Program-made: the position numbers and the translations under genes
Shown here: piece by piece, positions 1 to 64,000 of the stretch
Layout of the letters: each line of letters begins with the position of its first letter
Position numbering within the stretch: position 1 is the first letter of the stretch
Source of the DNA: an uncultured virus (IMG/VR IMGVR_UViG_3300046171_000179)
Taxonomy: Duplodnaviria; Heunggongvirae; Uroviricota; Caudoviricetes; Crassvirales
IMG/VR virus record: IMGVR_UViG_3300046171_000179
DNA: 64,000 bases
Strand: one strand, 5' to 3'
Notes under the pieces: model-generated
Database searches by the model: none
Seen by the model: the letters and a program-made list of their open reading frames with translations, nothing else
Told to the model about the DNA's origin: nothing

Positions 1-2
1 AA

Positions 3-44
3 ACAAAGATTACATATATCTTAATATAATGTATATATCTTTGT
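3..44. promoter_or_regulatory. Inverted repeat in AT-rich non-coding leader; contains TATCTTTG (Bacteroidota -7 element TAnnTTTG) at 36-43
   Basis: ACAAAGAT (3-10) / ATCTTTGT (37-44); no clear -33 element. Confidence 0.3.
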
Positions 45-313
45 GTATATGATAACATATGAGCATATTTATTGAATATATGATAATGATATGATATATT
101 TACATGACATATTGTCACATCGATATGTTATACGCAATAAAACTGTTAGTTTGTTGCAAATAATATAACAAATGTATTGTTTTATTATTAATATGGGGGT
201 ACTTTTTATATTGGTTTTTCTAACTGATTGATATTCAGTATAGTATATGTTATTCAATACCCCTCTATATGAAACACTTATTTCTAACTTAAGCCTTACG
301 GGTTTAAAAAAAA

Positions 314-529
314 ATGAGAAAGTTAATTGTTACCATATTGTTAATTCTATGTTACTCCTGTGGTTCTATTAAAGGCCAGGCGTATGTAGATGTTAACGAA
401 AATGTAGATTTTGAACAAGGTGAAGATCTTCGCTACCGTACCCGGTTTAAGGTTGGGTATAAGATATACATCGGAGAGAAGCACACACTAATAAAACAAA
501 AAGATGGCAAAGAAAGAAAAAGAAACTAA
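314..529 (+). CDS. Small putative lipoprotein
   Basis: MRK + hydrophobic stretch + YSC lipobox-like Cys. Confidence 0.55.
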   Translation: MRKLIVTILLILCYSCGSIKGQAYVDVNENVDFEQGEDLRYRTRFKVGYKIYIGEKHTLIKQKDGKERKRN

Positions 530-632
530 GAAAGAAGTAAAAGTTGAAGCTCCTAAGCTAGATACGGTTGTAAGACGCGACGGGTCTATAACAGTTAACA
601 ATAACTCTACATCACGTAGATATAAATCATAG
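504..632 (+). CDS. 42-aa hypothetical protein (MAKKEKETKK...RRYKS), not in ORF track
   Basis: Manual translation; A-rich leader; fills gap to next gene. Confidence 0.55.
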   Translation: MAKKEKETKKEVKVEAPKLDTVVRRDGSITVNNNSTSRRYKS

Positions 633-635
633 GCT

Positions 636-977
636 ATGGGTATAGGACCACAATCACTAGGCAAGGCGGGTATGAAAAAAGGTGTACACGCTTGCGGATC
701 ACCACTTACTAAAATGAGTGATAAAAGAAAAGCTAGAAAAAAAGCTAGGGCTGTTAAAAAATTAAAAGTACCTGCGGATTCTACTTTTTCCTCATTTGAT
801 GAATACGCGAAGAAAGAAGCTAGAAAATTAAGTGATTCACCTATGACAAAAAGAGGGCTATGGGATAATATACACGCTAAGCGTAAGCGTATAGCAAAAG
901 GCTCCGGGGAGAAGATGCGTAAGCCAGGATCAAAGGGTGCACCGTCAGCTAAAGCTCTTAAAGAGTCACAATCATAA
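636..977 (+). CDS. Small basic protein
   Basis: K/R-rich; C-terminal GLWDNIHAKRKRIAKGSGEKMRKPGSKGAP motif recalled from marine phage small proteins. Confidence 0.75.
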   Translation: MGIGPQSLGKAGMKKGVHACGSPLTKMSDKRKARKKARAVKKLKVPADSTFSSFDEYAKKEARKLSDSPMTKRGLWDNIHAKRKRIAKGSGEKMRKPGSKGAPSAKALKESQS

Positions 978-1189
978 TGGCTGTTAATAGAAAGAAACCA
1001 GGTATGTCTAACGCTGGTAAATATACTAGAGTTAAGAAAAATGATTTCGCAGGGCCTAAGGGTACTTACCCTATTAATACATTGGCAAGAGCAAAGTCTG
1101 CACTTAAGCTTGCTCACAATGCTGCAAACCCTGCTGCTATCAAAAGAAAAGTTTATGCTAAGTATCCACAATTAAAGAAAAGAAAATAA
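977..1189 (+). CDS. Small basic protein
   Basis: TAATG coupling; FAGPKGTYPINTLARAKSAL; K/R-rich. Confidence 0.75.
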   Translation: MAVNRKKPGMSNAGKYTRVKKNDFAGPKGTYPINTLARAKSALKLAHNAANPAAIKRKVYAKYPQLKKRK

Positions 1190-1195
1190 TTTGAT

Positions 1196-1636
1196 ATGAA
1201 ACTTCCATCTAACGGAGTAGCGAAAGAAATAAGACATTATGTTGGTTCGCTATTCATATTTCTATTTGTAATAGGAATAATCATAGTATTGATACAATTT
1301 CCAGTACTAGATACAAACAAAGAGGTGGTGATGATGCTAATAGGTACAATAAGTGCTAGCATCGGTATAGTGGTGGCAACGATAACCGGGGCAAAACCAG
1401 ATGATGTGACGGCTTTAAAAGCCTCATTAGAGAAAAAAGAACACCATATAGAGCTCTTGGTGTCTGCAAAAGACCAATTAGAACAAATGGTTATAAATTT
1501 GCAAAAGCAAATGCTAGAAAATCAAGATGCAGTTATGGATAAAATAATATTAAAAGCGGCAATGGATTTCGATGACAAAAACAATCCACCTAAATGTGAG
1601 TGTGGAGAGAAAGACAAAGATAAATGTGACTGTTAA
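1196..1636 (+). CDS. Membrane protein (2 TM + coiled coil)
   Basis: Two hydrophobic helices then heptad-like region; Cys-rich tail. Confidence 0.7.
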   Translation: MKLPSNGVAKEIRHYVGSLFIFLFVIGIIIVLIQFPVLDTNKEVVMMLIGTISASIGIVVATITGAKPDDVTALKASLEKKEHHIELLVSAKDQLEQMVINLQKQMLENQDAVMDKIILKAAMDFDDKNNPPKCECGEKDKDKCDC

Positions 1637-1645
1637 TCACAATAA

Positions 1646-1723
1646 GTCAGAAGGCAAAAGCCTGAAAGGTTACGAACAGAGGGTTCATTACAAAAAACCT
1701 TGAAGACGGTTAGACCATCTGGC
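1646..1723 (+). ncRNA. Candidate multi-stem structured RNA in intergenic region
   Basis: GTCAGA/TCTGGC closing stem; inner AGGC/GCCT, AAGGTT/AACCTT, GAAC/GTTC, GGT/ACC. Confidence 0.35.
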
Positions 1724-1752
1724 ATTTTAAAAACAAAAAAAATCAAAAAACT

Positions 1753-1968
1753 ATGAATAAGTACCAAGATAAAGAGGCGTCTATGGACGATTACTCTCAC
1801 GAACGTAAATTACGCATCGACGGGCGCTATGAAGCGGCTAAAGGAAAAATGGCTGCGGCAAAAAATGACTTTGATCATGCCCATGCACTTAAAAAAGATG
1901 CACACTTTGATGCAGTATCACGTAAAGGCGGTACTTTTCTATCAAAACACTGGAAACATAACTCATAA
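1753..1968 (+). CDS. Hypothetical His-rich protein
   Basis: 71-aa ORF, A-rich leader. Confidence 0.7.
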   Translation: MNKYQDKEASMDDYSHERKLRIDGRYEAAKGKMAAAKNDFDHAHALKKDAHFDAVSRKGGTFLSKHWKHNS

Positions 1969-1978
1969 ATAGAATATT

Positions 1979-2305
1979 ATGCCTAATTTTAAAAAAAGTG
2001 ATGGTTTTTCACTAGGTGGAAGCCCATTTACAATGAAAAAAGGCTCTAAAGAGCTAGATACTGAAAGTTCTTTTAGAGAAGAAGCTAAAAACAAAATGGG
2101 ATCTTATGGATCTCCATTATTTGCTATAAAAAGTGATGGTATAAACGCTGGACTTGACGCTATGGCACAATCAAAAAAAGATGGAGATGCTGCTAAAGAA
2201 GCTGGCATGGAATCTATAGGCAAAGGAGTTGAAGATGTCGGCAATGAAATTATAAGTGCAAAAACAGAAGAAGAAGAATCATCAATAGATAAAACAAATA
2301 CATAA
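1979..2305 (+). CDS. Hypothetical protein with GSPF/GSPL motifs
   Basis: 108-aa ORF in operon context. Confidence 0.7.
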   Translation: MPNFKKSDGFSLGGSPFTMKKGSKELDTESSFREEAKNKMGSYGSPLFAIKSDGINAGLDAMAQSKKDGDAAKEAGMESIGKGVEDVGNEIISAKTEEEESSIDKTNT

Positions 2306-2316
2306 AATAAAAAATC

Positions 2317-2793
2317 ATGCCATACGGAAAAGGAACTTACGGTTCAAAGGTTGGAAGACCTAAGAAAAAATCACCAGCTAAAAAATATGGAGCTAAAACT
2401 CCAGCAATGAAAAAGAAAAGTCCAGCTAAACGTGCTTTAGTGGGTAAACAAAAGAATTTACCTGAAAATATTAAAAAAGCTATTAAAGCTGCACCTACTA
2501 AAAAGAAAAGTCCAGCTAAAATGGTTAAGTCTTTTGGTAATGCAGGTATGGTGGGTACGGCTAAGAAAGCAGGTGTTAAAAAAGCTGCTAAAAAAACTAC
2601 AGCTAAAAAACAAGGTTATAATGATCGTCTTGACGAATCACTAGGAATGAGAAGAGGTAAAGCTTCTACTAAAACACAAAGCATGAAGTCTCGTAGAGAT
2701 GAAAGCAAAGGTGCTAAGAAAGCTGCTGGTAAAAGAGCATACTCTGGTAACAAATCTAGTGCGCAAGGTAAAAGATTAATGAGAAAGCGATAA
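2317..2793 (+). CDS. Histone-H1-like basic protein
   Basis: K/A-rich with repeated KKKSPAK. Confidence 0.75.
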   Translation: MPYGKGTYGSKVGRPKKKSPAKKYGAKTPAMKKKSPAKRALVGKQKNLPENIKKAIKAAPTKKKSPAKMVKSFGNAGMVGTAKKAGVKKAAKKTTAKKQGYNDRLDESLGMRRGKASTKTQSMKSRRDESKGAKKAAGKRAYSGNKSSAQGKRLMRKR

Positions 2794-2795
2794 CA

Positions 2796-3128
2796 ATGGG
2801 ATACCAGCAACCGTTTAAATTCAGTAACGGGAAATCACCTTTCACTAAGAAAGCTGAACCTAGAAGAACGATTGGCCCAGGTAAAAATTTCAATAAAGCA
2901 AATCCAACAGGTACTGGTGCAGCTGCAGGCGGGGGTATGACACAGAAAGGTGTTAACGAATATAAACGTAAAAACCCTGGTAGTAAATTAAAAACTGCAG
3001 TTACAACACCTCCTTCTAAATTAAAAAAAGGAAGTAAAGCTGCTGGTAGACGGAAATCATTCTGCGCAAGATCACGAGGCTGGACCGGTGAAAGAGGTCG
3101 AGCAGCTCGCCGCAGATGGAACTGCTAA
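2796..3128 (+). CDS. Basic protein, DUF6321-like
   Basis: GGMTQKG...GSKLKTAVT...RRKSFCARS...RRWNC pattern. Confidence 0.65.
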   Translation: MGYQQPFKFSNGKSPFTKKAEPRRTIGPGKNFNKANPTGTGAAAGGGMTQKGVNEYKRKNPGSKLKTAVTTPPSKLKKGSKAAGRRKSFCARSRGWTGERGRAARRRWNC

Positions 3129-3157
3129 AATAATAAAATTAAATTAAATCAAATTAA

Positions 3158-4735
3158 ATGGCACAATTCGGAGGCCCAAAGCTTGTCAAGGCTTTATACT
3201 TTGACAACGAGGCAAAAGAACAATTAGTAAAAGGTATAAATAAGATTGCTGATGCAGTTAGCTCTACATTAGGAGCTAGCGGTAGAACTGTAGTTATAGA
3301 AGACGATTTTGGTAACCCATATGTTACTAAAGACGGAGTAACTGTAGCTAATTCTATAATGCTTATGGATCCAGTAGAAAACTTGGGTGCATCAATGATG
3401 AAGCAAGCAGCACAACAGACAGCCAATATAGCCGGGGATGGTACCACCACCTCTATAGTACTGACTCAGGCTATTATTGACTGTTATAATAAATTAAAAG
3501 CAAAACAGTTTTCGTTCAGAGATATTAAAAGCGGAATTAATAAATTTAAAGATAACGTTGTAAAACTACTAGAATCCAAAGCGATTGATGTAGACGATAA
3601 AAAATTAGATGACGTATCTATAATTTCAGCCAACAATGACAAAAAGCTTGGCCTGCTTATCTCTGATGCTTTTAAAAAAGCTGGTGAAAATGGTATTGTT
3701 ACTATGGAAACCTCATCTACAAGTGATACTTATGTAGACGTTGTTGAAGGTACTAGATTAGGTTCTACTACTAAATCAGCACATTTTTTTACTAATAAAG
3801 AAAAAGAAATATCAGAACTTGATAATCCACTTATTTTTATTAGTGCTACAGATATACCTAATGTAAGAAAAATTCAGGACATCTTGGAGTATGCTATTAA
3901 GTCTAATCGCAGCATACTTCTTATTGCCCCACTAGAGTCGCAACCGCTTACAGCACTAGCGATGAACATGGTTAAAGGCAATATTAAGGTCAATGTAATA
4001 GATCCACCCAGCTTCGGACTTAAGCGTAAGGACATACTTGAAGATCTAGCATTGCTTGTCGGGGCTAAAGTTTTTGACGAAAGCCTCGGGGATTCGATTG
4101 ATTCGATAACCCCCGACATGTTAGGAGAAGCTGACAAAGCTATCTCAGATAAAGAAGGTACAGTACTTGTTATTTCAGAAAAATCAAAAGAAGTAACAGA
4201 GCGTATCGAATATTTAAAAACTGCTCTTGCTAAAGAAGATCATCATGTTTTAACTAAACATTTAAACGATCGATTAGCTTTATTATGTGGAGGTGTATCT
4301 ATTATATATGTAGGTGCTGACACAGAAGTAGAATTAAAAGAAAAGCAAGACAGAGTAGATGATGCAATACATGCGGTTAAGGCTGCACGTAAAGAAGGCA
4401 TACTACCAGGCGGAGGATCTGCATTAGCATATGCAGCTACTATGGACTGGGAGCATGAGCTTAATCAAGGCGAACTAGCTGGGCTAAATGTACTAAAAGA
4501 TGCATTAGTGGCACCATATACAAAAATATTAACGAACGCAGGACTTTCAGTACAAGAACATTCATTAAGTAAATGGGGTGAAGGTATTGATGTAACTTCT
4601 GGAACTAAAAAACAAATGATAAACGCAGGTATTATTGATCCGCTGCTTGTAACAAAGAGCGCACTTAATAATGCAATATCTGTAGCAACTACTATTTTAT
4701 CAACTGATTGTGTAATTTCAAATGTAAGAGAATAA
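3158..4735 (+). CDS. groEL: Chaperonin GroEL (Cpn60)
   Basis: TKDGVTVA, AGDGTTT, DDAIHAVKAA..EGILPGGG, GIIDP motifs; no GGM tail. Confidence 0.97.
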   Translation: MAQFGGPKLVKALYFDNEAKEQLVKGINKIADAVSSTLGASGRTVVIEDDFGNPYVTKDGVTVANSIMLMDPVENLGASMMKQAAQQTANIAGDGTTTSIVLTQAIIDCYNKLKAKQFSFRDIKSGINKFKDNVVKLLESKAIDVDDKKLDDVSIISANNDKKLGLLISDAFKKAGENGIVTMETSSTSDTYVDVVEGTRLGSTTKSAHFFTNKEKEISELDNPLIFISATDIPNVRKIQDILEYAIKSNRSILLIAPLESQPLTALAMNMVKGNIKVNVIDPPSFGLKRKDILEDLALLVGAKVFDESLGDSIDSITPDMLGEADKAISDKEGTVLVISEKSKEVTERIEYLKTALAKEDHHVLTKHLNDRLALLCGGVSIIYVGADTEVELKEKQDRVDDAIHAVKAARKEGILPGGGSALAYAATMDWEHELNQGELAGLNVLKDALVAPYTKILTNAGLSVQEHSLSKWGEGIDVTSGTKKQMINAGIIDPLLVTKSALNNAISVATTILSTDCVISNVRE

Positions 4736-4989
4736 TGGAAGCAATTGGTAATTACATAGTAATTGAAGAGATTCATGAAAACATCAAAAAGACTGATGGT
4801 GGTTTAGAACTCACAGAGAAGCTTATGGAGGACATTAGGTATCGGAAAGGTGTTATTATCTCTTCTGGTCCAGAGCTTCTTAAAAACGGCCAGAGGATAC
4901 TCTATGATCGCGTAGCAGGCTTTCCTGCAGAGTTTGATAATAAAATATACAAAGTTATCTCATTAAGAGATGTTGTAGCAATATTATAA
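4735..4989 (+). CDS. groES: Co-chaperonin GroES (Cpn10)
   Basis: Starts MEAIGNYIVI coupled to groEL stop; KTDGGLEL mobile loop; DVVAIL end. Confidence 0.9.
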   Translation: MEAIGNYIVIEEIHENIKKTDGGLELTEKLMEDIRYRKGVIISSGPELLKNGQRILYDRVAGFPAEFDNKIYKVISLRDVVAIL

Positions 4990-5438
4990 TGGAAAGATCT
5001 GATTTCGCACAACGTGGGGAATTAAAGGTTGATTTCCTAAAATATTATAGATTAGTATCCAGATGGGCAACAAAAAACAATGATTTAAATGTTGCTGATC
5101 TGGAACTATTGTTTTATTTAGATCCTATAGTTTATTTTACTATAGATGATTTTAAAACAGGCACATTGTTTTATACCTGGGATAAAGACAGGTTTTATCG
5201 ACTACAAAAAAATGGTTGGATAAATAAAATGCATGTAGGAAGAGGTATAAGAGGTGATCATAATAAATATAAAGTAAGCCAAAAAGGTAAATTACTTATA
5301 ACAAAAATATATCGTATTTTAATTGGCGAAGAAGACTTGCCTTATTCAGCACGTAGAAATAAAATAATGAAACGTGAAACGTATATAGATAAAGTATACA
5401 GCCAAGCTATAAAAGAATTTAACAAACAAAAAAAATAA
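4989..5438 (+). CDS. Putative winged-helix protein
   Basis: LELLFYL...RLQKNGWI...YKVSQKGK resembles MarR-type wHTH. Confidence 0.5.
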   Translation: MERSDFAQRGELKVDFLKYYRLVSRWATKNNDLNVADLELLFYLDPIVYFTIDDFKTGTLFYTWDKDRFYRLQKNGWINKMHVGRGIRGDHNKYKVSQKGKLLITKIYRILIGEEDLPYSARRNKIMKRETYIDKVYSQAIKEFNKQKK

Positions 5439-5440
5439 AA

Positions 5441-5998
5441 ATGGCAAAAATAACAATGACTACTACAGTCAACACACAAACAGGAGCACCTATTAACACG
5501 TTTGCTATTGGTGTAAATGATATAATTAAGTCTGTAGTATTAAGACCTAAGATGTGTGCTGGTGCATATATGTATACTCAAGAAGCACTTGCTTTAACAG
5601 TAGCTGATGGATCTCAAGCAACAGCTACAATTCCTGGAAGTGATCCAACACCGATAGCAGGAAGAGGCGCTACCATGACTGTGGAATCTTCTACAATTGC
5701 AGCAACAACTTATACCGAAGGAATAGACTTTACTTTAAGCGGTAAAACTATTACTTTTACAACGCCTTATACGGGAACTGGTAAAACTACCACTATCACT
5801 TATGATTATTATGATACTAATGCTGCTAATCTTGTATATGATATACCAGTATATCCATCAAACACTAAAGGAGTTATTACAATGGATGGTTTAAACTTAA
5901 TTGTTTGGAATGAAGGTATATTAGCACAAGAAGTAAAAGCTTGGGCTGACACTGCTACAGCAAACGGAGTAATAGAAGCTTTAATAACAGATCAATAA
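5441..5998 (+). CDS. Putative virion structural protein
   Basis: Thr-rich, EGIDFTLSGKTITFTTP beta motif. Confidence 0.6.
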   Translation: MAKITMTTTVNTQTGAPINTFAIGVNDIIKSVVLRPKMCAGAYMYTQEALALTVADGSQATATIPGSDPTPIAGRGATMTVESSTIAATTYTEGIDFTLSGKTITFTTPYTGTGKTTTITYDYYDTNAANLVYDIPVYPSNTKGVITMDGLNLIVWNEGILAQEVKAWADTATANGVIEALITDQ

Positions 5999-6006
5999 AA
6001 TAAAAA

Positions 6007-6159
6007 ATGAAAAAAGGAACAAAATTAAGTATTGACCCTAGAGACACGTTTACTAAAGGTCTTAATATAGAACAAGCAAAAGTTACAAACCCAAATCAAT
6101 CTATGCCTATTACTCAAAAAGTAAAAATGGGTAGCGGTGGAACTAAATTAAAAGGATAA
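6007..6159 (+). CDS. 50-aa hypothetical protein, not in ORF track
   Basis: MKKGTKLSIDPRD...PITQKVK...; exactly fills gap. Confidence 0.6.
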   Translation: MKKGTKLSIDPRDTFTKGLNIEQAKVTNPNQSMPITQKVKMGSGGTKLKG

Positions 6160-6160
6160 A

Positions 6161-8275
6161 ATGGCTAAGATCAGTACATATACGATAGACTCTATTATAG
6201 AAGGTAGCGATAAGTTACTTGGTACTGATTCTGCGTCAACTTCAGCACTTGCAACAAGAAATTATACAATTGACAGCTTAAAGGCTTATATTCAAACTGG
6301 ATCTCCTGCTAACATTACAGATACAATACCTCTTGGTTTTGCACTTACTGTAAATAGAGAAGGTACAGCGTATGAAAGAGCTTTAGTAAGAACCCTTGCG
6401 GGATCTACTCTTACTAATGTTGTTCTTAAAAGTGCTACAGTTAATACAGGTTCAGATATATATTTAAACACACTTGGCTCCGGTCAAGTTTTTTTAATTA
6501 TAAGAGATTACAATAATGGCCAGTTTGCTGTTGATTATGACTTAGCAGATTTTGCAGCTAATTCAGCAACATTTACAGGTGTTATAGGTGGCGTTACTCA
6601 TTCAGGTACAGTTACTACTTTTAATGCGCCTGATTTTTCAAACGCTAGTCCAGCAGCTAACGATACTCAATATGTAGGTTCTGGTTCAACTAAATATACA
6701 GACTGGGCATTTAATGTAACATTAGACGCAGGTCAAACCTATACAGGTGGTCAAGTAGCATTTACGGAATTTACTTTTTTAACAGGCGCTACACAAATAG
6801 AAACTCAAGCTATAGGTACGCTAAAAGTAACGCGTAATATTGAAGTTCCAGATGGTGATGTTACTATTGGTACATCAAGTCCTACAACAGATCCTCGTAA
6901 TCTTACAGTGTATGGTGATGTTAAACTACCTACATCTGAAAGTAGAATAAAATTTGGTGGAGATACTAACAATGTACTTATGAGTACAGATGGTAACGAT
7001 CTTACTGTTTCAGCCACTGGAACTGGATCTAACCTTGTTGCTAATCCTACTAGATTTACTCAAGATATAGTAAAAGACACTAATACTACTTCTACTGATG
7101 GTAGAACCATCATGGGTCAAAATACATTTACAGCTATTAACACTGATGGCACTAGAGGTGTGCTTTCTAATCAAGGTGTTGAACTACAGAACTCTTCAGG
7201 TGTTGCTTTAGCTGAACAACAAGTATCAGGTAATGCATCTCAAGGTAGTTTAACAAATCAAGGTTATCTTACATCTTTAAAAGTAGATAATAATTGGTTT
7301 CAACTACCAGCATTATCATCAGGTGTAGCAGAAGCTTTACCAGGACTTAGCGAAACTTTAGCTGGTCCATCAGGAGCTATAACTACAGGCCGTTTTTTTT
7401 ACGGTATACAAAATGCTGCAGGAGCTCTTTTCCAAGCAGCCACATCACCAACCTCACTTACAACAGGTGAATCTATTGGTGCAAATGACACTTCAATAAC
7501 TATAACGTCTGGTAACAGGACAGATTTTGCCGCTATGTTTGCGGCTATTCCTGCAGGACAAAAGTTATATTTTGTTGAAAGTACATATACTACAGCATTT
7601 CCATCTGCAGGAGGGCAAATGTTGGATCAATCTATTAATATGTATATGGCTGTTGCTTATGATACAGGAACTTACATATTTACATTTGGTAAACAAGGGT
7701 ATGGTACACTTAATGTTTCAACAAGTACTTTTAATATTGATTCAGAAACTGTTAAGCTAAATAGCATACCACAAGCTGCTAAGTCAAATTATTTATATTA
7801 CGATACAGCCACAAAAGCTGTTTCTCATAATCCACTTAGTGTACTTGGATCTGCTAATGGCGCTACATATGATTATGGCGGTAATACTGATGTACCTGTT
7901 GTATCAATAGATTTTGATAACTTTATAATATCAGCGCCTGCTAATGGTATTGTTACTTTAAAACAAGGGCATACTTTTGGTGGTACTTTAACAGCAGATA
8001 CTGTTGCTACAAATTACAATCATTATATATTAAGTAATATAACAGCTGATAAAACTTTAACTCTTCCTGCAGGAACTGTAGATGATAGTATAAAGTTAAC
8101 TAATATGTCTTCTTTAGATGCTTCTGGCGCGTATGTACAACCATCATACACGTGGTCAATAGCAACAAATGGTTCAGATAAAATAATGCGAGCTAATAGT
8201 TTAACTCTTGATGCTTCTACAGAATCTTTTGAACTATTATATACAGATGCTGCTAACGGATGGGTAATAAATTAA
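6161..8275 (+). CDS. Tail fibre/structural protein
   Basis: MAKISTY...DKLLGTD N-terminus shared with 10990 ORF; C-terminal TLTLPA..D.IKL...GW fibre-junction-like domain. Confidence 0.75.
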   Translation: MAKISTYTIDSIIEGSDKLLGTDSASTSALATRNYTIDSLKAYIQTGSPANITDTIPLGFALTVNREGTAYERALVRTLAGSTLTNVVLKSATVNTGSDIYLNTLGSGQVFLIIRDYNNGQFAVDYDLADFAANSATFTGVIGGVTHSGTVTTFNAPDFSNASPAANDTQYVGSGSTKYTDWAFNVTLDAGQTYTGGQVAFTEFTFLTGATQIETQAIGTLKVTRNIEVPDGDVTIGTSSPTTDPRNLTVYGDVKLPTSESRIKFGGDTNNVLMSTDGNDLTVSATGTGSNLVANPTRFTQDIVKDTNTTSTDGRTIMGQNTFTAINTDGTRGVLSNQGVELQNSSGVALAEQQVSGNASQGSLTNQGYLTSLKVDNNWFQLPALSSGVAEALPGLSETLAGPSGAITTGRFFYGIQNAAGALFQAATSPTSLTTGESIGANDTSITITSGNRTDFAAMFAAIPAGQKLYFVESTYTTAFPSAGGQMLDQSINMYMAVAYDTGTYIFTFGKQGYGTLNVSTSTFNIDSETVKLNSIPQAAKSNYLYYDTATKAVSHNPLSVLGSANGATYDYGGNTDVPVVSIDFDNFIISAPANGIVTLKQGHTFGGTLTADTVATNYNHYILSNITADKTLTLPAGTVDDSIKLTNMSSLDASGAYVQPSYTWSIATNGSDKIMRANSLTLDASTESFELLYTDAANGWVIN

Positions 8276-8279
8276 CAAC

Positions 8280-8594
8280 ATGGGACTAACAATAGATTTA
8301 CCAAGCGCTGGACTCCTAGGGATATCAGGCGCACAAGCATTTGAAATAACATCTAATACCACAATGGGTATTAATAAGATATACGTTTGTAAACAAGCAC
8401 CAGATTTTACAATAACACTTCCAACAACAATAACTGCTGATGGAGGCGAAGTACTTGTAAAAAAGGTAGGTTCACAAACCGTAACAGTAACCGCGGCTTT
8501 AATCGAGGGTACTAATCAATCACTAACAATAACTAACAACCAAGCGGTAAGATTTGTATATATCAACGCTACTTTTGGTTGGTTAATAACTTAA
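8280..8594 (+). CDS. Small fibre-associated protein
   Basis: TITLP...GW domain paralogous to 6161 C-terminus. Confidence 0.65.
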   Translation: MGLTIDLPSAGLLGISGAQAFEITSNTTMGINKIYVCKQAPDFTITLPTTITADGGEVLVKKVGSQTVTVTAALIEGTNQSLTITNNQAVRFVYINATFGWLIT

Positions 8595-8597
8595 GCT

Positions 8598-8825
8598 ATG
8601 CCAGACGTTAAAACATTTTATCCTGGTGCAACAGCAGGAAATCCAATAAACAATGCTACTGATGCTGTTAATTCAACTAACGCAACAACCGCAACAACTG
8701 CAACGGTAGGTGATTCTATAGATGATCAAAACCAAACTCCAAACGCTCTTGTTTGGACAGGTACAGCTGCTGAATATGCAGCTCTTGGTTCTAAAGATGC
8801 GAACACACTTTATTTCGTAATATAA
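8598..8825 (+). CDS. Fibre hinge/adaptor protein
   Basis: C-terminal WTGTAAEYAALGSKDANTLYFVI. Confidence 0.65.
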   Translation: MPDVKTFYPGATAGNPINNATDAVNSTNATTATTATVGDSIDDQNQTPNALVWTGTAAEYAALGSKDANTLYFVI

Positions 8826-9724
8826 TGCCAATATACAAGGGAACTAACGAAGTTACCAGTGGAAACTTATATAAAGGATCTACTGAGATTCAAGATGGCT
8901 ATAAAGCCACTAGTCCTTTTTATACTAATGAAACAACTATAACTTTTAGTAATTTCACTGTAAATGCATCTGGCACTACAATCACACCAGCAATTTCTTC
9001 TATAACAGGAGTTCCTGGAGCGTCTTGGAGTACTACTTTTACTATAACTGCACCTTCTGGAAAAGGAGTTGGAGGAACTGGAGGCACATATGGTACAACA
9101 TCATATAGTTGGACACCTAATACTGCTATAGTGCCTAGCATAAGTGGTAGTAGCGGTAGAGCTACTAATGTTATGACATATAGTTTATCAGGAACATTTC
9201 CATCTCAAAGTTCAACTCTTTCAGTTAATGTAAATAATATAGTAATATATAATTCTCCAGGTTTAAGTTTTACAGGCCCTAGTTCAAGCTCAGGCAATAT
9301 AACTGGATTTGCATTTACTTGGGCAGGCTCTGGTAAAGGTGTTATAAGCTACGGCGGGTATTATCCAGCGGCTAGCGATCCACTATACCCAGCAAACTTT
9401 CATGATAATGTAAATGTATTTGTAGGTAATCAAGGAAGTTCAGCACAAGTAGATTTTAGCAACACCCCTATGTCATCTAGTATTTTTGGACCAGTCGGAA
9501 TAAGCTCAAATTCAACAGGAGGAAATAAAACACCTTCAACTGCTCAATATTATGGTGTAGGCGGTAATACTGGAGCGTCAACTAACTTAGGTAATTTTAG
9601 TGTAGATGGTGTTTTTGGAACAACTCAAACTGTAGGTAGTACATCAATTTCATTTTCAGTTTTAGTAGATGACGTAAATTATTATATGGCAGAAAGTAGT
9701 TCTATATCTGTTACGATAACTTAA
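8825..9724 (+). CDS. Putative receptor-binding/fibre protein
   Basis: N-terminal IYKG..LYKG..GYK repeats; S/T/G-rich body. Confidence 0.65.
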   Translation: MPIYKGTNEVTSGNLYKGSTEIQDGYKATSPFYTNETTITFSNFTVNASGTTITPAISSITGVPGASWSTTFTITAPSGKGVGGTGGTYGTTSYSWTPNTAIVPSISGSSGRATNVMTYSLSGTFPSQSSTLSVNVNNIVIYNSPGLSFTGPSSSSGNITGFAFTWAGSGKGVISYGGYYPAASDPLYPANFHDNVNVFVGNQGSSAQVDFSNTPMSSSIFGPVGISSNSTGGNKTPSTAQYYGVGGNTGASTNLGNFSVDGVFGTTQTVGSTSISFSVLVDDVNYYMAESSSISVTIT

Positions 9725-9740
9725 AATAAAAAAATAAAAA

Positions 9741-9893
9741 ATGGCAAATTTAACAAACATAATAGGTGGTCAACCGTACTATGATGCCACTAATGCAAAC
9801 TCAGAATCTTTATTAAATTTCTGGAAAGGTACACAAACTCAATATGATGCTATAGGCACTAAAGATCCTCAAACATTATACTTAATTACATAA
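9741..9893 (+). CDS. 50-aa hinge/adaptor paralog, not in ORF track
   Basis: Ends FWKGTQTQYDAIGTKDPQTLYLIT, paralogous to 8598 ORF. Confidence 0.75.
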   Translation: MANLTNIIGGQPYYDATNANSESLLNFWKGTQTQYDAIGTKDPQTLYLIT

Positions 9894-9896
9894 TAA

Positions 9897-10970
9897 ATGC
9901 CTATAAACTTATTCAATAATCCTTTATCCTCAATTAAATTGGGAGCTAACGATATTTTAAAAGGATATATTGGTAATAATGAAATATTTCCTAATTCAAT
10001 AACTATTGAGTTTGCTTCTATATCAGGCTTAGGTCTTACATATACTTTACCACCTTCTCAAACTGGTGATCCTGGCGCTTCTTATCCATCTACTACATTT
10101 ACTATATCCGGTTCAGGTAGTGAAATATTAAATGTTTCAAGTTTTGCAATGACAAACTTACCATCAACTTTATCTGCAGTTGTAAGTAGTGGTAGTGGTA
10201 CAAATACTTTAACTGTTACAATAAGTGGAACATTTCCGGCGGTAGGAGTAGGTCCTATAACTAGTGTTGTTTCTGGAATAAACGTTGCAACAGCATATTT
10301 AGCTCACTTCTTAATGGTAGGAGGTGGCGGTAGTGCAGGTAGTGGTTATGTATCATCCGGTGGTGGCGGTGGAGGTGTAAGAACCTCTTTTGCACCTAAC
10401 GGAGGTGGTCAATCTGTTGATCCACAAGCTACTTTAATACCTGGAACTACATATACAGTTACTGTAGCTGCTATTGGAGGAGATTCTACTATTTCTGGAG
10501 CTCCATTTAATAATATAGTAGCAACAGGAGGTAATAATGGAAGTGGTTCTACTGCTAATTCAGTAGGCGGTCCAAGTGCTGGTTCTTATGGATACTCAGG
10601 TGGAAGTAGTAATACCTCTATGTGGTCTGGTGGTAGTGGAGGTGGAGCCGGTGGCCCAGGTAGTTCAAGTTCAAGCTATGCTACTGGCGGTTTAAGTGGA
10701 GGAGCTCCTTTAGTTAATGCTATAAAAGGATCAAACGTTAATTATGGCTCAGGAGGTAGAGGTTATACAGGCAATTACGGAGCGGGAAGCTCTACACCGT
10801 CTGCATATGGAAAAGGTGGAGATGCTAGCGCAGGAGCTGGGCAGCCTGGTGTTGTAATACTTAGAGTGCCAACAGCAAGCGTAGGAACAGCTTCAGGTAC
10901 ACACACTACAGGTACTATTGGTAATGACACTTGGATAGAATGGACAGGTTCTGGATCTTACGTCGCGTGA
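9897..10970 (+). CDS. Glycine-rich fibre protein
   Basis: IKLG..ILKGYIG adaptor N-terminus; LMVGGGG...GVVILR Gly-rich domain. Confidence 0.75.
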   Translation: MPINLFNNPLSSIKLGANDILKGYIGNNEIFPNSITIEFASISGLGLTYTLPPSQTGDPGASYPSTTFTISGSGSEILNVSSFAMTNLPSTLSAVVSSGSGTNTLTVTISGTFPAVGVGPITSVVSGINVATAYLAHFLMVGGGGSAGSGYVSSGGGGGGVRTSFAPNGGGQSVDPQATLIPGTTYTVTVAAIGGDSTISGAPFNNIVATGGNNGSGSTANSVGGPSAGSYGYSGGSSNTSMWSGGSGGGAGGPGSSSSSYATGGLSGGAPLVNAIKGSNVNYGSGGRGYTGNYGAGSSTPSAYGKGGDASAGAGQPGVVILRVPTASVGTASGTHTTGTIGNDTWIEWTGSGSYVA

Positions 10971-10989
10971 TAAAAATAAAAAATAAAAA

Positions 10990-11685
10990 ATGGCAAGAAT
11001 AAAACTATATCCTAATGACACTACTATTGAAGGTGGTGATAAATTGGTTGGTACAGACATAAATGGTAATGCTACAAAAAATTACCAGATAGAAGAACTT
11101 GCTCGATATTTTGAACAAACAGGTAATGCACTTTTTCAATATAATTTTGCTGGAACTTACAGCAATGAAACTATTGACTCTGGTGAATATAGATATCAAG
11201 TTGATCCATCAGCACCAACTGTTTATGGTTGGGCTAATATAACTGGTATTGCAATAAGTAGATATAATAAAAACGGTGAGGATGCAACTCCTATGATACC
11301 TTTTTTAGTTAATCAACTTATTAAAATTACTGATATAGGCACATCTGAAAGCTTAGGTTATGGTTTATACAAAGTAAAAAGTTCTACAACACTAAGTAAT
11401 GGTGCTGCATATTTATTAACATTTACATTTAAAGGCGCTTCTAGCACTGTAGGTAATAGTGTTATATCTATAGCTCCTTTTGGTGGACAAGACTATGAGT
11501 ACGATGAAGAAATACCAGTAGCAGCATCAACATGGGAAATAAATCATAATTTAGGTAGATTTCCAAGTATAACTACAGTAGATTCAGCTGGTAGCGAAAT
11601 TACTGGCGCTGTAACTTATAATAATGAAAATAAAATAACAGTAGTATTCAATTCCGCAACAAGTGGTAATGCATATTTAAACTAA
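10990..11685 (+). CDS. Structural protein
   Basis: DKLVGTD N-terminus; WEINHNLGRFPSIT C-terminal domain. Confidence 0.7.
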   Translation: MARIKLYPNDTTIEGGDKLVGTDINGNATKNYQIEELARYFEQTGNALFQYNFAGTYSNETIDSGEYRYQVDPSAPTVYGWANITGIAISRYNKNGEDATPMIPFLVNQLIKITDIGTSESLGYGLYKVKSSTTLSNGAAYLLTFTFKGASSTVGNSVISIAPFGGQDYEYDEEIPVAASTWEINHNLGRFPSITTVDSAGSEITGAVTYNNENKITVVFNSATSGNAYLN

Positions 11686-11690
11686 ACAAA

Positions 11691-13055
11691 ATGGCAATAA
11701 ATTTTTTAAACAATCTTGATCTAAACAAGAATCAGCTACAAAATGCTGTAATACAGGTTTTAGGCACAGCGCCTTCAAACCCTGTATCTGGCCAGATATA
11801 TTATGACTCTTCAGATAATAATATATATTACTATAATGGTACTGCGTGGACATCATTTTCTGGTGATATTACTGAGATTACAACAAGTACAGCAAATCAG
11901 TTAACTGTAACAAATGGTGCTGGCCCTATAGTACAATTAGCTGTAGTAACAGCTACAGTTGCAAACAACAGCACAGCACTTGCTACAGGTGATCAAATAT
12001 ATGACTTTGTAATAGGTACACCTATAAGTTCATTAGCGGATGCAACTGCTAATGTAAATATGGATAGTAACAAAATTATTAACGTTACTGATCCTTCATC
12101 AGCACAAGATGCTGCAACAAAAGCATATGTAGATAATGCTGTAGTAGGTGGTTTAACATATAAAGGTGGTTATGATGCTACAACAAACTCACCTGATTTA
12201 GATTCATCTACAAGCGCAGCTACATATACTATTACAGTTTCAAACGCTTCTGGTGCTAACAAATACTATGTAGATGGTATACAACAACAAACATTAACAT
12301 TAATACCTGGAACTACATACACTATAAATCAAGATGATGCTAGTAATGCATCACATCCTTTAATACTAAGTACATCAGCTGTTGCAGCTGGTAACTATAG
12401 CACAGGTGTTACATATGAATTAGATGGATCTACAGTAACTTACACGAATTATATAAGTGGTTTTGCTGCAGCAACTCAAAGAAGACTTAGCATAACTTTA
12501 CAAGCAGGTCATCCTAGCTTAAATTATATATGTTACTACCATCAAAACATGGGTAACAATGTAAGTGCTGGTAATATAGCAATAGCTGTTGGAGATACTT
12601 ATACCGTAACTGCAGATGGTTTATTCTTTACTGAACAAGTAAGAGTAGGAGACTTTTTAATAGCAGAAGTAGCTACAGCTGCAGGCGCGGGTAGTGCACT
12701 AGCAAATTGGACTGTAGTACAAAGTAATATAGATGTAGCAACAGCAGCGGCAACCTCAGGAGCGGCTGTAAAAGGTATATCAGGTTATGATTCTGCAGAT
12801 TTTACAGTTGATACAGCTGGTTGGGTGCAACTTGCAAATAAAACATTTACAGCATCCATTGGTAATGGCTCAGCTACTTCATATACAGTTACACACAATT
12901 TAAATAGTTTTGATGTTATAGTACAACTTTATGATTTATCAACATATGATACGGTATATGCTGATGTTGTAAGAACTAGTGCTAATGTTGTTACAGTAAG
13001 CTTTACAACAGCACCAACTACAAATGATATAAGAGTACTTATTCAAGAAATATAA
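11691..13055 (+). CDS. Tail fibre-like protein
   Basis: DAATKAYVD, YICYYHQNMG, VTHNLNS motifs. Confidence 0.75.
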   Translation: MAINFLNNLDLNKNQLQNAVIQVLGTAPSNPVSGQIYYDSSDNNIYYYNGTAWTSFSGDITEITTSTANQLTVTNGAGPIVQLAVVTATVANNSTALATGDQIYDFVIGTPISSLADATANVNMDSNKIINVTDPSSAQDAATKAYVDNAVVGGLTYKGGYDATTNSPDLDSSTSAATYTITVSNASGANKYYVDGIQQQTLTLIPGTTYTINQDDASNASHPLILSTSAVAAGNYSTGVTYELDGSTVTYTNYISGFAAATQRRLSITLQAGHPSLNYICYYHQNMGNNVSAGNIAIAVGDTYTVTADGLFFTEQVRVGDFLIAEVATAAGAGSALANWTVVQSNIDVATAAATSGAAVKGISGYDSADFTVDTAGWVQLANKTFTASIGNGSATSYTVTHNLNSFDVIVQLYDLSTYDTVYADVVRTSANVVTVSFTTAPTTNDIRVLIQEI

Positions 13056-13058
13056 TTT

Positions 13059-15542
13059 ATGGCTTCAAAGTTTAAAAGTTCAGTAGAAATTGATGGTTAT
13101 CTATCAGTATCAAGCGGGAACTGGATACAAGTACCAGATGGTACTACTGCCCAGCGCCCAGGCTCGCCTACAGTTGGTATGTTTAGATATAACACTACTA
13201 CAGCTGAATTTGAAGGTTACTTTGGCTCAACTCCAGCTTGGGGTGCTATAGGTGGTGGTGGTAGTGGTACAGTTACTGAAGCATTTAAAACATTTGCAGT
13301 ATCAGGACAATCAAGCATTGTAGCTGATGGTCCTACAGATACATTAACCGTAGCCGCTGGTAATAACATCAGTCTAACTACAGATGCCGCAACAGACACA
13401 CTAACAATTGCTTCTACAGGAGGATCTGGTGGTGGTACGGTAACAATAGAAAGAAATAATTATACGGGCGATGGTTCAACAGTTGCATATGGTGTTTCGT
13501 CTACAGTAGTATCAGAAAATGATATACAAATATACTTAGATGGTGTTTATCAAGATAAAGATACTTTTACAGCAACAGGAACTACAGTAACATTTGGTAC
13601 AGCACCTCCAACAGGAACTGCTATTGAAATAATGCATTATGTTGCAGTCGATGGTGTTGTTGAGGTCGATGAATTTGTTGGTGACGGAACACAAACTGAT
13701 TTTTCTACAACACTTTCTATTATAAATGAAAATGCTACATCAGTATTTGTAAGTGGTGTTTATCAGTCTAAGTTGACATATCAAACTACAGGCAATGTAG
13801 TATCATTTACAACAGCACCACCAAACGGTGCAAATATAGAAATAGTTCATGTAAAAGCTTTAGCTTTAAGTGGATTTAATAAGAATAACTTTACAGGTAC
13901 AGGTTCTCAAACAGCATTTACTTTAAATACAACTGTTAACGAAGAGAATATGACCTTTGTATTTTTAGAAGGTATATACCAAGATAAAAGTACGTATAGC
14001 ATATCTGGATCAACACTTACATTTACAACAGCACCTCAAAGCGGTTATAATATAGAAGTGATGGTACTAGGTGCTATATCAGCATCGACTAATGCTTTAT
14101 ATACAGATACTTTTACAGGGGACGGTTCTACAACAGCATATGCTTTAGGTATAACACCAGTAGATTTAAACGCTATTGAAGTATATTTAAATGGTTTATA
14201 TCAAAATGTAAGTACTCTTACATTATCAGCTAATACAGTTACATTTGCTACAGCACCACCTAGTGGTGTTATAATAGAAATAAGATCTGTAGGATTTTTA
14301 AATTCAGGTGGTACATTATCACCTGCAACTTTAATAGGCGGTACTGGCATTGAGGTGATTACAAATTCACCTAATAACTTTACAATAAATAATACACTTG
14401 TAGATGTAACAGTATCTTTTAATGCGCCTACTGGTCAAAGTTTAACATATACAACGCCTGGAACTTCTTCAGGTCAAGCTGGTTCAATTTTCACAACAAC
14501 AACCTTTACTATTACATCTCCAACAGGTAAAGTATTAAGCGGAACTGCAGTAATTAGTGGATTACCAGCGGGATTAACAAGCTCTCAAAGTTATAACAAC
14601 ACAAACCCTGGTAATATTTTAACAATAACACTAGGCGGTGTTTATCCTAGTGCTAACTCAGTTGGTACAAATTTAGTTGTATCTAATTTAACAGAATCTA
14701 CTCCACCTTTAACAGTTAGCTATTTAGTAGTTGCTGGAGGAGGTGGCGGTGCTGGTGATTATGGAGGAGGTGGTGGAGCCGGTGGTTTACGTACTTCTTA
14801 TGGAAGTAGTTCTGGTGGCGGAAGTTCTGCTGAATCTACTCTAACATTGTCAACAGCGACTAATTATGCATTAACCGTGGGATCTAGTGGGGCTGGATCT
14901 ACAGGATCATCTGCAAAAGGTTCAAACGGCGTAAACTCTGTTTTTGCTACTATAATTTCTACAGGAGGTGGTGGTGCTGGTGCTGAATCTAATAATGATG
15001 GATTAACTGGAGGATGTGGAGGTGGAACTGGATATAGTTCGTCAGCAACTGCAGGATCTGGTACTACTAATCAAGGTTATGCTGGAGGGCTTGGATTTGT
15101 TGGTGGTGGTAAGTATACATCTGGAGGAGGTGGTGGTGCAGCACAAATTGGTCAAAATGGTGATGGTACTTCAAGTGGATCAGATGGAGGTAATGGTTTA
15201 TCTGTATCTATAACTGGCACAGCTACATATTATGCTGGAGGTGGCGGTGGTGGTGGCGGTAGGCCAAGTCAGGGTCCAGGAGCTATAGGTAATGGTGGTT
15301 TAGGCGGCGGAGGAGATTCTCCAAATTCAGCCACTGGAGATAACGGAACTGATAACACCGGTGGTGGCGGTGGCGGAGGTCAAGGAGATGCTGGTACAGG
15401 TGGAAATGGAGGTTCTGGAATAGTAATATTACGTTATCCAAATAATTATACAATATCAGGATTAGCAGGTACAACAATTACTGTAGGGTCAGATAAAGTA
15501 ACGACATTCACATCAGGAACTGGTAACATACAATTTAACTAA
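13059..15542 (+). CDS. Repeat-containing Gly-rich fibre/baseplate-like protein
   Basis: GTTAQRP..GMFRYN; four TGDG...GVYQ...FTTAP repeats; Gly-rich C-terminus. Confidence 0.8.
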   Translation: MASKFKSSVEIDGYLSVSSGNWIQVPDGTTAQRPGSPTVGMFRYNTTTAEFEGYFGSTPAWGAIGGGGSGTVTEAFKTFAVSGQSSIVADGPTDTLTVAAGNNISLTTDAATDTLTIASTGGSGGGTVTIERNNYTGDGSTVAYGVSSTVVSENDIQIYLDGVYQDKDTFTATGTTVTFGTAPPTGTAIEIMHYVAVDGVVEVDEFVGDGTQTDFSTTLSIINENATSVFVSGVYQSKLTYQTTGNVVSFTTAPPNGANIEIVHVKALALSGFNKNNFTGTGSQTAFTLNTTVNEENMTFVFLEGIYQDKSTYSISGSTLTFTTAPQSGYNIEVMVLGAISASTNALYTDTFTGDGSTTAYALGITPVDLNAIEVYLNGLYQNVSTLTLSANTVTFATAPPSGVIIEIRSVGFLNSGGTLSPATLIGGTGIEVITNSPNNFTINNTLVDVTVSFNAPTGQSLTYTTPGTSSGQAGSIFTTTTFTITSPTGKVLSGTAVISGLPAGLTSSQSYNNTNPGNILTITLGGVYPSANSVGTNLVVSNLTESTPPLTVSYLVVAGGGGGAGDYGGGGGAGGLRTSYGSSSGGGSSAESTLTLSTATNYALTVGSSGAGSTGSSAKGSNGVNSVFATIISTGGGGAGAESNNDGLTGGCGGGTGYSSSATAGSGTTNQGYAGGLGFVGGGKYTSGGGGGAAQIGQNGDGTSSGSDGGNGLSVSITGTATYYAGGGGGGGGRPSQGPGAIGNGGLGGGGDSPNSATGDNGTDNTGGGGGGGQGDAGTGGNGGSGIVILRYPNNYTISGLAGTTITVGSDKVTTFTSGTGNIQFN

Positions 15543-16840
15543 TGGCATTAACGAAATTAACACAAAACTTAATAGACGGAACTATTGTAACAAGCGTTAA
15601 TAGTCAAACAGGCGCGGTTACTTTAGAAACAGGTACTGATTGGGTATCAACCATCCAGACAAGTAATTTTACAGCTGTAGCTGGAAAAGGTTATTTTGTT
15701 AATACTACAGCTGGTACTATAACAATTAATTTACCTGCAGGTGTTGTAGGTACTGAAATAGTAATACAAGACTATGCTGGTACTTTTGCAACTAATAAAG
15801 TTTTATTAAATGCTAATGGCTCTGAAAAAATTCAAGGTTCTTCAACAATACAAGGTCAAATAACGACTAAAAATGCTACAGCCACATTAGTATATCAAGA
15901 CGCAATAAAAGGTTGGACATCACAAGATGTTATTACACAACCAACTAATGTAATAACAAATTATTTAGTAATTGCAGGCGGTGGCGGTGGTGGTTGTGCT
16001 AATGGCGGTGGTGCTGGCGGTGGTGCTGGCGGATATAGAACAACTATAGGAACATCAGGAGGTGGTGGTTCTGCAGAGTCTACATTAACATTATTACCCT
16101 CTACTAATTACACTGTAACTATAGGTGCAGGCGGCGCTGGGGGAGCTATCACGGGTACAGGTCAAAAAGGTGTATCAGGCTCAAATTCTTTATTTAGCAC
16201 AATAACATCTATAGGTGGTGGTCATGGGGGTGGACACCCTACTTCTGCTTCTAATAGTAATGGCGGTACTGGGGGATCTGGTGGTGGAGGTGGTAAAGAT
16301 TCTACACAAAGTACTCCTGGTTCCGGAACTACAAATCAAGGATATGATGGAGGAACTGCAGGAAATAATGCTGGAGGTGGCGGTGGAGGAGCAGGTGCTG
16401 CTGGATCAAATGGTAGCGGAAATGATATCGGTGGTAATGGTGGTAATGGCGTATCCTCAAGCATAACAGGTTCTGCAGTAACAAGAGCTGGCGGCGGAGG
16501 TGGCGGTTGTGAAGTTCCAAACTCTGCTTCTGATGCAGGATCCGGAGGTACTGGTGGTGGTGGTACAGGCGGTGCCGCAGGTAGCGTTGGTAGCGCACCA
16601 ACAGCGGGAACCACAAATACAGGCAGTGGGGGTGGCGGATCTGGTGATTATAATACTGGTGGAAATTATCCTGGACAAAATGGAGGTTCTGGAATAGTTA
16701 TATTACGTTATCCAAACTCATTTAATTTAACAAATCCTGGAGGTTCTTTAACTTTTTCTCAACAAGATACCCCTATAAGTGGAACTTCAGATTTATATAC
16801 AGAAATCACATCAGGAACAGGAAATATACAATTTAACTAA
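15542..16840 (+). CDS. Glycine-rich fibre protein
   Basis: GYFVNTT..TINLPA domain plus Gly-rich domain ending GSGIVILRYP. Confidence 0.8.
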   Translation: MALTKLTQNLIDGTIVTSVNSQTGAVTLETGTDWVSTIQTSNFTAVAGKGYFVNTTAGTITINLPAGVVGTEIVIQDYAGTFATNKVLLNANGSEKIQGSSTIQGQITTKNATATLVYQDAIKGWTSQDVITQPTNVITNYLVIAGGGGGGCANGGGAGGGAGGYRTTIGTSGGGGSAESTLTLLPSTNYTVTIGAGGAGGAITGTGQKGVSGSNSLFSTITSIGGGHGGGHPTSASNSNGGTGGSGGGGGKDSTQSTPGSGTTNQGYDGGTAGNNAGGGGGGAGAAGSNGSGNDIGGNGGNGVSSSITGSAVTRAGGGGGGCEVPNSASDAGSGGTGGGGTGGAAGSVGSAPTAGTTNTGSGGGGSGDYNTGGNYPGQNGGSGIVILRYPNSFNLTNPGGSLTFSQQDTPISGTSDLYTEITSGTGNIQFN

Positions 16841-16844
16841 TAAT

Positions 16845-17216
16845 ATGGCACATTACGCATTTTTAGATATGGCTAACGTAGTAACCGAAGTAATAGTAGG
16901 TAGAGACGAAGGCGATACAAATACAAACTGGGAATTAGAATACCAAGATGTAAGAAAACAAGTTTGTAAAAGAACTTCTTATAATACACAAGGTGGTGTA
17001 CACTCAGGTGATGGCACTCCATATAGAAAAAATTACGCAGGTATAGGATATACTTATGACTATGCCCGCGATGCTTTTATTCCACCTAAACCATATGCTA
17101 GCTGGACGCTAGATGAAACATCATGTTTATGGCAAGCACCAGTTGAGTATCCAGACGATGGAGAAAGATATGTTTGGAATGAAGAAAATCAAGAGTGGGA
17201 TTTAATAACAGAATAA
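16845..17216 (+). CDS. Conserved fibre-associated protein
   Basis: Likely start MAHYAF; TSYN...RKNYAGIGYTYD...DAFIPPKPYASW family usually follows Gly-rich fibres. Confidence 0.8.
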   Translation: MAHYAFLDMANVVTEVIVGRDEGDTNTNWELEYQDVRKQVCKRTSYNTQGGVHSGDGTPYRKNYAGIGYTYDYARDAFIPPKPYASWTLDETSCLWQAPVEYPDDGERYVWNEENQEWDLITE

Positions 17217-19925
17217 ATGGCTCAAACTAAACCTAAGGCAGCACAATTTTATGGCGTATCAGATAATGGTACAGATGGTCAGTTTTTAAAGACTGATGGT
17301 ACAGGTGGTATGTCTTGGGATAGCCCAATAACCAACCCTACACTAACATCTATTGATTATCCAGGTACAGCAACAGCAGCAGATCCTGCGGGTGGTGAAA
17401 GTGTTATTATTAATGGTACATTATTTGCTTCAGGAATAACTTGTACTGTGGGTGGTACATCAGCAGTTACAGCTTTTAATTCTGCTAATCAAATTACAAT
17501 TACTACACCAGCAAAAGCAGCTGGTCAATATACTATTGCTGTAACAAACCTAAATGGAGGTACTGCTTCACAAGCAAATTTTATACAATATAGTGGAGTG
17601 CCGGTGTGGTCAACAGCTTCAGGTAGTTTAGGTAGTGTTCAAGAAGGAGCTTCTGCTTCTTTTCAAGTAACAGCAACAGAAGGCAGTGACACTATAGAGT
17701 ATGCAGTAACTACAGGTACTTTACCAACAGGTTTATCACTTAATACAAATACAGGAGCTATTACAGGTACAGCACCCTCAGTAACAGCAGATACAACAAC
17801 AACATTTAGTATTACAGCTACAGATGACGAAAATCAAACTAGTTCTGAAAGATCTTTTAGCATAACTGTAACTAATGATAATCCTAGTAATTATTTTGAT
17901 ACTATTTTATACAATGGTAATGGAAGTTCTCAATCTATAACAGGTTTAAATTTTTCTCCGGATTTTGTATGGATAAAAGCAAGACAAGCAACCGCTGGAC
18001 ATCAAATTTTTGATACAATTAGAGGGGTTCACAAATCTTTAGGCTCAAATGGTAGTGATCAACAATATAACAACTCACCTTATTGTTTAACTTCTTTTGA
18101 TTCTAATGGTTTTGCTGTTACTGATCAAACCAATGGAGGTTACGGTGTTAATGGAGCACCAGGACAAACATATACGGGCTCAAATGCAAATTATGTAGCT
18201 TGGTGTTGGAAAGCTGGAGGAACTAAAGTAGCAAATACACAAGGATTAATAAATACTAATGTTAGTGCTAATACTACTTTAGGATTTAGTATTGTTGAGT
18301 ATAATGGAGCTACTAATGCAACTAATGATCAAAGTAATAACAGTGGTAACTATTGGTCTGTAGGCCATGGATTAGGAGCAACCCCAGATCTTGTTATAGT
18401 AAAAAAATTAAATGATGTTGGAAGTTGGTATGTAGGTGGAGCTGCACTTAGTTCTTCAGGTACAAATGGTAACCATTTAGTATTAAATGCCAGTTCTTCA
18501 ATGGCAACACAATCTAATATATTATGGGGAGGTTCTCAAACTTTTAACAACAACACTTTTGGACTTGGTGGATGGGATGTAGTAAATAGAAATGGAGATT
18601 CTTATATTGCTTATTGTTTTACATCAAAAACAGGTTTTAGTAAAGTAGGTACTTATACAGGAAATACATCAAACCCGCCAATAGTATCTACAGGATTTGA
18701 ACCTGCATTTTTAATGATAAAATCCGTAAATTTAAGTGATAGTTGGTTTATGGTTGACAACAAAAGAGAAACTACAAATCCTAGAGGTGATAGATTATTT
18801 GCCAACAGTGGAGCAGCTGAAGCTAGCGAGCCAGGTGCTCAAGTTAATTTTTTATCTAATGGTTTTCAACTAACAGGTTCTGGTGCAGGTGCAGGTCAAA
18901 CAAATAATAATGGAACTACTTATTTATATTTAGCTTTTGCAGCAGACGGCTCTACAACAACACCTAGTTTAGCTAATAGTTTTGCCGCTGAACTTTACAC
19001 AGGCAATGGTGGAACTAAAACAGTAACAACTGGATTTAAAACAGATTTAGTGTGGTTAAAAAGTAGAACTGCAGCATATCCTCCGTATATGGCAGATAGC
19101 GTAAGAGGTACTTTAAAAGTTTTAAGATCTAGCGAACAAGATGCACAAAGTACAGGTACTGGTGTAAGTTCTTTTGGTTCTACTTCTTTTGATGTAACAG
19201 GAGGTGGTGAAAATCAATCGGGAGGAAGTTATGTATCATGGAACTGGAAAGCAGGAGGAACACCTTCTATTAATACAGATGGAACACTGACTGGTGTGGT
19301 TTCAGCTAATCAAGCTGCTGGATTTAGTGTTGTACAATGGATTGGCAACGGTACTGTTGGTGCAACGGTAGGTCATGGACTTAATGCTGCTCCTGAATTA
19401 TTTATTACTAAAAACATAGAGGCTACTAATTTAAATTGGGCAACATATAGTGTAACAACTGGAAACAGCGCAAGACTTACATTAAATGAAAGTGCTGCTG
19501 TTAATACTGGAAGAGTTGAATGGAATAGCACAACTCCAACTTCATCAGTTGTAACTTTTAGTGATCATCCATGTGTTAATTCAACTGGTGTTAATTATAT
19601 AGGATATGCATTTACATCAATACCAAATTACCAAAAATGTGGTTCGTATGTTGGAAATGGGACTTTGGGTCATAGTATACCAGTGGGCTTTGCGCCTGAT
19701 TTTGTTATGCTTAAAATGACTACTGCAACAGGAGATTGGTATATGTTTGATAGTAAAAGGAAAACAGGTGTATACTCTGATCAACTTGAAGCAAATGATA
19801 ATGCGACGGAAGCAACAGGTACTTATGTTGAGTTAACTTCTACCGGATTTAATCTAAATACTACTTTATCTAGTATAAATAACAATGGCGAAACATTTAT
19901 ATATTTAGCAATAAAAGAAAATTAA
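17217..19925 (+). CDS. Virion protein with Ig-like domains and two DUF7483-like repeats
   Basis: LPTGLSLN..TGAITGT; YxGNG...PDFVWIK...W.WKAGG repeats. Confidence 0.75.
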   Translation: MAQTKPKAAQFYGVSDNGTDGQFLKTDGTGGMSWDSPITNPTLTSIDYPGTATAADPAGGESVIINGTLFASGITCTVGGTSAVTAFNSANQITITTPAKAAGQYTIAVTNLNGGTASQANFIQYSGVPVWSTASGSLGSVQEGASASFQVTATEGSDTIEYAVTTGTLPTGLSLNTNTGAITGTAPSVTADTTTTFSITATDDENQTSSERSFSITVTNDNPSNYFDTILYNGNGSSQSITGLNFSPDFVWIKARQATAGHQIFDTIRGVHKSLGSNGSDQQYNNSPYCLTSFDSNGFAVTDQTNGGYGVNGAPGQTYTGSNANYVAWCWKAGGTKVANTQGLINTNVSANTTLGFSIVEYNGATNATNDQSNNSGNYWSVGHGLGATPDLVIVKKLNDVGSWYVGGAALSSSGTNGNHLVLNASSSMATQSNILWGGSQTFNNNTFGLGGWDVVNRNGDSYIAYCFTSKTGFSKVGTYTGNTSNPPIVSTGFEPAFLMIKSVNLSDSWFMVDNKRETTNPRGDRLFANSGAAEASEPGAQVNFLSNGFQLTGSGAGAGQTNNNGTTYLYLAFAADGSTTTPSLANSFAAELYTGNGGTKTVTTGFKTDLVWLKSRTAAYPPYMADSVRGTLKVLRSSEQDAQSTGTGVSSFGSTSFDVTGGGENQSGGSYVSWNWKAGGTPSINTDGTLTGVVSANQAAGFSVVQWIGNGTVGATVGHGLNAAPELFITKNIEATNLNWATYSVTTGNSARLTLNESAAVNTGRVEWNSTTPTSSVVTFSDHPCVNSTGVNYIGYAFTSIPNYQKCGSYVGNGTLGHSIPVGFAPDFVMLKMTTATGDWYMFDSKRKTGVYSDQLEANDNATEATGTYVELTSTGFNLNTTLSSINNNGETFIYLAIKEN

Positions 19926-19931
19926 TAAAAA

Positions 19932-20375
19932 ATGGCTTTAACAAAAGTAACAAGTAACGTATTAAATGACGACGCAGTCACAACATCAAAAATAGTTAAT
20001 GCTAATGTAACTTCTAGTAAATTAGCTGCAGCTAGTGTTACTAGTACTAAAGTAGGTACTGAATTTACAACAGCTACTGCTTTAACACCAGCAGCTACAA
20101 TTGATGTAAGCTATACAGCAGCCCAGGTATTTACACTAACACCTAATGCTAATACTACACTTAATATAACTAATCCTGTGATCGGTGTAACTAAAGCTAT
20201 AGTTGTAACCGGTGCAGGTGGTTCATATACATTAGGTTTTACAGTAGGCGGATCAGCAGGTACATTTAATAAAATATCTGGTGACTATAGTGATACTGCA
20301 GCTGCTAAAAATTTTATACAAATCACATGTGTAGGTGCCACTGAGTTTTGGTATACTATATCTCAAATAGCTTAA
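19932..20375 (+). CDS. Structural protein
   Basis: MALTKV start, VTxxK repeats. Confidence 0.65.
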   Translation: MALTKVTSNVLNDDAVTTSKIVNANVTSSKLAAASVTSTKVGTEFTTATALTPAATIDVSYTAAQVFTLTPNANTTLNITNPVIGVTKAIVVTGAGGSYTLGFTVGGSAGTFNKISGDYSDTAAAKNFIQITCVGATEFWYTISQIA

Positions 20376-20378
20376 AGT

Positions 20379-23300
20379 ATGTTTGGACAAAGTCTGTTAT
20401 CAGCTTTTGGAATTGCGTGTACAACGGACACAGATCAGTTATTTGCAACTAATCAATCAGTTACATCTATAGCTACATATCAGTTAAACGCATCACCAGT
20501 TACTTCTATACCAGGTAATAACTATCCTGGTACAGCAAGCAATATAACATTCGCAGCTGGTAAATTTGGTAATGCTGCTGTTTTTAATGGTAGTAATAGC
20601 AAAATTATAGCAAATGGCAAGCCATTAAATAATAACACCTCTATAACTATATCTTTTTGGGCAAGAAACATTAGTTCTTCTGATTGGAAAACGCTATTAG
20701 GAGAAGGTGGAGATAGTGGAAATACACCTGGATATAAAATTTATACTAGTCCTCCGTCAGTTGCAAATAGTAATTATCTTTGGATGGCAAGAGCTGATAA
20801 TTCTGGTTATGTATTTGATACTTATGATGGTTCAGCAGCTAACAAAGGTGGTGTTGATATGGGTGTTGCAGGAAGTACATGGGTGCATTGTGTTTTTACA
20901 GTTTCTCCAACTCAACTTATTGTTTATAAAAATGGAGTTAATGTAAAATCTTTAAGTATATCTAATACATCATCTGTAGCTGGTTATTATGATTTTCAAT
21001 TCATGTATGATACTAAATATAATAGATACTTACAAGGAGAATTAGACCAAGTAAGATTATTTGATACTACTTTATCTCAAGCCGCTGTAACAGCTTTATA
21101 TAACGAAACAACTACAACAGCTACAAGCGCTAGTGTAGATTATCAACTTGCTAACCCTAATAGTGTTGCATATTATAAAATGTCAGATGCTACAGATCAG
21201 TTAGGTAATTACAATGGTACAGCTACTAATGTAAACTTTAATACCGAAGGTAAGTTTGGATTTGCTGGATCATTTAATGGTAGCAGTAGTTATATTCAAA
21301 TACCTAATAATTCTTTTAACTATTCAACAATGGCATTTAGCGCATGGGTAAATCCAAGTGCTAATGACACTTATAATTATATATTTCAAAACGGAATGTA
21401 TGACAATAGAATAGGTGGTTCAATAGGATGGTATGTACGAAGAGAAGCAGGAGGTTCACTTTTAGCTAGAGGTTTTTCAGCTAATTCTCTTTCTACTGCT
21501 GAGTTTGATGTAACATCATCAGGAGGGAATATTATTCCACTTAATACCTGGACTCATGTTGTGTGTGTTTTAACACCAACAAGTTTTAATATATATATAA
21601 ATGGAAGTTCAACAGCAGTTGCATCAGCTACTTTTTCAAACGCTATAACATATTCGGCAAGCCAACCTGCAGCTGTATATATTGGAGCTACTTATTATTA
21701 TTATAATGCTAGTATTTATGAATCTTGGTGGGAGGGTAAAATAGATCAAGTAAGAATATATGATGCAGCACTATCAGCATCAGATATATCTACACTTTAC
21801 AAAGAAGTTGAATGTGAGCCAGCAGCTATAAATGCTTTAGATCACTTTAATACTGTTTTATATACAGGTAATAATACTACAAATGTAATAAATACAGTAG
21901 GTTTTGAGCCTGGGTTATTATGGGTAAAAACTAGAGATGATAACAAAAATCATGTTTTAGTAGATACTGTAAGAGGGATTAGCAGCGTATTAGAGGCTGA
22001 TACACCAGCTGCTGCTGTTACAGGGTATACAGATGTTACAAGTTTTGATCCAAACGGGTTTACTTTAGCAGCAACTAGTGCTGTTTATATGAATCCGGCT
22101 GGTATAGATATGGTTTCATGGAACTGGAAAGCAGCTTTAGCTAATTTATCAACTAACTTTAACGGTAGTAGCAGTTATATTGAGTTAGCTTTTGCTTCTC
22201 TTAATGTAAACAATAATTTTACTTGGTCTTTTTGGATTAAATTTAATAGTTTTACACTTTACGATACGCCTATAGGTTTTTTTATGAATGGTTATACTAA
22301 TTTTATAGACTTAGTTGATGTAAATGGTCAATTGTCTTTTTATGATGGACAAAGTAGGTTAAATACTCCTGGTAGCACTTTTGCAACAGGATCATGGTAT
22401 CATGTAGCTGTTACTAAAAGTTCTACTAACGGTAGAAAGTTTTATGTAAACGGTTCGGAAGTAGCAAGCAATTCATCTAATTCAAATTCAGGATCTTCAT
22501 CTGGTGGTAGAAACCTATTAGGAGCTTATTCATCATCAGGTAATCCAACTACTGCACTTTTAAATGTAGATGGTGATATGGCACAGGTTAGAATATTTCA
22601 CAGCGCATTAACAGCAAGTCAAATTTCTGATCTATACGCAGAACCAGCTGCAAGTAATAATACATTAAATTATCCTGCGGGTGCAGGCTGTATCGCAGCT
22701 TATCCATTACAAACAAATGCAGTAGATTTAAGTGGTAATTACAGTGGTGCATCTAGTAATGTAACATTTGGTCAGCCAGGTTATTTAACTCAGAATACTT
22801 ATGGTACAATACCAAGTACGGTAGCAGCAAATCAAGAAGCTGGATTTAGTGTTGTGAAAACGGGCACAAGCAATTCAAATGAAACTGTAGGACACGGACT
22901 TGGTTTAGTTCCTAAACTCATAATTTCAAAACCTCTTGATGTTAGCGCTGATTGGACTGTTTGGACAGAAGGATTTACTAACCTTCAAGGTATATCACTA
23001 AATAACAATGCTGCAAAATATACAAATGGAAGTTTTGAGACAGTTACTTCGGTTTCAACTACTACAATAGGATTAGGGAGACAAATGTTAAGTAGTATTC
23101 ATTTTGGTGGGGCGAGTGGTGAAATAATCCATTATATTTTTGCAGACATCGCAGGTTATAGCAAAGTGGGCTCTTATACTTCAACTTATCCAAGTACAAC
23201 CTCTGTATACGTTGGCTTTCAACCAAGATTTGTTATGATTAAAAGTTATAATCAAGCAAGAAATTGGGTCATACACGATTCAACAAGAACAGCATCTAAA

Positions 23301-23444
23301 CAATTATACCCAAACTTGCCAAATAGTGAAGCAGATACAGGAACACAACTACAATTTACTTCAACAGGATTTAACGTAAGTGGTGGTTCAAATGATTTAG
23401 ATGGTGGTTCATCTTATAGTTATATATTTTTAGCAATAGCATAA
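20379..23444 (+). CDS. LamG/ConA-like lectin repeat virion protein
   Basis: Three FNGS.S...W.H...Y.NG...DQVR.F repeats plus DUF7483-like parts. Confidence 0.8.
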   Translation: MFGQSLLSAFGIACTTDTDQLFATNQSVTSIATYQLNASPVTSIPGNNYPGTASNITFAAGKFGNAAVFNGSNSKIIANGKPLNNNTSITISFWARNISSSDWKTLLGEGGDSGNTPGYKIYTSPPSVANSNYLWMARADNSGYVFDTYDGSAANKGGVDMGVAGSTWVHCVFTVSPTQLIVYKNGVNVKSLSISNTSSVAGYYDFQFMYDTKYNRYLQGELDQVRLFDTTLSQAAVTALYNETTTTATSASVDYQLANPNSVAYYKMSDATDQLGNYNGTATNVNFNTEGKFGFAGSFNGSSSYIQIPNNSFNYSTMAFSAWVNPSANDTYNYIFQNGMYDNRIGGSIGWYVRREAGGSLLARGFSANSLSTAEFDVTSSGGNIIPLNTWTHVVCVLTPTSFNIYINGSSTAVASATFSNAITYSASQPAAVYIGATYYYYNASIYESWWEGKIDQVRIYDAALSASDISTLYKEVECEPAAINALDHFNTVLYTGNNTTNVINTVGFEPGLLWVKTRDDNKNHVLVDTVRGISSVLEADTPAAAVTGYTDVTSFDPNGFTLAATSAVYMNPAGIDMVSWNWKAALANLSTNFNGSSSYIELAFASLNVNNNFTWSFWIKFNSFTLYDTPIGFFMNGYTNFIDLVDVNGQLSFYDGQSRLNTPGSTFATGSWYHVAVTKSSTNGRKFYVNGSEVASNSSNSNSGSSSGGRNLLGAYSSSGNPTTALLNVDGDMAQVRIFHSALTASQISDLYAEPAASNNTLNYPAGAGCIAAYPLQTNAVDLSGNYSGASSNVTFGQPGYLTQNTYGTIPSTVAANQEAGFSVVKTGTSNSNETVGHGLGLVPKLIISKPLDVSADWTVWTEGFTNLQGISLNNNAAKYTNGSFETVTSVSTTTIGLGRQMLSSIHFGGASGEIIHYIFADIAGYSKVGSYTSTYPSTTSVYVGFQPRFVMIKSYNQARNWVIHDSTRTASKQLYPNLPNSEADTGTQLQFTSTGFNVSGGSNDLDGGSSYSYIFLAIA

Positions 23445-23454
23445 ATTAAATAAA

Positions 23455-23880
23455 ATGAGTGAAAAAAAGAAACCCTTTAAAGATACAGGTGTCGGACGGT
23501 TTTTAATCGAAAAGGCACCAAGTATTCTAGGAATGGTCGGCGACGCAATATTGCCGGGAAATGTAATATCAGAACTAATTAGTGGTAACTCTCAGCTTTC
23601 AGAAAGCGATAAGCAAGTTGCACTAGAAAAGTTAAGAATAGAAAGAGCCGAAATTGATGGCACAACCAAAAGATGGGTAGCAGATGCTCGAAGCGGTAAC
23701 TGGCTTGCGTCCAACGTCCGACCATTGGTTCTTGTATTTTTAACAATATCATATGTTATAGGGTGGTACGCCGGCTATTCACTGGAATCAGTCACTTCAT
23801 TATTAACAATAGTCATCGGAGGCTATTTTGGATCTCGCGGCGTCGAGAAGGTATTTGGAAATAATAAACATAAACAATGA
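23455..23880 (+). CDS. Holin (3TM/GTA-type)
   Basis: RW.AD...WLASNVRPL...GGYFGSRGVEK. Confidence 0.8.
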   Translation: MSEKKKPFKDTGVGRFLIEKAPSILGMVGDAILPGNVISELISGNSQLSESDKQVALEKLRIERAEIDGTTKRWVADARSGNWLASNVRPLVLVFLTISYVIGWYAGYSLESVTSLLTIVIGGYFGSRGVEKVFGNNKHKQ

Positions 23881-24029
23881 TAGAACAAGATTTAAAAATC
23901 TTTGGAATTAACGTAGGAGCAATGATATTTTCAGTAATACCTGAAATAAACACAGTACTACAGACGGTAGTTTTATTGTTATCAATAGGATACACAATAT
24001 TAATGATAATAAAAAAAGCAAAAGAATAA
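23877..24029 (+). CDS. 50-aa membrane protein (holin/antiholin-like), not in ORF track
   Basis: ATGA overlap; MIEQDLKIFGINVGAMIFS...VLLLSIGYTILMIIKK; between holin and endolysin. Confidence 0.65.
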   Translation: MIEQDLKIFGINVGAMIFSVIPEINTVLQTVVLLLSIGYTILMIIKKAKE

Positions 24030-24033
24030 TACA

Positions 24034-24378
24034 ATGAAATATTTTAATGAATCTGAATTTAATAACTTTGACAAAATGGACCCTAAGCTTCTTGAGATGC
24101 TAGATAATCTTAGAGAAACATATGGATATCCAATTACATTAACGTCAACATATAGATCACCTCAGCATCCAATAGAGGCGCGTAAGTCTAGTCCAGGTGA
24201 GCACACTTATGGTGCCGCTGTAGATATAGCTTGTGTAGGAGGTGAGGCTACTTATAAATTAGTAAAAGCAGCTATTGAAGTAGGTTTTACTAGAATAGGT
24301 ATAAGTAGAAAAAACAATTTTGTTCATGTAGGTATAGGCTATGACGGTGCTCCACCTATGACAATATGGACATACTAA
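24034..24378 (+). CDS. Endolysin, peptidase M15A family
   Basis: STYR...EHTYGAAVDI...FVHV Zn-ligand pattern. Confidence 0.85.
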   Translation: MKYFNESEFNNFDKMDPKLLEMLDNLRETYGYPITLTSTYRSPQHPIEARKSSPGEHTYGAAVDIACVGGEATYKLVKAAIEVGFTRIGISRKNNFVHVGIGYDGAPPMTIWTY

Positions 24379-24388
24379 ATTAAATTAA

Positions 24389-24610
24389 ATGGCAAAATTA
24401 ATACGTAAGATCAGTATAGGTACTGACTACAAAAACGAAGCAATGCATTACTCTGTAGGCCAAGAAGTTTATGGAGGACATACTATTTCAGATATATTAG
24501 AAGAAGATGGTTCTTATAAAATATTTATAACTAAAAACAAAGAGGTATTACCTTGGAAACATTTTAATTCTAACATGGCTGTATCTGTTGAATATAACTT
24601 AGATTATTAA
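24389..24610 (+). CDS. Conserved hypothetical protein
   Basis: IRKISIG.DYK..AMHY.VGQ ORF preceding packaging module. Confidence 0.75.
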   Translation: MAKLIRKISIGTDYKNEAMHYSVGQEVYGGHTISDILEEDGSYKIFITKNKEVLPWKHFNSNMAVSVEYNLDY

Positions 24611-25212
24611 TGCAAGCACTTTTTGATTATATTATATCTACTGAAAATCGTTACAATAACGTAGTTAATGTTGATGACAAAAAATTAGTTGTTAATACAG
24701 AGATTACAGAGAGAGATTACATGTTCGTTAACAGAATAGGTAAAGTTATTAGTGTTCCAGCTGGTATAAAAACAGAAGTAAGTGTTGGAGATGAAATAAT
24801 AGTTCATCATAATGTTTTTAGAAGATGGTTAAACCAACAACAAGAAGAGCGTAACTCAGCTAGTTATCTTGATGAAGATAAATATACTGTTGCGGCGGAT
24901 CAAGTTTTTGCTTATAAAAAAGATAAAAAATGGATTGCACTTCCTGGATATTGCTTTGTTGCGCCTATAAAAATGAAAGACAAATGGGCTCTTGATACAG
25001 ATGAAAATTTAAAAGGGGAACTAGTATATACTAATAGCCAATTAAGTTCATTAGGAGCGTCTATAGGAGACGTGGTGGGGTTTACACCTAACTCTGAGTA
25101 TGAGTTTAATATTGATGGTCAAAAACTTTATAGAATTTTATCAAATCATATAACTATTAATTATGGACCGAAGAAAAAGAATAATACAAGCAGCGGAAAA
25201 AGCATTAGTTGA
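24610..25212 (+). CDS. Tandem GroES-like domain protein
   Basis: Two G.V...VGD.(I/V) GroES-fold-like repeats. Confidence 0.6.
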   Translation: MQALFDYIISTENRYNNVVNVDDKKLVVNTEITERDYMFVNRIGKVISVPAGIKTEVSVGDEIIVHHNVFRRWLNQQQEERNSASYLDEDKYTVAADQVFAYKKDKKWIALPGYCFVAPIKMKDKWALDTDENLKGELVYTNSQLSSLGASIGDVVGFTPNSEYEFNIDGQKLYRILSNHITINYGPKKKNNTSSGKSIS

Positions 25213-25405
25213 ACTTGAAAAAGTTATTAAACAAAATATTGATTTATCTGAACTAGATCCTGAAAAAGCTAAAACAGCAGCTCAAGCCAAATGGGTTGCA
25301 ATAGAAGATTCATTAAAGATTATAGAAAAAATTGAAGAGTTATCTGATAAAAAATCTAATACAGAATCTAAAACTTTTTTAGGTGTTGAAAATAGAATCA
25401 AATAA
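25163..25405 (+). CDS. Hypothetical protein, possible small terminase
   Basis: Helical 80-aa ORF coupled to terL. Confidence 0.5.
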   Translation: MDRRKRIIQAAEKALVELEKVIKQNIDLSELDPEKAKTAAQAKWVAIEDSLKIIEKIEELSDKKSNTESKTFLGVENRIK

Positions 25406-27636
25406 TGTACAAACAAACGCTTTATAAAATACACAATGCTCATTTATCTGATAAAAAAATTAAACATCTTAATAAACATAAGAAGTTTGAATATGGATAT
25501 AATGAAGAATTAGACTGTGTTGTAATAAGTAAAGATGGTACAATAGGTGATATATATGAAATACAAGGTCTTAAGGTAGCAATACCTAAAACTCCCAACA
25601 AAATAGATGGAGAAGACTTAAAACAAACAGATCAATATTTTAGAATAAAAAATAAACCAGAATCTTTAAATAAAATAAAAAGCATATATGATTTTCAATC
25701 TTACCCAGAGGATATTAAAGAAAAATACTACCAATATATTGATAGTGAGTTTAATTATCGTAATGATGGGTATTGGTTCATGTGCAACGGTGCCCCGAAC
25801 TACATTACAGGATCGCACTATGTCTATTTATCCTGGACAAAGATCGACGTGGGAGCACCAGATTTTAGGCAGGCAAACAGGATATTTTACTACTTCTGGG
25901 AGGCTTGCAAGGCAGATAAGAGATCTTATGGAATGTGCTACCTTAAGAACAGACGGTCTGGCTTTAGCTTCATGGCATCCTCAGAGACTGTTAACTTGGC
26001 AACAACTTCCAAGGACTCTAGATTTGGGGTCTTATCTAAAACTGGAGCAGATGCGAAGAAGATGTTTACAGACAAGATTGTACCCATATCAATCAACTAT
26101 CCATTTTTTTTCAAACCAATACAGGATGGGATGGAACGACCAAAGACGGAGTTATCCTATAAGATACCGTCAAGAAGACTTACCAGAAACGCCATCAAAG
26201 AGACCTATAGTCAGGAGGAATTTGGGAAGGGGCTCGATACAACAATCGATTGGAAGAACACGGGAGACAACTCGTATGATGGAGAGAAATTACAACTCCT
26301 CGTCCATGATGAATCCGGTAAATGGGAGAGGCCGGACAATATACTCAACAACTGGAGAGTCACGAAAACGTGCCTCAGGCTCGGTGCCAAAGTAGTAGGT
26401 AAATGTATGATGGGATCTACATCTAATGCTTTAAATAAAGGTGGAGATAACTTTAAAAAATTATTTTATAATTCAGATGTCACAAATAGAAACCGCAATG
26501 GCCAGACTACAAGTGGACTATATTCTTTGTTCATACCTATGGAGTGGGGATACGAAGGGTTTATTGACAAATACGGATATCCTGTCTTCGATACACCATC
26601 AGACCCGATTGAAGGAATTGATGGGGAAAAAATATTTACGGGAGTCATTGATCATTGGGAAAATGAAGTAGAAGGATTAAAAAAAGATAGTGATGCTTTA
26701 AATGAATATTACAGACAATTTCCAAGATCTGAAAAGCATGCTTTTAGAGATGAAACAGTTAATTCATTATTTAATTTAACTAAAATATATGAGCAAATAG
26801 ATTTTAACGAAGAAATGGCTATTAAAGGTTATGTTGTTCGTGGAACTTTTGCTTGGCAAAATGGTATAAAAGATACTAAAGTTATATGGGTTCCTAGTAA
26901 AAATGGTAGATTTAAAATATCATGGATACCGCCAGATAACATACAAAATAATATAATCATAAAAAATGGTATTAAATATCCTGGTAATGATGGCTTCGGA
27001 GCCTTCGGGTGTGATAGTTATGACATCAGCGGTACTGTTGGGGGTGGTGGGTCTAATGGTGCTCTTCATGGATTAACTACTTTTTCTATGGTGAATGATG
27101 TGCCTAATACTAAGTTTTTCTTAGAATACATAGCACGACCACAAACAGCAGAAATATTTTTTGAAGAAGTATTAATGGCATTAGTGTTTTACGGTATGCC
27201 AATACTTGCTGAAAATAATAAACCAAGATTATTATATCATTTAAAAAGAAGAGGTTATAGAGGTTTTTCTATGAACAGACCTGATAAACTTTTAGGTAAT
27301 TTATCTAAAACAGAAATAGAATTAGGAGGTATACCAAATACATCTGAAGATATAAAACAAGCACATGCGGCTGCTATTGAATCTTATATAGAAGATTATG
27401 TAGGACGTAAAGAAGAAAATCATGGTAATATGTATTTTCAAAAAACATTAGAAGACTGGGCGCGTTTTGATATATCAAGAAGAACATCTCATGATGCATC
27501 CATAAGTAGTGGACTTGCAATTATGGCGTGTAGAAAACATATGTATAGGCCTAATATGGAAAGAACAATAAAAAAAATAGATTTTCGTTTTGCAAAATAT
27601 AAAAACGACGGATCAATGAGTAAGATAATACAATAA
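25405..27636 (+). CDS. terL: Terminase large subunit
   Basis: KNRRSGFS Walker A, LLVHDESGK Walker B, FGCDSYD nuclease. Confidence 0.93.
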   Translation: MYKQTLYKIHNAHLSDKKIKHLNKHKKFEYGYNEELDCVVISKDGTIGDIYEIQGLKVAIPKTPNKIDGEDLKQTDQYFRIKNKPESLNKIKSIYDFQSYPEDIKEKYYQYIDSEFNYRNDGYWFMCNGAPNYITGSHYVYLSWTKIDVGAPDFRQANRIFYYFWEACKADKRSYGMCYLKNRRSGFSFMASSETVNLATTSKDSRFGVLSKTGADAKKMFTDKIVPISINYPFFFKPIQDGMERPKTELSYKIPSRRLTRNAIKETYSQEEFGKGLDTTIDWKNTGDNSYDGEKLQLLVHDESGKWERPDNILNNWRVTKTCLRLGAKVVGKCMMGSTSNALNKGGDNFKKLFYNSDVTNRNRNGQTTSGLYSLFIPMEWGYEGFIDKYGYPVFDTPSDPIEGIDGEKIFTGVIDHWENEVEGLKKDSDALNEYYRQFPRSEKHAFRDETVNSLFNLTKIYEQIDFNEEMAIKGYVVRGTFAWQNGIKDTKVIWVPSKNGRFKISWIPPDNIQNNIIIKNGIKYPGNDGFGAFGCDSYDISGTVGGGGSNGALHGLTTFSMVNDVPNTKFFLEYIARPQTAEIFFEEVLMALVFYGMPILAENNKPRLLYHLKRRGYRGFSMNRPDKLLGNLSKTEIELGGIPNTSEDIKQAHAAAIESYIEDYVGRKEENHGNMYFQKTLEDWARFDISRRTSHDASISSGLAIMACRKHMYRPNMERTIKKIDFRFAKYKNDGSMSKIIQ
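25688..26395 (+). CDS. Overprinted +1-frame ORF, lipoprotein-like (235 aa)
   Basis: Long stop-free frame; KK + hydrophobic + IGSC; host codons locally G/C-ending. Confidence 0.6.
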   Translation: MIFNLTQRILKKNTTNILIVSLIIVMMGIGSCATVPRTTLQDRTMSIYPGQRSTWEHQILGRQTGYFTTSGRLARQIRDLMECATLRTDGLALASWHPQRLLTWQQLPRTLDLGSYLKLEQMRRRCLQTRLYPYQSTIHFFSNQYRMGWNDQRRSYPIRYRQEDLPETPSKRPIVRRNLGRGSIQQSIGRTRETTRMMERNYNSSSMMNPVNGRGRTIYSTTGESRKRASGSVPK

Positions 27637-27638
27637 CT

Positions 27639-30070
27639 ATGGCAATAACAACAGGACAACTTCCTACACAATTTCCGAGTCAAGCTGTCTCAGATGAAGA
27701 AAAAATGTCTTCTGAATATGGTTTATCGGTTGGAAGGGCTATTGAACAAGAATGGTTCAATAAAGATAATAACCCCGGTATGTATTATCAAACCAATGAA
27801 GAGTTTCACAGGTTAAGATTATATGCTAGAGGTGAGCAGTCTGTTAAAAAATATAAAGATGAATTTGCTATAAACGGTGATTTGTCTTATTTAAATTTAG
27901 ACTGGAAACCTGTACCTATTATTCCTAAATTTGTAGATATCGTTGTAAATGGTATGCAAGATCGACTTTTTGATATAAAAGCTTTTGCGCAAGATCCTAT
28001 ATCAACAGGAAAAAGAACAGATTTTGTAAATAAAGTTCAAAGAGATATTAATGCTCAATCTTTATTAAAACAAATAGAAGCTGAAGTAGGTGTTGATGCT
28101 AGAAATATCAAACAAGATGATATGCCTACAAATACAGAAGAACTTGAATTATACATGCAATTAGCATATAAACAAGGTATAGAAATAGCTGAAGAACAAG
28201 CTATTAATAATGTTTTTCTAACAAATAAATATCCAGAATTAAAAAAACGCGTTGATTATGATTTAGCTGTATTAGGCATAGGAGCTGTAAAAAACACGTT
28301 TAACAATACAGATGGTATAAAACTAGACTATGTAGATCCCGCAAATTTAGTTTGGTCTTATACTGAAGATCCTAATTTTGAAGACTGTTATTATTTTGGA
28401 GAAATTAAAAGAATAAATCTTAACGAACTTAAAAAACAATTTCCAAATTTACCAAATGAAGAAATAGCAGAATTTGTTAAAAAAGGTTCTAATTGGGTTG
28501 ATTATAATAATAACTGGTTTAATAATAATTTTAATAGCGAAATAGATAATAATAATACACTTACTGTATTATATTTTAATTGGAAAACTTGGGAAAACAA
28601 CGTTTATAAAATTAAAGAAACATCTACTGGTGCTGATAAAGCTATATTAAAAAATGATAAATTTAACCCACCACAAGATAAAAGAACAAGATTTGAAAGA
28701 GTAGCACAAGCTAGAGAGGTTGTTTATGAAGGAGCTTATATATTAGGTAGTAATATACTACTTAAGTGGCAAAAAGCAAAAAACATGATAAGGCCTAGTT
28801 CAAATACTAATAAAGTATTAATGAACTATACTGTATCAGCTCCAAGAATGTATAAAGGTAATATAAATTCTTTAGTTTCTAAAATGACGCCTTATGCTGA
28901 TTTAATTCAGTTAACACATTTAAAACTACAACAAACAATACAAAGAATGGTTCCATCAGGTGTTTTTATAGATGCTGATGGTATTGCAGAAGTTGATTTA
29001 GGTAATGGAACTAATTATAATGCTCAAGAAGCATTAAACATGTATTTTTCTACAGGTTCTATTATTGGTAGATCTTTAACTGTAGAAGGTGATCCTAATC
29101 CAGGTAAAGTGCCAATACAAGAATTACCTGGAACTCAAGGTAATCAAATACAAATATTAGTAGCAGCATATAATCAGTATCTTCAAATGATAAGAGATAT
29201 TACTGGTTTAAATGAAGCTAGAGATGGTTCTGATCCTGATCCAAATTCACTAGTTGGAGTACAGAAATTAGCAGCAGCAAACAGTAATACAGCTACAAGA
29301 CATATATTATCATCAAGTATGTATATAACATTGGCCTTAGCTGAGGCTATATGTTTAAGATTTAAAGATGTATTAGAGTTTCATCCTACAAAAGAAGCTT
29401 TTATTGATTCACTTAGGTCAGATTTTCAGTAGGATCTTTAGAAGAAATGAAAAACTTACATTTGCATGATTTTGGTATATTTTTAGAATTAGAACCAGAT
29501 GAAGAAGAAAAATCTTTATTAGAAGCTAATATACAGGCTGCATTATCAAGAGATAGTATTAATTTAGAAGATGCTATTGACATACGTGAGATAAAAAATC
29601 TTAAACTTGCTAATCAAGTTCTTAAGATAAGACGTATTAAAAAACAACAGATAGATCAACAAATGGCCCAAGCGGCTAGCGTTGCTCAAGCTGAAGCACA
29701 AGGAGCTGCTCAAATACAAATAGAAGAAGCAAAAGCTCAAGCAGAACAAGTTAAAACAGAATCTAAAATTCAATATAGACAAGCTGATATTGAGTTTGAA
29801 ATTAAAAAATTAGAAGTAGAAGCCCAAACAAAAAGAGAGCTTATGCAGTTTGAATATGATTTAAATGTTAAATTAAAAGCTCTAGAATTAGAAGCTCAAA
29901 AAGAATTAGTAGAAAAACAAAATGAAACAGCTGTTGAAGTTGCTAATTTAAAAACATCTGCTAAAAGTTTATCAGGTCCACCTCAAACAGGTAAACCAGC
30001 TAAATCATTTGAATCTAAAGGAAATGATGTTTTAGGTGGTATTGATTTAAGTAGATTTTCACCTAAATAA
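27639..30070 (+). CDS. Portal protein, split by apparent frameshift near 29420
   Basis: Follows terL; LDWKPVPIIPKFVDIVVNG; removing two extra C restores SLGRFSVGSLEEMKNL. Confidence 0.85.
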
Positions 30071-30100
30071 AAATAAGTAACTATTATATTATATAAAATT

Positions 30101-31363
30101 ATGGAAGAACAAGAAAAAGTACAAGTTAAGGTTGTTGCAGACGATAGTCCAGCACCTACTAAACAAGAACAAGAAGCTGCTGTATTAGATCAAGCAGTAG
30201 AAACTGGGGAAGTTGCGTCTGAATATGGCTTACAAGACGATGGTGTTTATAAAATCAATTTAGATAAACCTCCCGTGCAAAACAAGGAAGAAAATGCCGT
30301 TCAAGAGCGAAAAACAGAGGAAGTTTCTGTGGATGAATCATCCGGAGATAGCAAAGAAGTGGACAAAGAAGTACGGGAACAGTCCAGTGAAAAAAACGAA
30401 CCCGTTCAAGCTGAAGAAAAAGTATTAAAAGAAAATGAATCTCCTTTAGAGCTAATTAAAGAAGATGAAGAAACTGTTGTTAAAGAAGAAGAACCTTCAA
30501 TAACAGCTGAACAAAAAGAAGAAGTTAAGGAAGCTGAAAAACAAATGCTTCCTGAAAACGTAGAAAAGCTAGTTACATTCATGGAAGAAACTGGTGGTTC
30601 TTTAGAAGATTATGTTAATCTAAATAGAGACATCAGTAAATATGATAATACTACTTTAATGCGTGAATATTATAAAAGTACAAAACCGCATTTAAATCAA
30701 GATGATATTGAGTTTATTCTTAATAAAAATTTTGGTTATGATGCAGAGACGGAAGATCCGTCAGATGTTAAAGCTAAACAATTAGCTTTTAAAGAAGAAT
30801 TATTTAATGCTCAAAACCACTTTAAAACAAGTAAGGAAAAATATTATGCTGATCTTAAGTTAAGAAAGCAAAACAATATTGATCCTGAATATAAAAAAGC
30901 TTATGAGTATTATAATGAACAACAAAGTTTAATAAAAGAAAGTGAAACTTTACAAAAAGATTTTTTAAATAAAACAAGTAATGTTTTTTCTGACGATTTC
31001 AAAGGTTTTGATTTTAGCGTAGGAAAAAATAAATATCGTTTTAAAGTAGAAAATCCATCTCAAGTTAAAGAATTTCAATCTGATATTAAAAATTTTGCTA
31101 ATGAATTTATCGGTAAAGATGGCACTATTACAGATGCTAAAGGTTATCACAAAGCTTTATTTGCCGGAAGAAATGCAGATAAAATAGCTAATCATTTTTA
31201 TGAGCAAGGCCGTGCCGATGCTATAAAAGAACAAGCTAAAGCTGCAAAAAATATTGATATGTCTCCGAGAGTAGATAATTCTAGTATTGTAAATTCAAAT
31301 GGTCAAAAAGTTAAAGTTGTTTCTGGAAATGACTCTTCTAAATTGCGAGTTAAATGGAAATAA
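30101..31363 (+). CDS. Putative scaffold/head assembly protein
   Basis: Acidic N-terminus; HFYEQGRADA; between portal and MCP. Confidence 0.7.
   Translation: MEEQEKVQVKVVADDSPAPTKQEQEAAVLDQAVETGEVASEYGLQDDGVYKINLDKPPVQNKEENAVQERKTEEVSVDESSGDSKEVDKEVREQSSEKNEPVQAEEKVLKENESPLELIKEDEETVVKEEEPSITAEQKEEVKEAEKQMLPENVEKLVTFMEETGGSLEDYVNLNRDISKYDNTTLMREYYKSTKPHLNQDDIEFILNKNFGYDAETEDPSDVKAKQLAFKEELFNAQNHFKTSKEKYYADLKLRKQNNIDPEYKKAYEYYNEQQSLIKESETLQKDFLNKTSNVFSDDFKGFDFSVGKNKYRFKVENPSQVKEFQSDIKNFANEFIGKDGTITDAKGYHKALFAGRNADKIANHFYEQGRADAIKEQAKAAKNIDMSPRVDNSSIVNSNGQKVKVVSGNDSSKLRVKWK
30294..30428 (+). CDS. Overprinted +1-frame 44-aa basic peptide
   Basis: MPFKSEKQRKFLWMNHPEIAKKWTKKYGNSPVKKTNPFKLKKKY; local G/C3 shift. 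Confidence 0.75.
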   Translation: MPFKSEKQRKFLWMNHPEIAKKWTKKYGNSPVKKTNPFKLKKKY

Positions 31364-31385
31364 ATAATTTTTAAAATCAAAACAA

Positions 31386-32975
31386 ATGGCATTTACAGTA
31401 GGCATACCAGCCGCTTTACAACCAACCCAGAGCAAAACAATGTATCCTGGGAACTATATCGATTTTACTGATGCGAATTTTGCTCAGTGGGGTCAACAAT
31501 TTTTACCTGATGTATACGAAAAAGAAGTAGAAAGATATGGAAACAGATCTATCGGTTCTTTTTTACGTATGGTATCAGCGGAAATGCCTTCCACTTCAGA
31601 TCAAATAATCTGGACTGAGCAAGGTAGATTACACACACGTTATGCTAACGTTATTCCTTTAAATAACGCAGGAACGCTTCCAGGTGGAGCTACTCCAGGC
31701 GCTATTGTAGCAGGTGTATCAGGTACAGCACTTAACTTTAGTGTACCAACTGCACAACCAAGAAGCACAGGAATTACTACAGATAAAACTGAGCCTGTAA
31801 ACTTTAGAGTTGGAGAAACAGTAATGGTACAAGTTCAAACTACAGCTACATCAGCTGTTGGTGGAACTGGCGAAGTAATAAAAGGAGTTGTAACTGCAGT
31901 AGCAGGACAAAACTTTCAAATCAAATGTTACGTTGCTCACAATGGAATCTTAGTAGGAGATAGAGTAACAGCTATTTCTTATGGATCTGAATTTGCTAAA
32001 GGTACAGGTACTTTTACAGAGTCTTTAAATCCTAGCTACGCTACATTTACCAACTCACCTATTATCTTAAAAGAAAACTATGCAATCAATGGTTCTGACA
32101 CAGCTCAGATCGGTTGGATTGAAGTTACTTCTGAGAATGGTGCTAGTGGGTATTTATGGTATATGAAGTCTGAACACGAAAATAGATTACGTTGGGAAGA
32201 TTACATTGAAATGTCTATGGTTGAAGGTGTTCTTAAGACAGGTGGACAAGGTGGTGCTAATGGAATAGCTTTAGGCTATACTACAGGTGCTAGCTCAATT
32301 ACTGTTGGTGGAACAAACCAAAACGCTAAAGGTACTGAAGGTTTCTTTGCTGCTCTTGAAGCACGTGGAAATGTATATCAAGGATTTGGATCTCAAGCAG
32401 CTGCTCAAGCAGGTGGTGGAGCATTAACAGATTTTGATGCAGTACTTAAACAATTAGACAAGCAAGGAGCTATTGAAGAAAACATGCTTTTCTTAAATCG
32501 TGAACTTTCTTTAGAGATTGATGACATTCTTGCAATGCAAAATGGTGCATATGCTGGAACAGCTAACCACGCTCACGGTACATCTTACGGTGTATTTAAC
32601 AACAGCGCGGATATGGCATTAAATCTTGGATTTACAGGATATCGCAGAGGATCTTATGACTTTTACAAAACTGACTGGAAATACTTAAATGACTGGTCAA
32701 CTCGTGGAGGTTTTGGTGATGTTGAAGGTGTATTAGTACCAGCAGGAACTTCTACAGTTTACGATCAGCAATTAGGTCAAAATATCAAGCGACCATTCTT
32801 ACACGTTCGTTATAGAGCTTCAGAAACTGAAAACAGAAAGAATAAATCTTGGATTACAGGATCTGTTGGAACTTCTAGCCCTACAACTGACATTGATGAA
32901 ATGAGAGTTATCTACTTAAGTGAAAGATGTCTTATTACTCAAGCTGCTAATAATTTCGTATTATTTAAAGCTTAA
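31386..32975 (+). CDS. Major capsid protein
   Basis: QQFLPDVYEKEVERYGNR, IIWTEQGRLH, SERCL; synteny; followed by strong terminator. Confidence 0.88.
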   Translation: MAFTVGIPAALQPTQSKTMYPGNYIDFTDANFAQWGQQFLPDVYEKEVERYGNRSIGSFLRMVSAEMPSTSDQIIWTEQGRLHTRYANVIPLNNAGTLPGGATPGAIVAGVSGTALNFSVPTAQPRSTGITTDKTEPVNFRVGETVMVQVQTTATSAVGGTGEVIKGVVTAVAGQNFQIKCYVAHNGILVGDRVTAISYGSEFAKGTGTFTESLNPSYATFTNSPIILKENYAINGSDTAQIGWIEVTSENGASGYLWYMKSEHENRLRWEDYIEMSMVEGVLKTGGQGGANGIALGYTTGASSITVGGTNQNAKGTEGFFAALEARGNVYQGFGSQAAAQAGGGALTDFDAVLKQLDKQGAIEENMLFLNRELSLEIDDILAMQNGAYAGTANHAHGTSYGVFNNSADMALNLGFTGYRRGSYDFYKTDWKYLNDWSTRGGFGDVEGVLVPAGTSTVYDQQLGQNIKRPFLHVRYRASETENRKNKSWITGSVGTSSPTTDIDEMRVIYLSERCLITQAANNFVLFKA

Positions 32976-32989
32976 TATTTTTTAACTAT

Positions 32990-33030
32990 AGAATACGGGC
33001 TCTTCGGAGCCCAGTATTCTTATTTTATAT
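32990..33030 (+). terminator. Rho-independent terminator after MCP
   Basis: AGAATAC-GGGCTC-TTCG-GAGCCC-A-GTATTCT then T-rich tail. Confidence 0.85.
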
Positions 33031-33039
33031 TATTTTATT

Positions 33040-33795
33040 ATGAAAACAAAATTACAGAACCCAGAAAAAAGCTGGGAACTAAAAGATAGAGTATATGTAT
33101 TAAAAGGTAATATGTCACCTATAACATATACAATACAGACTAGACATACTCCAAGAAAACCTTTATTATATTGGGATGAGGAAAAAGGAATAAATAGAGA
33201 ATTAAGATTAGCATCTAATCAAACATCATTATTTGTGGATGAACAAGATGGTTATTCTACATTACAACATTTAATATTTCAAGATGGAGTATTAAACGTT
33301 CCTAGAACAGAACCTTTAGTACAAAAGTTATTATCTATATATCATCCAAGAAAAATTTGGGAAGAAATAGATGATCAAGTTATAGCAGAAGATGAAATTG
33401 AAGATCTAGAGTTTGAACTAGAAGCTTTAAATTTAGTAAGAACTTTAGATATTTCACATTTAGAAGCTATAATGAGAACTGAATTAGGTTCAAGTGTGTC
33501 TACATTATCATCTAAAGAGTTAAAAAGAGATGCTTATAGATTTGCTAGACAAAATCCAGCTTTATTTATAGAGCTTTCTGAAGATGAAGATATAACTTTA
33601 AGAAATTTAGCTAACAGAGCTGTTGAATCTGGTATTTTAGAATTAACAGAAGATAACACTGTATTTAAATTTCCTAATGGTAAAAAGGTAATGACAGTAC
33701 CATTTGATCAACATCCTTATGGTGCATTAGCACAATACTTTAAAACAGATGAAGGAGTTGATTTAATGAAATCAATTACTAAAAAGCTTTCGTAG
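33040..33795 (+). CDS. Conserved morphogenesis-block protein
   Basis: 251-aa ORF immediately downstream of MCP. Confidence 0.7.
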   Translation: MKTKLQNPEKSWELKDRVYVLKGNMSPITYTIQTRHTPRKPLLYWDEEKGINRELRLASNQTSLFVDEQDGYSTLQHLIFQDGVLNVPRTEPLVQKLLSIYHPRKIWEEIDDQVIAEDEIEDLEFELEALNLVRTLDISHLEAIMRTELGSSVSTLSSKELKRDAYRFARQNPALFIELSEDEDITLRNLANRAVESGILELTEDNTVFKFPNGKKVMTVPFDQHPYGALAQYFKTDEGVDLMKSITKKLS

Positions 33796-33802
33796 CTTAC
33801 CT

Positions 33803-33831
33803 GATGTAAGGTGAGAAATCAACCTTACATC
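33803..33831. promoter_or_regulatory. Intergenic hairpin without U-tail
   Basis: GATGTAAGGT / ACCTTACATC perfect 10 bp. Confidence 0.5.
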
Positions 33832-33856
33832 AACAAATTAATATAAAAGTAAATAA

Positions 33857-34573
33857 ATGGTAAATATAAACAATGTATACCAATCTGTTCTTGTTATAAC
33901 AAACAAAGATAATCGTGGTTATATAACGCCTGAAGAATTTAATAGATTAGCTGAGCAAGCTCAAAATGAGATATTTGCAAGTTATTTTGTAAGAGAAGCA
34001 GGTTATGAGTTAAATGCTTTTTTAACAAGTGATTTTTCTGATCCTAATACTTATTTAGCAGAAAAAATAAATGTGTTTTATAAAGATAGCACTCTTACTC
34101 ATGCTAATGGTGAATTTACATATCCTGCTGACTTATATAGAGTAGGTGTGGTTTCTGTAGATAACGTTATAGCAGATAGAGCTTCACATGAAGAGGTTAA
34201 ATACATTAATTTATCACCATTAACAGCACCAGTAAAAACACAGCCCGTGTATTCATTAACAAACACGGGTGTTGTGGTTTATCCTTCAACAGTAACATCT
34301 GGTGTAAAATTAGATTACTTAAAAAAGCCAATAAGGCCTAAATGGGGTTACGTTCTAAATGGAACTGTGCCCTATTACGATCCTACAGTTTTTGACCCAG
34401 CAAATGATAGTTATGATACAGCGGCAAAATCTTACAACTTTGATTTACATCCTTCTGAAGAAAACAACTTAGTTGTTACTATACTAAACTATGCTGGAGT
34501 TGTTATCAAACAAGGAGATGTAACTGGATTTGCACAAGGTAAAGAACAACAAAACGCAGCAACTGAACAATAA
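33857..34573 (+). CDS. Head-tail connector/ring protein
   Basis: NKDNRGYITPEEFN..A.QAQ; synteny. Confidence 0.7.
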   Translation: MVNINNVYQSVLVITNKDNRGYITPEEFNRLAEQAQNEIFASYFVREAGYELNAFLTSDFSDPNTYLAEKINVFYKDSTLTHANGEFTYPADLYRVGVVSVDNVIADRASHEEVKYINLSPLTAPVKTQPVYSLTNTGVVVYPSTVTSGVKLDYLKKPIRPKWGYVLNGTVPYYDPTVFDPANDSYDTAAKSYNFDLHPSEENNLVVTILNYAGVVIKQGDVTGFAQGKEQQNAATEQ

Positions 34574-35500
34574 TGGCAATATCAAGAAAACCTTTAGATG
34601 TAGATAATTATTCCGCTTTAGATGGCGGTAATGGATTAGCAGTCCCTGGATATTACAGGAGAACAAACTTAAACGATATAATAAACAATTTTATTGTAGC
34701 ATATATTGGTGATGGTAAAATTCTTACTCAGGTTCCTAGATATGAGGTTGCTTTCTTTGCACAAAAAGCAGTGCAAGAATTTAGTTATGATGTTTTTCAT
34801 TCTGAAAAAGCCTTAGAAATACAACTAAGTTCATTAAGACAAATGTCTTTGCCATCAGACTACGTTAATTATATTAGTATAAAATGGACAGATGCTAGCG
34901 GCGTGCAAAGAACAATACTACCTAGCACAACAACACAAGCAAATCAAGGTGTTGCTCAAGATGAAAATTATCACTACTTATATGATAATGATGGTAATAT
35001 AATATTTGCTGAAACATCTGAAACAATAGATAGATATAAATCTAATAGTCCGGAGGAAAATGAAGAACTTGCAAGTACGTATTACTATGGATATTTTGAT
35101 GTACCTAATTACTTTGGTTATTTTGGAGGTCGTTATGGTTTAACACCTCAATTTTCTAATATAAATGGTACGTGTGTTATAGATTTAAATGCAGGACAAA
35201 TATATTTTCCATCAACAATACCTCAAGACACATATATAACATTAAGTTATATATCTGATGGTTTAGGGTAATAATGGAGATTTTGACAATGTGTTAGTGC
35301 CTAAATTAGCAGAAGAAGCTGTAATGTCAACAATTCTTTATAGCTTATGTAAAATAAGACCTTCAGCTTCAGGTTTATTACCTTTATATAAAAAAGAAGC
35401 AGCTGCTAAAACAAGAAATGCAAAAATTAGAATAGCTAATATGAAAGTAGATGAAATGACTCAGATATTTCGTAATAAAGCTAAATGGATTAAACACTAA
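34573..35500 (+). CDS. Tail tubular/ring protein, apparent frameshift near 35268
   Basis: LPSDYVNY; removing one G of TTAGGGTAA gives DGLGNNGDFDNVLVPKLAEEA. Confidence 0.75.
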
Positions 35501-35509
35501 TAAATTTCT

Positions 35510-38500
35510 ATGCCAGAAATTAAAAGAACATTCAATGTCGGTAAAATGAACCGAGATCTGGATGATAGAATAGTACCTGCCGGTGAATATCGAGAAGGTT
35601 TTAATATTAATATCGGGCAATCAGAAAGCTCAGATGTTGGTGCAGTTGAAAATTTATTAGGTAATGAATTAGTAGCACAAAGTGGACTTGCTAATGGTAA
35701 ATGTATAGGTCAAGTAGCTGATACTGGTGCAGAAAAAATATATTTTCTTGTTACTACAAATTCAATATATAATGAAACCAACAGTGGTCAGCATGGTTTA
35801 TTTGAATATGATCAAAAAACAAAACAACTTACAGCTTTAATTGTTTCAACACAGTTAAATTTACATCAAAATTATCCTGTAACAGGTATAAATATAGTTG
35901 ATGACCTTTTATTTTGGACTGATAATAGAAATTATCCTAGAAAAATAAATGTAGTAACCGCAAGAAACAATACTTCTTACTATACTGCAGCTGCAGATAT
36001 AGATAATTTAATATCTGTAGCTAAGTTTACACCATACGAATCCCCAACTATTGTTGCGGCAACTAGAGAATCTAGTATATCTTCTACTTTTATGGAAGAT
36101 AAACTTATTAGATTTTCATATAGGTGGCAGTTTGAAGATAGTGAGTATAGTGTATTAGCTCCATTTTCTCCTATACTTTTTTCAAGATTAAATGAAACTG
36201 ATACAATAAGTACTTCACTGTCAAATTTTGGTGAAATAGAAACTTTTGTTAACGCAATAAATCAAGTACAACTACAAATACCTACACCAACCGGATATGG
36301 TATTACAAGTGTTGAATTAATATACAAAGAGTCTGGATCAGGTACTTTATATGTTGTTGATGATCAAGAAATTACAACAGAACCTTTTGTAAACTTTACA
36401 TATTCTTCAACCGATCCATTTAGAACTTTGCCAGGTGATCAGCTTACTAGGGTTTATGATGCTGTACCTATTAAAGCTAAAGCACAAGAAGTTGCTGGTG
36501 GTAGATTAGTTTATGGAAATTTTTTACAAAATTTTGACATACCTAATATAGCTTTTAGTGTTGAAAGAACAGGTGAAACATCTGCTAGAAATAATATTTT
36601 AACAAATCAATCAGTTAAATCAAGAAGAACATATCAGGTTGGTATTGTATTAGCTGATAAATTTGGTAGACAATCACCTGTTATATTATCTAGCTCTGGT
36701 ACTGATACTGTTTTCATAGATCCAGGTTATGGTAATGCATCATCAACAACTGCTTTTAATGCATTGAGAATAGTATTTGCAGACACAACACAGATACCAA
36801 CATGGGCTTATTCATATAGAGTTGTTGTAAAACAACGTGAACAAGAATATTATAATTGGATATCTACTATTGATGCTGCTAACACGGTTAATCGTTTTGG
36901 CGATAGTATAAATAAAATACCTAGAGATCAAACAGCTGCAATACCTCCTAGTACTTCAGCAACAATATCTCCATGTAATGTATCTGTTTATCCTAAGTAT
37001 TTAGCTGGTGGAAATGTTTATACATCTCCATATGCGGCTTTAACTTCAGTACAATCTATTTCAAATCCTTCAGGTGATGCAACTGTTACAACTATTGATA
37101 ATAGCGGTAACGCAGTATCTACTGGTTTATGTGTTTTTGAAACAGAACCTGTTAGCTCTGAGTTAGATATATTTTATGAAACATCTACAGGAGGTTTAGT
37201 TGAGGATATTCCTGCTACTGCTATTGATATAGAATTTTTTAACTGTATATTGTTAACTTTTACAGCGGGTAATCATGTAGAAATAAATAGAATTAAAGCA
37301 GGTTTTAATCAACCGTTTTTTGATGTAGGTGTTAGAGCTTATGTAGTGCAAGAAAACTTTACTCAAGAAAGAAGAAATAATACTCTTATACATTCTAGTG
37401 GACTTTTAAACTCTAGAACTGGTATTAACTACATAAATCAATTTAATGAATCTGAGGGTGGTCTAACTATCTCTCTTGATCCACTAAATGGTTCTGTACA
37501 GAAAATGTTTGTTGATGATACGCAGATATTAATATTTCAAGAAGATAAAGTATCTAGATCACCTATTGATAAAAACTTTATATATGCAGCTGAAGGTGGC
37601 GCAGTGCCAGTTACAAGTAATACACAATTTTTGGGAACAGTAGCTGCTTATGCTGGTGAGTTTGGTATATCAAACGATCCTCAATCTTTTGCAAGTTTTG
37701 GTTTTTCAAGATATTTTACAGATAAAAATAGAGGTACTGTATTAAGATTATCTCAAAATGGTATTACTGAAATATCACAAGTTGGTATGGGTGATTTTTT
37801 TAGAGATGCTTTAAAACAATCTACGTCTATTATAGGATCTTATGATGAGTATAGTCGTATGTATGAATTAACTATTATAGGCCAAGGCTTTGATAGTAAT
37901 GAAGATACAAATGCAGCTACAGCATCAGATGGATATTTAACAGTTACTTTTGATGATAGATCAGGTGGGTGGACAAGTTTTAGAGGTTATAAACAAGAAG
38001 GTGGTTTATCATTAAATAATACATATTATACTTTTAACGGTGGTCAATTATGGCAACATCACAGTACTAATGTAACTAGAAATAATTTTTATAACTCTGG
38101 AACACAAGAGTCTTATGTTATACCTATATTTAACGACGCTCCATCGCTTGTAAAACAATATAACAGTTTAAGTTATGAAGGCGATACTGGCTGGGAGTTA
38201 GAGTACATAGAAACAGATATAAGCGCTTCAGGAACACTACCAGTTTTAGCAACATCTTTTACAACAACCCTACAATTAAATGGTGCTGCACCTAATTCTG
38301 TATTTAATGGAGCTAATACTGCTCAAGCTAAGCAAGGTGATAATGTTCAATGGGCTATTTTTGTATCACCATTAAACTCTCAATTTGCTTTTAACAACGT
38401 AAACGATATAACATTAACTCCAGCTTCTGGAAGTAGTTTAAGTGTAACAAATCCCGTTGGAACTCCTCCGTTTGAATCTACAGATGGAAGATTAGTATTT

Positions 38501-39499
38501 TTAGTTCAACACACTGTTGGAAACGCTAATAGCATACAAACTTTAAACATAGGAGGTACAGGCGCTTCTTTAGCATTTACTGTAGCTTTGTTGACCGTAA
38601 ACATTATAGATACTGTTTCAAACTCTTCAATAACTCCAGCTTCACAAGTGTTTAATAATGCTGGAAGTAATAGTGTTATATTTAGTACAGCTGTTGAAAA
38701 CAACTATTATATAGATACAGCTAACGTAACTGTTAGTGTGCTTGGGATGCCAGCTTCTACTAATCCTGGAACTTTAACAAATGTAAGGAGTGGAGTTGGA
38801 GGTTGTAGTGCATGTTTGGATAATTTAACTTACACTTTACCAATAACAGTTCCTTCAACAGCAACAGCTGGAACAATAACAGTAAATGGATCAGCAACAT
38901 TAAAATATACCTTACAATTAAATCAAGGTAATGTAGCGGCACCTACGGGTGGAACTGTTAATTATAGCACACCTGTTCAATCGAGCGGAGCAACAACAAC
39001 TATAGGTACACCTTTTTATAATTCTCCATTTGATTTAGCAAGTACTAGAACTGTTGTTATAACATACACATGTGCAACAACTGAAATACTTGTTGATAAT
39101 AGTTATGTTTTATCTGGTTTTCCAACTGGCACTACACCAACTCCTGTTTTAAGTAACGAAGATGGTCAACTAGCGATAACTCAAGTTATACCTATACTTA
39201 CACAAGATACAGTTGTAACTCCAGTTGTAGATTCAACAGTAGGAGCAGTTGCAGCAACATTAGGTAATACTTCTACAATAAATCTACCTCAACCTGGTAG
39301 TGCACAAACTATAGCTAGTACTTGGAATGTTAATGGATCTGCTTCACCAGGTTCTCCAACCGCCTCTTGGTTATCTTTAGATTCTGCTGCTTCTGGCGTA
39401 GCTATATCGTTATCTCCAGGAGTTTCTTTTACAGTTTCGGCGCTACTGAAAATAAACGGAGCTCATCAAGATCCCGAACTATTACTTAGCAACAACTAA
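35510..39499 (+). CDS. Tail stabilisation/muzzle protein with S/T-rich C-terminal extension
   Basis: GKMNRDLDDR, LFWTD.RN.PRKIN, YFTDKNRG.VLRLS, GWTSF; 3' end uncertain. Confidence 0.8.
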   Translation: MPEIKRTFNVGKMNRDLDDRIVPAGEYREGFNINIGQSESSDVGAVENLLGNELVAQSGLANGKCIGQVADTGAEKIYFLVTTNSIYNETNSGQHGLFEYDQKTKQLTALIVSTQLNLHQNYPVTGINIVDDLLFWTDNRNYPRKINVVTARNNTSYYTAAADIDNLISVAKFTPYESPTIVAATRESSISSTFMEDKLIRFSYRWQFEDSEYSVLAPFSPILFSRLNETDTISTSLSNFGEIETFVNAINQVQLQIPTPTGYGITSVELIYKESGSGTLYVVDDQEITTEPFVNFTYSSTDPFRTLPGDQLTRVYDAVPIKAKAQEVAGGRLVYGNFLQNFDIPNIAFSVERTGETSARNNILTNQSVKSRRTYQVGIVLADKFGRQSPVILSSSGTDTVFIDPGYGNASSTTAFNALRIVFADTTQIPTWAYSYRVVVKQREQEYYNWISTIDAANTVNRFGDSINKIPRDQTAAIPPSTSATISPCNVSVYPKYLAGGNVYTSPYAALTSVQSISNPSGDATVTTIDNSGNAVSTGLCVFETEPVSSELDIFYETSTGGLVEDIPATAIDIEFFNCILLTFTAGNHVEINRIKAGFNQPFFDVGVRAYVVQENFTQERRNNTLIHSSGLLNSRTGINYINQFNESEGGLTISLDPLNGSVQKMFVDDTQILIFQEDKVSRSPIDKNFIYAAEGGAVPVTSNTQFLGTVAAYAGEFGISNDPQSFASFGFSRYFTDKNRGTVLRLSQNGITEISQVGMGDFFRDALKQSTSIIGSYDEYSRMYELTIIGQGFDSNEDTNAATASDGYLTVTFDDRSGGWTSFRGYKQEGGLSLNNTYYTFNGGQLWQHHSTNVTRNNFYNSGTQESYVIPIFNDAPSLVKQYNSLSYEGDTGWELEYIETDISASGTLPVLATSFTTTLQLNGAAPNSVFNGANTAQAKQGDNVQWAIFVSPLNSQFAFNNVNDITLTPASGSSLSVTNPVGTPPFESTDGRLVFLVQHTVGNANSIQTLNIGGTGASLAFTVALLTVNIIDTVSNSSITPASQVFNNAGSNSVIFSTAVENNYYIDTANVTVSVLGMPASTNPGTLTNVRSGVGGCSACLDNLTYTLPITVPSTATAGTITVNGSATLKYTLQLNQGNVAAPTGGTVNYSTPVQSSGATTTIGTPFYNSPFDLASTRTVVITYTCATTEILVDNSYVLSGFPTGTTPTPVLSNEDGQLAITQVIPILTQDTVVTPVVDSTVGAVAATLGNTSTINLPQPGSAQTIASTWNVNGSASPGSPTASWLSLDSAASGVAISLSPGVSFTVSALLKINGAHQDPELLLSNN

Positions 39500-39559
39500 C
39501 AACAAGAGTAATTTCGCTAGCGTTCACTAATCAATAAATAACTATTAATCAAGCAGGAT

Positions 39560-39795
39560 AATATTGCAGATATAGTATCATTTCCTTTTGAAGAAAAAGA
39601 AGGCAAGTATTTTGCACCTATAGTTTCTCACAGAACTAAATATAAAGTTGAAAATGGATATTTAGACAGACATGGCAAAGAATTAATATCAGGATATTAA
39701 AGGAGCATTTTGCTTAATTAAAAACAATACCACTGTAAATTCAACAAGAAAGAAAACTAATTGCTTTAAACTGCGAAGCGTAAATTCATCGAAAT
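39560..39795 (+). other. Error-ridden coding segment (DIVSFPFEEKEGKYFAPIVS...IKGAF)
   Basis: Recognisable protein-like fragments in shifting frames. Confidence 0.45.
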
Positions 39796-39803
39796 TATAT
39801 TAT

Positions 39804-40245
39804 ATGCAATTACAAGTAAGAAAATTACAAGAATCCGATTGGGATTTAATACCAAAATGGTGGGAAGCTTACGGAGCCGAAGGCTTCCCTCGTGATATGT
39901 TACCTGGATCTTTTAGAGTTGGTGACGAAACAAGAAGAAAAAAGAAAAGGCTTAGGTGGCTTTATGGTTTGCAAAGGAGATGATCCTATTGCAGCTATGT
40001 GGCTGTGGATGACAAACAGTAAGACTGCGATTCCAGCTGTAGTAGTTAGTGATAAATCTTATCAAGACACGGACAGAAGTGATGCATTGCAACTCTTAGT
40101 AAATTTTACAACTGATTTTGCCGAGGACATGGGTTATAAATACGCATTTGCTTGGGCAAAAAAAGGAGTGTTATTAGATAAATATAAACAAGCGGAGTAT
40201 TATTGTGATGAAACTCCGTCTTATGAATTAATAATGAAATACTAA
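39804..40245 (+). CDS. Putative GNAT-like virion protein, apparent frameshift near 39930
   Basis: MQLQVRKLQESDWDLIPKWW... joins ...GGFMV...TNSKTA...MGYKYAF after removing one A. Confidence 0.6.
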
Positions 40246-41459
40246 TGGGAAGTATAGTAAAAGGAGTTGGATCATTATTTGGTGGTCGAGCTAGAAGAAG
40301 AGAAGAAGCAAGCGCACGAACAGAATTTGAAGGCGCTAAACAAGGATTAAAAGATTTTGAATTTGGAGATTTTTATGGAGATCTTCAAGCAAAAGAATTA
40401 GGTGCGGCGCAGCAAGGACAGTTGTCTCAAGCGCAAGGTGGCACTTTAGGCCCAGCGGGTCAAGCAGCTCTTGTTCAAAGAGGACCAGCTGTTCAGGCTC
40501 AGTTAGCTAATTTAGCAGATGCTCAAGGATACCAAGGTCAAGGTTACACAGCTGGATCTACTAGTGTTGGTCAGCTAGCAAGAGGCGCTGATACTGGTCT
40601 TACAAACACAATGAACAACTTACAAGTGTCTACGGCTGGAGCAGAACTAGCAGCACAAGAAGCAGATCAATCATTAGCAGCTTCTCAAGATTTAGCGGCT
40701 CAAGCAGGTACTGGGGCTGGTGGAGCTACTGCGTTAGCCGCTGCCGCTGCAAAGTCTAAAGCAGGTATTTCTGCGGATATAGATAGACAAGTTAAATCTA
40801 ACGAACAAATGAGAGCTGCCGCTGAAAGTCAATTACAACAAAGTCAATTAGCTCAAGGTAATTTAGCATCACAATTTGATTTAGGTCAACAACAATTTAA
40901 CGTTGGCGCTGCAAACGATGCTTCAAGATTTGGTGCTCAAGCTCAAAATGATGCAGCAAGATTTAGCGCACAAGCGCAAAATCAATTTGCTTTATCTGAA
41001 TTTCAAGCTGGAAATCAAATGAATCAATTTAATGCAGCTGCACAAAATCAAGTTGCTAGAGATAATTTTAATGCCGCTAATGCAACTAATCAGTTTAATG
41101 TTGGTGCACAAAACAGATTTTTAGAAAGTCAATTTGGTGCTGATAACGCTTTTTCTATGGCTAATATGGAGGCTGCAAACAAAATGTCACAGTTTAATGC
41201 AGCTGAAGCTAATCAACAAGAAAGAGCTAATCAATCACAGTTAAATTCATTTATGATAAATCAAGCTGCAGGTCAGGCTGATAGAGCTGAAAGCCAATAT
41301 GCTCAACAAATGGATCAATTTAACATTGGATCACAAAGATATGGTCAAGCTCAACAAGCTAGAGCGCAAGCTACTGGTGATTTGTTAGGTGGTATTGGAG
41401 GAGTTTTAAGTGCTGCTGCTGGGCCAGCTGGAGTACTTAAAGGAATTATGGGAGGATAA
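40245..41459 (+). CDS. Internal/ejection protein
   Basis: A/Q/G-rich, QFNA..AN repeats, Gly-rich hydrophobic termini. Confidence 0.7.
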   Translation: MGSIVKGVGSLFGGRARRREEASARTEFEGAKQGLKDFEFGDFYGDLQAKELGAAQQGQLSQAQGGTLGPAGQAALVQRGPAVQAQLANLADAQGYQGQGYTAGSTSVGQLARGADTGLTNTMNNLQVSTAGAELAAQEADQSLAASQDLAAQAGTGAGGATALAAAAAKSKAGISADIDRQVKSNEQMRAAAESQLQQSQLAQGNLASQFDLGQQQFNVGAANDASRFGAQAQNDAARFSAQAQNQFALSEFQAGNQMNQFNAAAQNQVARDNFNAANATNQFNVGAQNRFLESQFGADNAFSMANMEAANKMSQFNAAEANQQERANQSQLNSFMINQAAGQADRAESQYAQQMDQFNIGSQRYGQAQQARAQATGDLLGGIGGVLSAAAGPAGVLKGIMGG

Positions 41460-41475
41460 TTAATAAATTAATATT

Positions 41476-42903
41476 ATGGCAATAAATTCACAATTAGATT
41501 TAAGAGCGGTTCAAAATGCTTATGGTAATCACATGCAAAATGCTTTATCAAAAGCTGGAGATGATATTGATTTAGACATTGAAAAAACTAGAAAACTTCA
41601 AGAAGTAGCTGAAACAAAAGCAAGAAGAGAATTACAGACAGGTATATTAAAATCTCAACAATTAAAGGGATTAGTAGTTCCTTCAGAAACAGAATTTGAA
41701 AGTCTTAATTTATATGCTCAAGATATGAGCAGACAGCTTGTAGATCAATACAGTACTTTAGTATCTTCATTAGAAAAAAACGAAATAGATTCAAATCAGT
41801 TTGCTCAACAAGCTTCTATTATACAAATGCAAGTTCCTCAAATTAAAAATTTTGTAAGTGGACTTGAAGAAAGAGCATCTGCATGGAGTGCTGGATTGAA
41901 AGACAATACACTAAGTTTAGCTAATCCACCAGAGAATGAATCTTTTTTTGCAGCTATAGCTCAAAATAGAGGTGAGTTTGGTATGGATGAAAATGGCGTT
42001 TTAGTTTATCAAGGTAAAACAGAAGCTGGAGAAGATTTTAGTTTTCCAGCAAATAAACTTCAAGACATACCTGTTCCTATAAAAAAAGTAGAAAGTTTTG
42101 TTGAAATGAGTGATCCACTTGTTGATGCTTTGTTAAAACCAAAAGCTTATTTTAATGAAATAACAGGAAAAGAAGAGTTGAGAACAGTTGACAAACAGTC
42201 TAAAGATTATGAGCGTGCTGTTAGGCAAGCTTTTGATGCATTCTTAGGAGCTGATGATGATACTGCCAACTCTAAGCTTAGATCATTAGCTGCAGATCAC
42301 GTAGGGATGACTAGAGATCAAATTCAAGATGCTATCAATGATACAAATTATGAAGGTCCTACTGGTGAAACATTTGCAAATAGATTAGAGTATGAAATGG
42401 AAAAGCATTTTGTACAAACTGTAGATGAAAATTATGAGGCTACTAAATATAAAAACTGGAAGCAAGCTCAAGAAGATTTACAGATGCAAAAAATGTATCA
42501 ACAAAGTCAATTAGCAAGAGAAGCAGCGTGGCAGGGTAAGACACAAGTAGAAAGAGCACAATATCAAACAGCTAAATATATGAAAGATTTATCTTCTCCA
42601 ACAGAAGATTTAAACTCTTGGGTATCTGGAGCTGGAGCTAGTGTTTTAAGAACTTTTGAAAAAGACTTAAAAAAGGATGACGTATTAATACCTGCTGGTT
42701 CTATAGCTATAAAAGATAGAGGTGGTAAAAGTATATTAATTACACCTGAAATACTTGAAGATCCTAATAAGTTAGCTAGCTTTTTGTCATCAAGGTTATA
42801 TAATCTGCCACCTTATATGCAATCATTTAATTATAAATCAACAACACCTAAAGATATAAGTCCAATAAAAAAAATTACTAATTTTTTAACTGGTAAAAAA
42901 TAA
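41476..42903 (+). CDS. Internal/ejection protein
   Basis: Helical 475-aa ORF between ejection-like genes. Confidence 0.6.
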   Translation: MAINSQLDLRAVQNAYGNHMQNALSKAGDDIDLDIEKTRKLQEVAETKARRELQTGILKSQQLKGLVVPSETEFESLNLYAQDMSRQLVDQYSTLVSSLEKNEIDSNQFAQQASIIQMQVPQIKNFVSGLEERASAWSAGLKDNTLSLANPPENESFFAAIAQNRGEFGMDENGVLVYQGKTEAGEDFSFPANKLQDIPVPIKKVESFVEMSDPLVDALLKPKAYFNEITGKEELRTVDKQSKDYERAVRQAFDAFLGADDDTANSKLRSLAADHVGMTRDQIQDAINDTNYEGPTGETFANRLEYEMEKHFVQTVDENYEATKYKNWKQAQEDLQMQKMYQQSQLAREAAWQGKTQVERAQYQTAKYMKDLSSPTEDLNSWVSGAGASVLRTFEKDLKKDDVLIPAGSIAIKDRGGKSILITPEILEDPNKLASFLSSRLYNLPPYMQSFNYKSTTPKDISPIKKITNFLTGKK

Positions 42904-42909
42904 TCCTTT

Positions 42910-45900
42910 ATGGAAGAAGAATTCGAATTTATTACTCTTGATAATTATCAATCATTTACTCCCGAAGAGGAAGAACAAGAATTAGATGAGTTTGGTAATC
43001 CAATTATAATAAATCAATTATCAGATGAGCAAATAGCTAAAAATGAAAAATTAGCCTTTCAAAATGCTTTAAAATCTGTTAGTCCTCAAGGTTTTTGGGC
43101 TTTAGATAAAATATCTAATTTTGCAAATGTAATACCATCTACTGTAAAAGGAATTTTAAATGCTGGAGATGCTTTAGCTCAAGGTGCTTATGAAATAATT
43201 ACTGGAGATAAAATAGATTCAATAGAAAAACAAGAAGCTTTTGATTTAGCTTTAGGTAATGTAAAATCAGTTACATCTCCACAAAACGTAGCGCTTGAAA
43301 ATTTAGCAGATGAATCTATTGAGACACTTTCATTTGGTATAGAAGATAGAAAAGGAGAAGATTTTATTAGTTTAGCTGAAAAAGGAGATTATTTAGAATC
43401 AGCCGATGCATTAATGTCTGATTTGGCACAAGGTATACCTTCATTATATTTATCTATGGTAGGTGGCGGATTAGGTGCAGCTGCATTAGGTACATCTTCT
43501 TTTGGAAGTAAATTTGATGAAGTTAAAAGAGAAGAAGTTAAAGACGAAGCTTTGTTTCAAGAAGATGCTTTAGGCATGAGTTCATCTTATTTAAATAAAA
43601 TAACTACTTCTGGTATAACAGGTATAGGGGATTTTGTAGGTGAGTTAGTTACAGGAAGATTAGGAAAAATAGCTGGAAGATTAGCTCAAACTTTTGGACC
43701 TAAAGTTTCAAGTAAAATACTAGGAAAGGTAATAGGCACAACGGGCGCTAGTATAACAGAAGCGGCTTCTGAAGCTGTTCCTGAGTTTGTAGAGTCTTAC
43801 TTAGGTGATTATGCTATAGGAGGTGATGAAAAAGCTTTAGAAGGTTTAAGCCGTAGAATGTGGAGGAGTGGTATAATTGGAGGTATTTTAGGAGCAGGAG
43901 GAGTTAGCTTAAGTAATTTAAATTCAGAAGCTAAACAAGCTATAAATGTAGCTGTTCAGCCTAAGGTTATTACTAAACAACAGTTAGAAGTTTTTAGAAA
44001 AATAAAAGAATTAGAAGCTACGTTAGAAACAACTGAAGATCCAATAGCAAGAGAAGCTATAGAATTAGAAATAAATGAACTTACACAATCTAGACAAAAT
44101 TCAATAAATGAAGTAAGCAATAGAGTTCAAGAGTTATCTACAGATCAATTACAAGAGTTGAATAGCATTAATGGAGATATTGATTTATTTAATAGTGTTG
44201 TTAATGATACTAATTCTAGCGAAATAGCTAAAGAAGCGGCTCAAAATCAAATAAATAATTTAGAAAAAAAAGCTATAGATATTTTTCAACAACCAGAATT
44301 AAAAAATATTGAGTTGTCAGAAAAAGCACAAGAACTTTATAATGAAAGAGGTGTTGAAGCTAGAGACGAAATAATAGAAACTCAGGAAGGTTTGATAAGA
44401 CAAGTGGCAATAAATAAATTAAACTCTTTGCCACAAAACAAAAGAGCTGAAGACAATTATGAGAATTTAGTTAGTCAACTTAAATATGGTCCAGGAAGCG
44501 TAGAAGCTCTTATTAACTCATATAACCCTGAAACAGGAGTACCTATAACTGCATATATAGCAGAACAATTGCCTAAAAGAGCAGATAGAATAGCTAAACA
44601 AGTTATATCTCAAGACAATGTAACAGATTTTAATTCTACAGAAGTTTCTAATATTTTAACTGAAGATAATTTTGATTTTGAAGTACAAATTGGGTCAAAA
44701 CTTTTAGCAGATAAATTGAACATGCCTGTTGGTTTAATAAACAAAGCTTTAAAAGCTGTTGAGCCTGGTTTAGTATCTATAGAATCTATGTTAGATTCTA
44801 ACAACAAAGAGCTTAGTCCTAAAAAGAAAGCCTCTGAAATAGACAAAGAGTTTAAAAGAATATTTAACAACAGGCTAGTAAATGATATTAAAAATGAATT
44901 TGGAAAAAACACAAAAACAAAAGAAGATTTTTCAAATTATTTAAATAAAAATTATATAGGATTGGCTCAAGCTTTTTTAACTCAAAAATCAGGATTGAAA
45001 GGTAGGGGTATATCGAAGCAATGGGCGATGAATCCTCCTACAAAACAAGAATTTATAGATTATTTTGAAGGAAAGGATGTTAAAAAAAATACTAGAAGCG
45101 ATAGAAAAGCTGCACTAGCGGAAGCTGTGTCAAATCAAATAGCTATTGATGCTAGAAATGAATTTTTAGATGCAAATCCAGACCTAAGAAAAGCTTTTAA
45201 TGAAAGAAATAAAATACAACTAAAAGTAAATAGAAGCAATAAAGCTCAAGAAGAAGCGTCTAAAGTAATAAACGAAACTTTAATAGCGGATAAAAATGAA
45301 GTTGAGTCAATGAAAACTTTAGGAGGTGGATTTAAAAGTTTTTTAAATGATTTAAAACAATATAAAACAGTTAAAGATGCTTCACAAAAAGAACTAATTG
45401 AAAATCCTCAATGGGTTAAAGCTGGTGTTTCTAGAGGTGATAACATTTACTTTGAAGAAAACGTTGATGTTATGAAAAACGATTTGTCTTCTGTAGTAAG
45501 TTCAATTCCAAAAGAATTAGTTGATTTGTTTGGTTTAGATAGTTTTGCTTTTTTAGGTCAAGCGAATAGAGCTTTAGATCCAGCTTCTACCACTTTAGCT
45601 AGTAGACTTGAAGGAGGTAAAGGATCTCCTAAGTGGCTAATAAAAAAAGATGGAAAAGCTGAAAGAATATTACCTGGTACTCCAGGGGTAGGTTTTGAAT
45701 ATTTTAAAAATGCAAAAGAATCAGCTAAAGATATTGAAGAATTATATAAAAACAAAGATATAGATTTAAAACTTTATAGACAATTTAAAAATATAAATTT
45801 AAATAATGTAGAGTTTCAAAATCTAACTAATCCAGGTAAAAATAACTTTTTAAATGTATTACAAAGAATAGCTTCAGATAAAAAATATAATACTGTAAAA

Positions 45901-48900
45901 CAAAGAATACAAGCTTTAAATGATGCTGGTTGGAATAAAAAATCAATTGATGCATTAAATAAAGCAAATAACGATTTGATGAAGTTTCAAATAGATCTTC
46001 TTAAAAATCAATATGAAAAAGGAAAAATAAGTAAAGATGCTTTGTTTACAATGCTACAGTGGCAAACTAATATTAAAAATGGTTTTAGAGGTTTAACTTC
46101 TGTAAACAGTTTTTATTTACAAAATGGTCCAGTTAAATTAACAAAAGGTGAGCACTCTAAGCCTAATGCTTTAACAATGGTTCAAATATATAACTATGTT
46201 ACTGGCACTAAAAAGTCAAGAACTTTAGATGATATAATTTCTCAACATACTCAAGACTTTGGAACTAAAGAAAATTTTAATTTAATAGACAATGTTTTTG
46301 GAAGTACTACAGCAATGGAAGGAAATCAAAGATTGTTACAAGGCTTAAGCCCAACTGAATCTGCTAGTTTTTATGATATATCAGGACAAAGTATTTTAAG
46401 TAAAAATTTAGAAAAATCATTTAAAGAAAACGGAGTACCAATTGATGTGGGTTTTGCTCAATTGCAACAAGAATATAAAATTAATGGACCTATAAGTGTT
46501 CAAGTTGAAAATAAATTAAATGAAGTTAATATTAACAAGTTTAATGAAGTTTCTAAACAAGCAAAAGAAGCTAAAGCAAATTTATCTAATACAGAACTAG
46601 CTGAGGGAGTTTTGGGTGTTTTAAAAAATTCTTGGGGAGGTAATATAAATATAATTACAGATAAAAAAGCAGCAATTGATTTTTTAATAAAAAATAACAA
46701 CATGACATCTGTTCAAGCTAGATCTTATGTTGGTAAAGCCTCTGGATTTAGAGCTGGTAGCACCATATTTGTTGGTTCTAGCTCAGATATGCTTAACACT
46801 GCTATACATGAATCTGGACATATTTGGAATCCAATAATAAAAGAACAAGCTCCTGAACTTTGGAATGATATGGTTCAAAAAGTTAAAGATTCTAATCTGT
46901 GGGAAGCTACTGTTGCTGCTATAAGAAACGAACCAGAAGCATATCCTCCTGATCAATACACAGATGATTCTTTTGATTTAGAAGATGAAGTTTTATCTAT
47001 ATTAATAGGAAATAGAGGCGAAACTTTAGTTGAAGAAAAAAATTTAGATAAATCAGCTTTTAGAAAATTTATTGATAGTTTTTGGAAAAATTTAAGAAAC
47101 ATATTAGGATTTGATCCTACCACTAAAAACTTTCAAGATCTTACAATGAACGAGGTTCTTGATCTAGCTGTTTCTGAAATAATGACAGGAAATCCGCTTT
47201 CTAATTTTAGTAAATTAAAAGATGTTAACATACCTAAAAAAACATTAAGAACTTTACAAGAAAGTAAAAATCCGTCTATGCGAGCGGTTAGAGATCCTGA
47301 ATATAAAGCTTTAAAACAACTACAAAAAGATTATAAAGAAAATGGTAGAGATTTAGCTTTAGCTATAGAAACTTCTTATAGTAATGTAAAAGATATTTTA
47401 AGTTTTGATGATTGGTCTGATTTAGTGAGTTCAACGGTTAAAGAAATTAAAATTGGAAAAACAGCAGAAAGTACTGTAGTTGCCGTTGCAAAAAAAGACG
47501 TTGTTAATAATGAAAAAAATAGAAAAAATTTAATTAATACAATAAAAAAATTAAATGCTTTTATTGAAGGAGATCAATATTTACCGACTGAAATATTAAA
47601 CAAAAAAATAAATGATATACAAGATGCAGCTTTAAAAAATCAAAAAGAAATTGCTGAAAAACAAGCAGAAGGTTTAAATAAAAATTTTAGAAAAATAATA
47701 AATTCTGTTACAGGTAAACTAGGTAAACCATCAAGATGGTTTATACCACCAAATGCAGAAGATATTAAAGGATTGCTTTATACTTTTTTACCAGGAGGTA
47801 AAGAAGGTGTTGAGGCTAAAAAGTTTTTTAATTCTACAATATTAGATCCATATTCACGAGGAGTAGCTGATTCTGAAGCTGAAATACTTCAAAAAACAAG
47901 ACAGTTCACTAAATTAATGGAAAATTTTAAATCAGATTTAAAAGAAGTTATTGATGGAACTCCATATAGCGCTGGTCAAGCTATAAAAGTTTATAATTGG
48001 ATTAAAAATGGAGTTGATGTTGATATTGAAAAACAAAGTTATAAAGACGCTTTGGTAGAAGCCGTAGAAACAAATCCTGAGTTAAAGGCTCTTGCTGATC
48101 AAATTGAACAAAATTTTCCTATAGAATATAAAGCTACATGGAGAAATGATACTACAATTAATAAATCTATATATGACGCTATAAATTCTGGAACTAGAAC
48201 TAAACATTTAGCTACTTTTGCAGAAAATGTAGATAATATATTTAATAAAGACAACTTGCAAGAAATTGAAAACTTGTATGGTAAAAAGTTTAGACAAGCT
48301 TTACAAAATTCATTACAAAGAATGAAGACTGGTAGAAACCGCGTAAGCACGGATGCACAGTCAAATGCTTTTTTAAATTGGATAAATAGAGCTGTAGCAA
48401 CTACGATGTTTGTTAATACTAGATCGGCCGTATTACAGTTGTTATCATCGTTAAATTTTATAGGTAAACCTAATAATAATATATTTCAAGCAACGGCCGC
48501 TATGTTTAGCGATAATTGGAAAAAAGATTTTAATACTCTTTGGAACAGTGATTATTTAAAAAACAGAAGAGATGGTGCAAAATTTGATGTATTAGCTGAT
48601 GAAATGTCAGAAGGTGATGTTAAAGGTTTAAACAAGATACTTAAGTTTGGATTTTTACCAACAAGAATGGCTGATAGTTTTGCTATAGCTTTAGGTGGGG
48701 CCGCATATTATAGAAACACTATGGACGCGTTGATTTCTAAAGGTATGTCTCAAGCTGATGCTAAAAAAGAAGCTATGAGAATGTGGCAAACAACCGCAGA
48801 AGAATCTCAACAATCTTCTGATCCTTCTAAAATATCTGAAATACAATCAAGTTCTATTGGGAAGGTTATATATGCTTTTGCAAATACTCCATTTCAATAT

Positions 48901-49935
48901 GCTCGTATAAGTAAAAGAAAATTACAAGATGTAGTATCAGGAAGATCAGCTGCTGAAGGAGGTGGTAATCAAATAAGAAAAGATCTACAAAGTGTACTTT
49001 ATTATACAGTAGGTCAAGCCATGGTGTTTAACGCATTACAAACGGCATTATTTGCCGCTGCTTTTGAAGATGATGAAGATGAAAAAGAAAAACTTGTTGA
49101 TGAAAAAACTATTTTATCTGTTGAAAGGGCATTAACTTCTTATGCAAAAAGCTTAGGTAATCCAGGTGCTGTAGTGGGTGCTATATACAACGTTATAGCT
49201 GAAGCTAATGAACAACAAGAAAAATTTGGGTTTATAGATAACCCATATAAAGTTGCTTTAGAAGCTACATCTATATCACCACCTTTAAATACTAAACTAA
49301 GAGACATAGTTGCAATAGGTAATATATATAAATACAATGAAAAAGAAATTAAAAATGATCCTTTTAAACTTTCTCCTGACAACAAGGCTTTGGAAATTAT
49401 TGGTAATGCTGCTTCATTTGGCGGTGTTCCTTTAGATAGAGTTATAAGGAAAGCTCAAAATTTGTCTGCTATAGCTAATGAAGAGGCAGACGCGTGGCAA
49501 AAATTGTTTTTAACATTAGGTTGGAGTAAATGGGAATTAGGTTTACAGAATAATAATAGAAAATCTGGTTTAGATTTAGATTTAGATTTAGACCTAGACC
49601 TAGATTTAGATTTAGACTTAGGGCCTTTAAACAAAATAAAAAAAACTAGTAGTTTACCAAAAAATGTTTTAGGAAGAGCCAATAATGATGGAACTATTGA
49701 AGTAGATCCTTCACTTAAAGGTAAAGAAAAAAAGAAAGTAATAGCGCATGAGAAAAAACACATGCAAGATATGAAGTCTGGTAAATTAAATTATGATGAT
49801 AATTTTGTTTATTATAATGGAAATAAGCATGAGCGTAAAAATGGTAAAATAGACTACAACGGTAAGAAATATATAGAGGGCCATCCTAAACTACCTTGGG
49901 AAGCGGCTGCAAATAAGGTAGAAAAATCTGCATAA
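42910..49935 (+). CDS. Giant polyvalent ejection protein (sigma-region-2-like segment, two HExxH zincin motifs)
   Basis: 2341 aa; HESGH at 46807-46821, HEKKH at 49747-49761. Confidence 0.75.
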   Translation: MEEEFEFITLDNYQSFTPEEEEQELDEFGNPIIINQLSDEQIAKNEKLAFQNALKSVSPQGFWALDKISNFANVIPSTVKGILNAGDALAQGAYEIITGDKIDSIEKQEAFDLALGNVKSVTSPQNVALENLADESIETLSFGIEDRKGEDFISLAEKGDYLESADALMSDLAQGIPSLYLSMVGGGLGAAALGTSSFGSKFDEVKREEVKDEALFQEDALGMSSSYLNKITTSGITGIGDFVGELVTGRLGKIAGRLAQTFGPKVSSKILGKVIGTTGASITEAASEAVPEFVESYLGDYAIGGDEKALEGLSRRMWRSGIIGGILGAGGVSLSNLNSEAKQAINVAVQPKVITKQQLEVFRKIKELEATLETTEDPIAREAIELEINELTQSRQNSINEVSNRVQELSTDQLQELNSINGDIDLFNSVVNDTNSSEIAKEAAQNQINNLEKKAIDIFQQPELKNIELSEKAQELYNERGVEARDEIIETQEGLIRQVAINKLNSLPQNKRAEDNYENLVSQLKYGPGSVEALINSYNPETGVPITAYIAEQLPKRADRIAKQVISQDNVTDFNSTEVSNILTEDNFDFEVQIGSKLLADKLNMPVGLINKALKAVEPGLVSIESMLDSNNKELSPKKKASEIDKEFKRIFNNRLVNDIKNEFGKNTKTKEDFSNYLNKNYIGLAQAFLTQKSGLKGRGISKQWAMNPPTKQEFIDYFEGKDVKKNTRSDRKAALAEAVSNQIAIDARNEFLDANPDLRKAFNERNKIQLKVNRSNKAQEEASKVINETLIADKNEVESMKTLGGGFKSFLNDLKQYKTVKDASQKELIENPQWVKAGVSRGDNIYFEENVDVMKNDLSSVVSSIPKELVDLFGLDSFAFLGQANRALDPASTTLASRLEGGKGSPKWLIKKDGKAERILPGTPGVGFEYFKNAKESAKDIEELYKNKDIDLKLYRQFKNINLNNVEFQNLTNPGKNNFLNVLQRIASDKKYNTVKQRIQALNDAGWNKKSIDALNKANNDLMKFQIDLLKNQYEKGKISKDALFTMLQWQTNIKNGFRGLTSVNSFYLQNGPVKLTKGEHSKPNALTMVQIYNYVTGTKKSRTLDDIISQHTQDFGTKENFNLIDNVFGSTTAMEGNQRLLQGLSPTESASFYDISGQSILSKNLEKSFKENGVPIDVGFAQLQQEYKINGPISVQVENKLNEVNINKFNEVSKQAKEAKANLSNTELAEGVLGVLKNSWGGNINIITDKKAAIDFLIKNNNMTSVQARSYVGKASGFRAGSTIFVGSSSDMLNTAIHESGHIWNPIIKEQAPELWNDMVQKVKDSNLWEATVAAIRNEPEAYPPDQYTDDSFDLEDEVLSILIGNRGETLVEEKNLDKSAFRKFIDSFWKNLRNILGFDPTTKNFQDLTMNEVLDLAVSEIMTGNPLSNFSKLKDVNIPKKTLRTLQESKNPSMRAVRDPEYKALKQLQKDYKENGRDLALAIETSYSNVKDILSFDDWSDLVSSTVKEIKIGKTAESTVVAVAKKDVVNNEKNRKNLINTIKKLNAFIEGDQYLPTEILNKKINDIQDAALKNQKEIAEKQAEGLNKNFRKIINSVTGKLGKPSRWFIPPNAEDIKGLLYTFLPGGKEGVEAKKFFNSTILDPYSRGVADSEAEILQKTRQFTKLMENFKSDLKEVIDGTPYSAGQAIKVYNWIKNGVDVDIEKQSYKDALVEAVETNPELKALADQIEQNFPIEYKATWRNDTTINKSIYDAINSGTRTKHLATFAENVDNIFNKDNLQEIENLYGKKFRQALQNSLQRMKTGRNRVSTDAQSNAFLNWINRAVATTMFVNTRSAVLQLLSSLNFIGKPNNNIFQATAAMFSDNWKKDFNTLWNSDYLKNRRDGAKFDVLADEMSEGDVKGLNKILKFGFLPTRMADSFAIALGGAAYYRNTMDALISKGMSQADAKKEAMRMWQTTAEESQQSSDPSKISEIQSSSIGKVIYAFANTPFQYARISKRKLQDVVSGRSAAEGGGNQIRKDLQSVLYYTVGQAMVFNALQTALFAAAFEDDEDEKEKLVDEKTILSVERALTSYAKSLGNPGAVVGAIYNVIAEANEQQEKFGFIDNPYKVALEATSISPPLNTKLRDIVAIGNIYKYNEKEIKNDPFKLSPDNKALEIIGNAASFGGVPLDRVIRKAQNLSAIANEEADAWQKLFLTLGWSKWELGLQNNNRKSGLDLDLDLDLDLDLDLDLGPLNKIKKTSSLPKNVLGRANNDGTIEVDPSLKGKEKKKVIAHEKKHMQDMKSGKLNYDDNFVYYNGNKHERKNGKIDYNGKKYIEGHPKLPWEAAANKVEKSA
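49570..49620 (+). repeat. Hexamer repeat YTAGAY encoding L(DL)8
   Basis: TTAGATTTAGAT...CTAGAC... Confidence 0.9.
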
Positions 49936-49949
49936 TTAATAATAATAAC

Positions 49950-50897
49950 ATGGCAAAAAAACTTAGTAGAAGAGAAGAAAAATTAGCTGCAATACGTAAG
50001 GCAGATAGGGATCGCGATAGTGAGTTTGATAATCTAACTTTTGAAGAAGGTAGAGGAGCAATAAAAACAAGAGAAAGAGTCGGTCAATATAAAAGAAACA
50101 GACAAGGGGCTAGAGATATGTCTGGCTCTAAAATAAAAAGAGGAGATCAAACTGAAACTTATAAAAAATCAGATGATTCAACAGAAACTTTTGATAGGTT
50201 AGAATCTGGTGCAGATAAAAAAACAAGAAGTAAAAGAAAACAAAGAGCATTAGATAGAGAAACTTTAAGAGATGCTAGAAGAGAAAGAAGAGCGACTAGA
50301 ATAGCGGATAGAAAAGGTATGAGTGTTAGCCAGGCTCAAGACTTTATGAATAATCGTAAAGATAGATTAAATGCCGCTATGGGTGAATTTGGCAAAGGTT
50401 TATTTGGAATAGAGCAAGATCTTAGTAGAATAAAAGATAGAGAATATAGAAAAAGAGGTAAAGGTACTAGGGCGGAAGATTATAAACCTTTTGCTGATTC
50501 AAACACTAGAACTAAAAGTACATATTACGATAATGTTATTGGAAAAGAAGATTTAAAAAAATCTAATGTAACTTTAGAGGGTGGTGAAATAAAAATACCT
50601 AAATTTAAACCAATAAAAAAACCCGGTAAACCAAAAACAGAACAACCAAAACAAACTATTGAATTAACTAAAAGTAATTTAGAAAATACTTTAGACCCCA
50701 CTACTGTTTATTCAGCAAGAACAACTGGTAATACTTTTGATCCTTCTATTTTTACAGAATCTCAACAAAAAGAAAATAAAAAGAGAGATCAAGACATGGA
50801 AGGTGGTGTTGACAAAGAGTATGTAGGTCCATTTAGTAAATTAGATAGAAGTACCATGCAGGAAAATATGTCGAGTATTAAAGGCAGAAGAGGATAA
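49950..50897 (+). CDS. Basic hypothetical protein
   Basis: 315 aa, R/K/D/E-rich. Confidence 0.7.
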   Translation: MAKKLSRREEKLAAIRKADRDRDSEFDNLTFEEGRGAIKTRERVGQYKRNRQGARDMSGSKIKRGDQTETYKKSDDSTETFDRLESGADKKTRSKRKQRALDRETLRDARRERRATRIADRKGMSVSQAQDFMNNRKDRLNAAMGEFGKGLFGIEQDLSRIKDREYRKRGKGTRAEDYKPFADSNTRTKSTYYDNVIGKEDLKKSNVTLEGGEIKIPKFKPIKKPGKPKTEQPKQTIELTKSNLENTLDPTTVYSARTTGNTFDPSIFTESQQKENKKRDQDMEGGVDKEYVGPFSKLDRSTMQENMSSIKGRRG

Positions 50898-50940
50898 ATA
50901 AAAAAAGGGGAGCAAACCATTACGGCAAGCTCCCCTTTAA
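50898..50940. terminator. Terminator between convergent arms
   Basis: AAAGGGGAGC / GCTCCCCTTT stem; long U-run on minus strand. Confidence 0.85.
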
Positions 50941-50952
50941 CTGTTTATAATA

Positions 50953-51177
50953 TTAACCTAATATTAATCCGATTATAATACCAGCTATAGGACCTAACAC
51001 TGCCCACAGCTCTAATATTCTAATCTTCTTTAACTCTGCATTTGTAAAAACATTATCAGACGTATCTAATATAACATCTCCAGCTTTTTGTTTAAGCTCT
51101 TCTGTTTTTTGTTTTAACTCTTCTTCTAATTGTTTAATTTGTTTTTTTGCATCCGCAAAAGTAAATTTACTAGCCAT
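50953..51177 (-). CDS. Coiled-coil protein with C-terminal TM
   Basis: 74 aa, hydrophobic C-terminus. Confidence 0.65.
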   Translation of the reverse strand: MASKFTFADAKKQIKQLEEELKQKTEELKQKAGDVILDTSDNVFTNAELKKIRILELWAVLGPIAGIIIGLILG

Positions 51178-51198
51178 TGTTTTAGTTTTAATTATTAA

Positions 51199-52941
51199 TT
51201 ATCCATCACAGGATATACAGTTTGGATCCATAGCTTTAGCAGCTATATCACCTCTTAGAACTGATTCAGTTCTCATATAATAAAGAGTTTTTATACCCCT
51301 TTTCCAAGCTTCAAAATGGACTTTATTAACCCATCTTGGCTCAGCCTCCGCAGGAAATGCTAGATTTAATGATACTGATTGATCAATATAATCTTGCCGT
51401 ATTCCAGCTTGTCCAACTAACTCCAGTTGGTTTATCTCTTTAAACGTTTTATAAACGTTCTTGACAGACTCGCCTTCTTCTTGAGTTAGTCGTCCGAGGT
51501 GGTCGTAAAACCATCCATCGAGTTCTTTAATTCCTTGAATGGATCCACCATCTTCCAGAATTTTATCCCAAGTTTCTTTGGTATCAATACCAACTTTCTT
51601 AAGTACTTTCCTAAGTTCATTGTTTTTTCTTATAAATGTTCCTTTAGCTGATTGTTCTGTAAAAACATTAGCTGCCCAAGGCTCTATGCCTGGCGATATG
51701 TTACCACTTAATTTACTATTAGAAACTGTAGGCGCTACAGATCTTAAATGTGTATTTCTAAAACCTGTACCTACACACCACAAAGGCTCACCATATATCT
51801 CAGCAAGCTTACGTGATGCTCTTTCTGTTTCAATTTTAATCTTACTGAATATTTCTCTAGTTTTAAACTGAGCTAAAAGCCCTTCAAAAGCTATTCCCTT
51901 CTTCTGTAACAGCGTGTGCCAGCCTAATACACCTAAACCTATGGCTCGGCCTTTTTCCGCTGATCTAATAGCGTTTTCAAAGCCTTTCATATTCTTAGCT
52001 TTTTGTATAAACTCCTCCATTACACCATCTAAAAACCATGTAGCATCATAGATAAGATTAGTATTTTTCCACTCATCGTATTTAGCAAGATTTAAAGATG
52101 ACAAGCAACAAACAAAACTGTGGCTTTCATCTGTATGTAGTGTTATTTCACTACATATATTAGTCATATGTACCTTTAAGCTATTCGACTTGTAAGCAGG
52201 TGGATTAGCCTTGTTCGTATTACCTTTAAAGAGGATATACGGCTCCCCAGTAGCTTTACGTTTTTGGAGTAGCTTGGACCATCTTTGTCGTGCTTCTTGA
52301 TCTCCGCTCTCGAGCTTTCGCATAAACTTATCGCCAACGACAGCACACTGATGTAGGTTAAGAGATTGCCTGTTGACGTCACCTTTAGGTTCTCTAATTT
52401 CCAACCATTCATCAAAATCAGAGTGTTCGATATTGAGATTAACGGATGCAGCTCCTCTACGTACTGATCCTTGATTGGTCGCGAGTATAGTTGAGTCATA
52501 GATTTTGCAAAAAGGGACAACTCCATCTGATGTTCCATTACCTGTAATTTTAGATCCGGCAGGGCGTATCATATTGATGCCTATACCTACTCCGCCGCCG
52601 TGTTTAGCAAGTAGCATCATTTCTAAGTTCTTGTTACCTATATCATTTATGCTATCAGCAACATCAATACCAAAACAAGAGATAGGTAAACCTCTGTCTG
52701 TACCTGTATTAGATAACACAGGTGATGCTAAACATAGCCAGCCTTTCCAGATGTAGTCAAAAAACTGTTCTGCTAGCTCTGGTTTATATAACCTTCTAGC
52801 AACAGCATTTGAAACACGCGTGTAAGCTTCTCTAGGTGATTCACCCATCAAAAGATATCCACCGATAATAGTTTTCTTATAAACATCAGTATCACCCCAG
52901 TTAGGATAATCTACACCTTTTTTCCAATCGTTATTCCACAT
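51199..52941 (-). CDS. nrdA: Ribonucleotide reductase class Ia alpha (short, no ATP cone)
   Basis: PISCF, TNICSE, VAPT.S, KTLYY, C-terminal CISC. Confidence 0.95.
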   Translation of the reverse strand: MWNNDWKKGVDYPNWGDTDVYKKTIIGGYLLMGESPREAYTRVSNAVARRLYKPELAEQFFDYIWKGWLCLASPVLSNTGTDRGLPISCFGIDVADSINDIGNKNLEMMLLAKHGGGVGIGINMIRPAGSKITGNGTSDGVVPFCKIYDSTILATNQGSVRRGAASVNLNIEHSDFDEWLEIREPKGDVNRQSLNLHQCAVVGDKFMRKLESGDQEARQRWSKLLQKRKATGEPYILFKGNTNKANPPAYKSNSLKVHMTNICSEITLHTDESHSFVCCLSSLNLAKYDEWKNTNLIYDATWFLDGVMEEFIQKAKNMKGFENAIRSAEKGRAIGLGVLGWHTLLQKKGIAFEGLLAQFKTREIFSKIKIETERASRKLAEIYGEPLWCVGTGFRNTHLRSVAPTVSNSKLSGNISPGIEPWAANVFTEQSAKGTFIRKNNELRKVLKKVGIDTKETWDKILEDGGSIQGIKELDGWFYDHLGRLTQEEGESVKNVYKTFKEINQLELVGQAGIRQDYIDQSVSLNLAFPAEAEPRWVNKVHFEAWKRGIKTLYYMRTESVLRGDIAAKAMDPNCISCDG

Positions 52942-53077
52942 TTTTTTTATTTTTATTGTATTCTTCTACAAACTTTAAAGCATCATCTAAATGCTTTTCT
53001 TCCCAATGAATTCTATATTCATATCCGCCAGGAAAAACAGCATCACACTGACTACATTTTATTATATTCTTAGGCAT
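52931..53077 (-). CDS. 48-aa C2H2 zinc-finger protein, not in ORF track
   Basis: C-SQ-C-DAV-F-PGGYE-Y-RI-H-WEEK-H. Confidence 0.7.
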   Translation of the reverse strand: MPKNIIKCSQCDAVFPGGYEYRIHWEEKHLDDALKFVEEYNKNKKNVE

Positions 53078-53429
53078 TGTATAAATATATAGTATATCCT
53101 ATCATTACATTAATATTTACAGCTACTAAATTCCATTGTTTAGCTAACCAAACTTGAGGAATAGATATTAAACCGCCTAATATATAAATAATTGGACCTA
53201 TATTACCAGAGCTTAATATATAAGGAGCTATCATAATAAAAGCAGTTCCCATATAACCAAGTCTTTGAGCTAATCTTTCTTTAGCACTTAAACGCCTGTC
53301 CTGTACAAGTAATCTTAAAAAGCTTTTTTTCCATCTAAACTCACATCTCATACAGGTTTTTTTACCAGTATGTTTAAACTTAGATTCTTTCTTTTTTTTC
53401 TTACATATATTACACTCTCTCATTACCAA
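53070..53429 (-). CDS. Zn-ribbon plus multi-TM protein
   Basis: CNIC/CMRC then hydrophobic helices. Confidence 0.65.
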   Translation of the reverse strand: MVMRECNICKKKKKESKFKHTGKKTCMRCEFRWKKSFLRLLVQDRRLSAKERLAQRLGYMGTAFIMIAPYILSSGNIGPIIYILGGLISIPQVWLAKQWNLVAVNINVMIGYTIYLYNA

Positions 53430-54391
53430 ATATCTTCAAAATCTTCTCCTTCATTTGCTTTGGAATAATCTGTGGGACGTACAGCAAAAAAGTCAGTATG
53501 AGTGTGGCCACCAGTGAGATGGTAAAACCAATCGAGTCTGCTTGCTGCTTTGTCATCGTACTTAAAGTACTTCCCGAGGTGCTTGTATCCAAGCTCAAGC
53601 AGTTTTTCATTAAGTCTTTTTCTAATAAATTGTTTGAGATCGTAGGCTTTAAGGTTTTCAATATCTCCTTGTTCGAACATTTTATCAATGTATCGCTCTT
53701 CTGCTTTAAGCATTGCTTCTGCTGCATTTGTAACATCTTTTTTACAGTCTTCTAATAAATGATTATCTTCTTGACACATGTGTCTAAATAATTGGCAACC
53801 CATTTTACTGTGTAGTGATTCATCGCGAACAGACCACTTCATTTGTTGACCAATACCTTTTAAAAGGTTTCTTAATTGGAAGCTATATAACACAGCAAAA
53901 GCAGAATATAAACTAACTCCTTCAGCAAAAGCGCTAAAAATAGCCAACGATTTTGCAATACCAACTCTATCAGTTCCTTCATAGCTAACTAAGGTATTAA
54001 AACGTTCCATTGTAGCTTCATCTTGTAAGAAAGCTTCAAAATCTTCTAGGCCTAATGTTTCATTAAGATAACTATAAGCAACCGCGTGTATAGTTTCTTG
54101 GCTACCAAACATCATAGCCATTTGTTTTATCTCATGCTTAGGAAACCACGATACAACTTTTTGGGTCCAATAATCAGATACCGCACACTCAGTTTGCGCA
54201 AATCCCAAAAGTATATTTCCAACCAAGTTCTTCTCTGCTTTGGTAAGCTTTTCGTTCCAATCCTTGACATCACCTGACATCGGTATCTCGGTATGAAGCC
54301 AGAATGCTTGAGCTTGTTTAAGCCATCCCTCAGTATAGTACTCTGGATATTCAAACGGTTTGTATGCAATTCTTTCATCAAATAATCCCAT
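53423..54391 (-). CDS. nrdB: Ribonucleotide reductase beta
   Basis: ETIHAVAY, EGVSLYSAF, RDESLH diiron motifs. Confidence 0.95.
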   Translation of the reverse strand: MGLFDERIAYKPFEYPEYYTEGWLKQAQAFWLHTEIPMSGDVKDWNEKLTKAEKNLVGNILLGFAQTECAVSDYWTQKVVSWFPKHEIKQMAMMFGSQETIHAVAYSYLNETLGLEDFEAFLQDEATMERFNTLVSYEGTDRVGIAKSLAIFSAFAEGVSLYSAFAVLYSFQLRNLLKGIGQQMKWSVRDESLHSKMGCQLFRHMCQEDNHLLEDCKKDVTNAAEAMLKAEERYIDKMFEQGDIENLKAYDLKQFIRKRLNEKLLELGYKHLGKYFKYDDKAASRLDWFYHLTGGHTHTDFFAVRPTDYSKANEGEDFEDIW

Positions 54392-54610
54392 TTATACTTC
54401 TAGTTTTTTATCTTCTTGTTCTTTTTTCTTTTCTTCAAACATTTTAGTTAATTCTTTTAATGCTTTTTTATAACCTGGTAAAAGTTTAACTAACTCAGTT
54501 GTACCAACTGATATATCTTTCATTGTATTTAACTCTTGGATAATTCTATTTAATACATTACCCATTGTGTCTATTTTATTAGACATTTCTATTAACTTAT
54601 TTTCTTTCAT
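54392..54610 (-). CDS. Hypothetical protein
   Basis: 72-aa ORF abutting nrdB. Confidence 0.7.
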   Translation of the reverse strand: MKENKLIEMSNKIDTMGNVLNRIIQELNTMKDISVGTTELVKLLPGYKKALKELTKMFEEKKKEQEDKKLEV

Positions 54611-54886
54611 ATAAATAATTTTTTACCTAATATTAAAGGACTAGCATCTTTGTTATGATTAACTTCATAATGACTATCAAACTCTTTAATTAATATAGGT
54701 TTGTTTTTAAATCTTCTAGGATATTTCTCTAGTATATATTGTTTTAATTTATCCATAATAAACTGTTATACATAATTCCACAAAAGGTAAATAAAAAACA
54801 TGTTCTACAAATGTTTCCTCTGGATAACTTCTCATACCTATGAGCATTCCAGGATATAATCCAACACTAATTTCCCATCCTGTCAT
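54607..54886 (-). CDS. Two small ORFs (54749-54886 MTGWEIS...; 54607-54756 MDKLKQ...)
   Basis: Manual translation, overlapping start/stop coupling. Confidence 0.55.
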
Positions 54887-55070
54887 TTTTCTGTTCTTTT
54901 AAATAGTAGTTTAACATAGTCATGTGAAACTTTATACGTTCAGCGTAATGCTCACGTAGTGTAAAATCCGTGTTTGTTTCCGATAGATTCGATGTCAGAA
55001 TATCTGATTGGTCCATTTTTTGATTTTATATAATTATTAATATCTTTTTGTAATATTCTACGAGAATACA

Positions 55071-55523
55071 TTATCCTTGCTTCTTTCTTTTTTCTTTGAT
55101 CAGAATCATCGTGTAGTCTACTTCCTTCTGGTTTTGCGGCTTGTAAAGCGTCTTTCCAATCTTGTTTTTCGTGAGCCATAGTTTAAATAATTTCCATCTT
55201 ATAGGGAAAGACTCATTAGCCCTTCCCTTACATTCTATTATGTAGTCTTTTCCAACAAAGTCAGGTGTATACTTAATTCCCAACATTTTCTTTTGCCCTC
55301 TGTTAGTATATTCACCCTTTCCGTTCGCTTGTTTTTCAAAAGATTCATTGTTAAAATTAAATCCTTCGATAAGCTGGAAAACTTCATTTTCATATCCTTC
55401 AAATAATTTGTTTTTTTTAAGAGCCATATAAGTATATCTCTCTAAACCTGATGCAAAGTTAATACCATCATAAGTAATTTTCTTAGATTGTACTGGTCCT
55501 TTTTTTCTAGATCTTTTTTTCAT
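55071..55523 (-). CDS. Endonuclease I-like/Holliday junction resolvase
   Basis: FASGLE...YTPDF...IECKG. Confidence 0.8.
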   Translation of the reverse strand: MKKRSRKKGPVQSKKITYDGINFASGLERYTYMALKKNKLFEGYENEVFQLIEGFNFNNESFEKQANGKGEYTNRGQKKMLGIKYTPDFVGKDYIIECKGRANESFPIRWKLFKLWLTKNKIGKTLYKPQNQKEVDYTMILIKEKRKKQG

Positions 55524-56398
55524 TAAGTTCTGTTTGATACAAACGAAGGAGGTGGTCCTGGATCTGGATAATCAGACAAACTGTCTTTTGGATCTGCATA
55601 AACAAAAGTAGGATCATTATCTTTTACAAAAGTTCCATTAACCATTTTACCCGTACGTTTAGATATAACATCATAAGCTGAGCTTATACAACTTTCTATA
55701 TGTACACCTCTCATGTAAGCTAAGTTTGTTAACACCACAACCATGTCTCCTATAGCGTCTATAACCTCAGGTTGATCATTTTTTAACAAAGCTTTAGCTA
55801 ACTCTCCTGCCTCTTCTTGAAGCTTAACATATTGTGTAGTAGCATTACCTTTATCATACAAGCCTCTTTCTTTAGCCCATTGTCTTATTTTTTCAAACAT
55901 TTTCATAGGTTTTTTCTCACAACCTTGTTTTTGAAAAGGACCAGCTTCGTGCATGGCTTTGTTATAAACATAACAACGGTTATTATTAAACATAGATGTT
56001 TTAACGTTATCTAATATCCACTCTATTTTATCTGTAGCATTTATATTTACAGTTCCGTGTGGTGTTTCCCATTGTAAATCACCTAAAAATCTACCATCAA
56101 TATCTTCTTTAGATATAGCAAATGTAGTTGTTTGCTCTGTTACGTTTACTTTTTTCATTTCTTTATTAAATAATTTATCATAAGGTTTCATATCTACTTT
56201 ATAGCCTAGATCTTTCTGTAAAGTTCTTTCAGCTTTAGCAGCTTCTTTTATATCGTCTGTTTCAAATAATATTTCATATTCACCAGGTTTATAACCTTGT
56301 TCTTCTTCAACACGTTTTTTTATGTTTTTAGTACAACCTATTTTTTTACCAAGTATATGATATATTTTATATTTACCTTTTTTTACCTCTATATTCAT
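55523..56398 (-). CDS. GIY-YIG-like N-terminus fused to MazG-like NTP pyrophosphatase
   Basis: KIYHI..KKIGCT; KLQEEAGELA...DAIGD. Confidence 0.8.
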   Translation of the reverse strand: MNIEVKKGKYKIYHILGKKIGCTKNIKKRVEEEQGYKPGEYEILFETDDIKEAAKAERTLQKDLGYKVDMKPYDKLFNKEMKKVNVTEQTTTFAISKEDIDGRFLGDLQWETPHGTVNINATDKIEWILDNVKTSMFNNNRCYVYNKAMHEAGPFQKQGCEKKPMKMFEKIRQWAKERGLYDKGNATTQYVKLQEEAGELAKALLKNDQPEVIDAIGDMVVVLTNLAYMRGVHIESCISSAYDVISKRTGKMVNGTFVKDNDPTFVYADPKDSLSDYPDPGPPPSFVSNRT

Positions 56399-56400
56399 GT

Positions 56401-56739
56401 TTAATCTTTATATAGTTCAATAACGTAATAAATATTATTTTTACCTTTAACTATAGCCTCTCCTATTTTAGGATATATACTATAGTTGTATCTATATATA
56501 TTATCATTGTTATATTGATAATCAATTAAAGCGTTTGAATCAGAACTTGATTTAAAACTGCTTTTAACTTTACCATAATATGGCGTGTAATATATATCAT
56601 TATATGATTTACCAACTATTACAGCGTCTTGTACTCGTTCTTGGTAAAAGTCATCATATATATCTATAGTTGAATAACTATAATCTGCTTGAAATTGAGC
56701 AAATGTAAATATTGGGAGTAGTAATAATAATAGTTTCAT
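56401..56739 (-). CDS. Putative exported protein
   Basis: MKLLLLLLPIFTFAQ signal peptide. Confidence 0.6.
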   Translation of the reverse strand: MKLLLLLLPIFTFAQFQADYSYSTIDIYDDFYQERVQDAVIVGKSYNDIYYTPYYGKVKSSFKSSSDSNALIDYQYNNDNIYRYNYSIYPKIGEAIVKGKNNIYYVIELYKD

Positions 56740-56744
56740 ATTTT

Positions 56745-56996
56745 TTAATTTTCATTGTTACGATTAATCATAGCTTCTTCTATCTCATCTTGTAAACATC
56801 TTTTAGCTGCTTCAAGATATAATATAGCGTCCATCATCTCTTCTTGAACGTCAATAATAAATCTATTAAGATCTTTATCTTCACCCTTGATCTCTTCCAT
56901 CATGGTTGCACCATATTTCTTTTGACCTGTTAAACTGCGTTGGTCCATTTTTTTTAATACAGTCTGTACTATTTCGTCTTTTGTTTCTATTTGCAT
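56745..56996 (-). CDS. Small all-alpha NTP-PPase-like protein
   Basis: R...G.KKYG...QEE..DAILYL. Confidence 0.55.
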   Translation of the reverse strand: MQIETKDEIVQTVLKKMDQRSLTGQKKYGATMMEEIKGEDKDLNRFIIDVQEEMMDAILYLEAAKRCLQDEIEEAMINRNNEN

Positions 56997-57000
56997 ATTA

Positions 57001-57639
57001 TTATATTTTATTGTTATAAAGATGTAAATTGTGTGCGTAATGATAATATTCTCCAACGTCTACAGATACTCTATCTGCAACCATTTTTTGTAGATATGAA
57101 AAACAGTATTGATCAATACAAAAGCCAAACCAGAGATCATTAGATCGCATCAGAACAGCCATGTTTAGTTTGTTATTCAATATAGTAAACTGAACAGCAT
57201 AAGTACAAGGAGTATCCTTACGATATAAGGCATGTTCTTTACCATCGTAAATACTTATAGCTGCGTGCCTAGTATCTTTATCATGTTTTAACTTAGCTAT
57301 AACATAATCTAATTGATAGTTACGTTCCCATTGATATCCATAATTAGAATTAACATGACGATCTATAGACATACGCTCCCATATAGCAGGTACTTTGCCA
57401 TATAACTCTCCAAGCTTATCAATATTATTATCACCTGATAGATACCACTTCCATTCAGCTTCAGCATAATCTATATTAAAGTTTCTTTTTTCATTAGTTA
57501 TAATATTATCTAATGGATCAGATAAAGTAAAACCAACATTAAATAAAGCTTTAGTATCGCCAAAGTTTACACCGTCAGATATTATCTTGTGATAAAAATA
57601 ATTAAAAGCATCGTTAGCACAGTGAAATTTAGTTTTCAT
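57001..57639 (-). CDS. Thymidylate synthase family enzyme (possibly dCMP-specific)
   Basis: YGYQW, DTPCT, MRSNDLWFGFCID, HNLHLY. Confidence 0.85.
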   Translation of the reverse strand: MKTKFHCANDAFNYFYHKIISDGVNFGDTKALFNVGFTLSDPLDNIITNEKRNFNIDYAEAEWKWYLSGDNNIDKLGELYGKVPAIWERMSIDRHVNSNYGYQWERNYQLDYVIAKLKHDKDTRHAAISIYDGKEHALYRKDTPCTYAVQFTILNNKLNMAVLMRSNDLWFGFCIDQYCFSYLQKMVADRVSVDVGEYYHYAHNLHLYNNKI

Positions 57640-57931
57640 AAAATGATATTAAGTATTTAAATATAATTGCACTAAAACATAGATAATAAAACAAACCAAC
57701 AATTTTAGATATATTATAATATAAAGAATAGTATTTACTTTTTAGCATTATTGTTTCTAAATTAAATAGAATAAATAATAATATACTAAATAATATTATT
57801 GCAGGTTTCAAACCATTAACTTGTCTTAAATCTACATATATAATCAATGATGTTACTGTAAATATAATAATAATTATTGAAAATAAAAAGTTTTTTAAGC
57901 TTAAATAATTAAACTTTCTTCTGTTTATCAT
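57629..57931 (-). CDS. Membrane protein
   Basis: Three hydrophobic segments; very AT-rich. Confidence 0.5.
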   Translation of the reverse strand: MINRRKFNYLSLKNFLFSIIIIIFTVTSLIIYVDLRQVNGLKPAIILFSILLFILFNLETIMLKSKYYSLYYNISKIVGLFYYLCFSAIIFKYLISFYEN

Positions 57932-58211
57932 AATAGTATTTATATGCGTTCATAACTTCATCCCATATCTGTTTCCAATCATAATGATGTTTAGACTTAT
58001 AAACTTTTTTATGTTTACCAGGTTCTGATACACCAACGTGCCATTTACCGTTTTTATTAGTAACAGGTATTGGAGATATTATTATACCTTGTTTTACTCC
58101 CCAACTATACCACACGCGTTGTTCATCGCTCATCATCCACTCATCGTCTAATAAAAAACCAGACTTTTTTTTCTTAGCAAGCTCTCTTGCTTTTAAAGTA
58201 CCTACACTCAT
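57909..58211 (-). CDS. Hypothetical protein
   Basis: 100-aa ORF directly after primase. Confidence 0.7.
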   Translation of the reverse strand: MSVGTLKARELAKKKKSGFLLDDEWMMSDEQRVWYSWGVKQGIIISPIPVTNKNGKWHVGVSEPGKHKKVYKSKHHYDWKQIWDEVMNAYKYYYDKQKKV

Positions 58212-59921
58212 CTATCCTTCCCAAGGCATTGAATCTAACTCTTGTTGATACGGTATGTAGTCGCCTGAGTCTTTATTCCATTTAAAGTGTGCCTCTGCTT
58301 GGTTTTCTCCAAGGTTTTGAAACTTAACTTTAAGTACTTTAACCTTAACTGTTTTATTAGTGTAATTCCTATGAACAAGAAGCCCGTGATAACTAGCATC
58401 ATACCACTCACCACCTCCTTTAATAGAATACATTGTCGGTTCATCCATTGTTCCATCATCTTTCTTATACATTTTAGTTGGGTGAGCTACAACAATAACA
58501 AGTACATCATGCTTTTTTGCAAAAGCTTCTATACGTGTTAAGTATTCCATCGTTGCATCAGGTATACTCATTGCACTAGCTCCGTTCATTTTTACTTTAT
58601 TATATGGATCTATAACTAAACACTTTATACCTTTACGTTTAACTAATTCAGCACCTTTGTTTAGCACAGAATCAAGATCATATCTTTCATTTTCTATAAA
58701 GTAAAAGTTATCATCTACTAGTTCTGTAACTTGATTCCACTTATCTGTACCTATATCTTCTTTCTTAGGCATCCAACCTCCTATCTTACGTATTAATTTA
58801 TGAGTATGTAAGAATGTAGGTTTGTTCTCTGGTGAAGCAAATGCTGTTTTCCAGCCGTACTTCATTTGGTAACCCACCACCATTCGATCAACAAAATCAG
58901 ACTTCCCACTGCTAGGAACGCCTGTAACGGTGATGAATTGCCCTGTGTAAGTAGAGAATATGCTATCAAAGTTATCAAGACCGACTTGATAACCAGGTTT
59001 AAAACCTTCATGAATAAATTCTTGTAGTTCATCATTTACATCTTTTAAGGTTACTACATTTTCAAGAGGAACAGGACTAGCTGTATCAACAAGACGCTTG
59101 AGCATAGTATTGCCGTAGCGTAACATATATTCATTAGCATCTTTACAGTCGTTAAAGTCAACTGTATAACATACCTCTGCTCCGAACCGTCTAATGAGTT
59201 CTTGCTGTAGATTTTGTCCTGCTTCATCTTTGTCAACTGCAATGATAATTTTGGATTTGTCATCGAAATATTCAATGCAATTATCAAGGTAATCAAGGTT
59301 AAGGCGGTTAAGAGTAGCTCCGTTTGGTACACTGACCACACTGTCGATCTTAGAATCCACAAAAGATAAAGCATCCATTTCGCCTTCCACAATAACAACA
59401 TAATCACGGCCAATAGTACTATCAATATTATAGAATACTTTTTCGGCACCTTTAACAAGTTTAAAGTTTTTTCTACCATCTCTATATTTTATATTTATAA
59501 GTTCGTTATTAATAAAATAATTAAATTGAATAGTGTTCTCAACTTTAGAGGTCTGTGGCATCCACTCAGAACCTTCAGATATTCTCATCTTAATAAGTGT
59601 TCGTTGTGAAATGCCTCTGTCCTCAAACCATTTAACAGCTCTATCGCTTATAAGTACATTATTATGCCATTCAGGTTTTGTATATACTTTATTTACATCT
59701 CCTTTACGTTGAAAGGTATGTAACTGAAATACCTCATCACAATTCATACAAGTACCAAGACCACGTTCCCAATCATACATAGCACATTTTGCTTTACGAT
59801 TCTCAGGTTTTCTATCAGCAGAGCAAAGAGGACAAGTGCCCTCTTTTTTCCCTACTTCAAGATCATACTGATTGAACTGGTCAATAGTAAATCCGTTGAT
59901 CTCTGTATTGTTAATTGTCAT
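58212..59921 (-). CDS. Primase-helicase (T7 gp4/Twinkle-like)
   Basis: CPLC/CMNC Zn site, IVEGEMD and D.DEAG TOPRIM, GVPSSGKS, VIDP, VVAHP. Confidence 0.93.
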   Translation of the reverse strand: MTINNTEINGFTIDQFNQYDLEVGKKEGTCPLCSADRKPENRKAKCAMYDWERGLGTCMNCDEVFQLHTFQRKGDVNKVYTKPEWHNNVLISDRAVKWFEDRGISQRTLIKMRISEGSEWMPQTSKVENTIQFNYFINNELINIKYRDGRKNFKLVKGAEKVFYNIDSTIGRDYVVIVEGEMDALSFVDSKIDSVVSVPNGATLNRLNLDYLDNCIEYFDDKSKIIIAVDKDEAGQNLQQELIRRFGAEVCYTVDFNDCKDANEYMLRYGNTMLKRLVDTASPVPLENVVTLKDVNDELQEFIHEGFKPGYQVGLDNFDSIFSTYTGQFITVTGVPSSGKSDFVDRMVVGYQMKYGWKTAFASPENKPTFLHTHKLIRKIGGWMPKKEDIGTDKWNQVTELVDDNFYFIENERYDLDSVLNKGAELVKRKGIKCLVIDPYNKVKMNGASAMSIPDATMEYLTRIEAFAKKHDVLVIVVAHPTKMYKKDDGTMDEPTMYSIKGGGEWYDASYHGLLVHRNYTNKTVKVKVLKVKFQNLGENQAEAHFKWNKDSGDYIPYQQELDSMPWEG

Positions 59922-59987
59922 ATTAATCTTCGATTAAAGTTATATTCCCGTCGCTGTCGGTATTAATACTAATATAATCTTCTTCCA

Positions 59988-60317
59988 TTAGAAAGGAAGG
60001 TCAGGATCTGAACCAGCATTTGAGATACTTTGTAAAGTCTCTACATTACTTTGCTGAGGTTCACCTTCTCTAGGAGTTACCGCTACATTATTACCGTTAG
60101 TCCAAACAACTTTTACATTACCTAAAAATGTTTTAGGAGCTTTAGCATCTCTTTCATCTTTAGTTTGTTCAGTTTGTATATAACCAGCATCTCCGTATTG
60201 GCCTAGCTCATCGTTAAGTACGATAGTAATAGGATAGTATTTACCTTTTTTACCTTCATATATCTTAGACTTATCAATCTTAGTTAGATCAATATTAGCT
60301 GAAATTAAACTTGCCAT
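59988..60317 (-). CDS. Single-stranded DNA-binding protein
   Basis: IDLTKIDK...FLGN; C-terminal DPDLPF. Confidence 0.75.
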   Translation of the reverse strand: MASLISANIDLTKIDKSKIYEGKKGKYYPITIVLNDELGQYGDAGYIQTEQTKDERDAKAPKTFLGNVKVVWTNGNNVAVTPREGEPQQSNVETLQSISNAGSDPDLPF

Positions 60318-60485
60318 TTAGTATGTATTTATAGTGTTAAACATTCTTCGCATCTGATCTTTTGTAGCACCTGTAGTTCTACGTAGATTATCAACAGCCT
60401 TAGTATGCGATTGGTTGCTGTAAAAATTATTCACGCTTGTGTTAACTCCTGTTACATCACAAACTCTTTTTCTTGTTCTTGCCAT
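60318..60485 (-). CDS. 55-aa hypothetical protein, not in ORF track
   Basis: MARTRKRVCDVTG...; fills gap. Confidence 0.6.
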   Translation of the reverse strand: MARTRKRVCDVTGVNTSVNNFYSNQSHTKAVDNLRRTTGATKDQMRRMFNTINTY

Positions 60486-60494
60486 AAAATTAAA

Positions 60495-61226
60495 TTAAAG
60501 TGTTTTGGAGATATAATATTGGCTAAAATCTCCTTCGCCATTTACAAAAAACTCATTATATGCTTGAGCTGCTTTAGCAACTTTGTTTTGACCTGATTGT
60601 AGGAACTGATCACTACAGTCAAATAAACCTAGCTGCATAGTCTTTTTATCGACAACTATAAATATAAGCTCATAGCCAAACATCTTAGAATATATATAAG
60701 CTTGACTGTCGTAGTTATATTTATATGCTGAACTAGCAAATGAATTTATATTATTTGTTGTTTTAAGATCTACTATTAGTTGATGACTATGATTTATGAT
60801 ATCAGCTTTGCCTTTCCAATTTAAGTCTTCTAACTTAGTTACACCAGGCACTTCATATTCAACGTTACCCTCACGTATCATATCATAAAACAATTCATTA
60901 TCTAATACTTTCTCTCGCATCAACTCAATATGATCAGCTTCATGTTCTAACAGGCATATATCTTCGCCAGCTAACTCTTTGTAAGCTTTTGTATTTCTAG
61001 TTGATGATTTTATTATCTTATACTTATCAAGCTTTTCAGGCTCTAGTATAGTCGTATGGAAATAACCACCTACAACAAATGCAGGATTTGGTGGCGATGG
61101 CTTTTTAAAATCGAGAGGATTATTTAATAGCGCTGATATGTCACTGTTACTAAGATATTGTTTACCAAAATCTCCGTAATAATGTTCATCATCTCTTAAC
61201 TTCTCGATTATATCTTTTTTATCCAT
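60495..61226 (-). CDS. PD-(D/E)XK exonuclease (RecE/DUF3799-like)
   Basis: LSNSDI, G.YFHT.ILEP, KGKAD, VDLKT, Y..QAYIY. Confidence 0.85.
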   Translation of the reverse strand: MDKKDIIEKLRDDEHYYGDFGKQYLSNSDISALLNNPLDFKKPSPPNPAFVVGGYFHTTILEPEKLDKYKIIKSSTRNTKAYKELAGEDICLLEHEADHIELMREKVLDNELFYDMIREGNVEYEVPGVTKLEDLNWKGKADIINHSHQLIVDLKTTNNINSFASSAYKYNYDSQAYIYSKMFGYELIFIVVDKKTMQLGLFDCSDQFLQSGQNKVAKAAQAYNEFFVNGEGDFSQYYISKTL

Positions 61227-61806
61227 TCAATTGTGTTAAAGCTTCAGCTGTTATAGAATATTTTTCTTGTAATGTCTTCATTAAACCTCCATTAGCTAAG
61301 AACTTTTTAGCTTGATCTATATTTTTCATATCTATAATAGGTTTCTTATCAGCCATTATCTTATTTTCAAGAGCGTTAACTTTAGCTTTTAAAGTTTGTC
61401 TTGCTACATCTTTCCCATGCGTATTAGTTGCATCTGAATCAGCTGTATCATCTATAAGTAATAGATTACCTAATGCATATTTCTTACCGTAAGATGATGC
61501 TGAACCAAACTTCTGAGGCATCTGCATACCTTTTTGGTTAAGATCAATACCTACTACAGCAGTACCTTCAACTTGATCGCCTGTTTCAGCATCTACAATT
61601 GTAGCTGTACTATGTAATATAGGAAACTCACCTAATGTTAAGTTTTCTCTTATTGTAAAATATACTCCATGTTCTTTATTAAAAGGTTTTAAAGCTTCTA
61701 ATATATCTTCAGCAGATCTAAACATGTAATTACCAAAGCTATTTTTTCTAGACTTTTTAGCTTTGAACTCTGCTTGTATTGTACTAAGTTTTTCTCTAAT
61801 GTTCAT
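61219..61806 (-). CDS. ERF-family ssDNA annealing protein
   Basis: NSFGNY.FRSAEDI; Q..GSASSYGKKYAL...DD..D.D. Confidence 0.88.
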   Translation of the reverse strand: MNIREKLSTIQAEFKAKKSRKNSFGNYMFRSAEDILEALKPFNKEHGVYFTIRENLTLGEFPILHSTATIVDAETGDQVEGTAVVGIDLNQKGMQMPQKFGSASSYGKKYALGNLLLIDDTADSDATNTHGKDVARQTLKAKVNALENKIMADKKPIIDMKNIDQAKKFLANGGLMKTLQEKYSITAEALTQLNG

Positions 61807-61905
61807 TTGATTGAATTATTTCGTAATTAATATACATACCATTTTTATAATATGTCCTGATACCATCACCCTCGGTGTATGTATCAATGTCTGTTATATA
61901 ATCTT

Positions 61906-62268
61906 TCATATTAAATCATATATAACTCCATTCTTCTTAAATAATCTACGTTTAGCGTAGTTATCTATCTTGCCAAATACAGTATGACCATCAACGTAGT
62001 CATTATTATATTCATCATACTCATTATATATCTTAGCTTTTTTAGATACACCTTTACCTGTTAATTGATAACTGTTAATTGGTATATATTTACCTGATGA
62101 TACAGGTGATACAATGCTAAAATTATAATTTGCCTGTTTTTCTCTAGGCGCATTATCTTTGTAAGGATTAGGAGGTGAATCCCCTTGCCTTACATATTGT
62201 AATTCGTCAATAGCTGTGAAACAGCTTTTATATTTAGTCTTAAACTTATACATAGTATTATAGTGCAA
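61906..62268 (-). CDS. Hypothetical protein
   Basis: 120-aa ORF. Confidence 0.6.
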   Translation of the reverse strand: MHYNTMYKFKTKYKSCFTAIDELQYVRQGDSPPNPYKDNAPREKQANYNFSIVSPVSSGKYIPINSYQLTGKGVSKKAKIYNEYDEYNNDYVDGHTVFGKIDNYAKRRLFKKNGVIYDLI

Positions 62269-62286
62269 TTATTTGTTAAAGGGACC

Positions 62287-63063
62287 TTAATCCTGATATA
62301 TTTTTAAATTTTTTGCAGAGTACTCATGTACTTTTGACTGCGAGCGTATACCATTAGTAGAAACATAGTAAGCTAACTCATTTAAAGCATCTTCATTGGA
62401 TCTTAATCTTTTTAAGAGCCTTTGTTTTTGCTTTTTTACACTTTCCATGTTGCCACCATAGTGTTTAGCAATATCAGCTATTTTTTTAGGTTTAGAATAA
62501 ATATCATCTAAACCATAAAACATTTGCATCATGCCTGAATACTTAGGTATATATTTTTTTAACCATCCTATAAGGTAATCGCCTAGTTTATCATGCTCAT
62601 AATTATATACGTCATCTTCAACCATAGAGATTACATCGCTATCAAACCATTGAGGAAATAATACAGATATAAAACCAAATCCATTTGTATGTCTCTTTTT
62701 ATCTTTATTATTCCAAATGCCTTTTATAGGTCTACCAGATCCATCGACATTTTCTTTTATTCTATCTCCAACAATACCTTTAATACTGATACTCAAGAAC
62801 TTACTAACTGTTTTATTCTTGTCTAATTTTGATTCTAACTTATTTATATAGTTCCAATCAATATTACTCCAAGCTGTTAGTAATGCTAAATATGCCTCTT
62901 GATTTAGATCATTAATATTCATGACACCAATAGCTGAATAATCTTTTGAATAACTATTTGCTATTTTAGTTGCCATCTTAAAATAATCAGAAGGTATATT
63001 AGATTTTATATTATTAACTGTTTGCCGGTTGATAGCATAGATTTTCTTATTAAAATTTTTCAT
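62287..63063 (-). CDS. Sigma70-family sigma factor
   Basis: DLNQEAYLALL region 2; FYGL...IADIA...ESVKKQKQRLLKRLR region 4. Confidence 0.75.
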   Translation of the reverse strand: MKNFNKKIYAINRQTVNNIKSNIPSDYFKMATKIANSYSKDYSAIGVMNINDLNQEAYLALLTAWSNIDWNYINKLESKLDKNKTVSKFLSISIKGIVGDRIKENVDGSGRPIKGIWNNKDKKRHTNGFGFISVLFPQWFDSDVISMVEDDVYNYEHDKLGDYLIGWLKKYIPKYSGMMQMFYGLDDIYSKPKKIADIAKHYGGNMESVKKQKQRLLKRLRSNEDALNELAYYVSTNGIRSQSKVHEYSAKNLKIYQD

Positions 63064-63275
63064 ATATGTAATAATTTTAATCTTCTACTATATTTTCTTA
63101 TTAAAGCAGCTCTGTGTTTAAGCTCTTTTACAGGTATTCTATTCCTAGCTTCTCCTGTTAATACAATTTCTATAATTTCTTCACGTAGAGAGTAAATTTG
63201 ATTCCAAAGATACTCTCTGTGTTTAGAAGCTCTAGATCTAGTATCAATTCTTATATTTCCTATTTTTATTAGCAT
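63060..63275 (-). CDS. Hypothetical protein
   Basis: 71-aa ORF overlapping sigma start. Confidence 0.6.
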   Translation of the reverse strand: MLIKIGNIRIDTRSRASKHREYLWNQIYSLREEIIEIVLTGEARNRIPVKELKHRAALIRKYSRRLKLLHI

Positions 63276-63828
63276 CTTTCTTTGGTTTTCTAAATGCGTT
63301 GATCTTAGATCTTATGTTAAATACATCTGTTGATGTAAGATGTTTATATATTTGATATCCTTTCATACGTAGTTCCAAATTGAGTCTATTTTTTCGACAT
63401 AAGTTATACCGCCTTGATTAAAATGTAGATTCTTATGTTTATCAAAGCTAGGTGGTAATTCTCCAATAGCATAAGGTTTAAATTCAATTACTTTTCCAGT
63501 TGTTAAACTTCTTAGTTTTCTTGTTTTCATTAATATAAAGGTTTAGTTAAATTTTCTTCTGTTTCCCAATGCTCAACAATATGTTCACCTGTTGAGTCAT
63601 CAATATAATATGTTCTATCGTGTATAGTTATAAATACACAGTCTTCTGATCTTACATCTATTATCATGTTTTCTTTTTAATTGTTAATCCTTGTTTACCG
63701 AATATAGTAGTATAACCAAACTCATATCCGTCTTCTAACTCGTATTTAATGTTCTTAGCTGGTGGTTTATTTGCACCACCACCCATATATTTGTCTATTA
63801 AATACCTTTTTATCTCTTTTTTATTCAT
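63250..63828 (-). CDS. Four small coupled ORFs (MNKKEIK..., MIIDVRSED..., MKTRKLR..., MKGYQIY...)
   Basis: Manual translation; overlapping stops/starts; outer boundary approximate. Confidence 0.5.
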
Positions 63829-64000
63829 AATCACGAACGCTTTTGAAGAGAGGATGTCTGTAAGAGCCTGATGGTGTACGTTGGAAATAAGTAAACGTTG
63901 CTGTTTTGCCTATATACCACTCAGCAATGTCATACATTTTTGTTAGTATAGGCATTTTATCCATCACTGGCATTCCGAACTCGACACCGTTAGCGTCTCG
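63821..64000 (-). CDS. ATP-dependent DNA ligase, C-terminal fragment
   Basis: YIGKTATFTYFQRTPSGSYRHPLFKSVRDYE matches ligase OB domain/motif VI pattern. Confidence 0.8.
   Translation of the reverse strand, partial: RDANGVEFGMPVMDKMPILTKMYDIAEWYIGKTATFTYFQRTPSGSYRHPLFKSVRDYE

Follow-up and report, generated by a model that had tools for sequence, protein, structure and literature searches.

A probable overprinted gene for a membrane-anchored protein in the +1 frame of a phage terminase gene

An open reading frame lies wholly inside the terminase large subunit gene (terL) of an uncultured marine phage, and we put a probability of about 0.85 on its being a genuine protein-coding gene made by overprinting, judging from sequence analysis. 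In the window, by which we mean the whole stretch of 64,000 nucleotides that was analysed, terL spans 25405-27636 on the plus strand and encodes 743 aa (PHROG 6681 match, E 3e-166). The embedded ORF occupies 25688-26395 on the same strand, in the +1 frame of terL, with an ATG start and 235 aa plus stop. Its product is most likely a real, new protein anchored in the membrane. The first-pass annotation had proposed an overprinted gene at this place, and the proposal is sustained by the open frame in 41 of 79 aligned rows, by the constraint found in the window's own clade (clade A) and by the shuffle nulls.

The open frame and the recoding of terL

The +1 frame of terL contains 42 stops overall, 10 of them in the 272 nt before the ORF. 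The final stop ahead of the ORF (25676-25678, plus strand) is four codons upstream of the ATG, and no other is found until 26393, which leaves the 238 open codons of the stop-free ORF that had been noticed at first pass. Stops then return at 26393, 26396, 26408 and 26432. The +2 frame and all three antisense frames retain stops within the ORF stretch.

The wobble composition of terL (GC3) climbs from about 0.17 to 0.49 over exactly the ORF stretch. Per 40 codons, GC3 is 0.10-0.17 before the ORF, 0.40-0.60 in codons 100-300, and mostly 0.05-0.25 in the remainder of the gene. The recoded patch covers 25745-26400 on the plus strand, with GC3 of 0.40-0.60 vs 0.05-0.25 in its flanks. Over the part of terL that encodes a hydrophobic segment in the other frame, the wobble bases are still A/T, and the rise in GC3 starts about there. 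Inside the patch, Lys is encoded by AAG in 12 of 22 cases (6/47 elsewhere in terL), Asn by AAC in 11 of 14 (7/37 elsewhere), and Glu by GAG in 9 of 13 (2/33 elsewhere), in agreement with the codon shift, reverting downstream, that had been described at first pass. All NTA codons of terL inside the ORF precede a pyrimidine in the window.

The ORF had been assigned to the ATPase region of terL, a tentative label that depends on a reading of two stretches, KNRRSGFS at residue 181 and LLVHDE at residue 298, as similar to Walker motifs. The terL protein has no match in Pfam, in NCBIfam or, for anything relevant, among PDB sequences, and an AF2 model of residues 1-402 with 30 relatives has pLDDT below 50 across residues 174-347.

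The alternative-frame ORF is far longer than the codon usage of terL allows, and it is not due to chance. Synonymous shuffles inside the patch, which preserve the terL protein and the local codon usage, contain 7.75 stops on average, and none of 20000 is stop-free. In block shuffles (fixed 120-codon blocks, scored by the longest open stretch anywhere in terL), the longest open stretch has a mean of 68 and a maximum of 166 codons, and 238 codons are reached in 0 of 2000. The codon-shuffle null suggested at first pass as a check has now been run, and it never produces an ORF of such length. A comparison across the window (78 ORFs, 20888 codons, five alternative frames each) finds that the 238 codons are the longest alternative-frame open stretch, the next being 144 and 130. 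The ORF's 100-codon GC3 of 0.53 is also the window maximum, with a median of 0.14 and a 99th percentile of 0.47.

Relatives with and without the ORF

We compared 79 aligned rows, the window and 78 of 80 IMG/VR loci; L003 and L017 were left out because their coverage of the patch is too small. The frame is open over 133-241 codons in 41 rows (carriers), with terL identity of 66-100%. In the other 38 rows (ORF-less), the longest open stretch has 30-112 codons. Scattered +1 stops in homologous terL genes, named at first pass as the outcome that would speak against the gene, are not what these 41 rows contain. In a fixed region (codons 112-223 of the window's terL), 0 stops are found in the 41 carriers vs 81.2 expected from their own local codon usage, and 179 vs 210.4 expected in the 38 ORF-less rows; the split into carriers and non-carriers was made on openness in the first place. 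In the same region, NTA codons stand before a purine in 0 of 121 cases in carriers vs 151 of 307 in ORF-less rows. Per-sequence shuffle P-values are biased because the longest open stretch is picked afterwards, and 99-codon stretches in ORF-less sequences likewise obtain P ~0. We set these values aside, and the chance argument rests instead on the fixed-region stop counts and the block shuffles.

In carriers, GC3 is elevated only within each sequence's own ORF. Three loci (L013-L015) have GC3 of 0.42-0.46 over 138 ORF codons vs 0.19-0.22 in the rest of the patch, and L016 has 0.47 over 188 ORF codons vs 0.24 in the rest. The elevation stops at the lineage's own ORF end, be it at 133, 138, 160, 188 or about 240 codons, and in ORF-less relatives the patch has the background GC3 of about 0.2. 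The outgroup MW202828.1 has a uniform GC3 of about 0.42, yet its +1 frame contains 44 stops and is never open for more than 46 codons. The ORF is absent there, as it is from the terL genes of ElemoB, phi38:1 and phi13:2, and we found no cultured phage that carries an embedded terL ORF.

The sharp edges of the GC3 jump could also be those of a mosaic patch, a terL stretch recombined from a GC-richer relative in which the +1 frame is open by chance and there is no second protein, and stops are indeed rarer in any frame at higher GC. However, 7.75 stops are still expected in shuffles with the local codon usage, the outgroup accumulates its +1 stops at a comparable GC3 throughout, the +2 and antisense frames of the patch retain theirs, high GC3 ends at each lineage's own ORF stop, and purifying selection acts on the ORF sequence in clade A (see below). 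We regard a mosaic origin as largely refuted. Lower still is the probability that the higher G+C over about 650 nt is due to a nucleic-acid element (an RNA structure, a packaging site or a regulatory site) and that the open frame is incidental. The region at about 26425-26650 is strongly synonymously constrained in all groups, with or without the ORF, so elements of some kind do exist inside terL. Inside the ORF, however, the avoidance of stops is confined to one frame, NTA before a purine separates carriers from non-carriers, and the T-rich run of wobble bases behind the hydrophobic helix is shifted by about 16 codons between groups A and B with its property kept.

An ATG is found at one aligned position in 18 of 19 clade-A rows, with a +1 stop a few codons ahead of the ORF start region in 15 of 19, and in group B the ORFs of L035, L058, L031 and L075 start with M right after a stop. 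Both features, together with a hydrophobic helix at the ORF start, in a signal-like position, argue against a programmed +1 frameshift that would fuse the N-terminal ~95 residues of terL with a +1 tail lacking a start of its own. The ORF frame is +1 relative to terL, as in that model, and the database proteins P0028, P0046 and P0047 swap between the terL and ORF frames, but the points at which they do so vary and both directions occur, a pattern expected of assembly indels. We consider a frameshift product very unlikely, and an independent overprinted gene remains our reading.

The gene is dispensable, as the ORF is absent from one 25-row clade and from several small clades. The gene may have been present near the base of this uncultured marine phage group and later have been shortened from its 3' end or lost in several lineages, which would make it accessory. 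The carriers are uncultured marine, probably flavobacterial, podophages. In the nearest record terL is identical to that of the window. The ORF family comprises 53 clusters at 90% identity and 137 at 50%, and all that we inspected are the same embedded ORF. Contigs from four RNA-library runs (two studies) contain the stretch at 99-100% identity, and are uninformative on transcription, strand, frame and ends; in RNA-library sets X4 and X6, 25300-25656 has no contig coverage, from which we draw no inference.

Selection on the frame and the predicted product

In each of the 8 clade-A pairs compared, the identity of the ORF product lies above its synonymous-shuffle null. For the window and L007, as an example, ORF identity is 0.53 vs a null of 0.39 +/- 0.03 (P<0.001). 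The downstream control region has no such excess in clade-A pairs (0.44 vs 0.45). Normalised 4-fold wobble conservation in clade A is 0.18-0.42 across the ORF vs about 0-0.1 in the 3' half of terL, and in ORF-less sequences it is flat, at 0.10-0.16 over codons 100-260. Between groups A and B, tail identity is barely above the level that terL forces (P 0.04-0.47), and only 2 wobble columns are both common to A and B and selected. The synonymous-constraint analysis of the terL alignment that had been suggested at first pass therefore finds constraint in the window's clade, and weak constraint between groups A and B.

Positions 1 and 2 of the terL codons dictate much of what the peptides have in common, the conserved Cys residues and the basic charge among it, and the net positive charge of the product is a by-product of the frame that is not selected. 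Selection acts on the absence of stops in the +1 frame, on a T run in the wobble positions of terL that yields the hydrophobic helix, and on C/G at the wobble positions downstream of the helix, where would-be Ile/Val/Phe/Lys/Asn become Thr/Ala/Ser/Arg, so that the tail stays polar. Within the window's clade, selection acts on the amino-acid sequence itself.

The predicted product begins with an n-region, MIFNLTQRILKKNTTN (25688-25735, plus strand), that carries R8, K11 and K12. It is followed by the hydrophobic segment ILIVSLIIVMMGIGS and Cys32 (25736-25783), which may be a transmembrane helix or a lipoprotein-type signal, and by a tail of ~200 residues rich in Arg, Thr, Ser and Gln (25784-26392) that is predicted to be disordered. 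The Kyte-Doolittle 15-residue maximum is 2.66 for the window product and 1.75-3.13 in all 41 carriers, vs a mean of 1.30 in the 38 others, which have stops and N/Q/H at the sites of the carrier Leu in the helix region. In group B carriers, the hydrophobic segment lies about 16 residues further on. AF2 with 37 ORF products predicts a helix at residues 2-30 with pLDDT 63-75, and further helices at 78-91 and 113-128; pLDDT is below 50 for residues 30-120 and 128-235. The N-terminal membrane-targeting segment proposed at first pass agrees with both hydropathy and the AF2 helix, and the R/S/N/T-rich tail is, by composition, R/S/T-rich. The whole product has a pI of 11.25 (32 R, 6 K, 6 D, 8 E), and its C-terminal 40 residues are polar and basic, ending in NGRGRTIYSTTGESRKRASGSVPK.

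Searches with the product return no homologues beyond copies of itself. There is just DUF7657 in Pfam (E 0.046, short of the cut-off), no match in PHROGs or NCBIfam, and in the ESM Atlas a best score of 0.85 with 111-117 shared features, which is the chance level.

Membrane anchoring, lysis and possible roles

The hydrophobic helix (residues about 17-31, followed by Cys32) would place the ~200-residue basic disordered tail outside the cytoplasm, given that the charges R8, K11 and K12 before the helix suggest a cytoplasmic N-terminus and a periplasmic tail. The helix may act as a signal anchor or, less certainly, may give way to a lipid anchor at Cys32 after cleavage by signal peptidase II. The Cys codon at 25781 was correctly located at first pass (25781-25783), and the charged n-region with ILIVSLIIVMMGIGS directly before the Cys is a lipoprotein-type layout. 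The lipobox consensus given in excerpts of PMC6139136 is [LVI][ASTVI][GAS]C, and deviant lipoboxes such as AWAC can function (same source). The window has I-G-S-C up to Cys32, and Gly at -2, which is outside the set, is there because a terL Trp codon forces it. A looser PROSITE-type pattern, as we assume it to be, would accept clade A, which has [IT]-G-S-C throughout; group B has L-I-T-C, with T at -1. The lipoprotein reading made at first pass thus holds for the charged and hydrophobic regions before the Cys, fails at -2 of the strict lipobox and at -1 in group B, and stays tentative.

The lysis genes lie 1.3-2.2 kb upstream of the embedded ORF, and consist of a holin gene (23455-23877, PHROG 3427) and a gene for an M15-type endolysin (24034-24375, PHROG 894). 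The neighbours of terL are a GroES-like gene, an 80-aa ORF and the portal gene, which is immediately 3' of terL (27639-29429, PHROG 6547). The adjoining cassette has no obvious spanin, as had been remarked at first pass, but the accompanying suggestion of a spanin-like product did not stand. An o-spanin gene is embedded in, overlaps or lies beside an i-spanin gene; here terL is the host, and none of the neighbours of the ORF resembles an i-spanin gene. A u-spanin like T1 gp11 combines a lipoylation signal with a C-terminal TMD, and here the C-terminus is polar and basic. A lysis protein of the phiX174 E type is the sole lysis function of a phage without holin or endolysin; this phage has both.

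It is unlikely, then, that the product is a lipoprotein processed by signal peptidase II which acts as the phage's missing spanin. The n-region, h-region and Cys are all in place for it; Ser at -1 requires the rarer terL Phe codon TTC, and G30, S31 and C32 are each shared by at least 90% of 37 sequences. PHROG matches to lysis genes among 51 ORFs scanned are of holin and endolysin type only, and a search for lipobox ORFs within 3 kb on either side (9 A, 15 B and 25 N loci) gave none but 5 antisense or low-complexity hits. According to excerpts of PMC6139136, no spanin was found in 91 of 677 phages of Gram-negative hosts. Against this reading, Gly at -2 departs from the consensus in that source, group B has T at -1, and residue 32 is late for the Cys of a lipoprotein signal. 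There is neither the C-terminal TMD that a u-spanin needs nor the i-spanin partner or host gene that an o-spanin needs, and the gene is lost in many relatives with no substitute lipoprotein within 3 kb. Upstream gene order varies among groups, and we found no gene that tracks the loss of the ORF and could compensate for it.

Translation of the overprinted gene would probably start internally at the ATG at 25688, on a late mRNA shared with terL. The 30 nt upstream of this ATG are 57% A and 83% A+T. No TAnnTTTG, which we take to be the promoter motif in a host that is probably Bacteroidota, occurs within 24900-25800 to serve as a dedicated promoter. Our best guess is an envelope-directed late accessory protein; that it would be late, or serve in exclusion, as had been proposed at first pass, is deduced from the position of the gene. 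If the gene is real, help with lysis at the outer membrane or in the periplasm is a tentative possibility, superinfection exclusion or receptor masking is a more doubtful one, and other roles take up the remaining probability.

Lysis protein E of phiX174 is overprinted in the +1 frame of gene D and has an N-terminal transmembrane helix and a basic tail. The embedded ORF is likewise a +1 overprint of an essential gene, with a helix and then a basic tail set by the host frame. Unlike E, it belongs to a dsDNA podophage (roughly at least 60 kb) with its own holin and endolysin, its product is more than twice as long, and there is no homology. Lambda Rz1, as described in excerpts of PMC6139136, is an o-spanin encoded within Rz, the i-spanin gene, in its +1 frame. 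Both Rz1 and the window ORF lie wholly inside another phage gene, in its +1 frame, are missed by gene callers, and have an N-terminal signal-like segment, then a Cys and a largely unstructured mature part. The differences are that the host gene here is terL, outside the lysis cassette, that the product has 235 aa vs 40 aa for mature Rz1 (PMC6139136, excerpts), that the lipobox is off consensus at -2, and that there is no known partner and no sequence similarity.

De novo overprinted accessory proteins of viruses, as outlined in parts of PMC8227390, PMC6195259 and bioRxiv 10.1101/229690, are similar in being young, taxonomically restricted ORFs inside an older gene, with predicted disorder, skewed composition and a recoded host gene. 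Unlike those outlined there, the window ORF has as its host the gene for a conserved enzyme in a tailed dsDNA phage, and in sequenced relatives it can be followed through a natural series in which it is full-length, shortened at the 3' end or lost. Along this series the wobble composition of terL rises and relaxes in step with the ORF, so that one can measure directly what overprinting costs an essential motor protein and how it works. None of the titles and abstracts that we searched describes an embedded gene in a terminase gene, which is no proof of absence. There are few reports of long out-of-frame genes within conserved enzyme genes of tailed dsDNA phages, and such genes are thrown out by annotation pipelines. 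The 137 clusters at 50% identity would give marine flavobacterial phages a further protein family, widespread and unannotated, and they hint at a place to look for the envelope or lysis functions that are missing in such phages.

A second embedded +1 ORF is found at 59054-59479 of the window, in the primase/helicase gene. It encodes 141 aa with multiple TM segments, and is open in 32 of 32 relatives. Speculatively, the +1 frame of essential enzyme genes may be a nursery in which AT-rich flavobacterial phages acquire new envelope proteins; T-rich wobble positions automatically encode hydrophobic helices in that frame. The terL-embedded protein would then be a de novo, periplasm-facing, Arg-rich, membrane-tethered factor for an outer-membrane lysis step without spanin, and the helicase ORF a second product of the same process.

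The open frame within terL

In the terminase large subunit gene, terL (25405-27636, + strand), an ORF of 235 aa with an ATG start (25688-26395) lies in the +1 frame, and we regard it as a real, translated, membrane-targeted overprinted gene with a probability of about 0.85. The +1 frame of terL has 42 stops, 10 of them within the first 272 nt; there are none between 25676 and 26393, which leaves 238 open codons, and beyond that they occur once per ~40 nt. The +2 and antisense frames retain their stops in the same stretch. Inside the ORF every NTA codon is followed by a pyrimidine, and GC3 of terL goes from 0.10-0.17 upstream to 0.40-0.60 at codons 100-300 and mostly 0.05-0.25 downstream. The codon switches listed in the first-pass annotation (towards AAG, ATC, GAC, TAC and TTC) agree with our codon counts for the window. 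When the 78 ORFs of the window are compared, no alternative frame stays open for longer than this one, and the highest-GC3 window also falls here.

Shuffling synonymous codons within the patch (the terL stretch overlapped by the ORF) gives 7.75 expected stops and never a stop-free frame (0/20000). Because the patch is itself delimited by stops, we also shuffled the whole gene in fixed 120-codon blocks, scoring the longest open stretch anywhere in terL. This null for ORF length, which the first-pass annotation had proposed as a check, has a mean of 68, a 99th percentile of 125 and a maximum of 166, against 238 observed (0/2000).

Relatives, history and selection

The IMG/VR scan finds 599 relatives among 600 candidate stretches, of which the best 80 of 599 were retained and codon-aligned; leaving out L017 and L003, with too little patch coverage, gives 79 rows including the window. 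Open codons number 203-241 in 23 rows, 133-188 in 18 (together the 41 carriers), and 30-112 in the other 38, the ORF-less rows. In a fixed test region, terL codons 112-223 of the window, the carriers have 0 stops versus 81.2 predicted by their own codon usage and NTA before a purine in 0/121 cases, and the ORF-less rows have 179 stops versus 210.4 expected and NTA before a purine in 151/307; the split is defined by openness, and the informative features are that the distribution is bimodal, that so many stops are expected and that GC3 goes along with the ORF. In every sequence the rise in GC3 is confined to its own ORF: if that ORF ends early, GC3 drops back inside the same aligned patch (0.42-0.46 versus 0.19-0.22 in L013-L015; 0.47 versus 0.24 in L016), and in ORF-less sequences patch GC3 equals their own background. 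Composition by itself is not enough for an open frame: MW202828.1 has a GC3 of ~0.42 over its entire terL, yet 44 +1 stops. The ORF is absent from three cultured phages too.

In a terL tree of 66 rows with MW202828.1 as outgroup, on a long branch that makes the root approximate only, the window's clade (group A; 16 rows, support 100) has the ORF in every member. In the remaining 50 rows, carriers (151-234 codons) sit on early branches, and the ORF is lacking from one 25-row clade (support 98) and from a handful of small groups. On the simplest reading, the ORF would have originated once near the base, with several later 3' truncations and losses; independent origins in group A and in group B, the sister group of carriers, are a possible alternative. 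Seven basal members of the ORF-less clade have 99 (L038, L045, L047, L049, L060, L080) or 107 (L033) open +1 codons aligned to window terL codons ~193-292; this stretch corresponds to the ORF's 3' portion, has no rise in GC3 and may be a decaying remnant.

The ORF codons take their position 2 from the terL wobble base, their position 1 from terL position 2 and their position 3 from terL position 1, and terL therefore dictates much of the peptide similarity. Against a null in which synonymous codons are shuffled within the patch, ORF identity is in excess in 8/8 clade-A pairs (window and L019, 0.52 versus 0.37; window and L007, 0.53 versus 0.39 +/- 0.03), and a downstream control stretch in the same pairs has no excess (0.51 versus 0.50; 0.44 versus 0.45). 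In clade A, normalised wobble conservation at 4-fold sites is 0.18-0.42 across the ORF versus ~0-0.1 in the terL 3' half, and ORF-less sequences have 0.10-0.16 at codons 100-260. Between groups A and B the identity excess is weak, and only 2 wobble columns are selected in both.

Wobble conservation at 4-fold sites peaks elsewhere in terL, at ~26425-26650 (codons 340-410), with 0.53-0.55 in carriers and 0.33-0.43 in ORF-less sequences. A short +1 ORF (26441-26671) overlaps this stretch, the +1 frame at codons 360-400 is stop-free in all three groups (mean <=0.1 stop per 20-codon bin; 16, 16 and 28 sequences), and GTA at V358 (3/59) and ATA at I386 (2/57) are avoided. The stretch would be a second, short ORF overlapping terL, or else an element of the DNA or RNA.

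The product and its possible roles

A hydrophobic 15-mer is present in 41/41 carriers (Kyte-Doolittle 1.75-3.13); the same columns of the 38 ORF-less rows have a mean of 1.30, one example reading GL*ITVNQHI*QVHIIC. In clade A the segment reads ...ILIVSLIIVMMGIGS-C, ending directly before Cys32 (codon 25781-25783); the group-B counterpart (...LLILLALITC-TCSG) is displaced downstream by ~16 residues, and the start has moved downstream too (MKNLK...). As judged from the alignment, the property is conserved and the position is not. AlphaFold2, run with 37 ORF sequences, predicts one helix at 2-30 (pLDDT 63-75), with the remainder below 50 and a mean pLDDT of 39.7. In the tail (window codons 150-285), hydrophobic residues make up 29-30% in carriers versus 43% when ORF-less rows are translated counterfactually, and Arg numbers 17 for group A and 10 for group B versus 6. 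Net charge is equal with or without the ORF (+11 to +15), and therefore the basic charge (pI 11.25 for the window's product) is a by-product of the frame and it is polarity that is selected.

Searches for a family, fold or language-model neighbour of the product were negative, and sequence and profile searches match the same embedded ORF only (53 clusters at 90% identity, 137 at 50%). Three public predicted proteins (P0028, P0046 and P0047) switch between the terL and embedded frames at differing places, probably by indel errors of metagenome assemblies. The ORF is like Rz1 in Rz in architecture, and its product is like that of phiX174 E, embedded in D, in shape, but it is not a member of either; the protein family is new, and so is terL as a host-gene context for overprinting.

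Of the 30 nt upstream of the ATG, 57% are A and 83% are A or T. Shine-Dalgarno-independent initiation is described for Bacteroidota, and this composition suits a putative start of that kind; there is no TAnnTTTG motif near the ORF. The stretch is present in RNA-library contigs, which carry no proof of frame.

The first-pass annotation read the product as a late membrane lipoprotein, spanin-like or for exclusion; the lipoprotein-spanin reading as a whole we find quite improbable. The lipobox consensus, as excerpted from PMC6139136, is [LVI][ASTVI][GAS]C, and the window's I-G-S-C departs from it at -2, where a Trp codon of terL dictates the Gly. Ser at -1 requires TTC, the rarer Phe codon, and group B has T there; each of G30, S31 and C32 is shared by 90% or more of the 37 sequences. 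The lipoprotein part stays open for clade A, where lipid modification is possible but doubtful. The spanin part fails: in the same excerpt a u-spanin is defined by an extra TMD at the C-terminus and an o-spanin by its association with an i-spanin gene (PMC6139136), and the product has no C-terminal TMD and no i-spanin was found. The absence of an obvious spanin near the lysis cassette, also pointed out at first pass, holds: there are only the holin (23455-23877) and the M15-type endolysin (24034-24375), with no lipobox ORF within 3 kb on either side, which leaves this phage with nothing to account for the envelope step of lysis. The same goes for relatives that lost the ORF. We consider any lysis role for the product unlikely.

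Genome context and other embedded frames

The window (G+C 33.7%) is the genome, or most of one, of an uncultured tailed phage. The + strand module (1 to ~50.9 kb) includes GroEL/GroES, tail fibres, holin, endolysin, a GroES-like gene, terL, portal and virion proteins, and the - strand replication module includes RNR, thymidylate synthase, primase/helicase, exonuclease and Erf. The GroEL homologue (3158-4732) matches PHROG 5725 (E 9e-128), and there are two GroES-like proteins (4708-4986 and 24610-25209); the GroES-like gene between the lysis cassette and terL is conserved at that place in every relative whose flank is long enough. Another virus record (G001) has a terL identical to the window's. 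The nearest deposited terL relatives, MW202828.1 (61.7% aa), Flavobacterium elemo phages (44.6%) and Cellulophaga and Tenacibaculum phages (30-37%), suggest that the host is probably a marine member of Flavobacteriaceae.

A second embedded +1 ORF (59054-59479, - strand; 141 aa, ATG, ~4 hydrophobic segments) lies inside the primase/helicase (58212-59921). It has 144 open codons versus a block-shuffle maximum of 117 (0/2000), and the frame is open for 141-147 codons in 32/32 full-length IMG/VR relatives (74-91% helicase identity). GC3 is raised only slightly, and the product has no PHROG match. This is probably another real overprinted membrane-protein gene. In the RNR large subunit (51199-52938, - strand), 130 +1 codons are open from ~52568 downwards (block-shuffle P = 0.0025, in the window only).

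Follow-up and report, generated by a model that had tools for sequence, protein, structure and literature searches.

Probable small proteins in the +1 frame of terminase, ribonucleotide reductase and primase-helicase genes of a marine phage

Do core genes of an uncultured marine phage (Crassvirales; IMG/VR record IMGVR_UViG_3300046171_000179) carry further protein-coding genes in an alternative frame of the same strand, and if so, how many? Within the 64,000-nucleotide stretch analysed (the window), the longest open run of each of 63 genes was compared, frame by frame, with 1000 synonymous-codon permutations. In four essential genes, encoding the large terminase (terL), both ribonucleotide reductase subunits (nrdA and nrdB) and a primase-helicase, the longest +1 run exceeded that of all 1000 gene-wide shuffles. 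The lowest +1 p-value among the remaining 59 genes was 0.032, and in the +2 frame the lowest for any of the 63 genes was 0.020. The long same-strand +1 ORFs that the original prediction had placed in these four genes are thus confirmed, while the systematic, genome-wide layer that it had proposed is not: the effect is confined to a handful of genes, and in the scaffold gene (30101–31363), also named as overprinted, the longest +1 run spans only 54 codons (p=0.65). The predicted preference for the +1 frame is partly trivial. Stop codons are fewer in the +1 than in the +2 frame across the window (1738 vs 2663 of 20198 codons), in which no +2 run of at least 60 codons occurs, so a +1 bias is expected by chance.

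Our reading is that a few same-strand +1 frames, one long frame in each of the four genes and a short second one in the primase gene, have likely been selected to stay free of stops and are most likely overprinted (de novo) genes, which probably encode unannotated small proteins. We favor overprinting because the frames avoid stops in a frame-specific manner, are open beyond chance and conserved in diverged relatives, and, in the primase gene and nrdA, coincide with reduced synonymous divergence. Support is best for primase and nrdA, good for terL and weaker for nrdB. In the comparison with related genomes (diverged IMG/VR sequences), +1 stops are absent from 34/35 primase loci (reference codons 147–284), 63/81 nrdA relatives, 49/80 to 53/81 nrdB relatives and 12/78 terL relatives, the last being an unbiased sample chosen by terL similarity. 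Synonymous sites are near saturation among these relatives, with pS inside the overlaps reaching 0.61–0.70 in lineages whose frames are still open.

Could the open runs instead be a chance by-product of local composition, arising from GC3-rich stretches introduced through recombination with relatives of higher GC, or from codon bias in conserved genes? The four host genes do have the highest whole-gene GC3 among large genes (0.26–0.29, compared with 0.11–0.16 in most large genes), and pS is mosaic in some pairs of relatives (for example 0.10 inside vs 0.52 outside for L083–L099), as recombination would produce. The suggestion that patches of raised GC coincide with +1 ORFs holds strongly in terL, the only gene with a sharp GC3 patch, but not in the other three, where GC3 of the +1 run and of the whole gene are 0.27 vs 0.26 (primase), 0.30 vs 0.29 (nrdB) and 0.34 vs 0.28 (nrdA). 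Across the window, GC3 and +1 stops are correlated at rho=-0.16; without the four genes the value is -0.06 (p=0.14). What decides the matter is a context test, in which the share of xTA among Leu/Ile/Val codons is compared between sites followed by a purine, at which a +1 stop would result, and sites followed by a pyrimidine. In the four host genes pooled, xTA accounts for 102/275 codons before purines (0.37) and 90/145 before pyrimidines (0.62); in the other 59 genes the shares are identical (1486/2453, 0.61, and 669/1091, 0.61). Inside the overlaps, xTA drops to 0 before purines, yet remains at 0.59–0.73 before pyrimidines, and +2-frame stops are still present. Since xTA is lost only where a +1 stop would arise, GC content does not account for the open runs. 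Neither recombination nor GC alone explains this pattern, and the compositional explanation, which the context test largely refutes, is very unlikely.

The best-supported candidate for overprinting lies in the primase-helicase gene (58212..59921, minus strand; phrog_239, E=1.7e-80). Primase-alt1 (59054..59479, minus strand) is a +1 ORF of 141 aa with a GRAVY of 0.86, and its overlap with the host contains the Toprim_2 domain (Pfam; host residues 176–265). For the gene as a whole, the context test yields p=0.00028, and across 31 sequences of the overlap xTA occurs in 0/827 Leu/Ile/Val codons before a purine and 156/260 before a pyrimidine. Composition again fails as an explanation, as local block shuffles still expect 5.6 stops in the overlap, which retains approximately 6 +2-frame stops per 30 codons. 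The sole exception among the 35 loci is a relative with 44% identity and 9 stops. More distantly, the primase of Cellulophaga phage phi10:1 (42% identity), despite a similar GC3 of 0.23, does not have the frame open and contains 55 +1 stops. Synonymous divergence is reduced, with pS of 0.216 inside the overlap and 0.372 outside (lower in 9/9 independent pairs, sign p=0.002), and pN/pS is 0.22 inside vs 0.09 outside; pooled codon diversity at conserved residues shows no clear drop (0.384 inside vs 0.395 outside). The predicted product has three hydrophobic segments, conserved in 25–32 of 32 sequences, beneath which fourfold sites of the host are A-poor (0.13, vs 0.32 outside) and T-rich (0.64). 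An AlphaFold model consists of long helices only (pTM 0.30).

The trough in primase pS continues past alt1 to approximately codon 340, with values of 0.20–0.25 over codons 285–340, and this extended part coincides with a second candidate, primase-alt2 (58862..59035, minus strand), a +1 ORF of 57 aa with two hydrophobic stretches. Four stops within seven codons separate the two ORFs. The alt2 frame is open in 41/49 sequences, each with 7.2 at-risk sites, and xTA before purines is found in 0/295 cases; the run is exactly 57 codons long in 40/53 loci.

In nrdA (51199..52941, minus strand; phrog_84, E=1.2e-146; Pfam PF02867), the +1 run of 130 codons (p<0.001 against synonymous shuffles) contains nrdA-alt (52176..52538, minus strand), whose predicted 120-aa product lacks a hydrophobic segment and would be soluble. 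The contrast between lineages is informative here. Among ORF-bearing lineages, pS is 0.183 inside the overlap and 0.334 outside, and lower inside in 19/20 independent pairs, whereas in six pairs of ORF-lacking lineages it is 0.209 inside and 0.193 outside (lower in 3/6). The start codon is ATG in 75/81 relatives; the remaining six have ACG, and all six have 5–11 stops in the region. Because every loss of the ATG falls in a lineage with a decayed ORF, we count the start codon in favor of overprinting.

The longest +1 ORF belongs to terL (25405..27636, plus strand; phrog_6681, E=3e-166, residues 24–742). The open run spans 238 codons, where shuffles average 57 (p<0.001), and contains terL-alt (25688..26395, plus strand). 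Its predicted product of 235 aa has a hydrophobic N-terminal segment, kept in 24/27 family members, and beyond it a strongly basic body rich in Arg, Ser, Thr and Gly (pI 11.3). Part of what favors the compositional alternative is found here: the ORF lies in a GC3-rich patch (codons 120–330; 25765..26394, plus strand), where 30-codon bins reach 0.37–0.63 and the flanks 0.07–0.20, and relatives with higher patch GC3 have fewer +1 stops (GC3 0.51 with 0 stops, 0.35 with 6–9 and 0.25 with at least 10). Outside the patch, GC3 is steady at 0.21–0.25 whatever the integrity of the ORF. The patch thus vanishes in relatives with a broken ORF, and this dependence of composition on an intact frame also counts in favor of overprinting. 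The context test argues against composition, both for the whole gene (xTA in 38/80 codons before purines vs 35/48 before pyrimidines, p=0.004) and within the patch, where 10/10 xTA codons sit before a pyrimidine. Ten ORF-bearing sequences have xTA in 0/190 codons before purines and 88/149 before pyrimidines of the overlap, while 18 ORF-lacking sequences have 239/388 and 184/249 in the same region, and block-wise local synonymous shuffles of ORF-bearing sequences still expect 3–5 stops each.

Among distinct terL sequences overall, 25/139 are free of +1 stops, many additional ORF-bearers having been found through the alt-protein search, which matched 53 protein clusters at 42–90% identity. Runs of 180 codons or more are present in 73/120 leaves across most of the terL tree and imply 13 parsimony changes, in a sampling that is enriched for ORF-bearers. 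The drop in terL pS is weak (0.283 inside vs 0.351 outside; lower in 11/18 pairs, sign p=0.24); it is stronger over codons 120–240, a sub-region picked after inspection of the profile. Pooled codon diversity at conserved residues shows no drop inside the overlap (0.340 vs 0.317 outside). Constraint from the host frame forces much of the conservation of an alt protein, as in the “IGSC” motif of terL-alt, where a Met-Cys pair encoded by terL determines the Cys that follows the hydrophobic stretch. A second terL run of 78 codons, containing a 76-aa GTG ORF (26441..26671, plus strand), is a minor candidate with weak evidence: 125/140 sequences keep the first 63 of these codons open, but each offers only 3.2 stop-risk sites.

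The weakest of the four long candidates is nrdB-alt, a +1 ORF of 108 aa (53410..53736, minus strand) at the C-terminal end of nrdB (53423..54391, minus strand; phrog_86, E=2.4e-70; Pfam PF00268) that extends 13 nt beyond the nrdB stop. The gene as a whole contains 9 +1 stops vs 16.7±2.0 expected (context test p=0.0016), each relative has 12.4 at-risk sites, and the single hydrophobic segment near the C-terminus is kept in 47/47 sequences. In a local shuffle, P(0 stops) is 0.10; nrdB pS does not dip inside the overlap (0.294 vs 0.310 outside; lower in 10/15 pairs); the ATG is present in just 43/81 relatives; and the T-rich wobble positions under the hydrophobic segment are the same where the long ORF is interrupted. 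At the 5′ end of nrdB, a run of 87 codons with an 84-aa TTG or 83-aa ATG ORF (54127..54381, minus strand) is a further minor candidate, with a local-shuffle P(0 stops) of 0.0038, but it is open in only 14/81 relatives.

Synonymous constraint could also reflect an element acting at the nucleic-acid level, such as an RNA structure or a packaging or replication site, with the open frame incidental. Consistent with this are the primase trough beyond alt1 and a terL pS dip at codons 345–390 that is seen in ORF-bearing and ORF-lacking clades alike. The extended primase trough, however, matches alt2, and a structural element gives no reason for stop trinucleotides to be avoided in a single frame. RNA structure, raised at the outset as a possible refutation, is not supported by folding z-scores against dinucleotide shuffles (primase-alt1 -0.48, terL-alt +0.50, nrdA-alt +0.57), and we regard a nucleic-acid element as highly improbable.

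A different question is how overprinted frames would be entered. Programmed +1 frameshifting or transcriptional slippage would produce trans-frame fusions of an N-terminal host part and an alt tail, with no independent initiation. This would fit selection for an open frame with loose sequence constraint, and would accommodate the aligned terL-alt start, which is ATG in 34/139 sequences and TTG in most (89/139). The scores of internal starts under a start-context matrix built on 53 gene starts also bear in part on the suggestion that A-rich, SD-independent initiation could favor the origin of such starts: primase-alt ranked at the 98th percentile among 962 internal out-of-frame ATGs, but terL-alt, nrdA-alt and nrdB-alt only at the 84th, 78th and 67th. 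Against frameshifting, the primase-alt1 ATG, conserved in 35/35 loci, has a +1 stop 3 codons upstream, primase-alt2 begins with a Met immediately 3′ of a stop, and all 6/6 nrdA lineages without the ATG are also without the ORF. Furthermore, open runs in relatives begin at the same few positions (codons 88, 91, 102 or 112 in terL; 141–144 in primase), which fits a fixed start. Frameshifting is thus unlikely, and independent internal initiation is the reading that we infer.

It is also conceivable that the frames, being translated, have to be kept open although their products are functionless, for instance if internal initiation is unavoidable and early termination harmful. The weak sequence constraint on terL-alt and nrdB-alt would agree with this, as would the finding that no homologues of any alt product were found outside the overlaps. 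On the other hand, boundaries are sharp and conserved, with adjoining stop clusters (2.4 and 3.8 stops per 15 codons on the two sides of primase-alt1), hydropathy follows a conserved pattern, and pS is about halved in primase and nrdA. Losing the ATG, as in the ORF-lacking nrdA lineages, would be a simpler remedy for a harmful start. We consider functionless products improbable, and infer functional ones. Searches with the alt proteins returned no Pfam family at E<=0.01 or PHROG at E<=0.1, and no stand-alone homologue was recognized (a profile search gave only 10 hits, which were not placed on loci); the candidates are best read as overprinted genes with no known homologues. The prediction that products would often be membrane-type holds for primase-alt1 (three segments), nrdB-alt (one) and terL-alt (one), but not for nrdA-alt.

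Precedents for small proteins encoded within other phage genes exist. In phage lambda, Rz1 of the spanin pair is a small envelope-targeted protein embedded in Rz on the same strand in the +1 frame. As with Rz1, the phage has a dsDNA genome and the ORF is contained wholly within another gene, and terL-alt resembles Rz1 in its N-terminal hydrophobic stretch followed by a Cys. However, the hosts here are terL, primase or ribonucleotide reductase genes rather than a partner spanin, and terL-alt, unlike the short, Pro-rich Rz1, is 235 aa long and Arg-rich, with its Cys dictated by terL and no sequence similarity to any PHROG. The single-gene lysis proteins E of phiX174 (inside gene D) and L of MS2 are encoded in alternative frames of ssDNA or ssRNA genomes that are tiny and extremely limited in size. 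They share with the candidates the character of small hydrophobic membrane proteins overprinted on an essential gene in its +1 frame, with hydrophobicity derived from T at the host wobble position, as in primase-alt1; they differ in that the present genome exceeds 60 kb, has several such ORFs together, and has lysis only as a candidate role. Our permutation test follows the logic that Schlub, Buchmann and Holmes (2018; PMC6188560) apply to detect overlapping genes as ORFs longer than expected under codon or synonymous permutation. The alt products match features reported for overprinted genes (basic, disordered or hydrophobic, and without homologues); viral overprinting has been reviewed (PMC8227390). 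The portions of the literature retrieved contain no report of such ORFs in terminase, primase or ribonucleotide reductase genes of Bacteroidota-type or crAss-like phages; none links “crAss-like” with overlapping genes, and “terminase large subunit” is absent from the papers found.

Under overprinting, an internal ATG on the mRNA of the host gene itself would serve ribosomes as a start, shifted by one base from the host frame, for a small protein: primase-alt1 (141 aa), primase-alt2 (57 aa), nrdB-alt (approximately 100 aa), nrdA-alt (120 aa) or terL-alt (235 aa). In the +1 arrangement, codon position 2 of the new gene would be the wobble position of the host gene, so that selection on the alt protein would be written into the host's synonymous sites; the GC3 patch of terL would then exist because selection acts on the alt protein, and so would the wobble positions rich in T and poor in A that underlie the hydrophobic segments of primase-alt1. 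Because they would be co-expressed with replication or packaging genes, the products could possibly act at the membrane, in taking over the host, in superinfection exclusion or in lysis.

Counting ORFs that encode at least 60 amino acids and are not nested in others, the window contains 63, arranged as in a phage genome. The packaging and structural block lies on the plus strand and includes terL (25405-27636, +), the portal protein in two ORFs and the virion proteins. The replication block lies on the minus strand and includes nrdA (51199-52941, -), nrdB (53423-54391, -), a primase-helicase (58212-59921, -; hereafter primase) and genes for thymidylate synthase, a MazG-like protein, an exonuclease and an Erf-like annealing protein. 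The nearest cultured relatives of this phage lineage infect Bacteroidota. By terL DNA similarity the closest are phages of Flavobacterium (68 records) and Cellulophaga (4), all matches being partial and distant, and the nearest cultured primase (42% amino-acid identity) comes from Cellulophaga phage phi10:1.

Three other loci in the window merit a remark. The two portal ORFs (27639-29432 and 29447-30070, +) are adjacent, 14 nt apart and in different frames; the first matches positions 7-596 of the phrog_6547 profile and the second positions 621-790, an arrangement that could reflect a genuine split of the gene, a frameshift or a fault in the assembly. A virion protein of 1329 amino acids (35510-39499, +) matches phrog_14478 and, below threshold, the crAss muzzle C-terminal domain PF25729 (20 bits, cut-off 27), which hints at a crAss-like structural ancestry. 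The minus-strand ORF at 488-1171, which starts with TTG, has atypical GC at its three codon positions (0.39/0.45/0.32) and may be spurious, with 636-977 (+) the real gene.

Four host genes each contain an ORF in the +1 frame of the same strand: terL-alt (25688-26395, +; 235 aa), nrdA-alt (52176-52538, -; 120 aa), nrdB-alt (53410-53736, -; 108 aa) and primase-alt1 (59054-59479, -; 141 aa). ORF length was evaluated against gene-by-gene shuffles of synonymous codons (1000 per gene, 300 for the single gene of more than 1500 codons), a procedure that follows, in outline, the logic of a published test (PMC6188560). The longest +1 run was never equalled by the shuffles (p<0.001) in 4 of the 63 genes, namely terL (238 codons vs a shuffle mean of 57), primase (144 vs 53), nrdA (130 vs 55) and nrdB (109 vs 52). 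The lowest +1 p among the remaining 59 genes was 0.032, and the +2 frame, used as a negative control, gave a minimum p of 0.020 in any gene. Under local shuffles, a stop-free region had a probability below 0.0002 in terL and in primase, of 0.0028 in nrdA and of 0.10 in nrdB, and when codons were shuffled within 40-codon blocks, 3.0-5.4 stops per sequence were still expected in terL sequences with the ORF. The "+1 bias" of the ORFs is in part trivial, given that stops over all genes are fewer in +1 (1738 in 20198 codons) than in +2 (2663 in 20198); runs of at least 60 codons number 15 in +1 and none in +2 across the genes of the window. Among the antisense frames, 3 of 189 tests under synonymous shuffling reached the floor of p = 0.0025, with open runs of 70, 122 and 81 codons at 488-1171 (-)/636-977 (+), 15542-16840 (+) and 29447-30070 (+), respectively.

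The original prediction was of a genome-wide layer of hidden +1 genes that also involved a scaffold gene. When the 63 ORFs of the window are tested, only four genes show the effect, and the gene probably meant by "scaffold" (30101-31363), which has no family match, has a longest +1 run of only 54 codons (p=0.65). We therefore drop the genome-wide claim and treat the effect as one of four genes.

Patches of raised GC had been proposed to coincide with the +1 ORFs. This is strongly so in terL alone, where a sharp patch at codons 120-330 has a GC3 of 0.37-0.63 per 30-codon bin against 0.07-0.20 in both flanks; in primase, nrdB and nrdA, GC3 over the run is hardly above that of the rest of the gene. 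At the level of whole genes, GC3 is 0.26-0.29 in all four host genes compared with 0.11-0.16 in most large genes. Across the window, the expected relationship between GC3 and +1 stop count proved weak (rho=-0.16) and vanished when the four host genes were left out (rho=-0.06, p=0.14).

Codon choice with respect to the following base is more informative. Nearly the sole source of +1 stops is a Leu, Ile or Val codon ending in TA (xTA) that is followed by a purine, together with xTG followed by A. When the other 59 genes are pooled, xTA accounts for 1486/2453 of the Leu, Ile and Val codons before a purine and 669/1091 before a pyrimidine (0.61 in both), and codon choice in these genes takes no account of the following base. 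In the four host genes the proportions are 102/275 (0.37) before a purine vs 90/145 (0.62) before a pyrimidine, so that the anticipated depletion of xTA before purines is borne out, and the frame-specific stop avoidance is absent from the 59 control genes. A test of xTA use that defines no region gave p=0.00028 for primase, 0.0016 for nrdB and 0.004 for terL, the three strongest genes. Within the terL patch of the window, xTA is used before a pyrimidine in 10/10 cases; outside the patch it is used before a purine in 38/63. Stops in the +2 frame remain within the overlaps (about 6 per 30 codons in primase), and thus stop trinucleotides as such are not avoided. Composition alone as the cause is largely ruled out by the dependence of xTA use on the next base, by the block shuffles and by these persisting +2 stops. 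RNA structure was likewise rejected as the cause, the folding z-scores of the three main overlaps being -0.48, +0.50 and +0.57 against dinucleotide shuffles.

The predicted ORFs recur in related genomes, to differing degrees. Searching IMG/VR with each of the four host proteins gave 80, 74, 80 and 80 loci. In primase, a +1 run of 141-147 codons begins at reference codon 141-144 in all 31 sequences of at least 90% coverage (the window and 30 relatives of 76-91% identity) and is flanked by clusters of stops (2.4 and 3.8 stops per 15 codons). The region has zero stops in 34 of the 35 loci that cover at least 100 codons of it, the sole exception being a distant relative of 44% identity with 9 stops. 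Within the overlap of the 31 sequences, xTA occurs at 0/827 Leu, Ile or Val codons before a purine, a zero that arises by construction where the region is defined as open, vs 156/260 before a pyrimidine; outside the overlap it occurs before a purine in 830/1913. More telling is that about 27 at-risk sites per sequence are clean in lineages with near-saturated synonymous sites (synonymous divergence, pS, of 0.61 inside the overlap between the window and locus L110). The ORF is absent from the phi10:1 primase, which has no overlapping annotation, 55 stops in the +1 frame, a longest run of 59 codons and a similar GC3 of 0.23; this is the primase whose +1 frame was examined among cultured relatives, and no cultivable ORF-bearing phage was found.

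A second primase ORF, primase-alt2 (58862-59035, -), encodes 57 amino acids with two hydrophobic stretches. It opens with a Met right after a stop, and four stops within seven codons separate it from primase-alt1. The run is exactly 57 codons long in 40/53 loci and is open in 41/49, with 7.2 at-risk sites each. Two further +1 runs, at the 3′ end of primase (58235-58459, -; 83 codons, open in 11/71 relatives) and at the 5′ end of nrdB (54127-54381, -; 87 codons, open in 14/81 relatives), are poorly conserved.

The nrdA ORF is present as a run of at least 100 codons in 63 of the 81 sequences covering its center, and the 18 sequences that lack it represent several lineages. ACG replaces the alternative ATG in 6 sequences, all of which lack the ORF and have 5-11 stops each. 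In nrdB, 53/81 sequences have a run of 85 codons or more. Other +1 runs in nrdA have no counterpart in the window: runs of 133-176 codons start from reference codons 266-285 in L198-L202, L206, L209 and L213-L215, and runs of 80-136 codons start from reference codon 356, reaching 128-136 codons in L157, L158, L176 and L177. These suggest the repeated birth of +1 ORFs in nrdA or, alternatively, residual composition effects, and their restriction to particular lineages hints that ORF births and deaths are ongoing.

The terL ORF is more patchily distributed. Among 78 relatives found by terL similarity and covering the region, 12 have no stops and 1 has a single stop; many of the rest retain a shorter run from the same start, and about half have 12-18 stops. 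A second scan added loci but was seeded with the alternative protein itself, so the terL set is biased towards ORF-bearers. This enriched set of 139 distinct sequences includes 25 with no stops, 29 with 1-2 and 39 with at least 10. GC3 in the patch falls as the number of stops rises (0, 1-2, 3-5, 6-9 and 10 or more stops go with 0.51, 0.48, 0.45, 0.35 and 0.25), whereas in the rest of the gene it remains at 0.21-0.25, and in 18 ORF-less sequences xTA before a purine is back to 239/388 within the region. Since its GC3 tracks the integrity of the ORF and relaxes where the ORF is missing, the patch behaves as a consequence of the ORF and not as its cause. On a tree of 120 leaves of at least 85% coverage, built only from the flanking parts of the gene, 73 leaves of this ORF-enriched sample carry a run of 180 codons or more. 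Such leaves are found over most of the tree, with a single large ORF-less clade and 13 changes by parsimony. A second terL +1 run (26441-26671, +; codons 343-420) has its first 63 codons open in 125/140 sequences. It is open also in clades without the main ORF, and codons 345-390 show a pS dip whether or not the main ORF is present; the evidence for it is weak because there are only 3.2 at-risk sites per sequence.

Constraint on the host genes was measured in two ways. Codon diversity at conserved residues, pooled over all sequences, did not fall within the overlap (0.384 inside vs 0.395 outside for primase, 0.340 vs 0.317 for terL), which we attribute to saturation, and this measure was therefore replaced by Nei-Gojobori pS on close, phylogenetically independent pairs (greedy choice, each sequence used once, overall pS 0.03-0.5). 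Primase pS is lower inside the overlap in 9/9 pairs (0.216 vs 0.372, sign p=0.002), with a pN/pS of 0.22 inside vs 0.09 outside, and the trough extends to about codon 340, a stretch that contains primase-alt2. Pairs of ORF-bearing nrdA sequences have lower pS inside in 19/20 cases (0.183 vs 0.334), with the trough at codons 105-240, whereas ORF-lacking pairs show no trough (0.209 vs 0.193, lower in 3/6); this comparison is the cleanest control of the data set. Synonymous divergence is thus roughly halved inside the primase and nrdA overlaps. The terL signal is weak (lower inside in 11/18 pairs, 0.283 vs 0.351; sign p=0.24, Wilcoxon p=0.04), and the stronger dip at codons 120-240 (13/18 pairs) concerns a sub-region chosen after the profile was seen. 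There is no signal in nrdB (10/15 pairs, 0.294 vs 0.310). Some pairs look mosaic, for example L083-L099, so recombination adds noise to pS.

None of the four alternative proteins has a match in Pfam (E of 0.01 or less) or PHROGs (E of 0.1 or less), and the ESM Atlas returned nothing at 0.9 or above. Primase-alt1 has a GRAVY of 0.86 and three hydropathy-defined hydrophobic segments, kept in 25, 31 and 32 of 32 family members, with a polar Lys-rich loop between segments two and three. Host fourfold sites beneath the segments are T-rich (T 0.64, A 0.13) compared with those outside the ORF (T 0.52, A 0.32), and the T share is higher under the segments in 28/31 sequences. A profile of 32 primase-alt sequences found 10 matches of 128-235 amino acids among 1.84 billion representatives, which, to judge by their length and full-length match, seem to be this same embedded ORF. 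Modeled with AlphaFold2, primase-alt1 (pLDDT 71) forms only long helices, with a pTM of 0.30, and the model is uninformative. Holins have 2-4 transmembrane domains (three in class I), a charged C-terminal tail and an endolysin neighbor. Primase-alt1 has three hydrophobic segments but also a hydrophobic C-terminus, lies inside primase and has no PHROG or Pfam holin match; a holin assignment was weighed but not adopted.

The nrdB-alt protein has a single hydrophobic segment near the C-terminus, in 47/47, and nrdB sequences with an interrupted long ORF keep the same T-rich wobble pattern and a shorter 65-codon run over this segment. No hydrophobic segment is found in nrdA-alt. In the terL-alt protein (pI 11.3), an N-terminal hydrophobic segment, present in 24/27 family members, precedes the residues Ile-Gly-Ser-Cys and a long basic body. 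We read this motif by comparison with a lipobox pattern; a Met-Cys pair of terL fixes the Cys, which is therefore not independent evidence for a lipoprotein. Rz1-type outer-membrane spanins have a lipobox Cys signal and a short Pro-rich mature part and are embedded in or adjoin the inner-membrane spanin gene, whereas terL-alt is 235 amino acids long, rich in Arg, Ser and Thr, located inside terL and without a PHROG spanin match, and this assignment was rejected. A search with terL-alt returned 53 unnamed clusters of 133-373 amino acids, assumed to be gene calls on the same embedded ORF.

The ATG of primase-alt1 is present in 35/35 sequences, where the host codons are GAT GGN and never GAC. The alternative ATG is found in 75/81 sequences for nrdA, 43/81 for nrdB and 34/139 for terL, with TTG in 89 terL sequences. 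This conservation is forced in part by host-frame residues. A start-context matrix was derived from the window's own genes (53 starts), and it shows A-rich upstream regions. The scores were compared with those of 962 internal ATGs that lie out of frame: in this comparison the primase-alt1 ATG reaches the 98th percentile, and the nrdA, nrdB and terL starts the 78th, 67th and 84th. Compared with true starts, the primase-alt1 ATG reaches the 64th percentile. Part of the stretch is present in 19 of the 24 runs listed, and 4 RNA-library runs from 2 studies were examined. The RNA-library matches are contigs that carry no strand, frame, ends or level, with DNA carry-over possible, and favor neither side.

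Taken together, the excess length, frame-specific stop avoidance, fixed boundaries, conservation through saturated divergence (with joint decay of start, frame and composition in some lineages) and, in primase and nrdA, halved pS make up the pattern that overprinted protein-coding genes show, and we found no alternative that predicts the combination. We rank the candidates with primase-alt1 first, then nrdA-alt, then terL-alt and primase-alt2 about equally, and nrdB-alt last. From the sequence comparisons we infer that the alternative ORFs may be translated, initiated independently and functional. As to function, the readings that we find most plausible are speculative: the products from primase and nrdB could be small membrane proteins, made with the replication genes, that have a part in taking over the host, in exclusion or in the timing of lysis, and terL-alt could be a late-expressed basic protein, exported or membrane-anchored. 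Nested +1 genes are classical in phages, as in lambda Rz1 within Rz, phiX174 E within D, and MS2 L. In the literature covered, in which subscription journals are thinly represented, such ORFs are not described for terminase, primase or RNR genes, or for crAss-like or Flavobacteriia phages.

We lean slightly towards the reading that widespread uncultured marine phages have repeatedly given birth to at least three translated, functional +1 genes that all gene callers miss, in primase, nrdA and terL, which are among their most conserved enzymes. A three-segment membrane protein would then be written across the Toprim domain of primase, and host wobble composition, such as the terL GC3 patch and the T-rich stretches of primase, would be the visible footprint of the second code. 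If translated, these ORFs would mean that abundant marine phages carry conserved proteins unreported by any annotation pipeline. The host genes (terL, primase and RNR) are phylogenetic markers usually assumed to be under a single constraint, and their synonymous sites would not be neutral. A deficit of xTA before purines, taken together with how ORF length compares with synonymous shuffles, would provide a cheap detector that works on a single genome. For the birth of genes de novo in a large dsDNA phage, the overprinted ORFs would also serve as clean natural cases, with built-in controls in the sister lineages that lack the ORF and in which the compositional footprint is relaxed.

Follow-up and report, generated by a model that had tools for sequence, protein, structure and literature searches.

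A conserved basic-peptide gene nested in the +1 frame of a probable head scaffold gene of an uncultured Crassvirales phage

Nested phage genes are usually either lineage-specific genes that arose de novo or spanins fixed to one partner, and the product of phiX174 gene D, within which gene E lies, is an external scaffold. The E-in-D arrangement (PMC8227390) is, like the locus described here, a complete internal overlap on the same strand of a phage assembly gene; it differs in that E is a de novo overprinted frame encoding a membrane lysis protein, whereas in our case the nested frame is widespread and apparently the older one, the host segment appears derived, and the predicted product is soluble and basic. 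The embedded spanins of lambda, Rz and Rz1 (PMC6139136), likewise place a small gene in a larger one, and embedded, overlapped and separated forms exist; in that survey, no single spanin family combines the embedded with the overlapped or separated architecture, and the partner is always the i-spanin. The MPFKS family, to which our nested peptide belongs, occurs in contrast in four forms: as a free gene, with a 3' overlap, fused at the N terminus of longer proteins, and nested within unrelated hosts. An embedded o-spanin of the Rz1 kind was considered and rejected, as the peptide has no cysteine, lipobox, hydrophobic signal or transmembrane segment and the host protein is acidic and soluble. 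No sequence or structural similarity was found between the peptide and the T4 internal proteins, the genes of which are, to our knowledge, not nested. T4 offers a functional analogy only, in that IPI-III are small proteins loaded with the scaffolding core and the capsid-targeting sequence is an N-terminal module able to stand at the head of other proteins (PMC9958956). Our literature search, confined largely to open-access journals, returned no description of the peptide family or of the arrangement; the only match for "MPFKS" in the phage literature was an unrelated sequence, and the available text of PMC7077304 does not mention Elemovirus.

The window, by which we mean the whole stretch of 64,000 nucleotides analysed here (IMG/VR record IMGVR_UViG_3300046171_000179), belongs to a marine phage that probably infects Flavobacteriia; the source runs that contain the stretch are mostly seawater. 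The host gene of the nested frame (30101..31363, + strand) encodes 420 residues with an acidic, helical C-terminal part. It is found in the neighbourhood of the terminase gene, between the portal gene (27639..30070, +; phrog_6547) and a gene (31386..32975, +) matching phrog_13704, "virion structural protein", at an E of 1e-87, which from its position and size we infer to encode the major capsid protein. The break in the portal frame at 29411/29421 comes from two surplus bases, which the contigs of four runs out of four lack, and is an error of the window sequence. No match to the host gene was obtained in Pfam, PHROG, NCBIfam or PDB, and scaffold families of the Atlas appeared at 0.79-0.80 only. 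Its position, acidity and helicity are those of a scaffold, the helicity being taken from a poor single-sequence model (pLDDT 44.5), and we conclude that it is probably the head scaffold; the "scaffold-like" label given in the first-pass annotation is thus supported by position and composition, with no family match behind the name.

The nested gene (30294..30428, +) consists of 135 bases, or 44 codons followed by TAA, and lies entirely within the host ORF, offset by one base and beginning at host codon 65. Its assignment as an MPFKS-family basic peptide rests on translation, homologues and conservation. Translation reproduces the 44-residue peptide reported earlier and upholds the accompanying claim of an acidic and a basic product from the same bases: the host "shadow" segment, codons 65-109 (30293..30427, +), is a predicted coil with a net charge of -7, and the peptide has a net charge of +12, with means of -8.5 and +13.3, respectively. 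Upstream of it, host codons 20-55 (30158..30265, +) form a conserved N-terminal segment under frame-0 purifying selection, and a conserved C-terminal domain follows (30548..31363, +), which is 35% identical to the "structural protein" gp27 of Elemovirus. The sequence itself is secure, since an independent contig of run X1 matches positions 30230-30621 without a difference and one of run X15 matches 30151-30554 with a single difference. AF2 predicts a helix-Pro-helix hairpin (residues 6-15 and 17-27; 30309..30374, +) that constitutes the conserved core of the family, with invariant M1, F3, S5, Q8, P17, A20 and W23 and the two helices flanking Pro17; the Lys-rich tail (residues 28-44; 30375..30425, +) is variable and modelled with low confidence. 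The mean pLDDT of the peptide model is 73.9, and blocks within residues 1-30 score 80, 88 and 77.

That both frames code is borne out by the host-gene loci, for which we took the best 80 of 579, retrieved with the host protein alone and 54-100% identical to it. An ATG-started MP.. ORF occupies the slot in 79 of these, and the remaining, truncated locus (L075) retains the tail of the ORF, so that the start codon and the open +1 frame are indeed kept across scaffold homologues. The host ORF is intact in the 79 full loci, with exceptions found elsewhere (L101, L211, L230 and L237). Substitutions were compared in 17 disjoint pairs drawn from 45 type-A genes: at frame-0 codon positions 1, 2 and 3, the differences are 0.087, 0.026 and 0.242 in codons 20-55, and 0.077, 0.042 and 0.191 in the C-terminal domain, as against 0.131, 0.031 and 0.041 in the nested core, where amino acid change per site amounts to 0.063 for the +1 protein and 0.153 for the frame-0 host protein. 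Substitution at the slot is therefore patterned by the +1 frame; the host frame, for its part, is free of stops and conserved on both flanks, and from this we conclude that both frames are coding. The same test was negative for a long +1 ORF in the terminase gene and thus discriminates.

The idea that the +1 frame is no gene, and simply arises from a conserved acidic motif of the host protein or from some signal at the nucleotide level, draws on the facts that a Glu-rich frame yields a Lys-rich +1 frame and that recoding the host segment at random with synonymous codons gives an ATG and 44 open codons in 2,097 of 20,000 cases, about 10%, so that openness alone is weak evidence. However, when scored with an HMM for which 28 free-standing homologues were the sole input, the real peptide reaches 75.2 bits, a score attained by none of the 20,000 recodings (maximum, 44.2). 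The better conservation of the +1 protein than of the host protein and the discriminating substitution test also speak against this idea, as do the -1 frames of the free homologues, which are filled with stops: only 1 of 37 free copies has that frame open, and T is used at 141 of 286 junction sites where it would create a host stop in free copies and at 0 of 502 in nested copies, the latter count being partly built in because nested loci are defined by an open host frame. We regard a noncoding +1 frame as hardly credible. A programmed +1 frameshift joining the scaffold N terminus to the peptide was rejected given that the ATG is retained and free homologues begin at the same residue, and a downstream restart of the host protein was rejected on the strength of frame-0 selection on codons 20-55. 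The shift of host codons toward G/C endings, noted previously, is present and modest (GC3 is 0.29 in the segment and 0.13 outside it within the gene, with corresponding first-position values of 0.67 and 0.50). The nested gene thus lies inside another gene in a different frame, is under purifying selection in its own frame, leaves the host frame functional and has an initiation signal of its own, the last read from the sequence pattern. Stand-alone homologues exist and both the ATG and the frame are conserved, so that the inference of a real nested gene stands on each of the two points at which it could have failed, and we consider the gene at 30294-30428 almost certain to be real.

Homologues encoded as free-standing small genes had been proposed, and this proved right: the peptide has 93 close homologues at E ≤ 0.01, and 39 of 79 peptide loci were classed as free, one of them being a frameshifted scaffold fusion, alongside 36 scaffold-nested loci and 4 others, among which L119 alone is convincingly nested. 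At L101:3001-4044, the peptide is fused in frame with the scaffold C-terminal domain by a one-base shift and the scaffold N terminus ends at a stop; this single case is an assembly error or a mutant. A profile of 57 sequences finds 3,228 clusters at E ≤ 0.001, and free copies occur in cultured phages, namely P-RSP2, S-CBS2, 023Pt_psg01, C75C1 and Streptomyces phages; those infecting Flavobacteriia, Prochlorococcus/Synechococcus and Streptomyces share a near-identical type-A core. We examined 31 of 41 free-type loci, with near-duplicates dropped and selected representatives of the BLAST clusters named: 23 have a portal, GroES, scaffold or capsid gene as neighbour, 4 come after a virion structural gene, 1 lies among tail genes, 1 lies by a DNA polymerase gene, and 2 have no assignment. 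The family is thus encoded mostly in head operons. The module starts within 5 residues of the N terminus in 138 of the top 150 matches, a number that includes 63 of the 64 proteins longer than 100 residues. Among 392 peptides, the first 32 residues contain no cysteine in 371, one in 1 and two in 20, in the registers 12-22, 11-29, 13-20 and 13-24; this pairing suggests disulfides and an oxidising, extracellular setting. The module is also found at the front of long proteins that are hypervariable and Gly-rich and in which GG motifs recur (P0098-P0233; L122, L133, L135 and L159), some of which are encoded directly after a virion structural gene and are candidate ejection proteins.

Searches of PHROGs, Pfam, NCBIfam and PDB sequences with the peptide gave no usable match, Foldseek returned one row at E 8.3, VIA-align reached a best Z of 2.6, and the ESM Atlas showed only unnamed clusters around the peptide; for so small a helical model, a missing fold match is uninformative. 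DUF3008 was discarded as an identity, there being no Pfam match and only an Atlas neighbour at 0.84 with 15% DUF3008 members. The nearest family is PHROG 1375, which carries no functional annotation: a type-C allele matches it at E 1.4e-5 and many long module-bearing proteins match it weakly (E 6e-4 to 0.01), whereas the window peptide itself gives no match. The link drawn earlier between the peptide and the small basic proteins of the window through SP.KK and PFK motifs is literally present, with SPAK three times in ORF 2317 and PFK in ORF 2796, but the motifs are not conserved; among 64 unique nested peptides, SP.K occurs in 10 and PFK a second time in 4, and the motif argument therefore carries little weight.

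At least five peptide types occupy the scaffold slot. On a tree of 76 C-terminal domains, the distribution of type B needs at least three changes on well-supported branches, and monophyly of type B was rejected (p-AU 0.00018, on a 32-row subset and with a test chosen after the first tree had been seen). For pairs such as L004/L005 and L043/L054, the cassette is 51-67% identical compared with 71-98%, mostly about 90%, in 45-base blocks outside it (flanks, 71-100%). On these comparisons, alleles are exchanged at the scaffold slot with boundaries at the cassette. Types A and B share no profile similarity; of the 29 type-B loci, 26 are scaffolds, 2 are very long ORFs and the last is truncated. Two DNA-pattern scans, with a pattern that favours stop-free codons, extended the range of hosts. 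Among the 80 loci listed of at least 120 in the first scan, 65 are scaffolds, 2 broken scaffolds, 5 giant genes and 1 a small gene, and 7 are not nested; the second scan gave 63 loci, 26 of them nested, including 19 in giant ORFs that fall into 7 BLAST-unlinked groups, which may still share remote homology. Nestings in giant genes show the same suppression of third-position change. Neither the exchange of alleles nor these other host genes had been noticed in the first-pass annotation. GC-rich apparent nestings (L116, L131, L132, L377/382/407, L412 and L416) were not counted as hosts. Conservation demonstrates dual coding, and both the use of several host genes and the mosaicism of alleles are likewise established. 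A profile of the host shadow segment retrieved 331 proteins, the top 120 of which are mainly scaffolds, about 40 copies of a 120-residue protein, the C terminus of which overlaps the peptide, and 6 giants; the acidic "DAVQE..T" motif seen in 331 phage proteins is then probably the shadow of the gene and not a functional motif of the host protein.

Elemovirus (Flavobacterium phage elemoF_6-3D, NC_055853) resembles the window in its gene order of GroES, terminase, portal, structural gp27 and virion structural gp26, in the 35% identity of gp27 to the C-terminal domain of our host protein, and in having an unannotated MPFKS-type +1 ORF. It differs in that the nested gene, a Cys-pair allele, lies at codon 1221 of the giant gp18 and not in the scaffold-position gene, which is shorter and without a nested copy. 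The same gp18 (L433) contains at codon 883 a second basic +1 ORF of 40 residues (net +12) with an A-rich leader. Complete records G002 and G003 also have the copy in a giant gene and none in the scaffold, and the 2,341-residue giant of the window has no copy; "one copy per genome" is nevertheless a statement of limited sensitivity, as the A1 profile missed the Elemovirus allele. Gene callers evidently miss copies, given that the nested one of Elemovirus and the free ones of P-RSP2 and S-CBS2 are unannotated. The cultured pair of Elemovirus and Flavobacterium sp. BAL314 makes translation and function directly testable.

The nested gene is preceded by an A-rich initiation region without a Shine-Dalgarno (SD) motif (30279..30293, +), and the leader described at first reading does carry A at -3, -6, -12 and -13. 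These four are positive determinants in F. johnsoniae, which does not use SD (PMC6847099). All four are found in 40 of 65 nested leaders, that of the window included, versus 6 of 28 control ATGs in acidic contexts, and positions -3 and -6 are both A in 59 of 66 nested leaders versus 254 of 1,049 other +1 ATGs; part of this signal comes free, since acidic host codons favour As at -3, -6 and -12 as well as Lys in the +1 frame. An SD motif occurs in none of 65 scaffold-nested leaders and in none of 7 leaders in Flavobacteriia-type giants, which are linked to Elemovirus-type phages, as against 14 of 15 other giant leaders, with 26 of 489 for control ATGs. The hosts of phages with SD-leader giants presumably use SD; in the genomes of these phages, the counts of SD at long-ORF starts (5/17 versus 1/5) form too small a sample. 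Folding of the mRNA around the nested start is nothing out of the ordinary (z -0.15), and a scan with a sigma-70 model, whose reach excludes promoters of Bacteroidota, revealed no internal promoter above chance.

With respect to origin, PMC8227390 gives a distribution criterion for deciding which of two overlapping frames is ancestral. By this criterion the peptide frame would be ancestral, because it is distributed more widely than the host segment, and the latter would be a derived acidic shadow. Outgroup scaffolds have no nested segment, and the family does not look like a de novo overprint, with its 3,228 clusters and its free copies in cultured cyanophages and Streptomyces phages. In the mechanism we propose, ribosomes translating the scaffold would read the nested bases as an acidic, unstructured linker, other ribosomes would start independently at the +1 ATG behind the Bacteroidota-type A-rich leader and make the 44-residue hairpin with its Lys-rich tail, and both products would come from one head-operon mRNA. 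Purging of stops from the -1 frame, with L194, L216 and other terminal overlaps as plausible intermediates, would have made a dual-coding cassette that a permissive acidic linker can accommodate, and the purged cassette could then have been inserted into, or exchanged between, acidic-linker sites. The picture is of one apparently old and very large family that is free, overlapped, fused or nested and switches both allele and host gene. At slightly less than even confidence, our working hypothesis is that the MPFKS family consists of widespread small internal-virion peptides on a portable dual-coding cassette, which recombination can insert into unrelated capsid-lumen genes (scaffold, giant virion proteins), replace there and move from one to another, the stop-free -1 frame serving as an acidic linker and the start signal staying matched to the host. 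If true, this would be a reversed form of overprinting, in which the host has written itself over the guest, and a conserved virion gene would be hidden in a large share of aquatic podovirus-like genomes.

As to function, we give an even chance to an independently translated helical hairpin with a basic tail that acts as a DNA-associated polycation inside the head, where it would be loaded with the scaffold or core and would help to pack or eject DNA. The role is suggested by the charge of the peptide, its head-operon context, the virion genes that host it and the pairing of its cysteines; translation, virion location and DNA binding are presumed. RNA libraries yielded contigs across the region, though these are no demonstration of transcription, and no fold, family or solved homologue names a function. 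Cys pairs, moreover, occur in only 20 of the 392 peptides and could also bind metal, types A and B are dissimilar at the profile level, and one free copy lies by the DNA polymerase gene and another among tail genes. The swapping of alleles fits an arms race better than plain neutralisation of DNA, and the presence of at least five types at one slot, exchanged at cassette boundaries, would suit a packaged and injected counter-defence or host-takeover factor whose alleles turn over in such a race. The peptide is small, basic and encoded in a head operon, and T4 IPI provides a precedent for such a factor (PMC9958956). We nonetheless find this reading rather unlikely, as the core is under purifying selection and its near-identity in type A, from phages of Flavobacteriia to those of Prochlorococcus/Synechococcus and of Streptomyces, is hard to square with a single host-specific target.

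A comparably low probability attaches to the hairpin serving as a tag for capsid loading or assembly, with scaffold, portal or capsid as its binding partner, the free peptide modulating assembly and the longer proteins using the module as an N-terminal address. The N-terminal position of the module and the low complexity of its long carriers, which in 4 loci follow a virion structural gene, would agree with such a tag, for which T4 again has an N-terminal capsid-targeting sequence (PMC9958956). The module is found, however, alongside unrelated scaffolds and capsids, which makes a specific partner hard to name, and none of 69 long proteins has a Pfam match, so that a cargo role is a guess. Very unlikely, in our estimation, is a peptide that is translated but not packaged and acts late in the cytoplasm, in nucleic acid or ribosome binding or in lysis timing. 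Head operons do hold late genes of many functions, and a polycation could conceivably bind RNA; against this stand the paired cysteines in four registers and, for a role in lysis, the lack of a transmembrane segment or signal. The DNA-associated polycation inside the head is the reading we favour.

Several further observations concern overlapping frames and small proteins in the window and its relatives. The terminase gene (25405-27636) contains a +1 ORF of 235 codons (25688-26395) with a hydrophobic N terminus and Cys, in a region where host GC3 is 0.42-0.54 compared with about 0.1-0.2 elsewhere. A +1 ORF of at least 100 residues is found in 42 of 80 terminase loci and one of at least 200 residues in 20 of 80; no amino acid constraint was found in this frame, which is possibly a young or weakly constrained overprinted gene. 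A second nested basic +1 ORF of about 39 residues, with a weak match to phrog_6310, lies at about host codon 123-132 in 10 of 90 unique scaffold genes (L024, L040, L045, L046, L047, L052, L057, L062, L079 and L108), shows +1-frame constraint (0.186/0.045/0.077) and has no copy in the window. Long off-frame ORFs of 74-141 residues lie inside minus-strand genes at 59054-59479, 52176-52538, 54127-54381 and 58235-58459 (all - strand). The product of 35510-39499 is a virion protein with a weak match, below the cut-off, to the C terminus of the crAss muzzle protein (PF25729, E 9e-4). Lastly, a cluster of free-standing genes at 636-977, 977-1189, 2317-2793 and 2796-3128, next to a GroEL gene, encodes small and very basic proteins with net charges of +18 to +45, including SPAK repeats and one DUF6321.

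Follow-up and report, generated by a model that had tools for sequence, protein, structure and literature searches.

A sigma70 domain-2-like module in the giant virion-block protein of uncultured marine podophages: a candidate starter of early transcription

What could a sigma70-like segment be doing inside a giant protein that is probably packaged in a phage head and ejected upon infection? To our knowledge, phage transcription is started in one of three ways (covered in part in PMC7824862), by the host holoenzyme, by a whole RNA polymerase that is injected, or by an injected enzyme that modifies the polymerase of the host. The original prediction, made from the DNA alone, pointed to a peptide resembling sigma70 region 2 within such a giant and suggested that it may bind the host core polymerase and thereby start early transcription, drive DNA entry or block the host sigma. 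In the present study, we followed up this prediction in the 64,000-nt stretch of DNA (hereafter, the window), which represents most of the genome of one marine podophage, and in its cultured and uncultured relatives.

The window phage and its giant gene

The terminase, portal, capsid, ring and muzzle genes of the window are followed by three small or medium genes and by the 2341-aa giant, after which comes a converging replication block (Table 1). Both terminase and capsid match phages of Flavobacterium, Cellulophaga, Tenacibaculum and Maribacter, the terminase being 44.6% identical to that of Elemovirus, and the closest cultured relatives are Elemovirus, Callevirus (Pervagoviridae) and Baltivirus (Pachyviridae). 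Because terminase and capsid match these three genera, the window phage is best placed as a relative of Crassvirales that stands outside the order itself. The Crassvirales frame of the original prediction, with a virion RNA polymerase injected from this genomic position, has therefore been given up, homology to phi14:2 gp65-gp67 being undetectable as well.

None of the 54 longer window genes is preceded by a Shine-Dalgarno core, which agrees with a Bacteroidota host according to the accessible part of PMC6847099. A prophage search of 185,579 species genomes returned only two short contigs, from which the host cannot be named, and no cultured member of the domain-bearing clade was found.

Several other features of the genome were observed in passing. 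The portal gene (27639-30070) is split into two ORFs, of 597 and of 207 aa, each of which matches phrog_6547; in a close relative, this place is taken by a single gene of 821 aa, and an assembly error may have caused the split. Compared with record L002, which is 99% identical, the ring gene (232 vs 308 aa) and the end of the muzzle gene (1329 vs 1349 aa) are cut short, and indels cluster at window positions 34573-35500 and about 39400-39900; sequence errors in the window are the likely cause of the shortening. Genes for GroEL and a GroES-like protein are phage-encoded at 3158-4735 and 24610-25212, as they are in the cultured relatives.

The giants of Elemo, phi38:1 and phi13:2 occupy the equivalent gene position and are annotated as structural proteins, and the profile of the N-terminal region matches phi13:2 gp127 (E 2e-16), Elemo gp21 (8e-16) and phi38:1 gp101 (2e-5). 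Located after the muzzle gene and homologous to virion proteins of cultured relatives, the window giant is probably a virion protein itself. An HExxH motif was found in 133 of 140 giants (upstream of the sigma2-like module in 117, downstream in 16), and a segment related to the zincin-like region occurs in the giants of Manatee Spring phage and Elemo. Since no Pfam model matches the HExxH region, its zincin assignment rests on the motif, and it represents a possible processing or wall protease.

Near the C-terminus (49567-49625), the dipeptide Leu-Asp is repeated about eight times, where homologues have a basic stretch instead, and the small C-terminal domain that follows (49693-49929) contains a second HExxH (aa 2280) and a weak match to phrog_16532. 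Homologous giants (P0001, P0002, P0004, P0005; P0057; P0168, P0176) contain additional cargo, namely an insert that is HAD-like by its motif and occurs at two different places, a VWA domain of the CobT type, and domains resembling kinases (PF06414/PF13671). A Pfam search of 18 full giants gave no meaningful domain.

No D.DGD or DFDID motif had been visible to the original prediction, and our scan bears this out: neither D[FY]DxD nor DxDGD, nor any homologue of phi14:2 gp65-69, was detected in the window and four near-complete relatives, and the RNA polymerase-type motif matches among the giants are scattered and unconserved (4 of 90 rows). An RNA polymerase hidden within the giant was considered and, as far as sequence can tell, rejected, there being no catalytic motif and no homology to phi14:2 gp66, criteria that a strongly diverged polymerase in the variable middle part (aa 780-1230) might escape.

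Table 1. Positions of the features discussed, in window coordinates
Feature	Position	Strand	Basis
Muzzle gene and small/medium genes ahead of the giant (virion block context)	35510..42903	+	crAss_MUZ_C, E 9e-4; PHROGs
Giant 2341-aa ORF, final large gene of the virion block; putative internal/ejection protein	42910..49935	+	position, homology
N-terminal region (aa 120-420), common to virion giants of cultured relatives	43267..44169	+	profile matches
Sigma70 domain-2-like module (aa ~462-567)	44293..44610	+	predicted fold, profiles
Acidic flexible linker (aa 570-594)	44617..44691	+	pLDDT below 50; alignment
Second helical domain (aa ~599-767), behind the sigma2 segment	44704..45210	+	pLDDT about 90
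HExxH region, zincin-like (H1300, with an acidic residue near 1358)	46597..47229	+	motif
Conserved C-terminal region of the giant family (aa ~1580-2200)	47647..49509	+	covered by about 140/177 giants
Putative class B promoter with TTGCACTATA box, immediately behind the gene of the stand-alone sigma	62254..62286	-	same box and place in 5/5 relatives of this sigma type
Stand-alone sigma70-type factor (258 aa), candidate middle/late sigma	62287..63063	-	phrog_351, E 1.6e-6

A sigma2-derived module

The peptide quoted in the original prediction was recovered in frame at 44340-44600, inside the giant ORF. A phmmer search of 1.84 billion representative sequences gave 116 matches at E<=1e-3, mostly proteins of 1000-3100 aa and over aa ~465-585 of the window protein, and a relative is encoded on 180 viral stretches. 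An Atlas search provided no more than a lead. Among 177 giants, a set gathered via the sigma2 domain itself, the segment is one of the two blocks covered in most members.

At the level of single sequences, searches of Pfam, PHROGs and PDB yielded no sigma match for the segment. Pfam sigma models matched neither the window protein, which stays below the curated cut-off of Sigma70_r2, nor any of 42 full-length relatives, and matched one of 46 domain members, weakly. A first profile (A2), diluted by flanking sequence, found nothing. An HMM built from 16 sigma sequences placed its best domain at the segment in 9 of 166 giants (5.1 expected) and is uninformative; the corresponding count for genomes was 7 of 20, every score being below 4 bits. 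With the family profile, the best match among PDB sequences was the N-terminal domain of SigE (E 0.13 and 0.069). Among 27 diverse members, five were matched by NCBIfam sigma models, with E values down to 2.5e-4; the domain of the window protein itself matched the sigma-28 model (E 0.045). Furthermore, remote profile-profile homology to sigma70 region 2 was found by hhalign, with P 0.0013 against the 16 sigma sequences and P 1e-4 (probability 57) for a more diverse alignment, and the best three of 64 scanning windows along the giant overlap the sigma2 segment (18.1 vs a mean of 9.6, sd 2.0).

The AlphaFold model of the module, built from a 46-row alignment (mean pLDDT 87.6), is predicted to have the domain-2 fold of the sigma70 family. 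In a VIA-align comparison with 48,161 chains, each of ranks 1-22 went to a sigma factor or to a chain from a sigma-holoenzyme entry, with Z reaching 8.9 and the highest unrelated chain at 6.3. A longer model gave sigma at ranks 1-25 (SigB with Z 9.1 and an rmsd of 2.7 for 87 residues; highest unrelated chain, Z 6.2). A Z of about 9 is lower than the value of about 13 below which the tool advises caution with helical bundles. T4 gp55 (7d7d chain F, identity checked) was within the structural top three, at Z 7.8-8.1. Sigma entries made up 43 of 46 Foldseek rows for PDB (best E 0.5), and the top BFVD match was a sigma (prob 1.0, E 0.06). Another BFVD entry, A0A218ML07, is an uncharacterised viral protein of 1475 aa with a TM of 0.71 to the model and is probably a further member of the family.

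No single score is decisive; because the methods agree on one family and one register, the assignment of aa ~462-567 to sigma70 domain 2, which draws on predicted structure and on profiles, is very probably correct. The original prediction had made its case dependent on profile or structural similarity to Sigma70_r2, and such similarity has been found: sigma factors head the structural rankings, the profiles agree weakly, and the register that had been drawn by eye recurs in the independent profiles.

On a by-eye alignment to E. coli RpoD, Y538 and Y549 take the places of F419 and Y430 and are aromatic in 100% and 96% of 58 representatives. F419, Y430 and W433/W434 are melting residues of sigma70 region 2.3; the W433/W434 positions are not conserved in the module family. 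The column of E407 holds E in 71% of the 58 representatives and Q in the window, R557 is invariant among the 58 and variable in more distant members, and the core-binding helix is lengthened in many members by an insert of three residues.

For the second helical domain, the structural search, in which it was run as part of the longer model, gave no sigma3 or sigma4 rows, and an Atlas search gave no match; it is a candidate replacement for sigma4. Given that the sigma70 fold is predicted while the Pfam cut-off is missed and region 4 is undetected, we speak of a sigma2-derived module and not of a member of the sigma70 family.

Promoter-like motifs and the stand-alone sigma gene

On reading the DNA of four relatives, we spotted a repeated intergenic element, TAC-N22-GATAATAWA. 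Clustered TAC-N22-GATAATATA sites in domain-bearing relatives constitute our class A, which is present in 20 of 36 records with up to 11 copies and in 14 of the 16 clade records with a completeness of 90% or more, a single match being seen in three of the 14. None of five cultured phages without the module (four nearly whole, phi14:2 represented by about 89 of 100 kb) contains the motif, and a reversed control gave 0-1. The window itself has no class A site; its early region lies beyond position 64000. The 143 distinct sites comprise two upstream types and share a conserved TG, which falls at -1/+1 if GATAAT is taken as -12..-7. With this putative start site, the geometry is of the sigma70 type (A-11, T-7, T-1, G+1).

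Of the 162 class A sites counted in 31 genomes, 160 are found ahead of the stand-alone sigma gene and in its orientation, and the same upstream stretch contains 19 host-type boxes against 24 expected, with none at all in 19 genomes. As class A lies upstream of the stand-alone sigma gene and host-type boxes are not enriched there, the stand-alone sigma could not easily start its own expression.

The box of the Flavobacterium primary sigma, TAnnTTTG at -12..-5, is given in the accessible text of PMC9723704. It is enriched before genes in the domain-less relatives Elemo, phi38:1, phi13:2 and Manatee Spring phage (observed vs expected: 14 vs 1.6, 8 vs 1.4, 9 vs 3.1 and 10 vs 0.75), whereas in the domain-bearing clade it stays at chance level. 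It is also visible ahead of two middle genes of phi14:2, a phage whose middle genes are transcribed by the host enzyme according to the accessible part of bioRxiv 2020.03.07.982082. Separately, Manatee Spring phage (L144 3476-8906, MW202828) has an operator-like 16-bp palindrome before at least seven small early genes.

The alignment of the stand-alone sigma family shows the motifs of both region 2 and region 4, and two Pfam Sigma70_r2 matches look by eye like members of this family. The family was found in 10 of 11 partial clade regions and in none of the five cultured phages. De novo word enrichment for class B was dominated by the A-rich leaders, and the class was defined by position instead. 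The class B box right behind the stand-alone sigma gene is of the YGTAAT type in 21 of the 31 genomes. Ten further genomes form two groups of five whose stand-alone sigmas are 23-28% identical between groups; one group has TTTTATGTAATATATA as its class B box and the other, which takes in the window's type, TTG[CT]ACTATA, while the TACGTTACAA class A promoter is common to nine of the ten. Since class B switches with the type of stand-alone sigma and the TACGTTACAA class A promoter stays constant, class B follows the stand-alone sigma, and class A does not.

A search by the TACGTTACAA motif alone retrieved 57 loci. Among the 17 larger records picked in this way, the module was present in 11, among them all five records with a completeness of 90% or more; in all 11 the helical domain has the short form of the window, sigma2 being detectable in ten. 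The records without a module match are G035, G039 and four smaller ones. Starting from the stand-alone sigma instead, we obtained 80 loci and examined 31 records of at least 60 kb, of which 24 have class A sites and 16 a module match. For follow-up, from which G078 was left out, 21 giants were fetched (14 of the 15 misses and seven partial matches): the helical domain that follows the sigma2 segment was present in all 21, and a sigma2-like segment could be recognized by eye in 20, in only seven of which 21 the earlier profile had scored more than 9 bits. The family is therefore broader and more divergent than first seen. The giant of G066 (L342:5372-13714) has the helical domain and no evident sigma2, in a genome without a class A match; it is a possible case of natural loss of sigma2 and was excluded from the later alignment.

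Module, stand-alone sigma and class A thus occur together, a pattern that is partly circular in that many rows had trained the profile. The stand-alone sigma is present in 40 of 41 genomes having class A sites, and because it and the module nearly always co-occur, co-occurrence cannot separate the two. In partial Mantel tests on 29 genomes (G021 was left out for its truncated control region), the stand-alone sigma is the best correlate of class A variation (partial r 0.55, against 0.26). With the five window-type genomes removed (24 left), the helical domain leads weakly, at 0.25 (p 0.018) vs 0.11 (p 0.16). On the question of the protein that reads the upstream elements, the Mantel results are mixed, and there is tight linkage between the promoters and the stand-alone gene.

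A possible starter sigma and its place among known systems

With the stand-alone sigma gene placed downstream of class A and no enrichment of host-type promoters, class A has to be read by something that is there at entry, and the sigma2 module is the sole sigma-like candidate in the virion block. Building on what is established here, namely the fold, the lack of an RNA polymerase motif, the two classes of promoter-like motifs, their positions and their co-occurrence, we lean, by a little, towards a scenario in which the injected sigma2 module recruits the host core polymerase to early promoters, which in turn express the stand-alone sigma for later genes. The giant would be packaged in the head and ejected into the Bacteroidota host, where the sigma2 domain would bind the beta-prime clamp helices of the host core enzyme and open the GATAAT -10 box of class A early promoters. 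The helical domain behind the linker would replace sigma4 and read the upstream TACA/TACG elements, which is the weakest step; more speculatively, the HExxH protease may free the module. Early transcription would reach the stand-alone sigma gene, and the stand-alone sigma would then read the class B promoters of replication and virion genes.

The early-transcription role suggested by the original prediction has accordingly gained genomic support, of a correlative kind, from the distribution of class A, the lost host-type boxes and the position before the stand-alone sigma. Relatives own an early promoter type, and hence these phages may inject a starter sigma factor and not a whole RNA polymerase. 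Caution about the mechanism is warranted because an invariant -10 box goes together with a sigma2 module that diverges fast, its members sharing only about one quarter of their residues.

This same observation lends weight to another reading, in which sigma2 binds the host core and reads no sequence, acting as a decoy that displaces the host sigma or as a tether that couples transcription to DNA entry, and the host sigma reads class A, possibly redirected by the helical domain as an activator. Only core-fold positions of the fast-diverging sigma2 are kept, the -10 box is invariant among phages whose modules are 8-26% identical, for which a conserved host factor would be the simpler explanation, and sigma4 was not found; moreover, A-11 and T-7 also occur in the host box at -12..-5 (accessible text of PMC9723704). 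Nevertheless, class A is unlike the Flavobacterium motifs given in that same text, host-dependent relatives use TAnnTTTG, and host promoters have been lost where the domain was gained, and we consider a decoy or tether rather unlikely.

Less probable still, in our judgment, is that the stand-alone sigma reads both classes, started by leaky transcription or by its own packaging, which would leave the sigma2 of the giant as a relic or structural domain. The stand-alone sigma is the better conserved of the two (mean pairwise distance 0.48, vs 0.76 for the virion sigma2), shows the strongest overall correlation with class A variation and is missing from just one of the genomes with class A sites. 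That correlation, however, depends on one split and on tight linkage; one class A promoter occurs with stand-alone sigmas of very different sequence while class B switches, and the virion domain is kept in nearly all of the fetched giants as one of two conserved protein blocks. Finally, a convergent small helical bundle with no kinship to sigma factors would fit the lack of any E-value under 1e-4 in sequence and Foldseek comparisons with sigma factors, the Z below 13 and the near-chance result of the sigma HMM, but is very improbable in view of structural rankings headed by sigma in 22 of 22 and 25 of 25 rows and of independent sequence profiles that give the same family and register.

The preferred reading, that of an injected starter sigma, can be set beside several known systems. 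With domain 2 of the sigma70 family (regions 1.2-2.4; SigB, RpoS, SigE/SigK, RpoD), the module shares the predicted four-helix fold, the register, aromatics at the F419 and Y430 positions and a hydrophobic core-binding helix; unlike the family, it sits inside a protein of 2000-3500 aa, is accompanied by no detected sigma3 or sigma4, scores below the Pfam cut-off, has lost the W dyad, has in many members the 3-residue insert and is followed by the helical domain. T4 gp55 is a sigma2-only factor that acts with the host core and hence a precedent for sigma2 working without sigma4; it is small and free, is produced in the course of infection to serve late genes, and depends on gp33/gp45. The proposed module would resemble gp55 as a sigma2 on host core without sigma4, and would differ in lying within a virion-block giant, in being delivered in the manner of a virion RNA polymerase and in targeting, as a candidate, early promoters. 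The giants of Elemovirus, Callevirus and Baltivirus share the gene position and the homologous N-terminal region; however, they lack the sigma2 module, and their phages have TAnnTTTG and neither a stand-alone sigma nor class A.

Polyvalent proteins, as presented in the accessible part of PMC5512222, are very large phage proteins of many domains, among them a zincin HExxH and cargo that is shuffled between proteins, and have been proposed to jump-start transcription. The giants studied here are like them in size, in the frequent HExxH and, in some, in HAD-like, VWA and zeta-like inserts; no Pfam domain or family model of polyvalent proteins matched the giants. The word 'sigma' is absent from the accessible main texts of PMC5512222 and of PMC8776804 (on related phage families), whose supplements could differ, and the accessible part of PMC7824862 treats phage sigma factors as free proteins. 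In the literature searched, mostly without subscription papers, we found no description of such an injected sigma module.

The virion RNA polymerase of Crassvirales (phi14:2 gp66; accessible part of bioRxiv 2020.03.07.982082) offers a parallel in layout: a giant gene after muzzle and cargo genes, a presumed start of early transcription at entry and a zincin nearby. The window giant, in contrast, has neither DFDxD nor homology to gp65-67, and phi14:2 differs from the present clade in that no upstream motif is shared by its early transcripts and that host-type promoters serve its middle genes.

For the full claim, that a large uncultured clade of marine Bacteroidota podophages injects a two-domain sigma, made of sigma2 and a new helical DNA-reading domain, and owns private early promoters and a two-sigma cascade that bypasses the primary sigma of the host, we regard the case as evenly balanced. 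Injecting the specificity subunit only would be cheap, would work whichever sigma the host uses and may suit starved marine cells. The predicted promoter and a 320-residue module are testable in vitro without phage culture, and the pair could become an orthogonal expression system for Bacteroidota. If true, the scenario would add a third route beside the host holoenzyme and the virion RNA polymerase.
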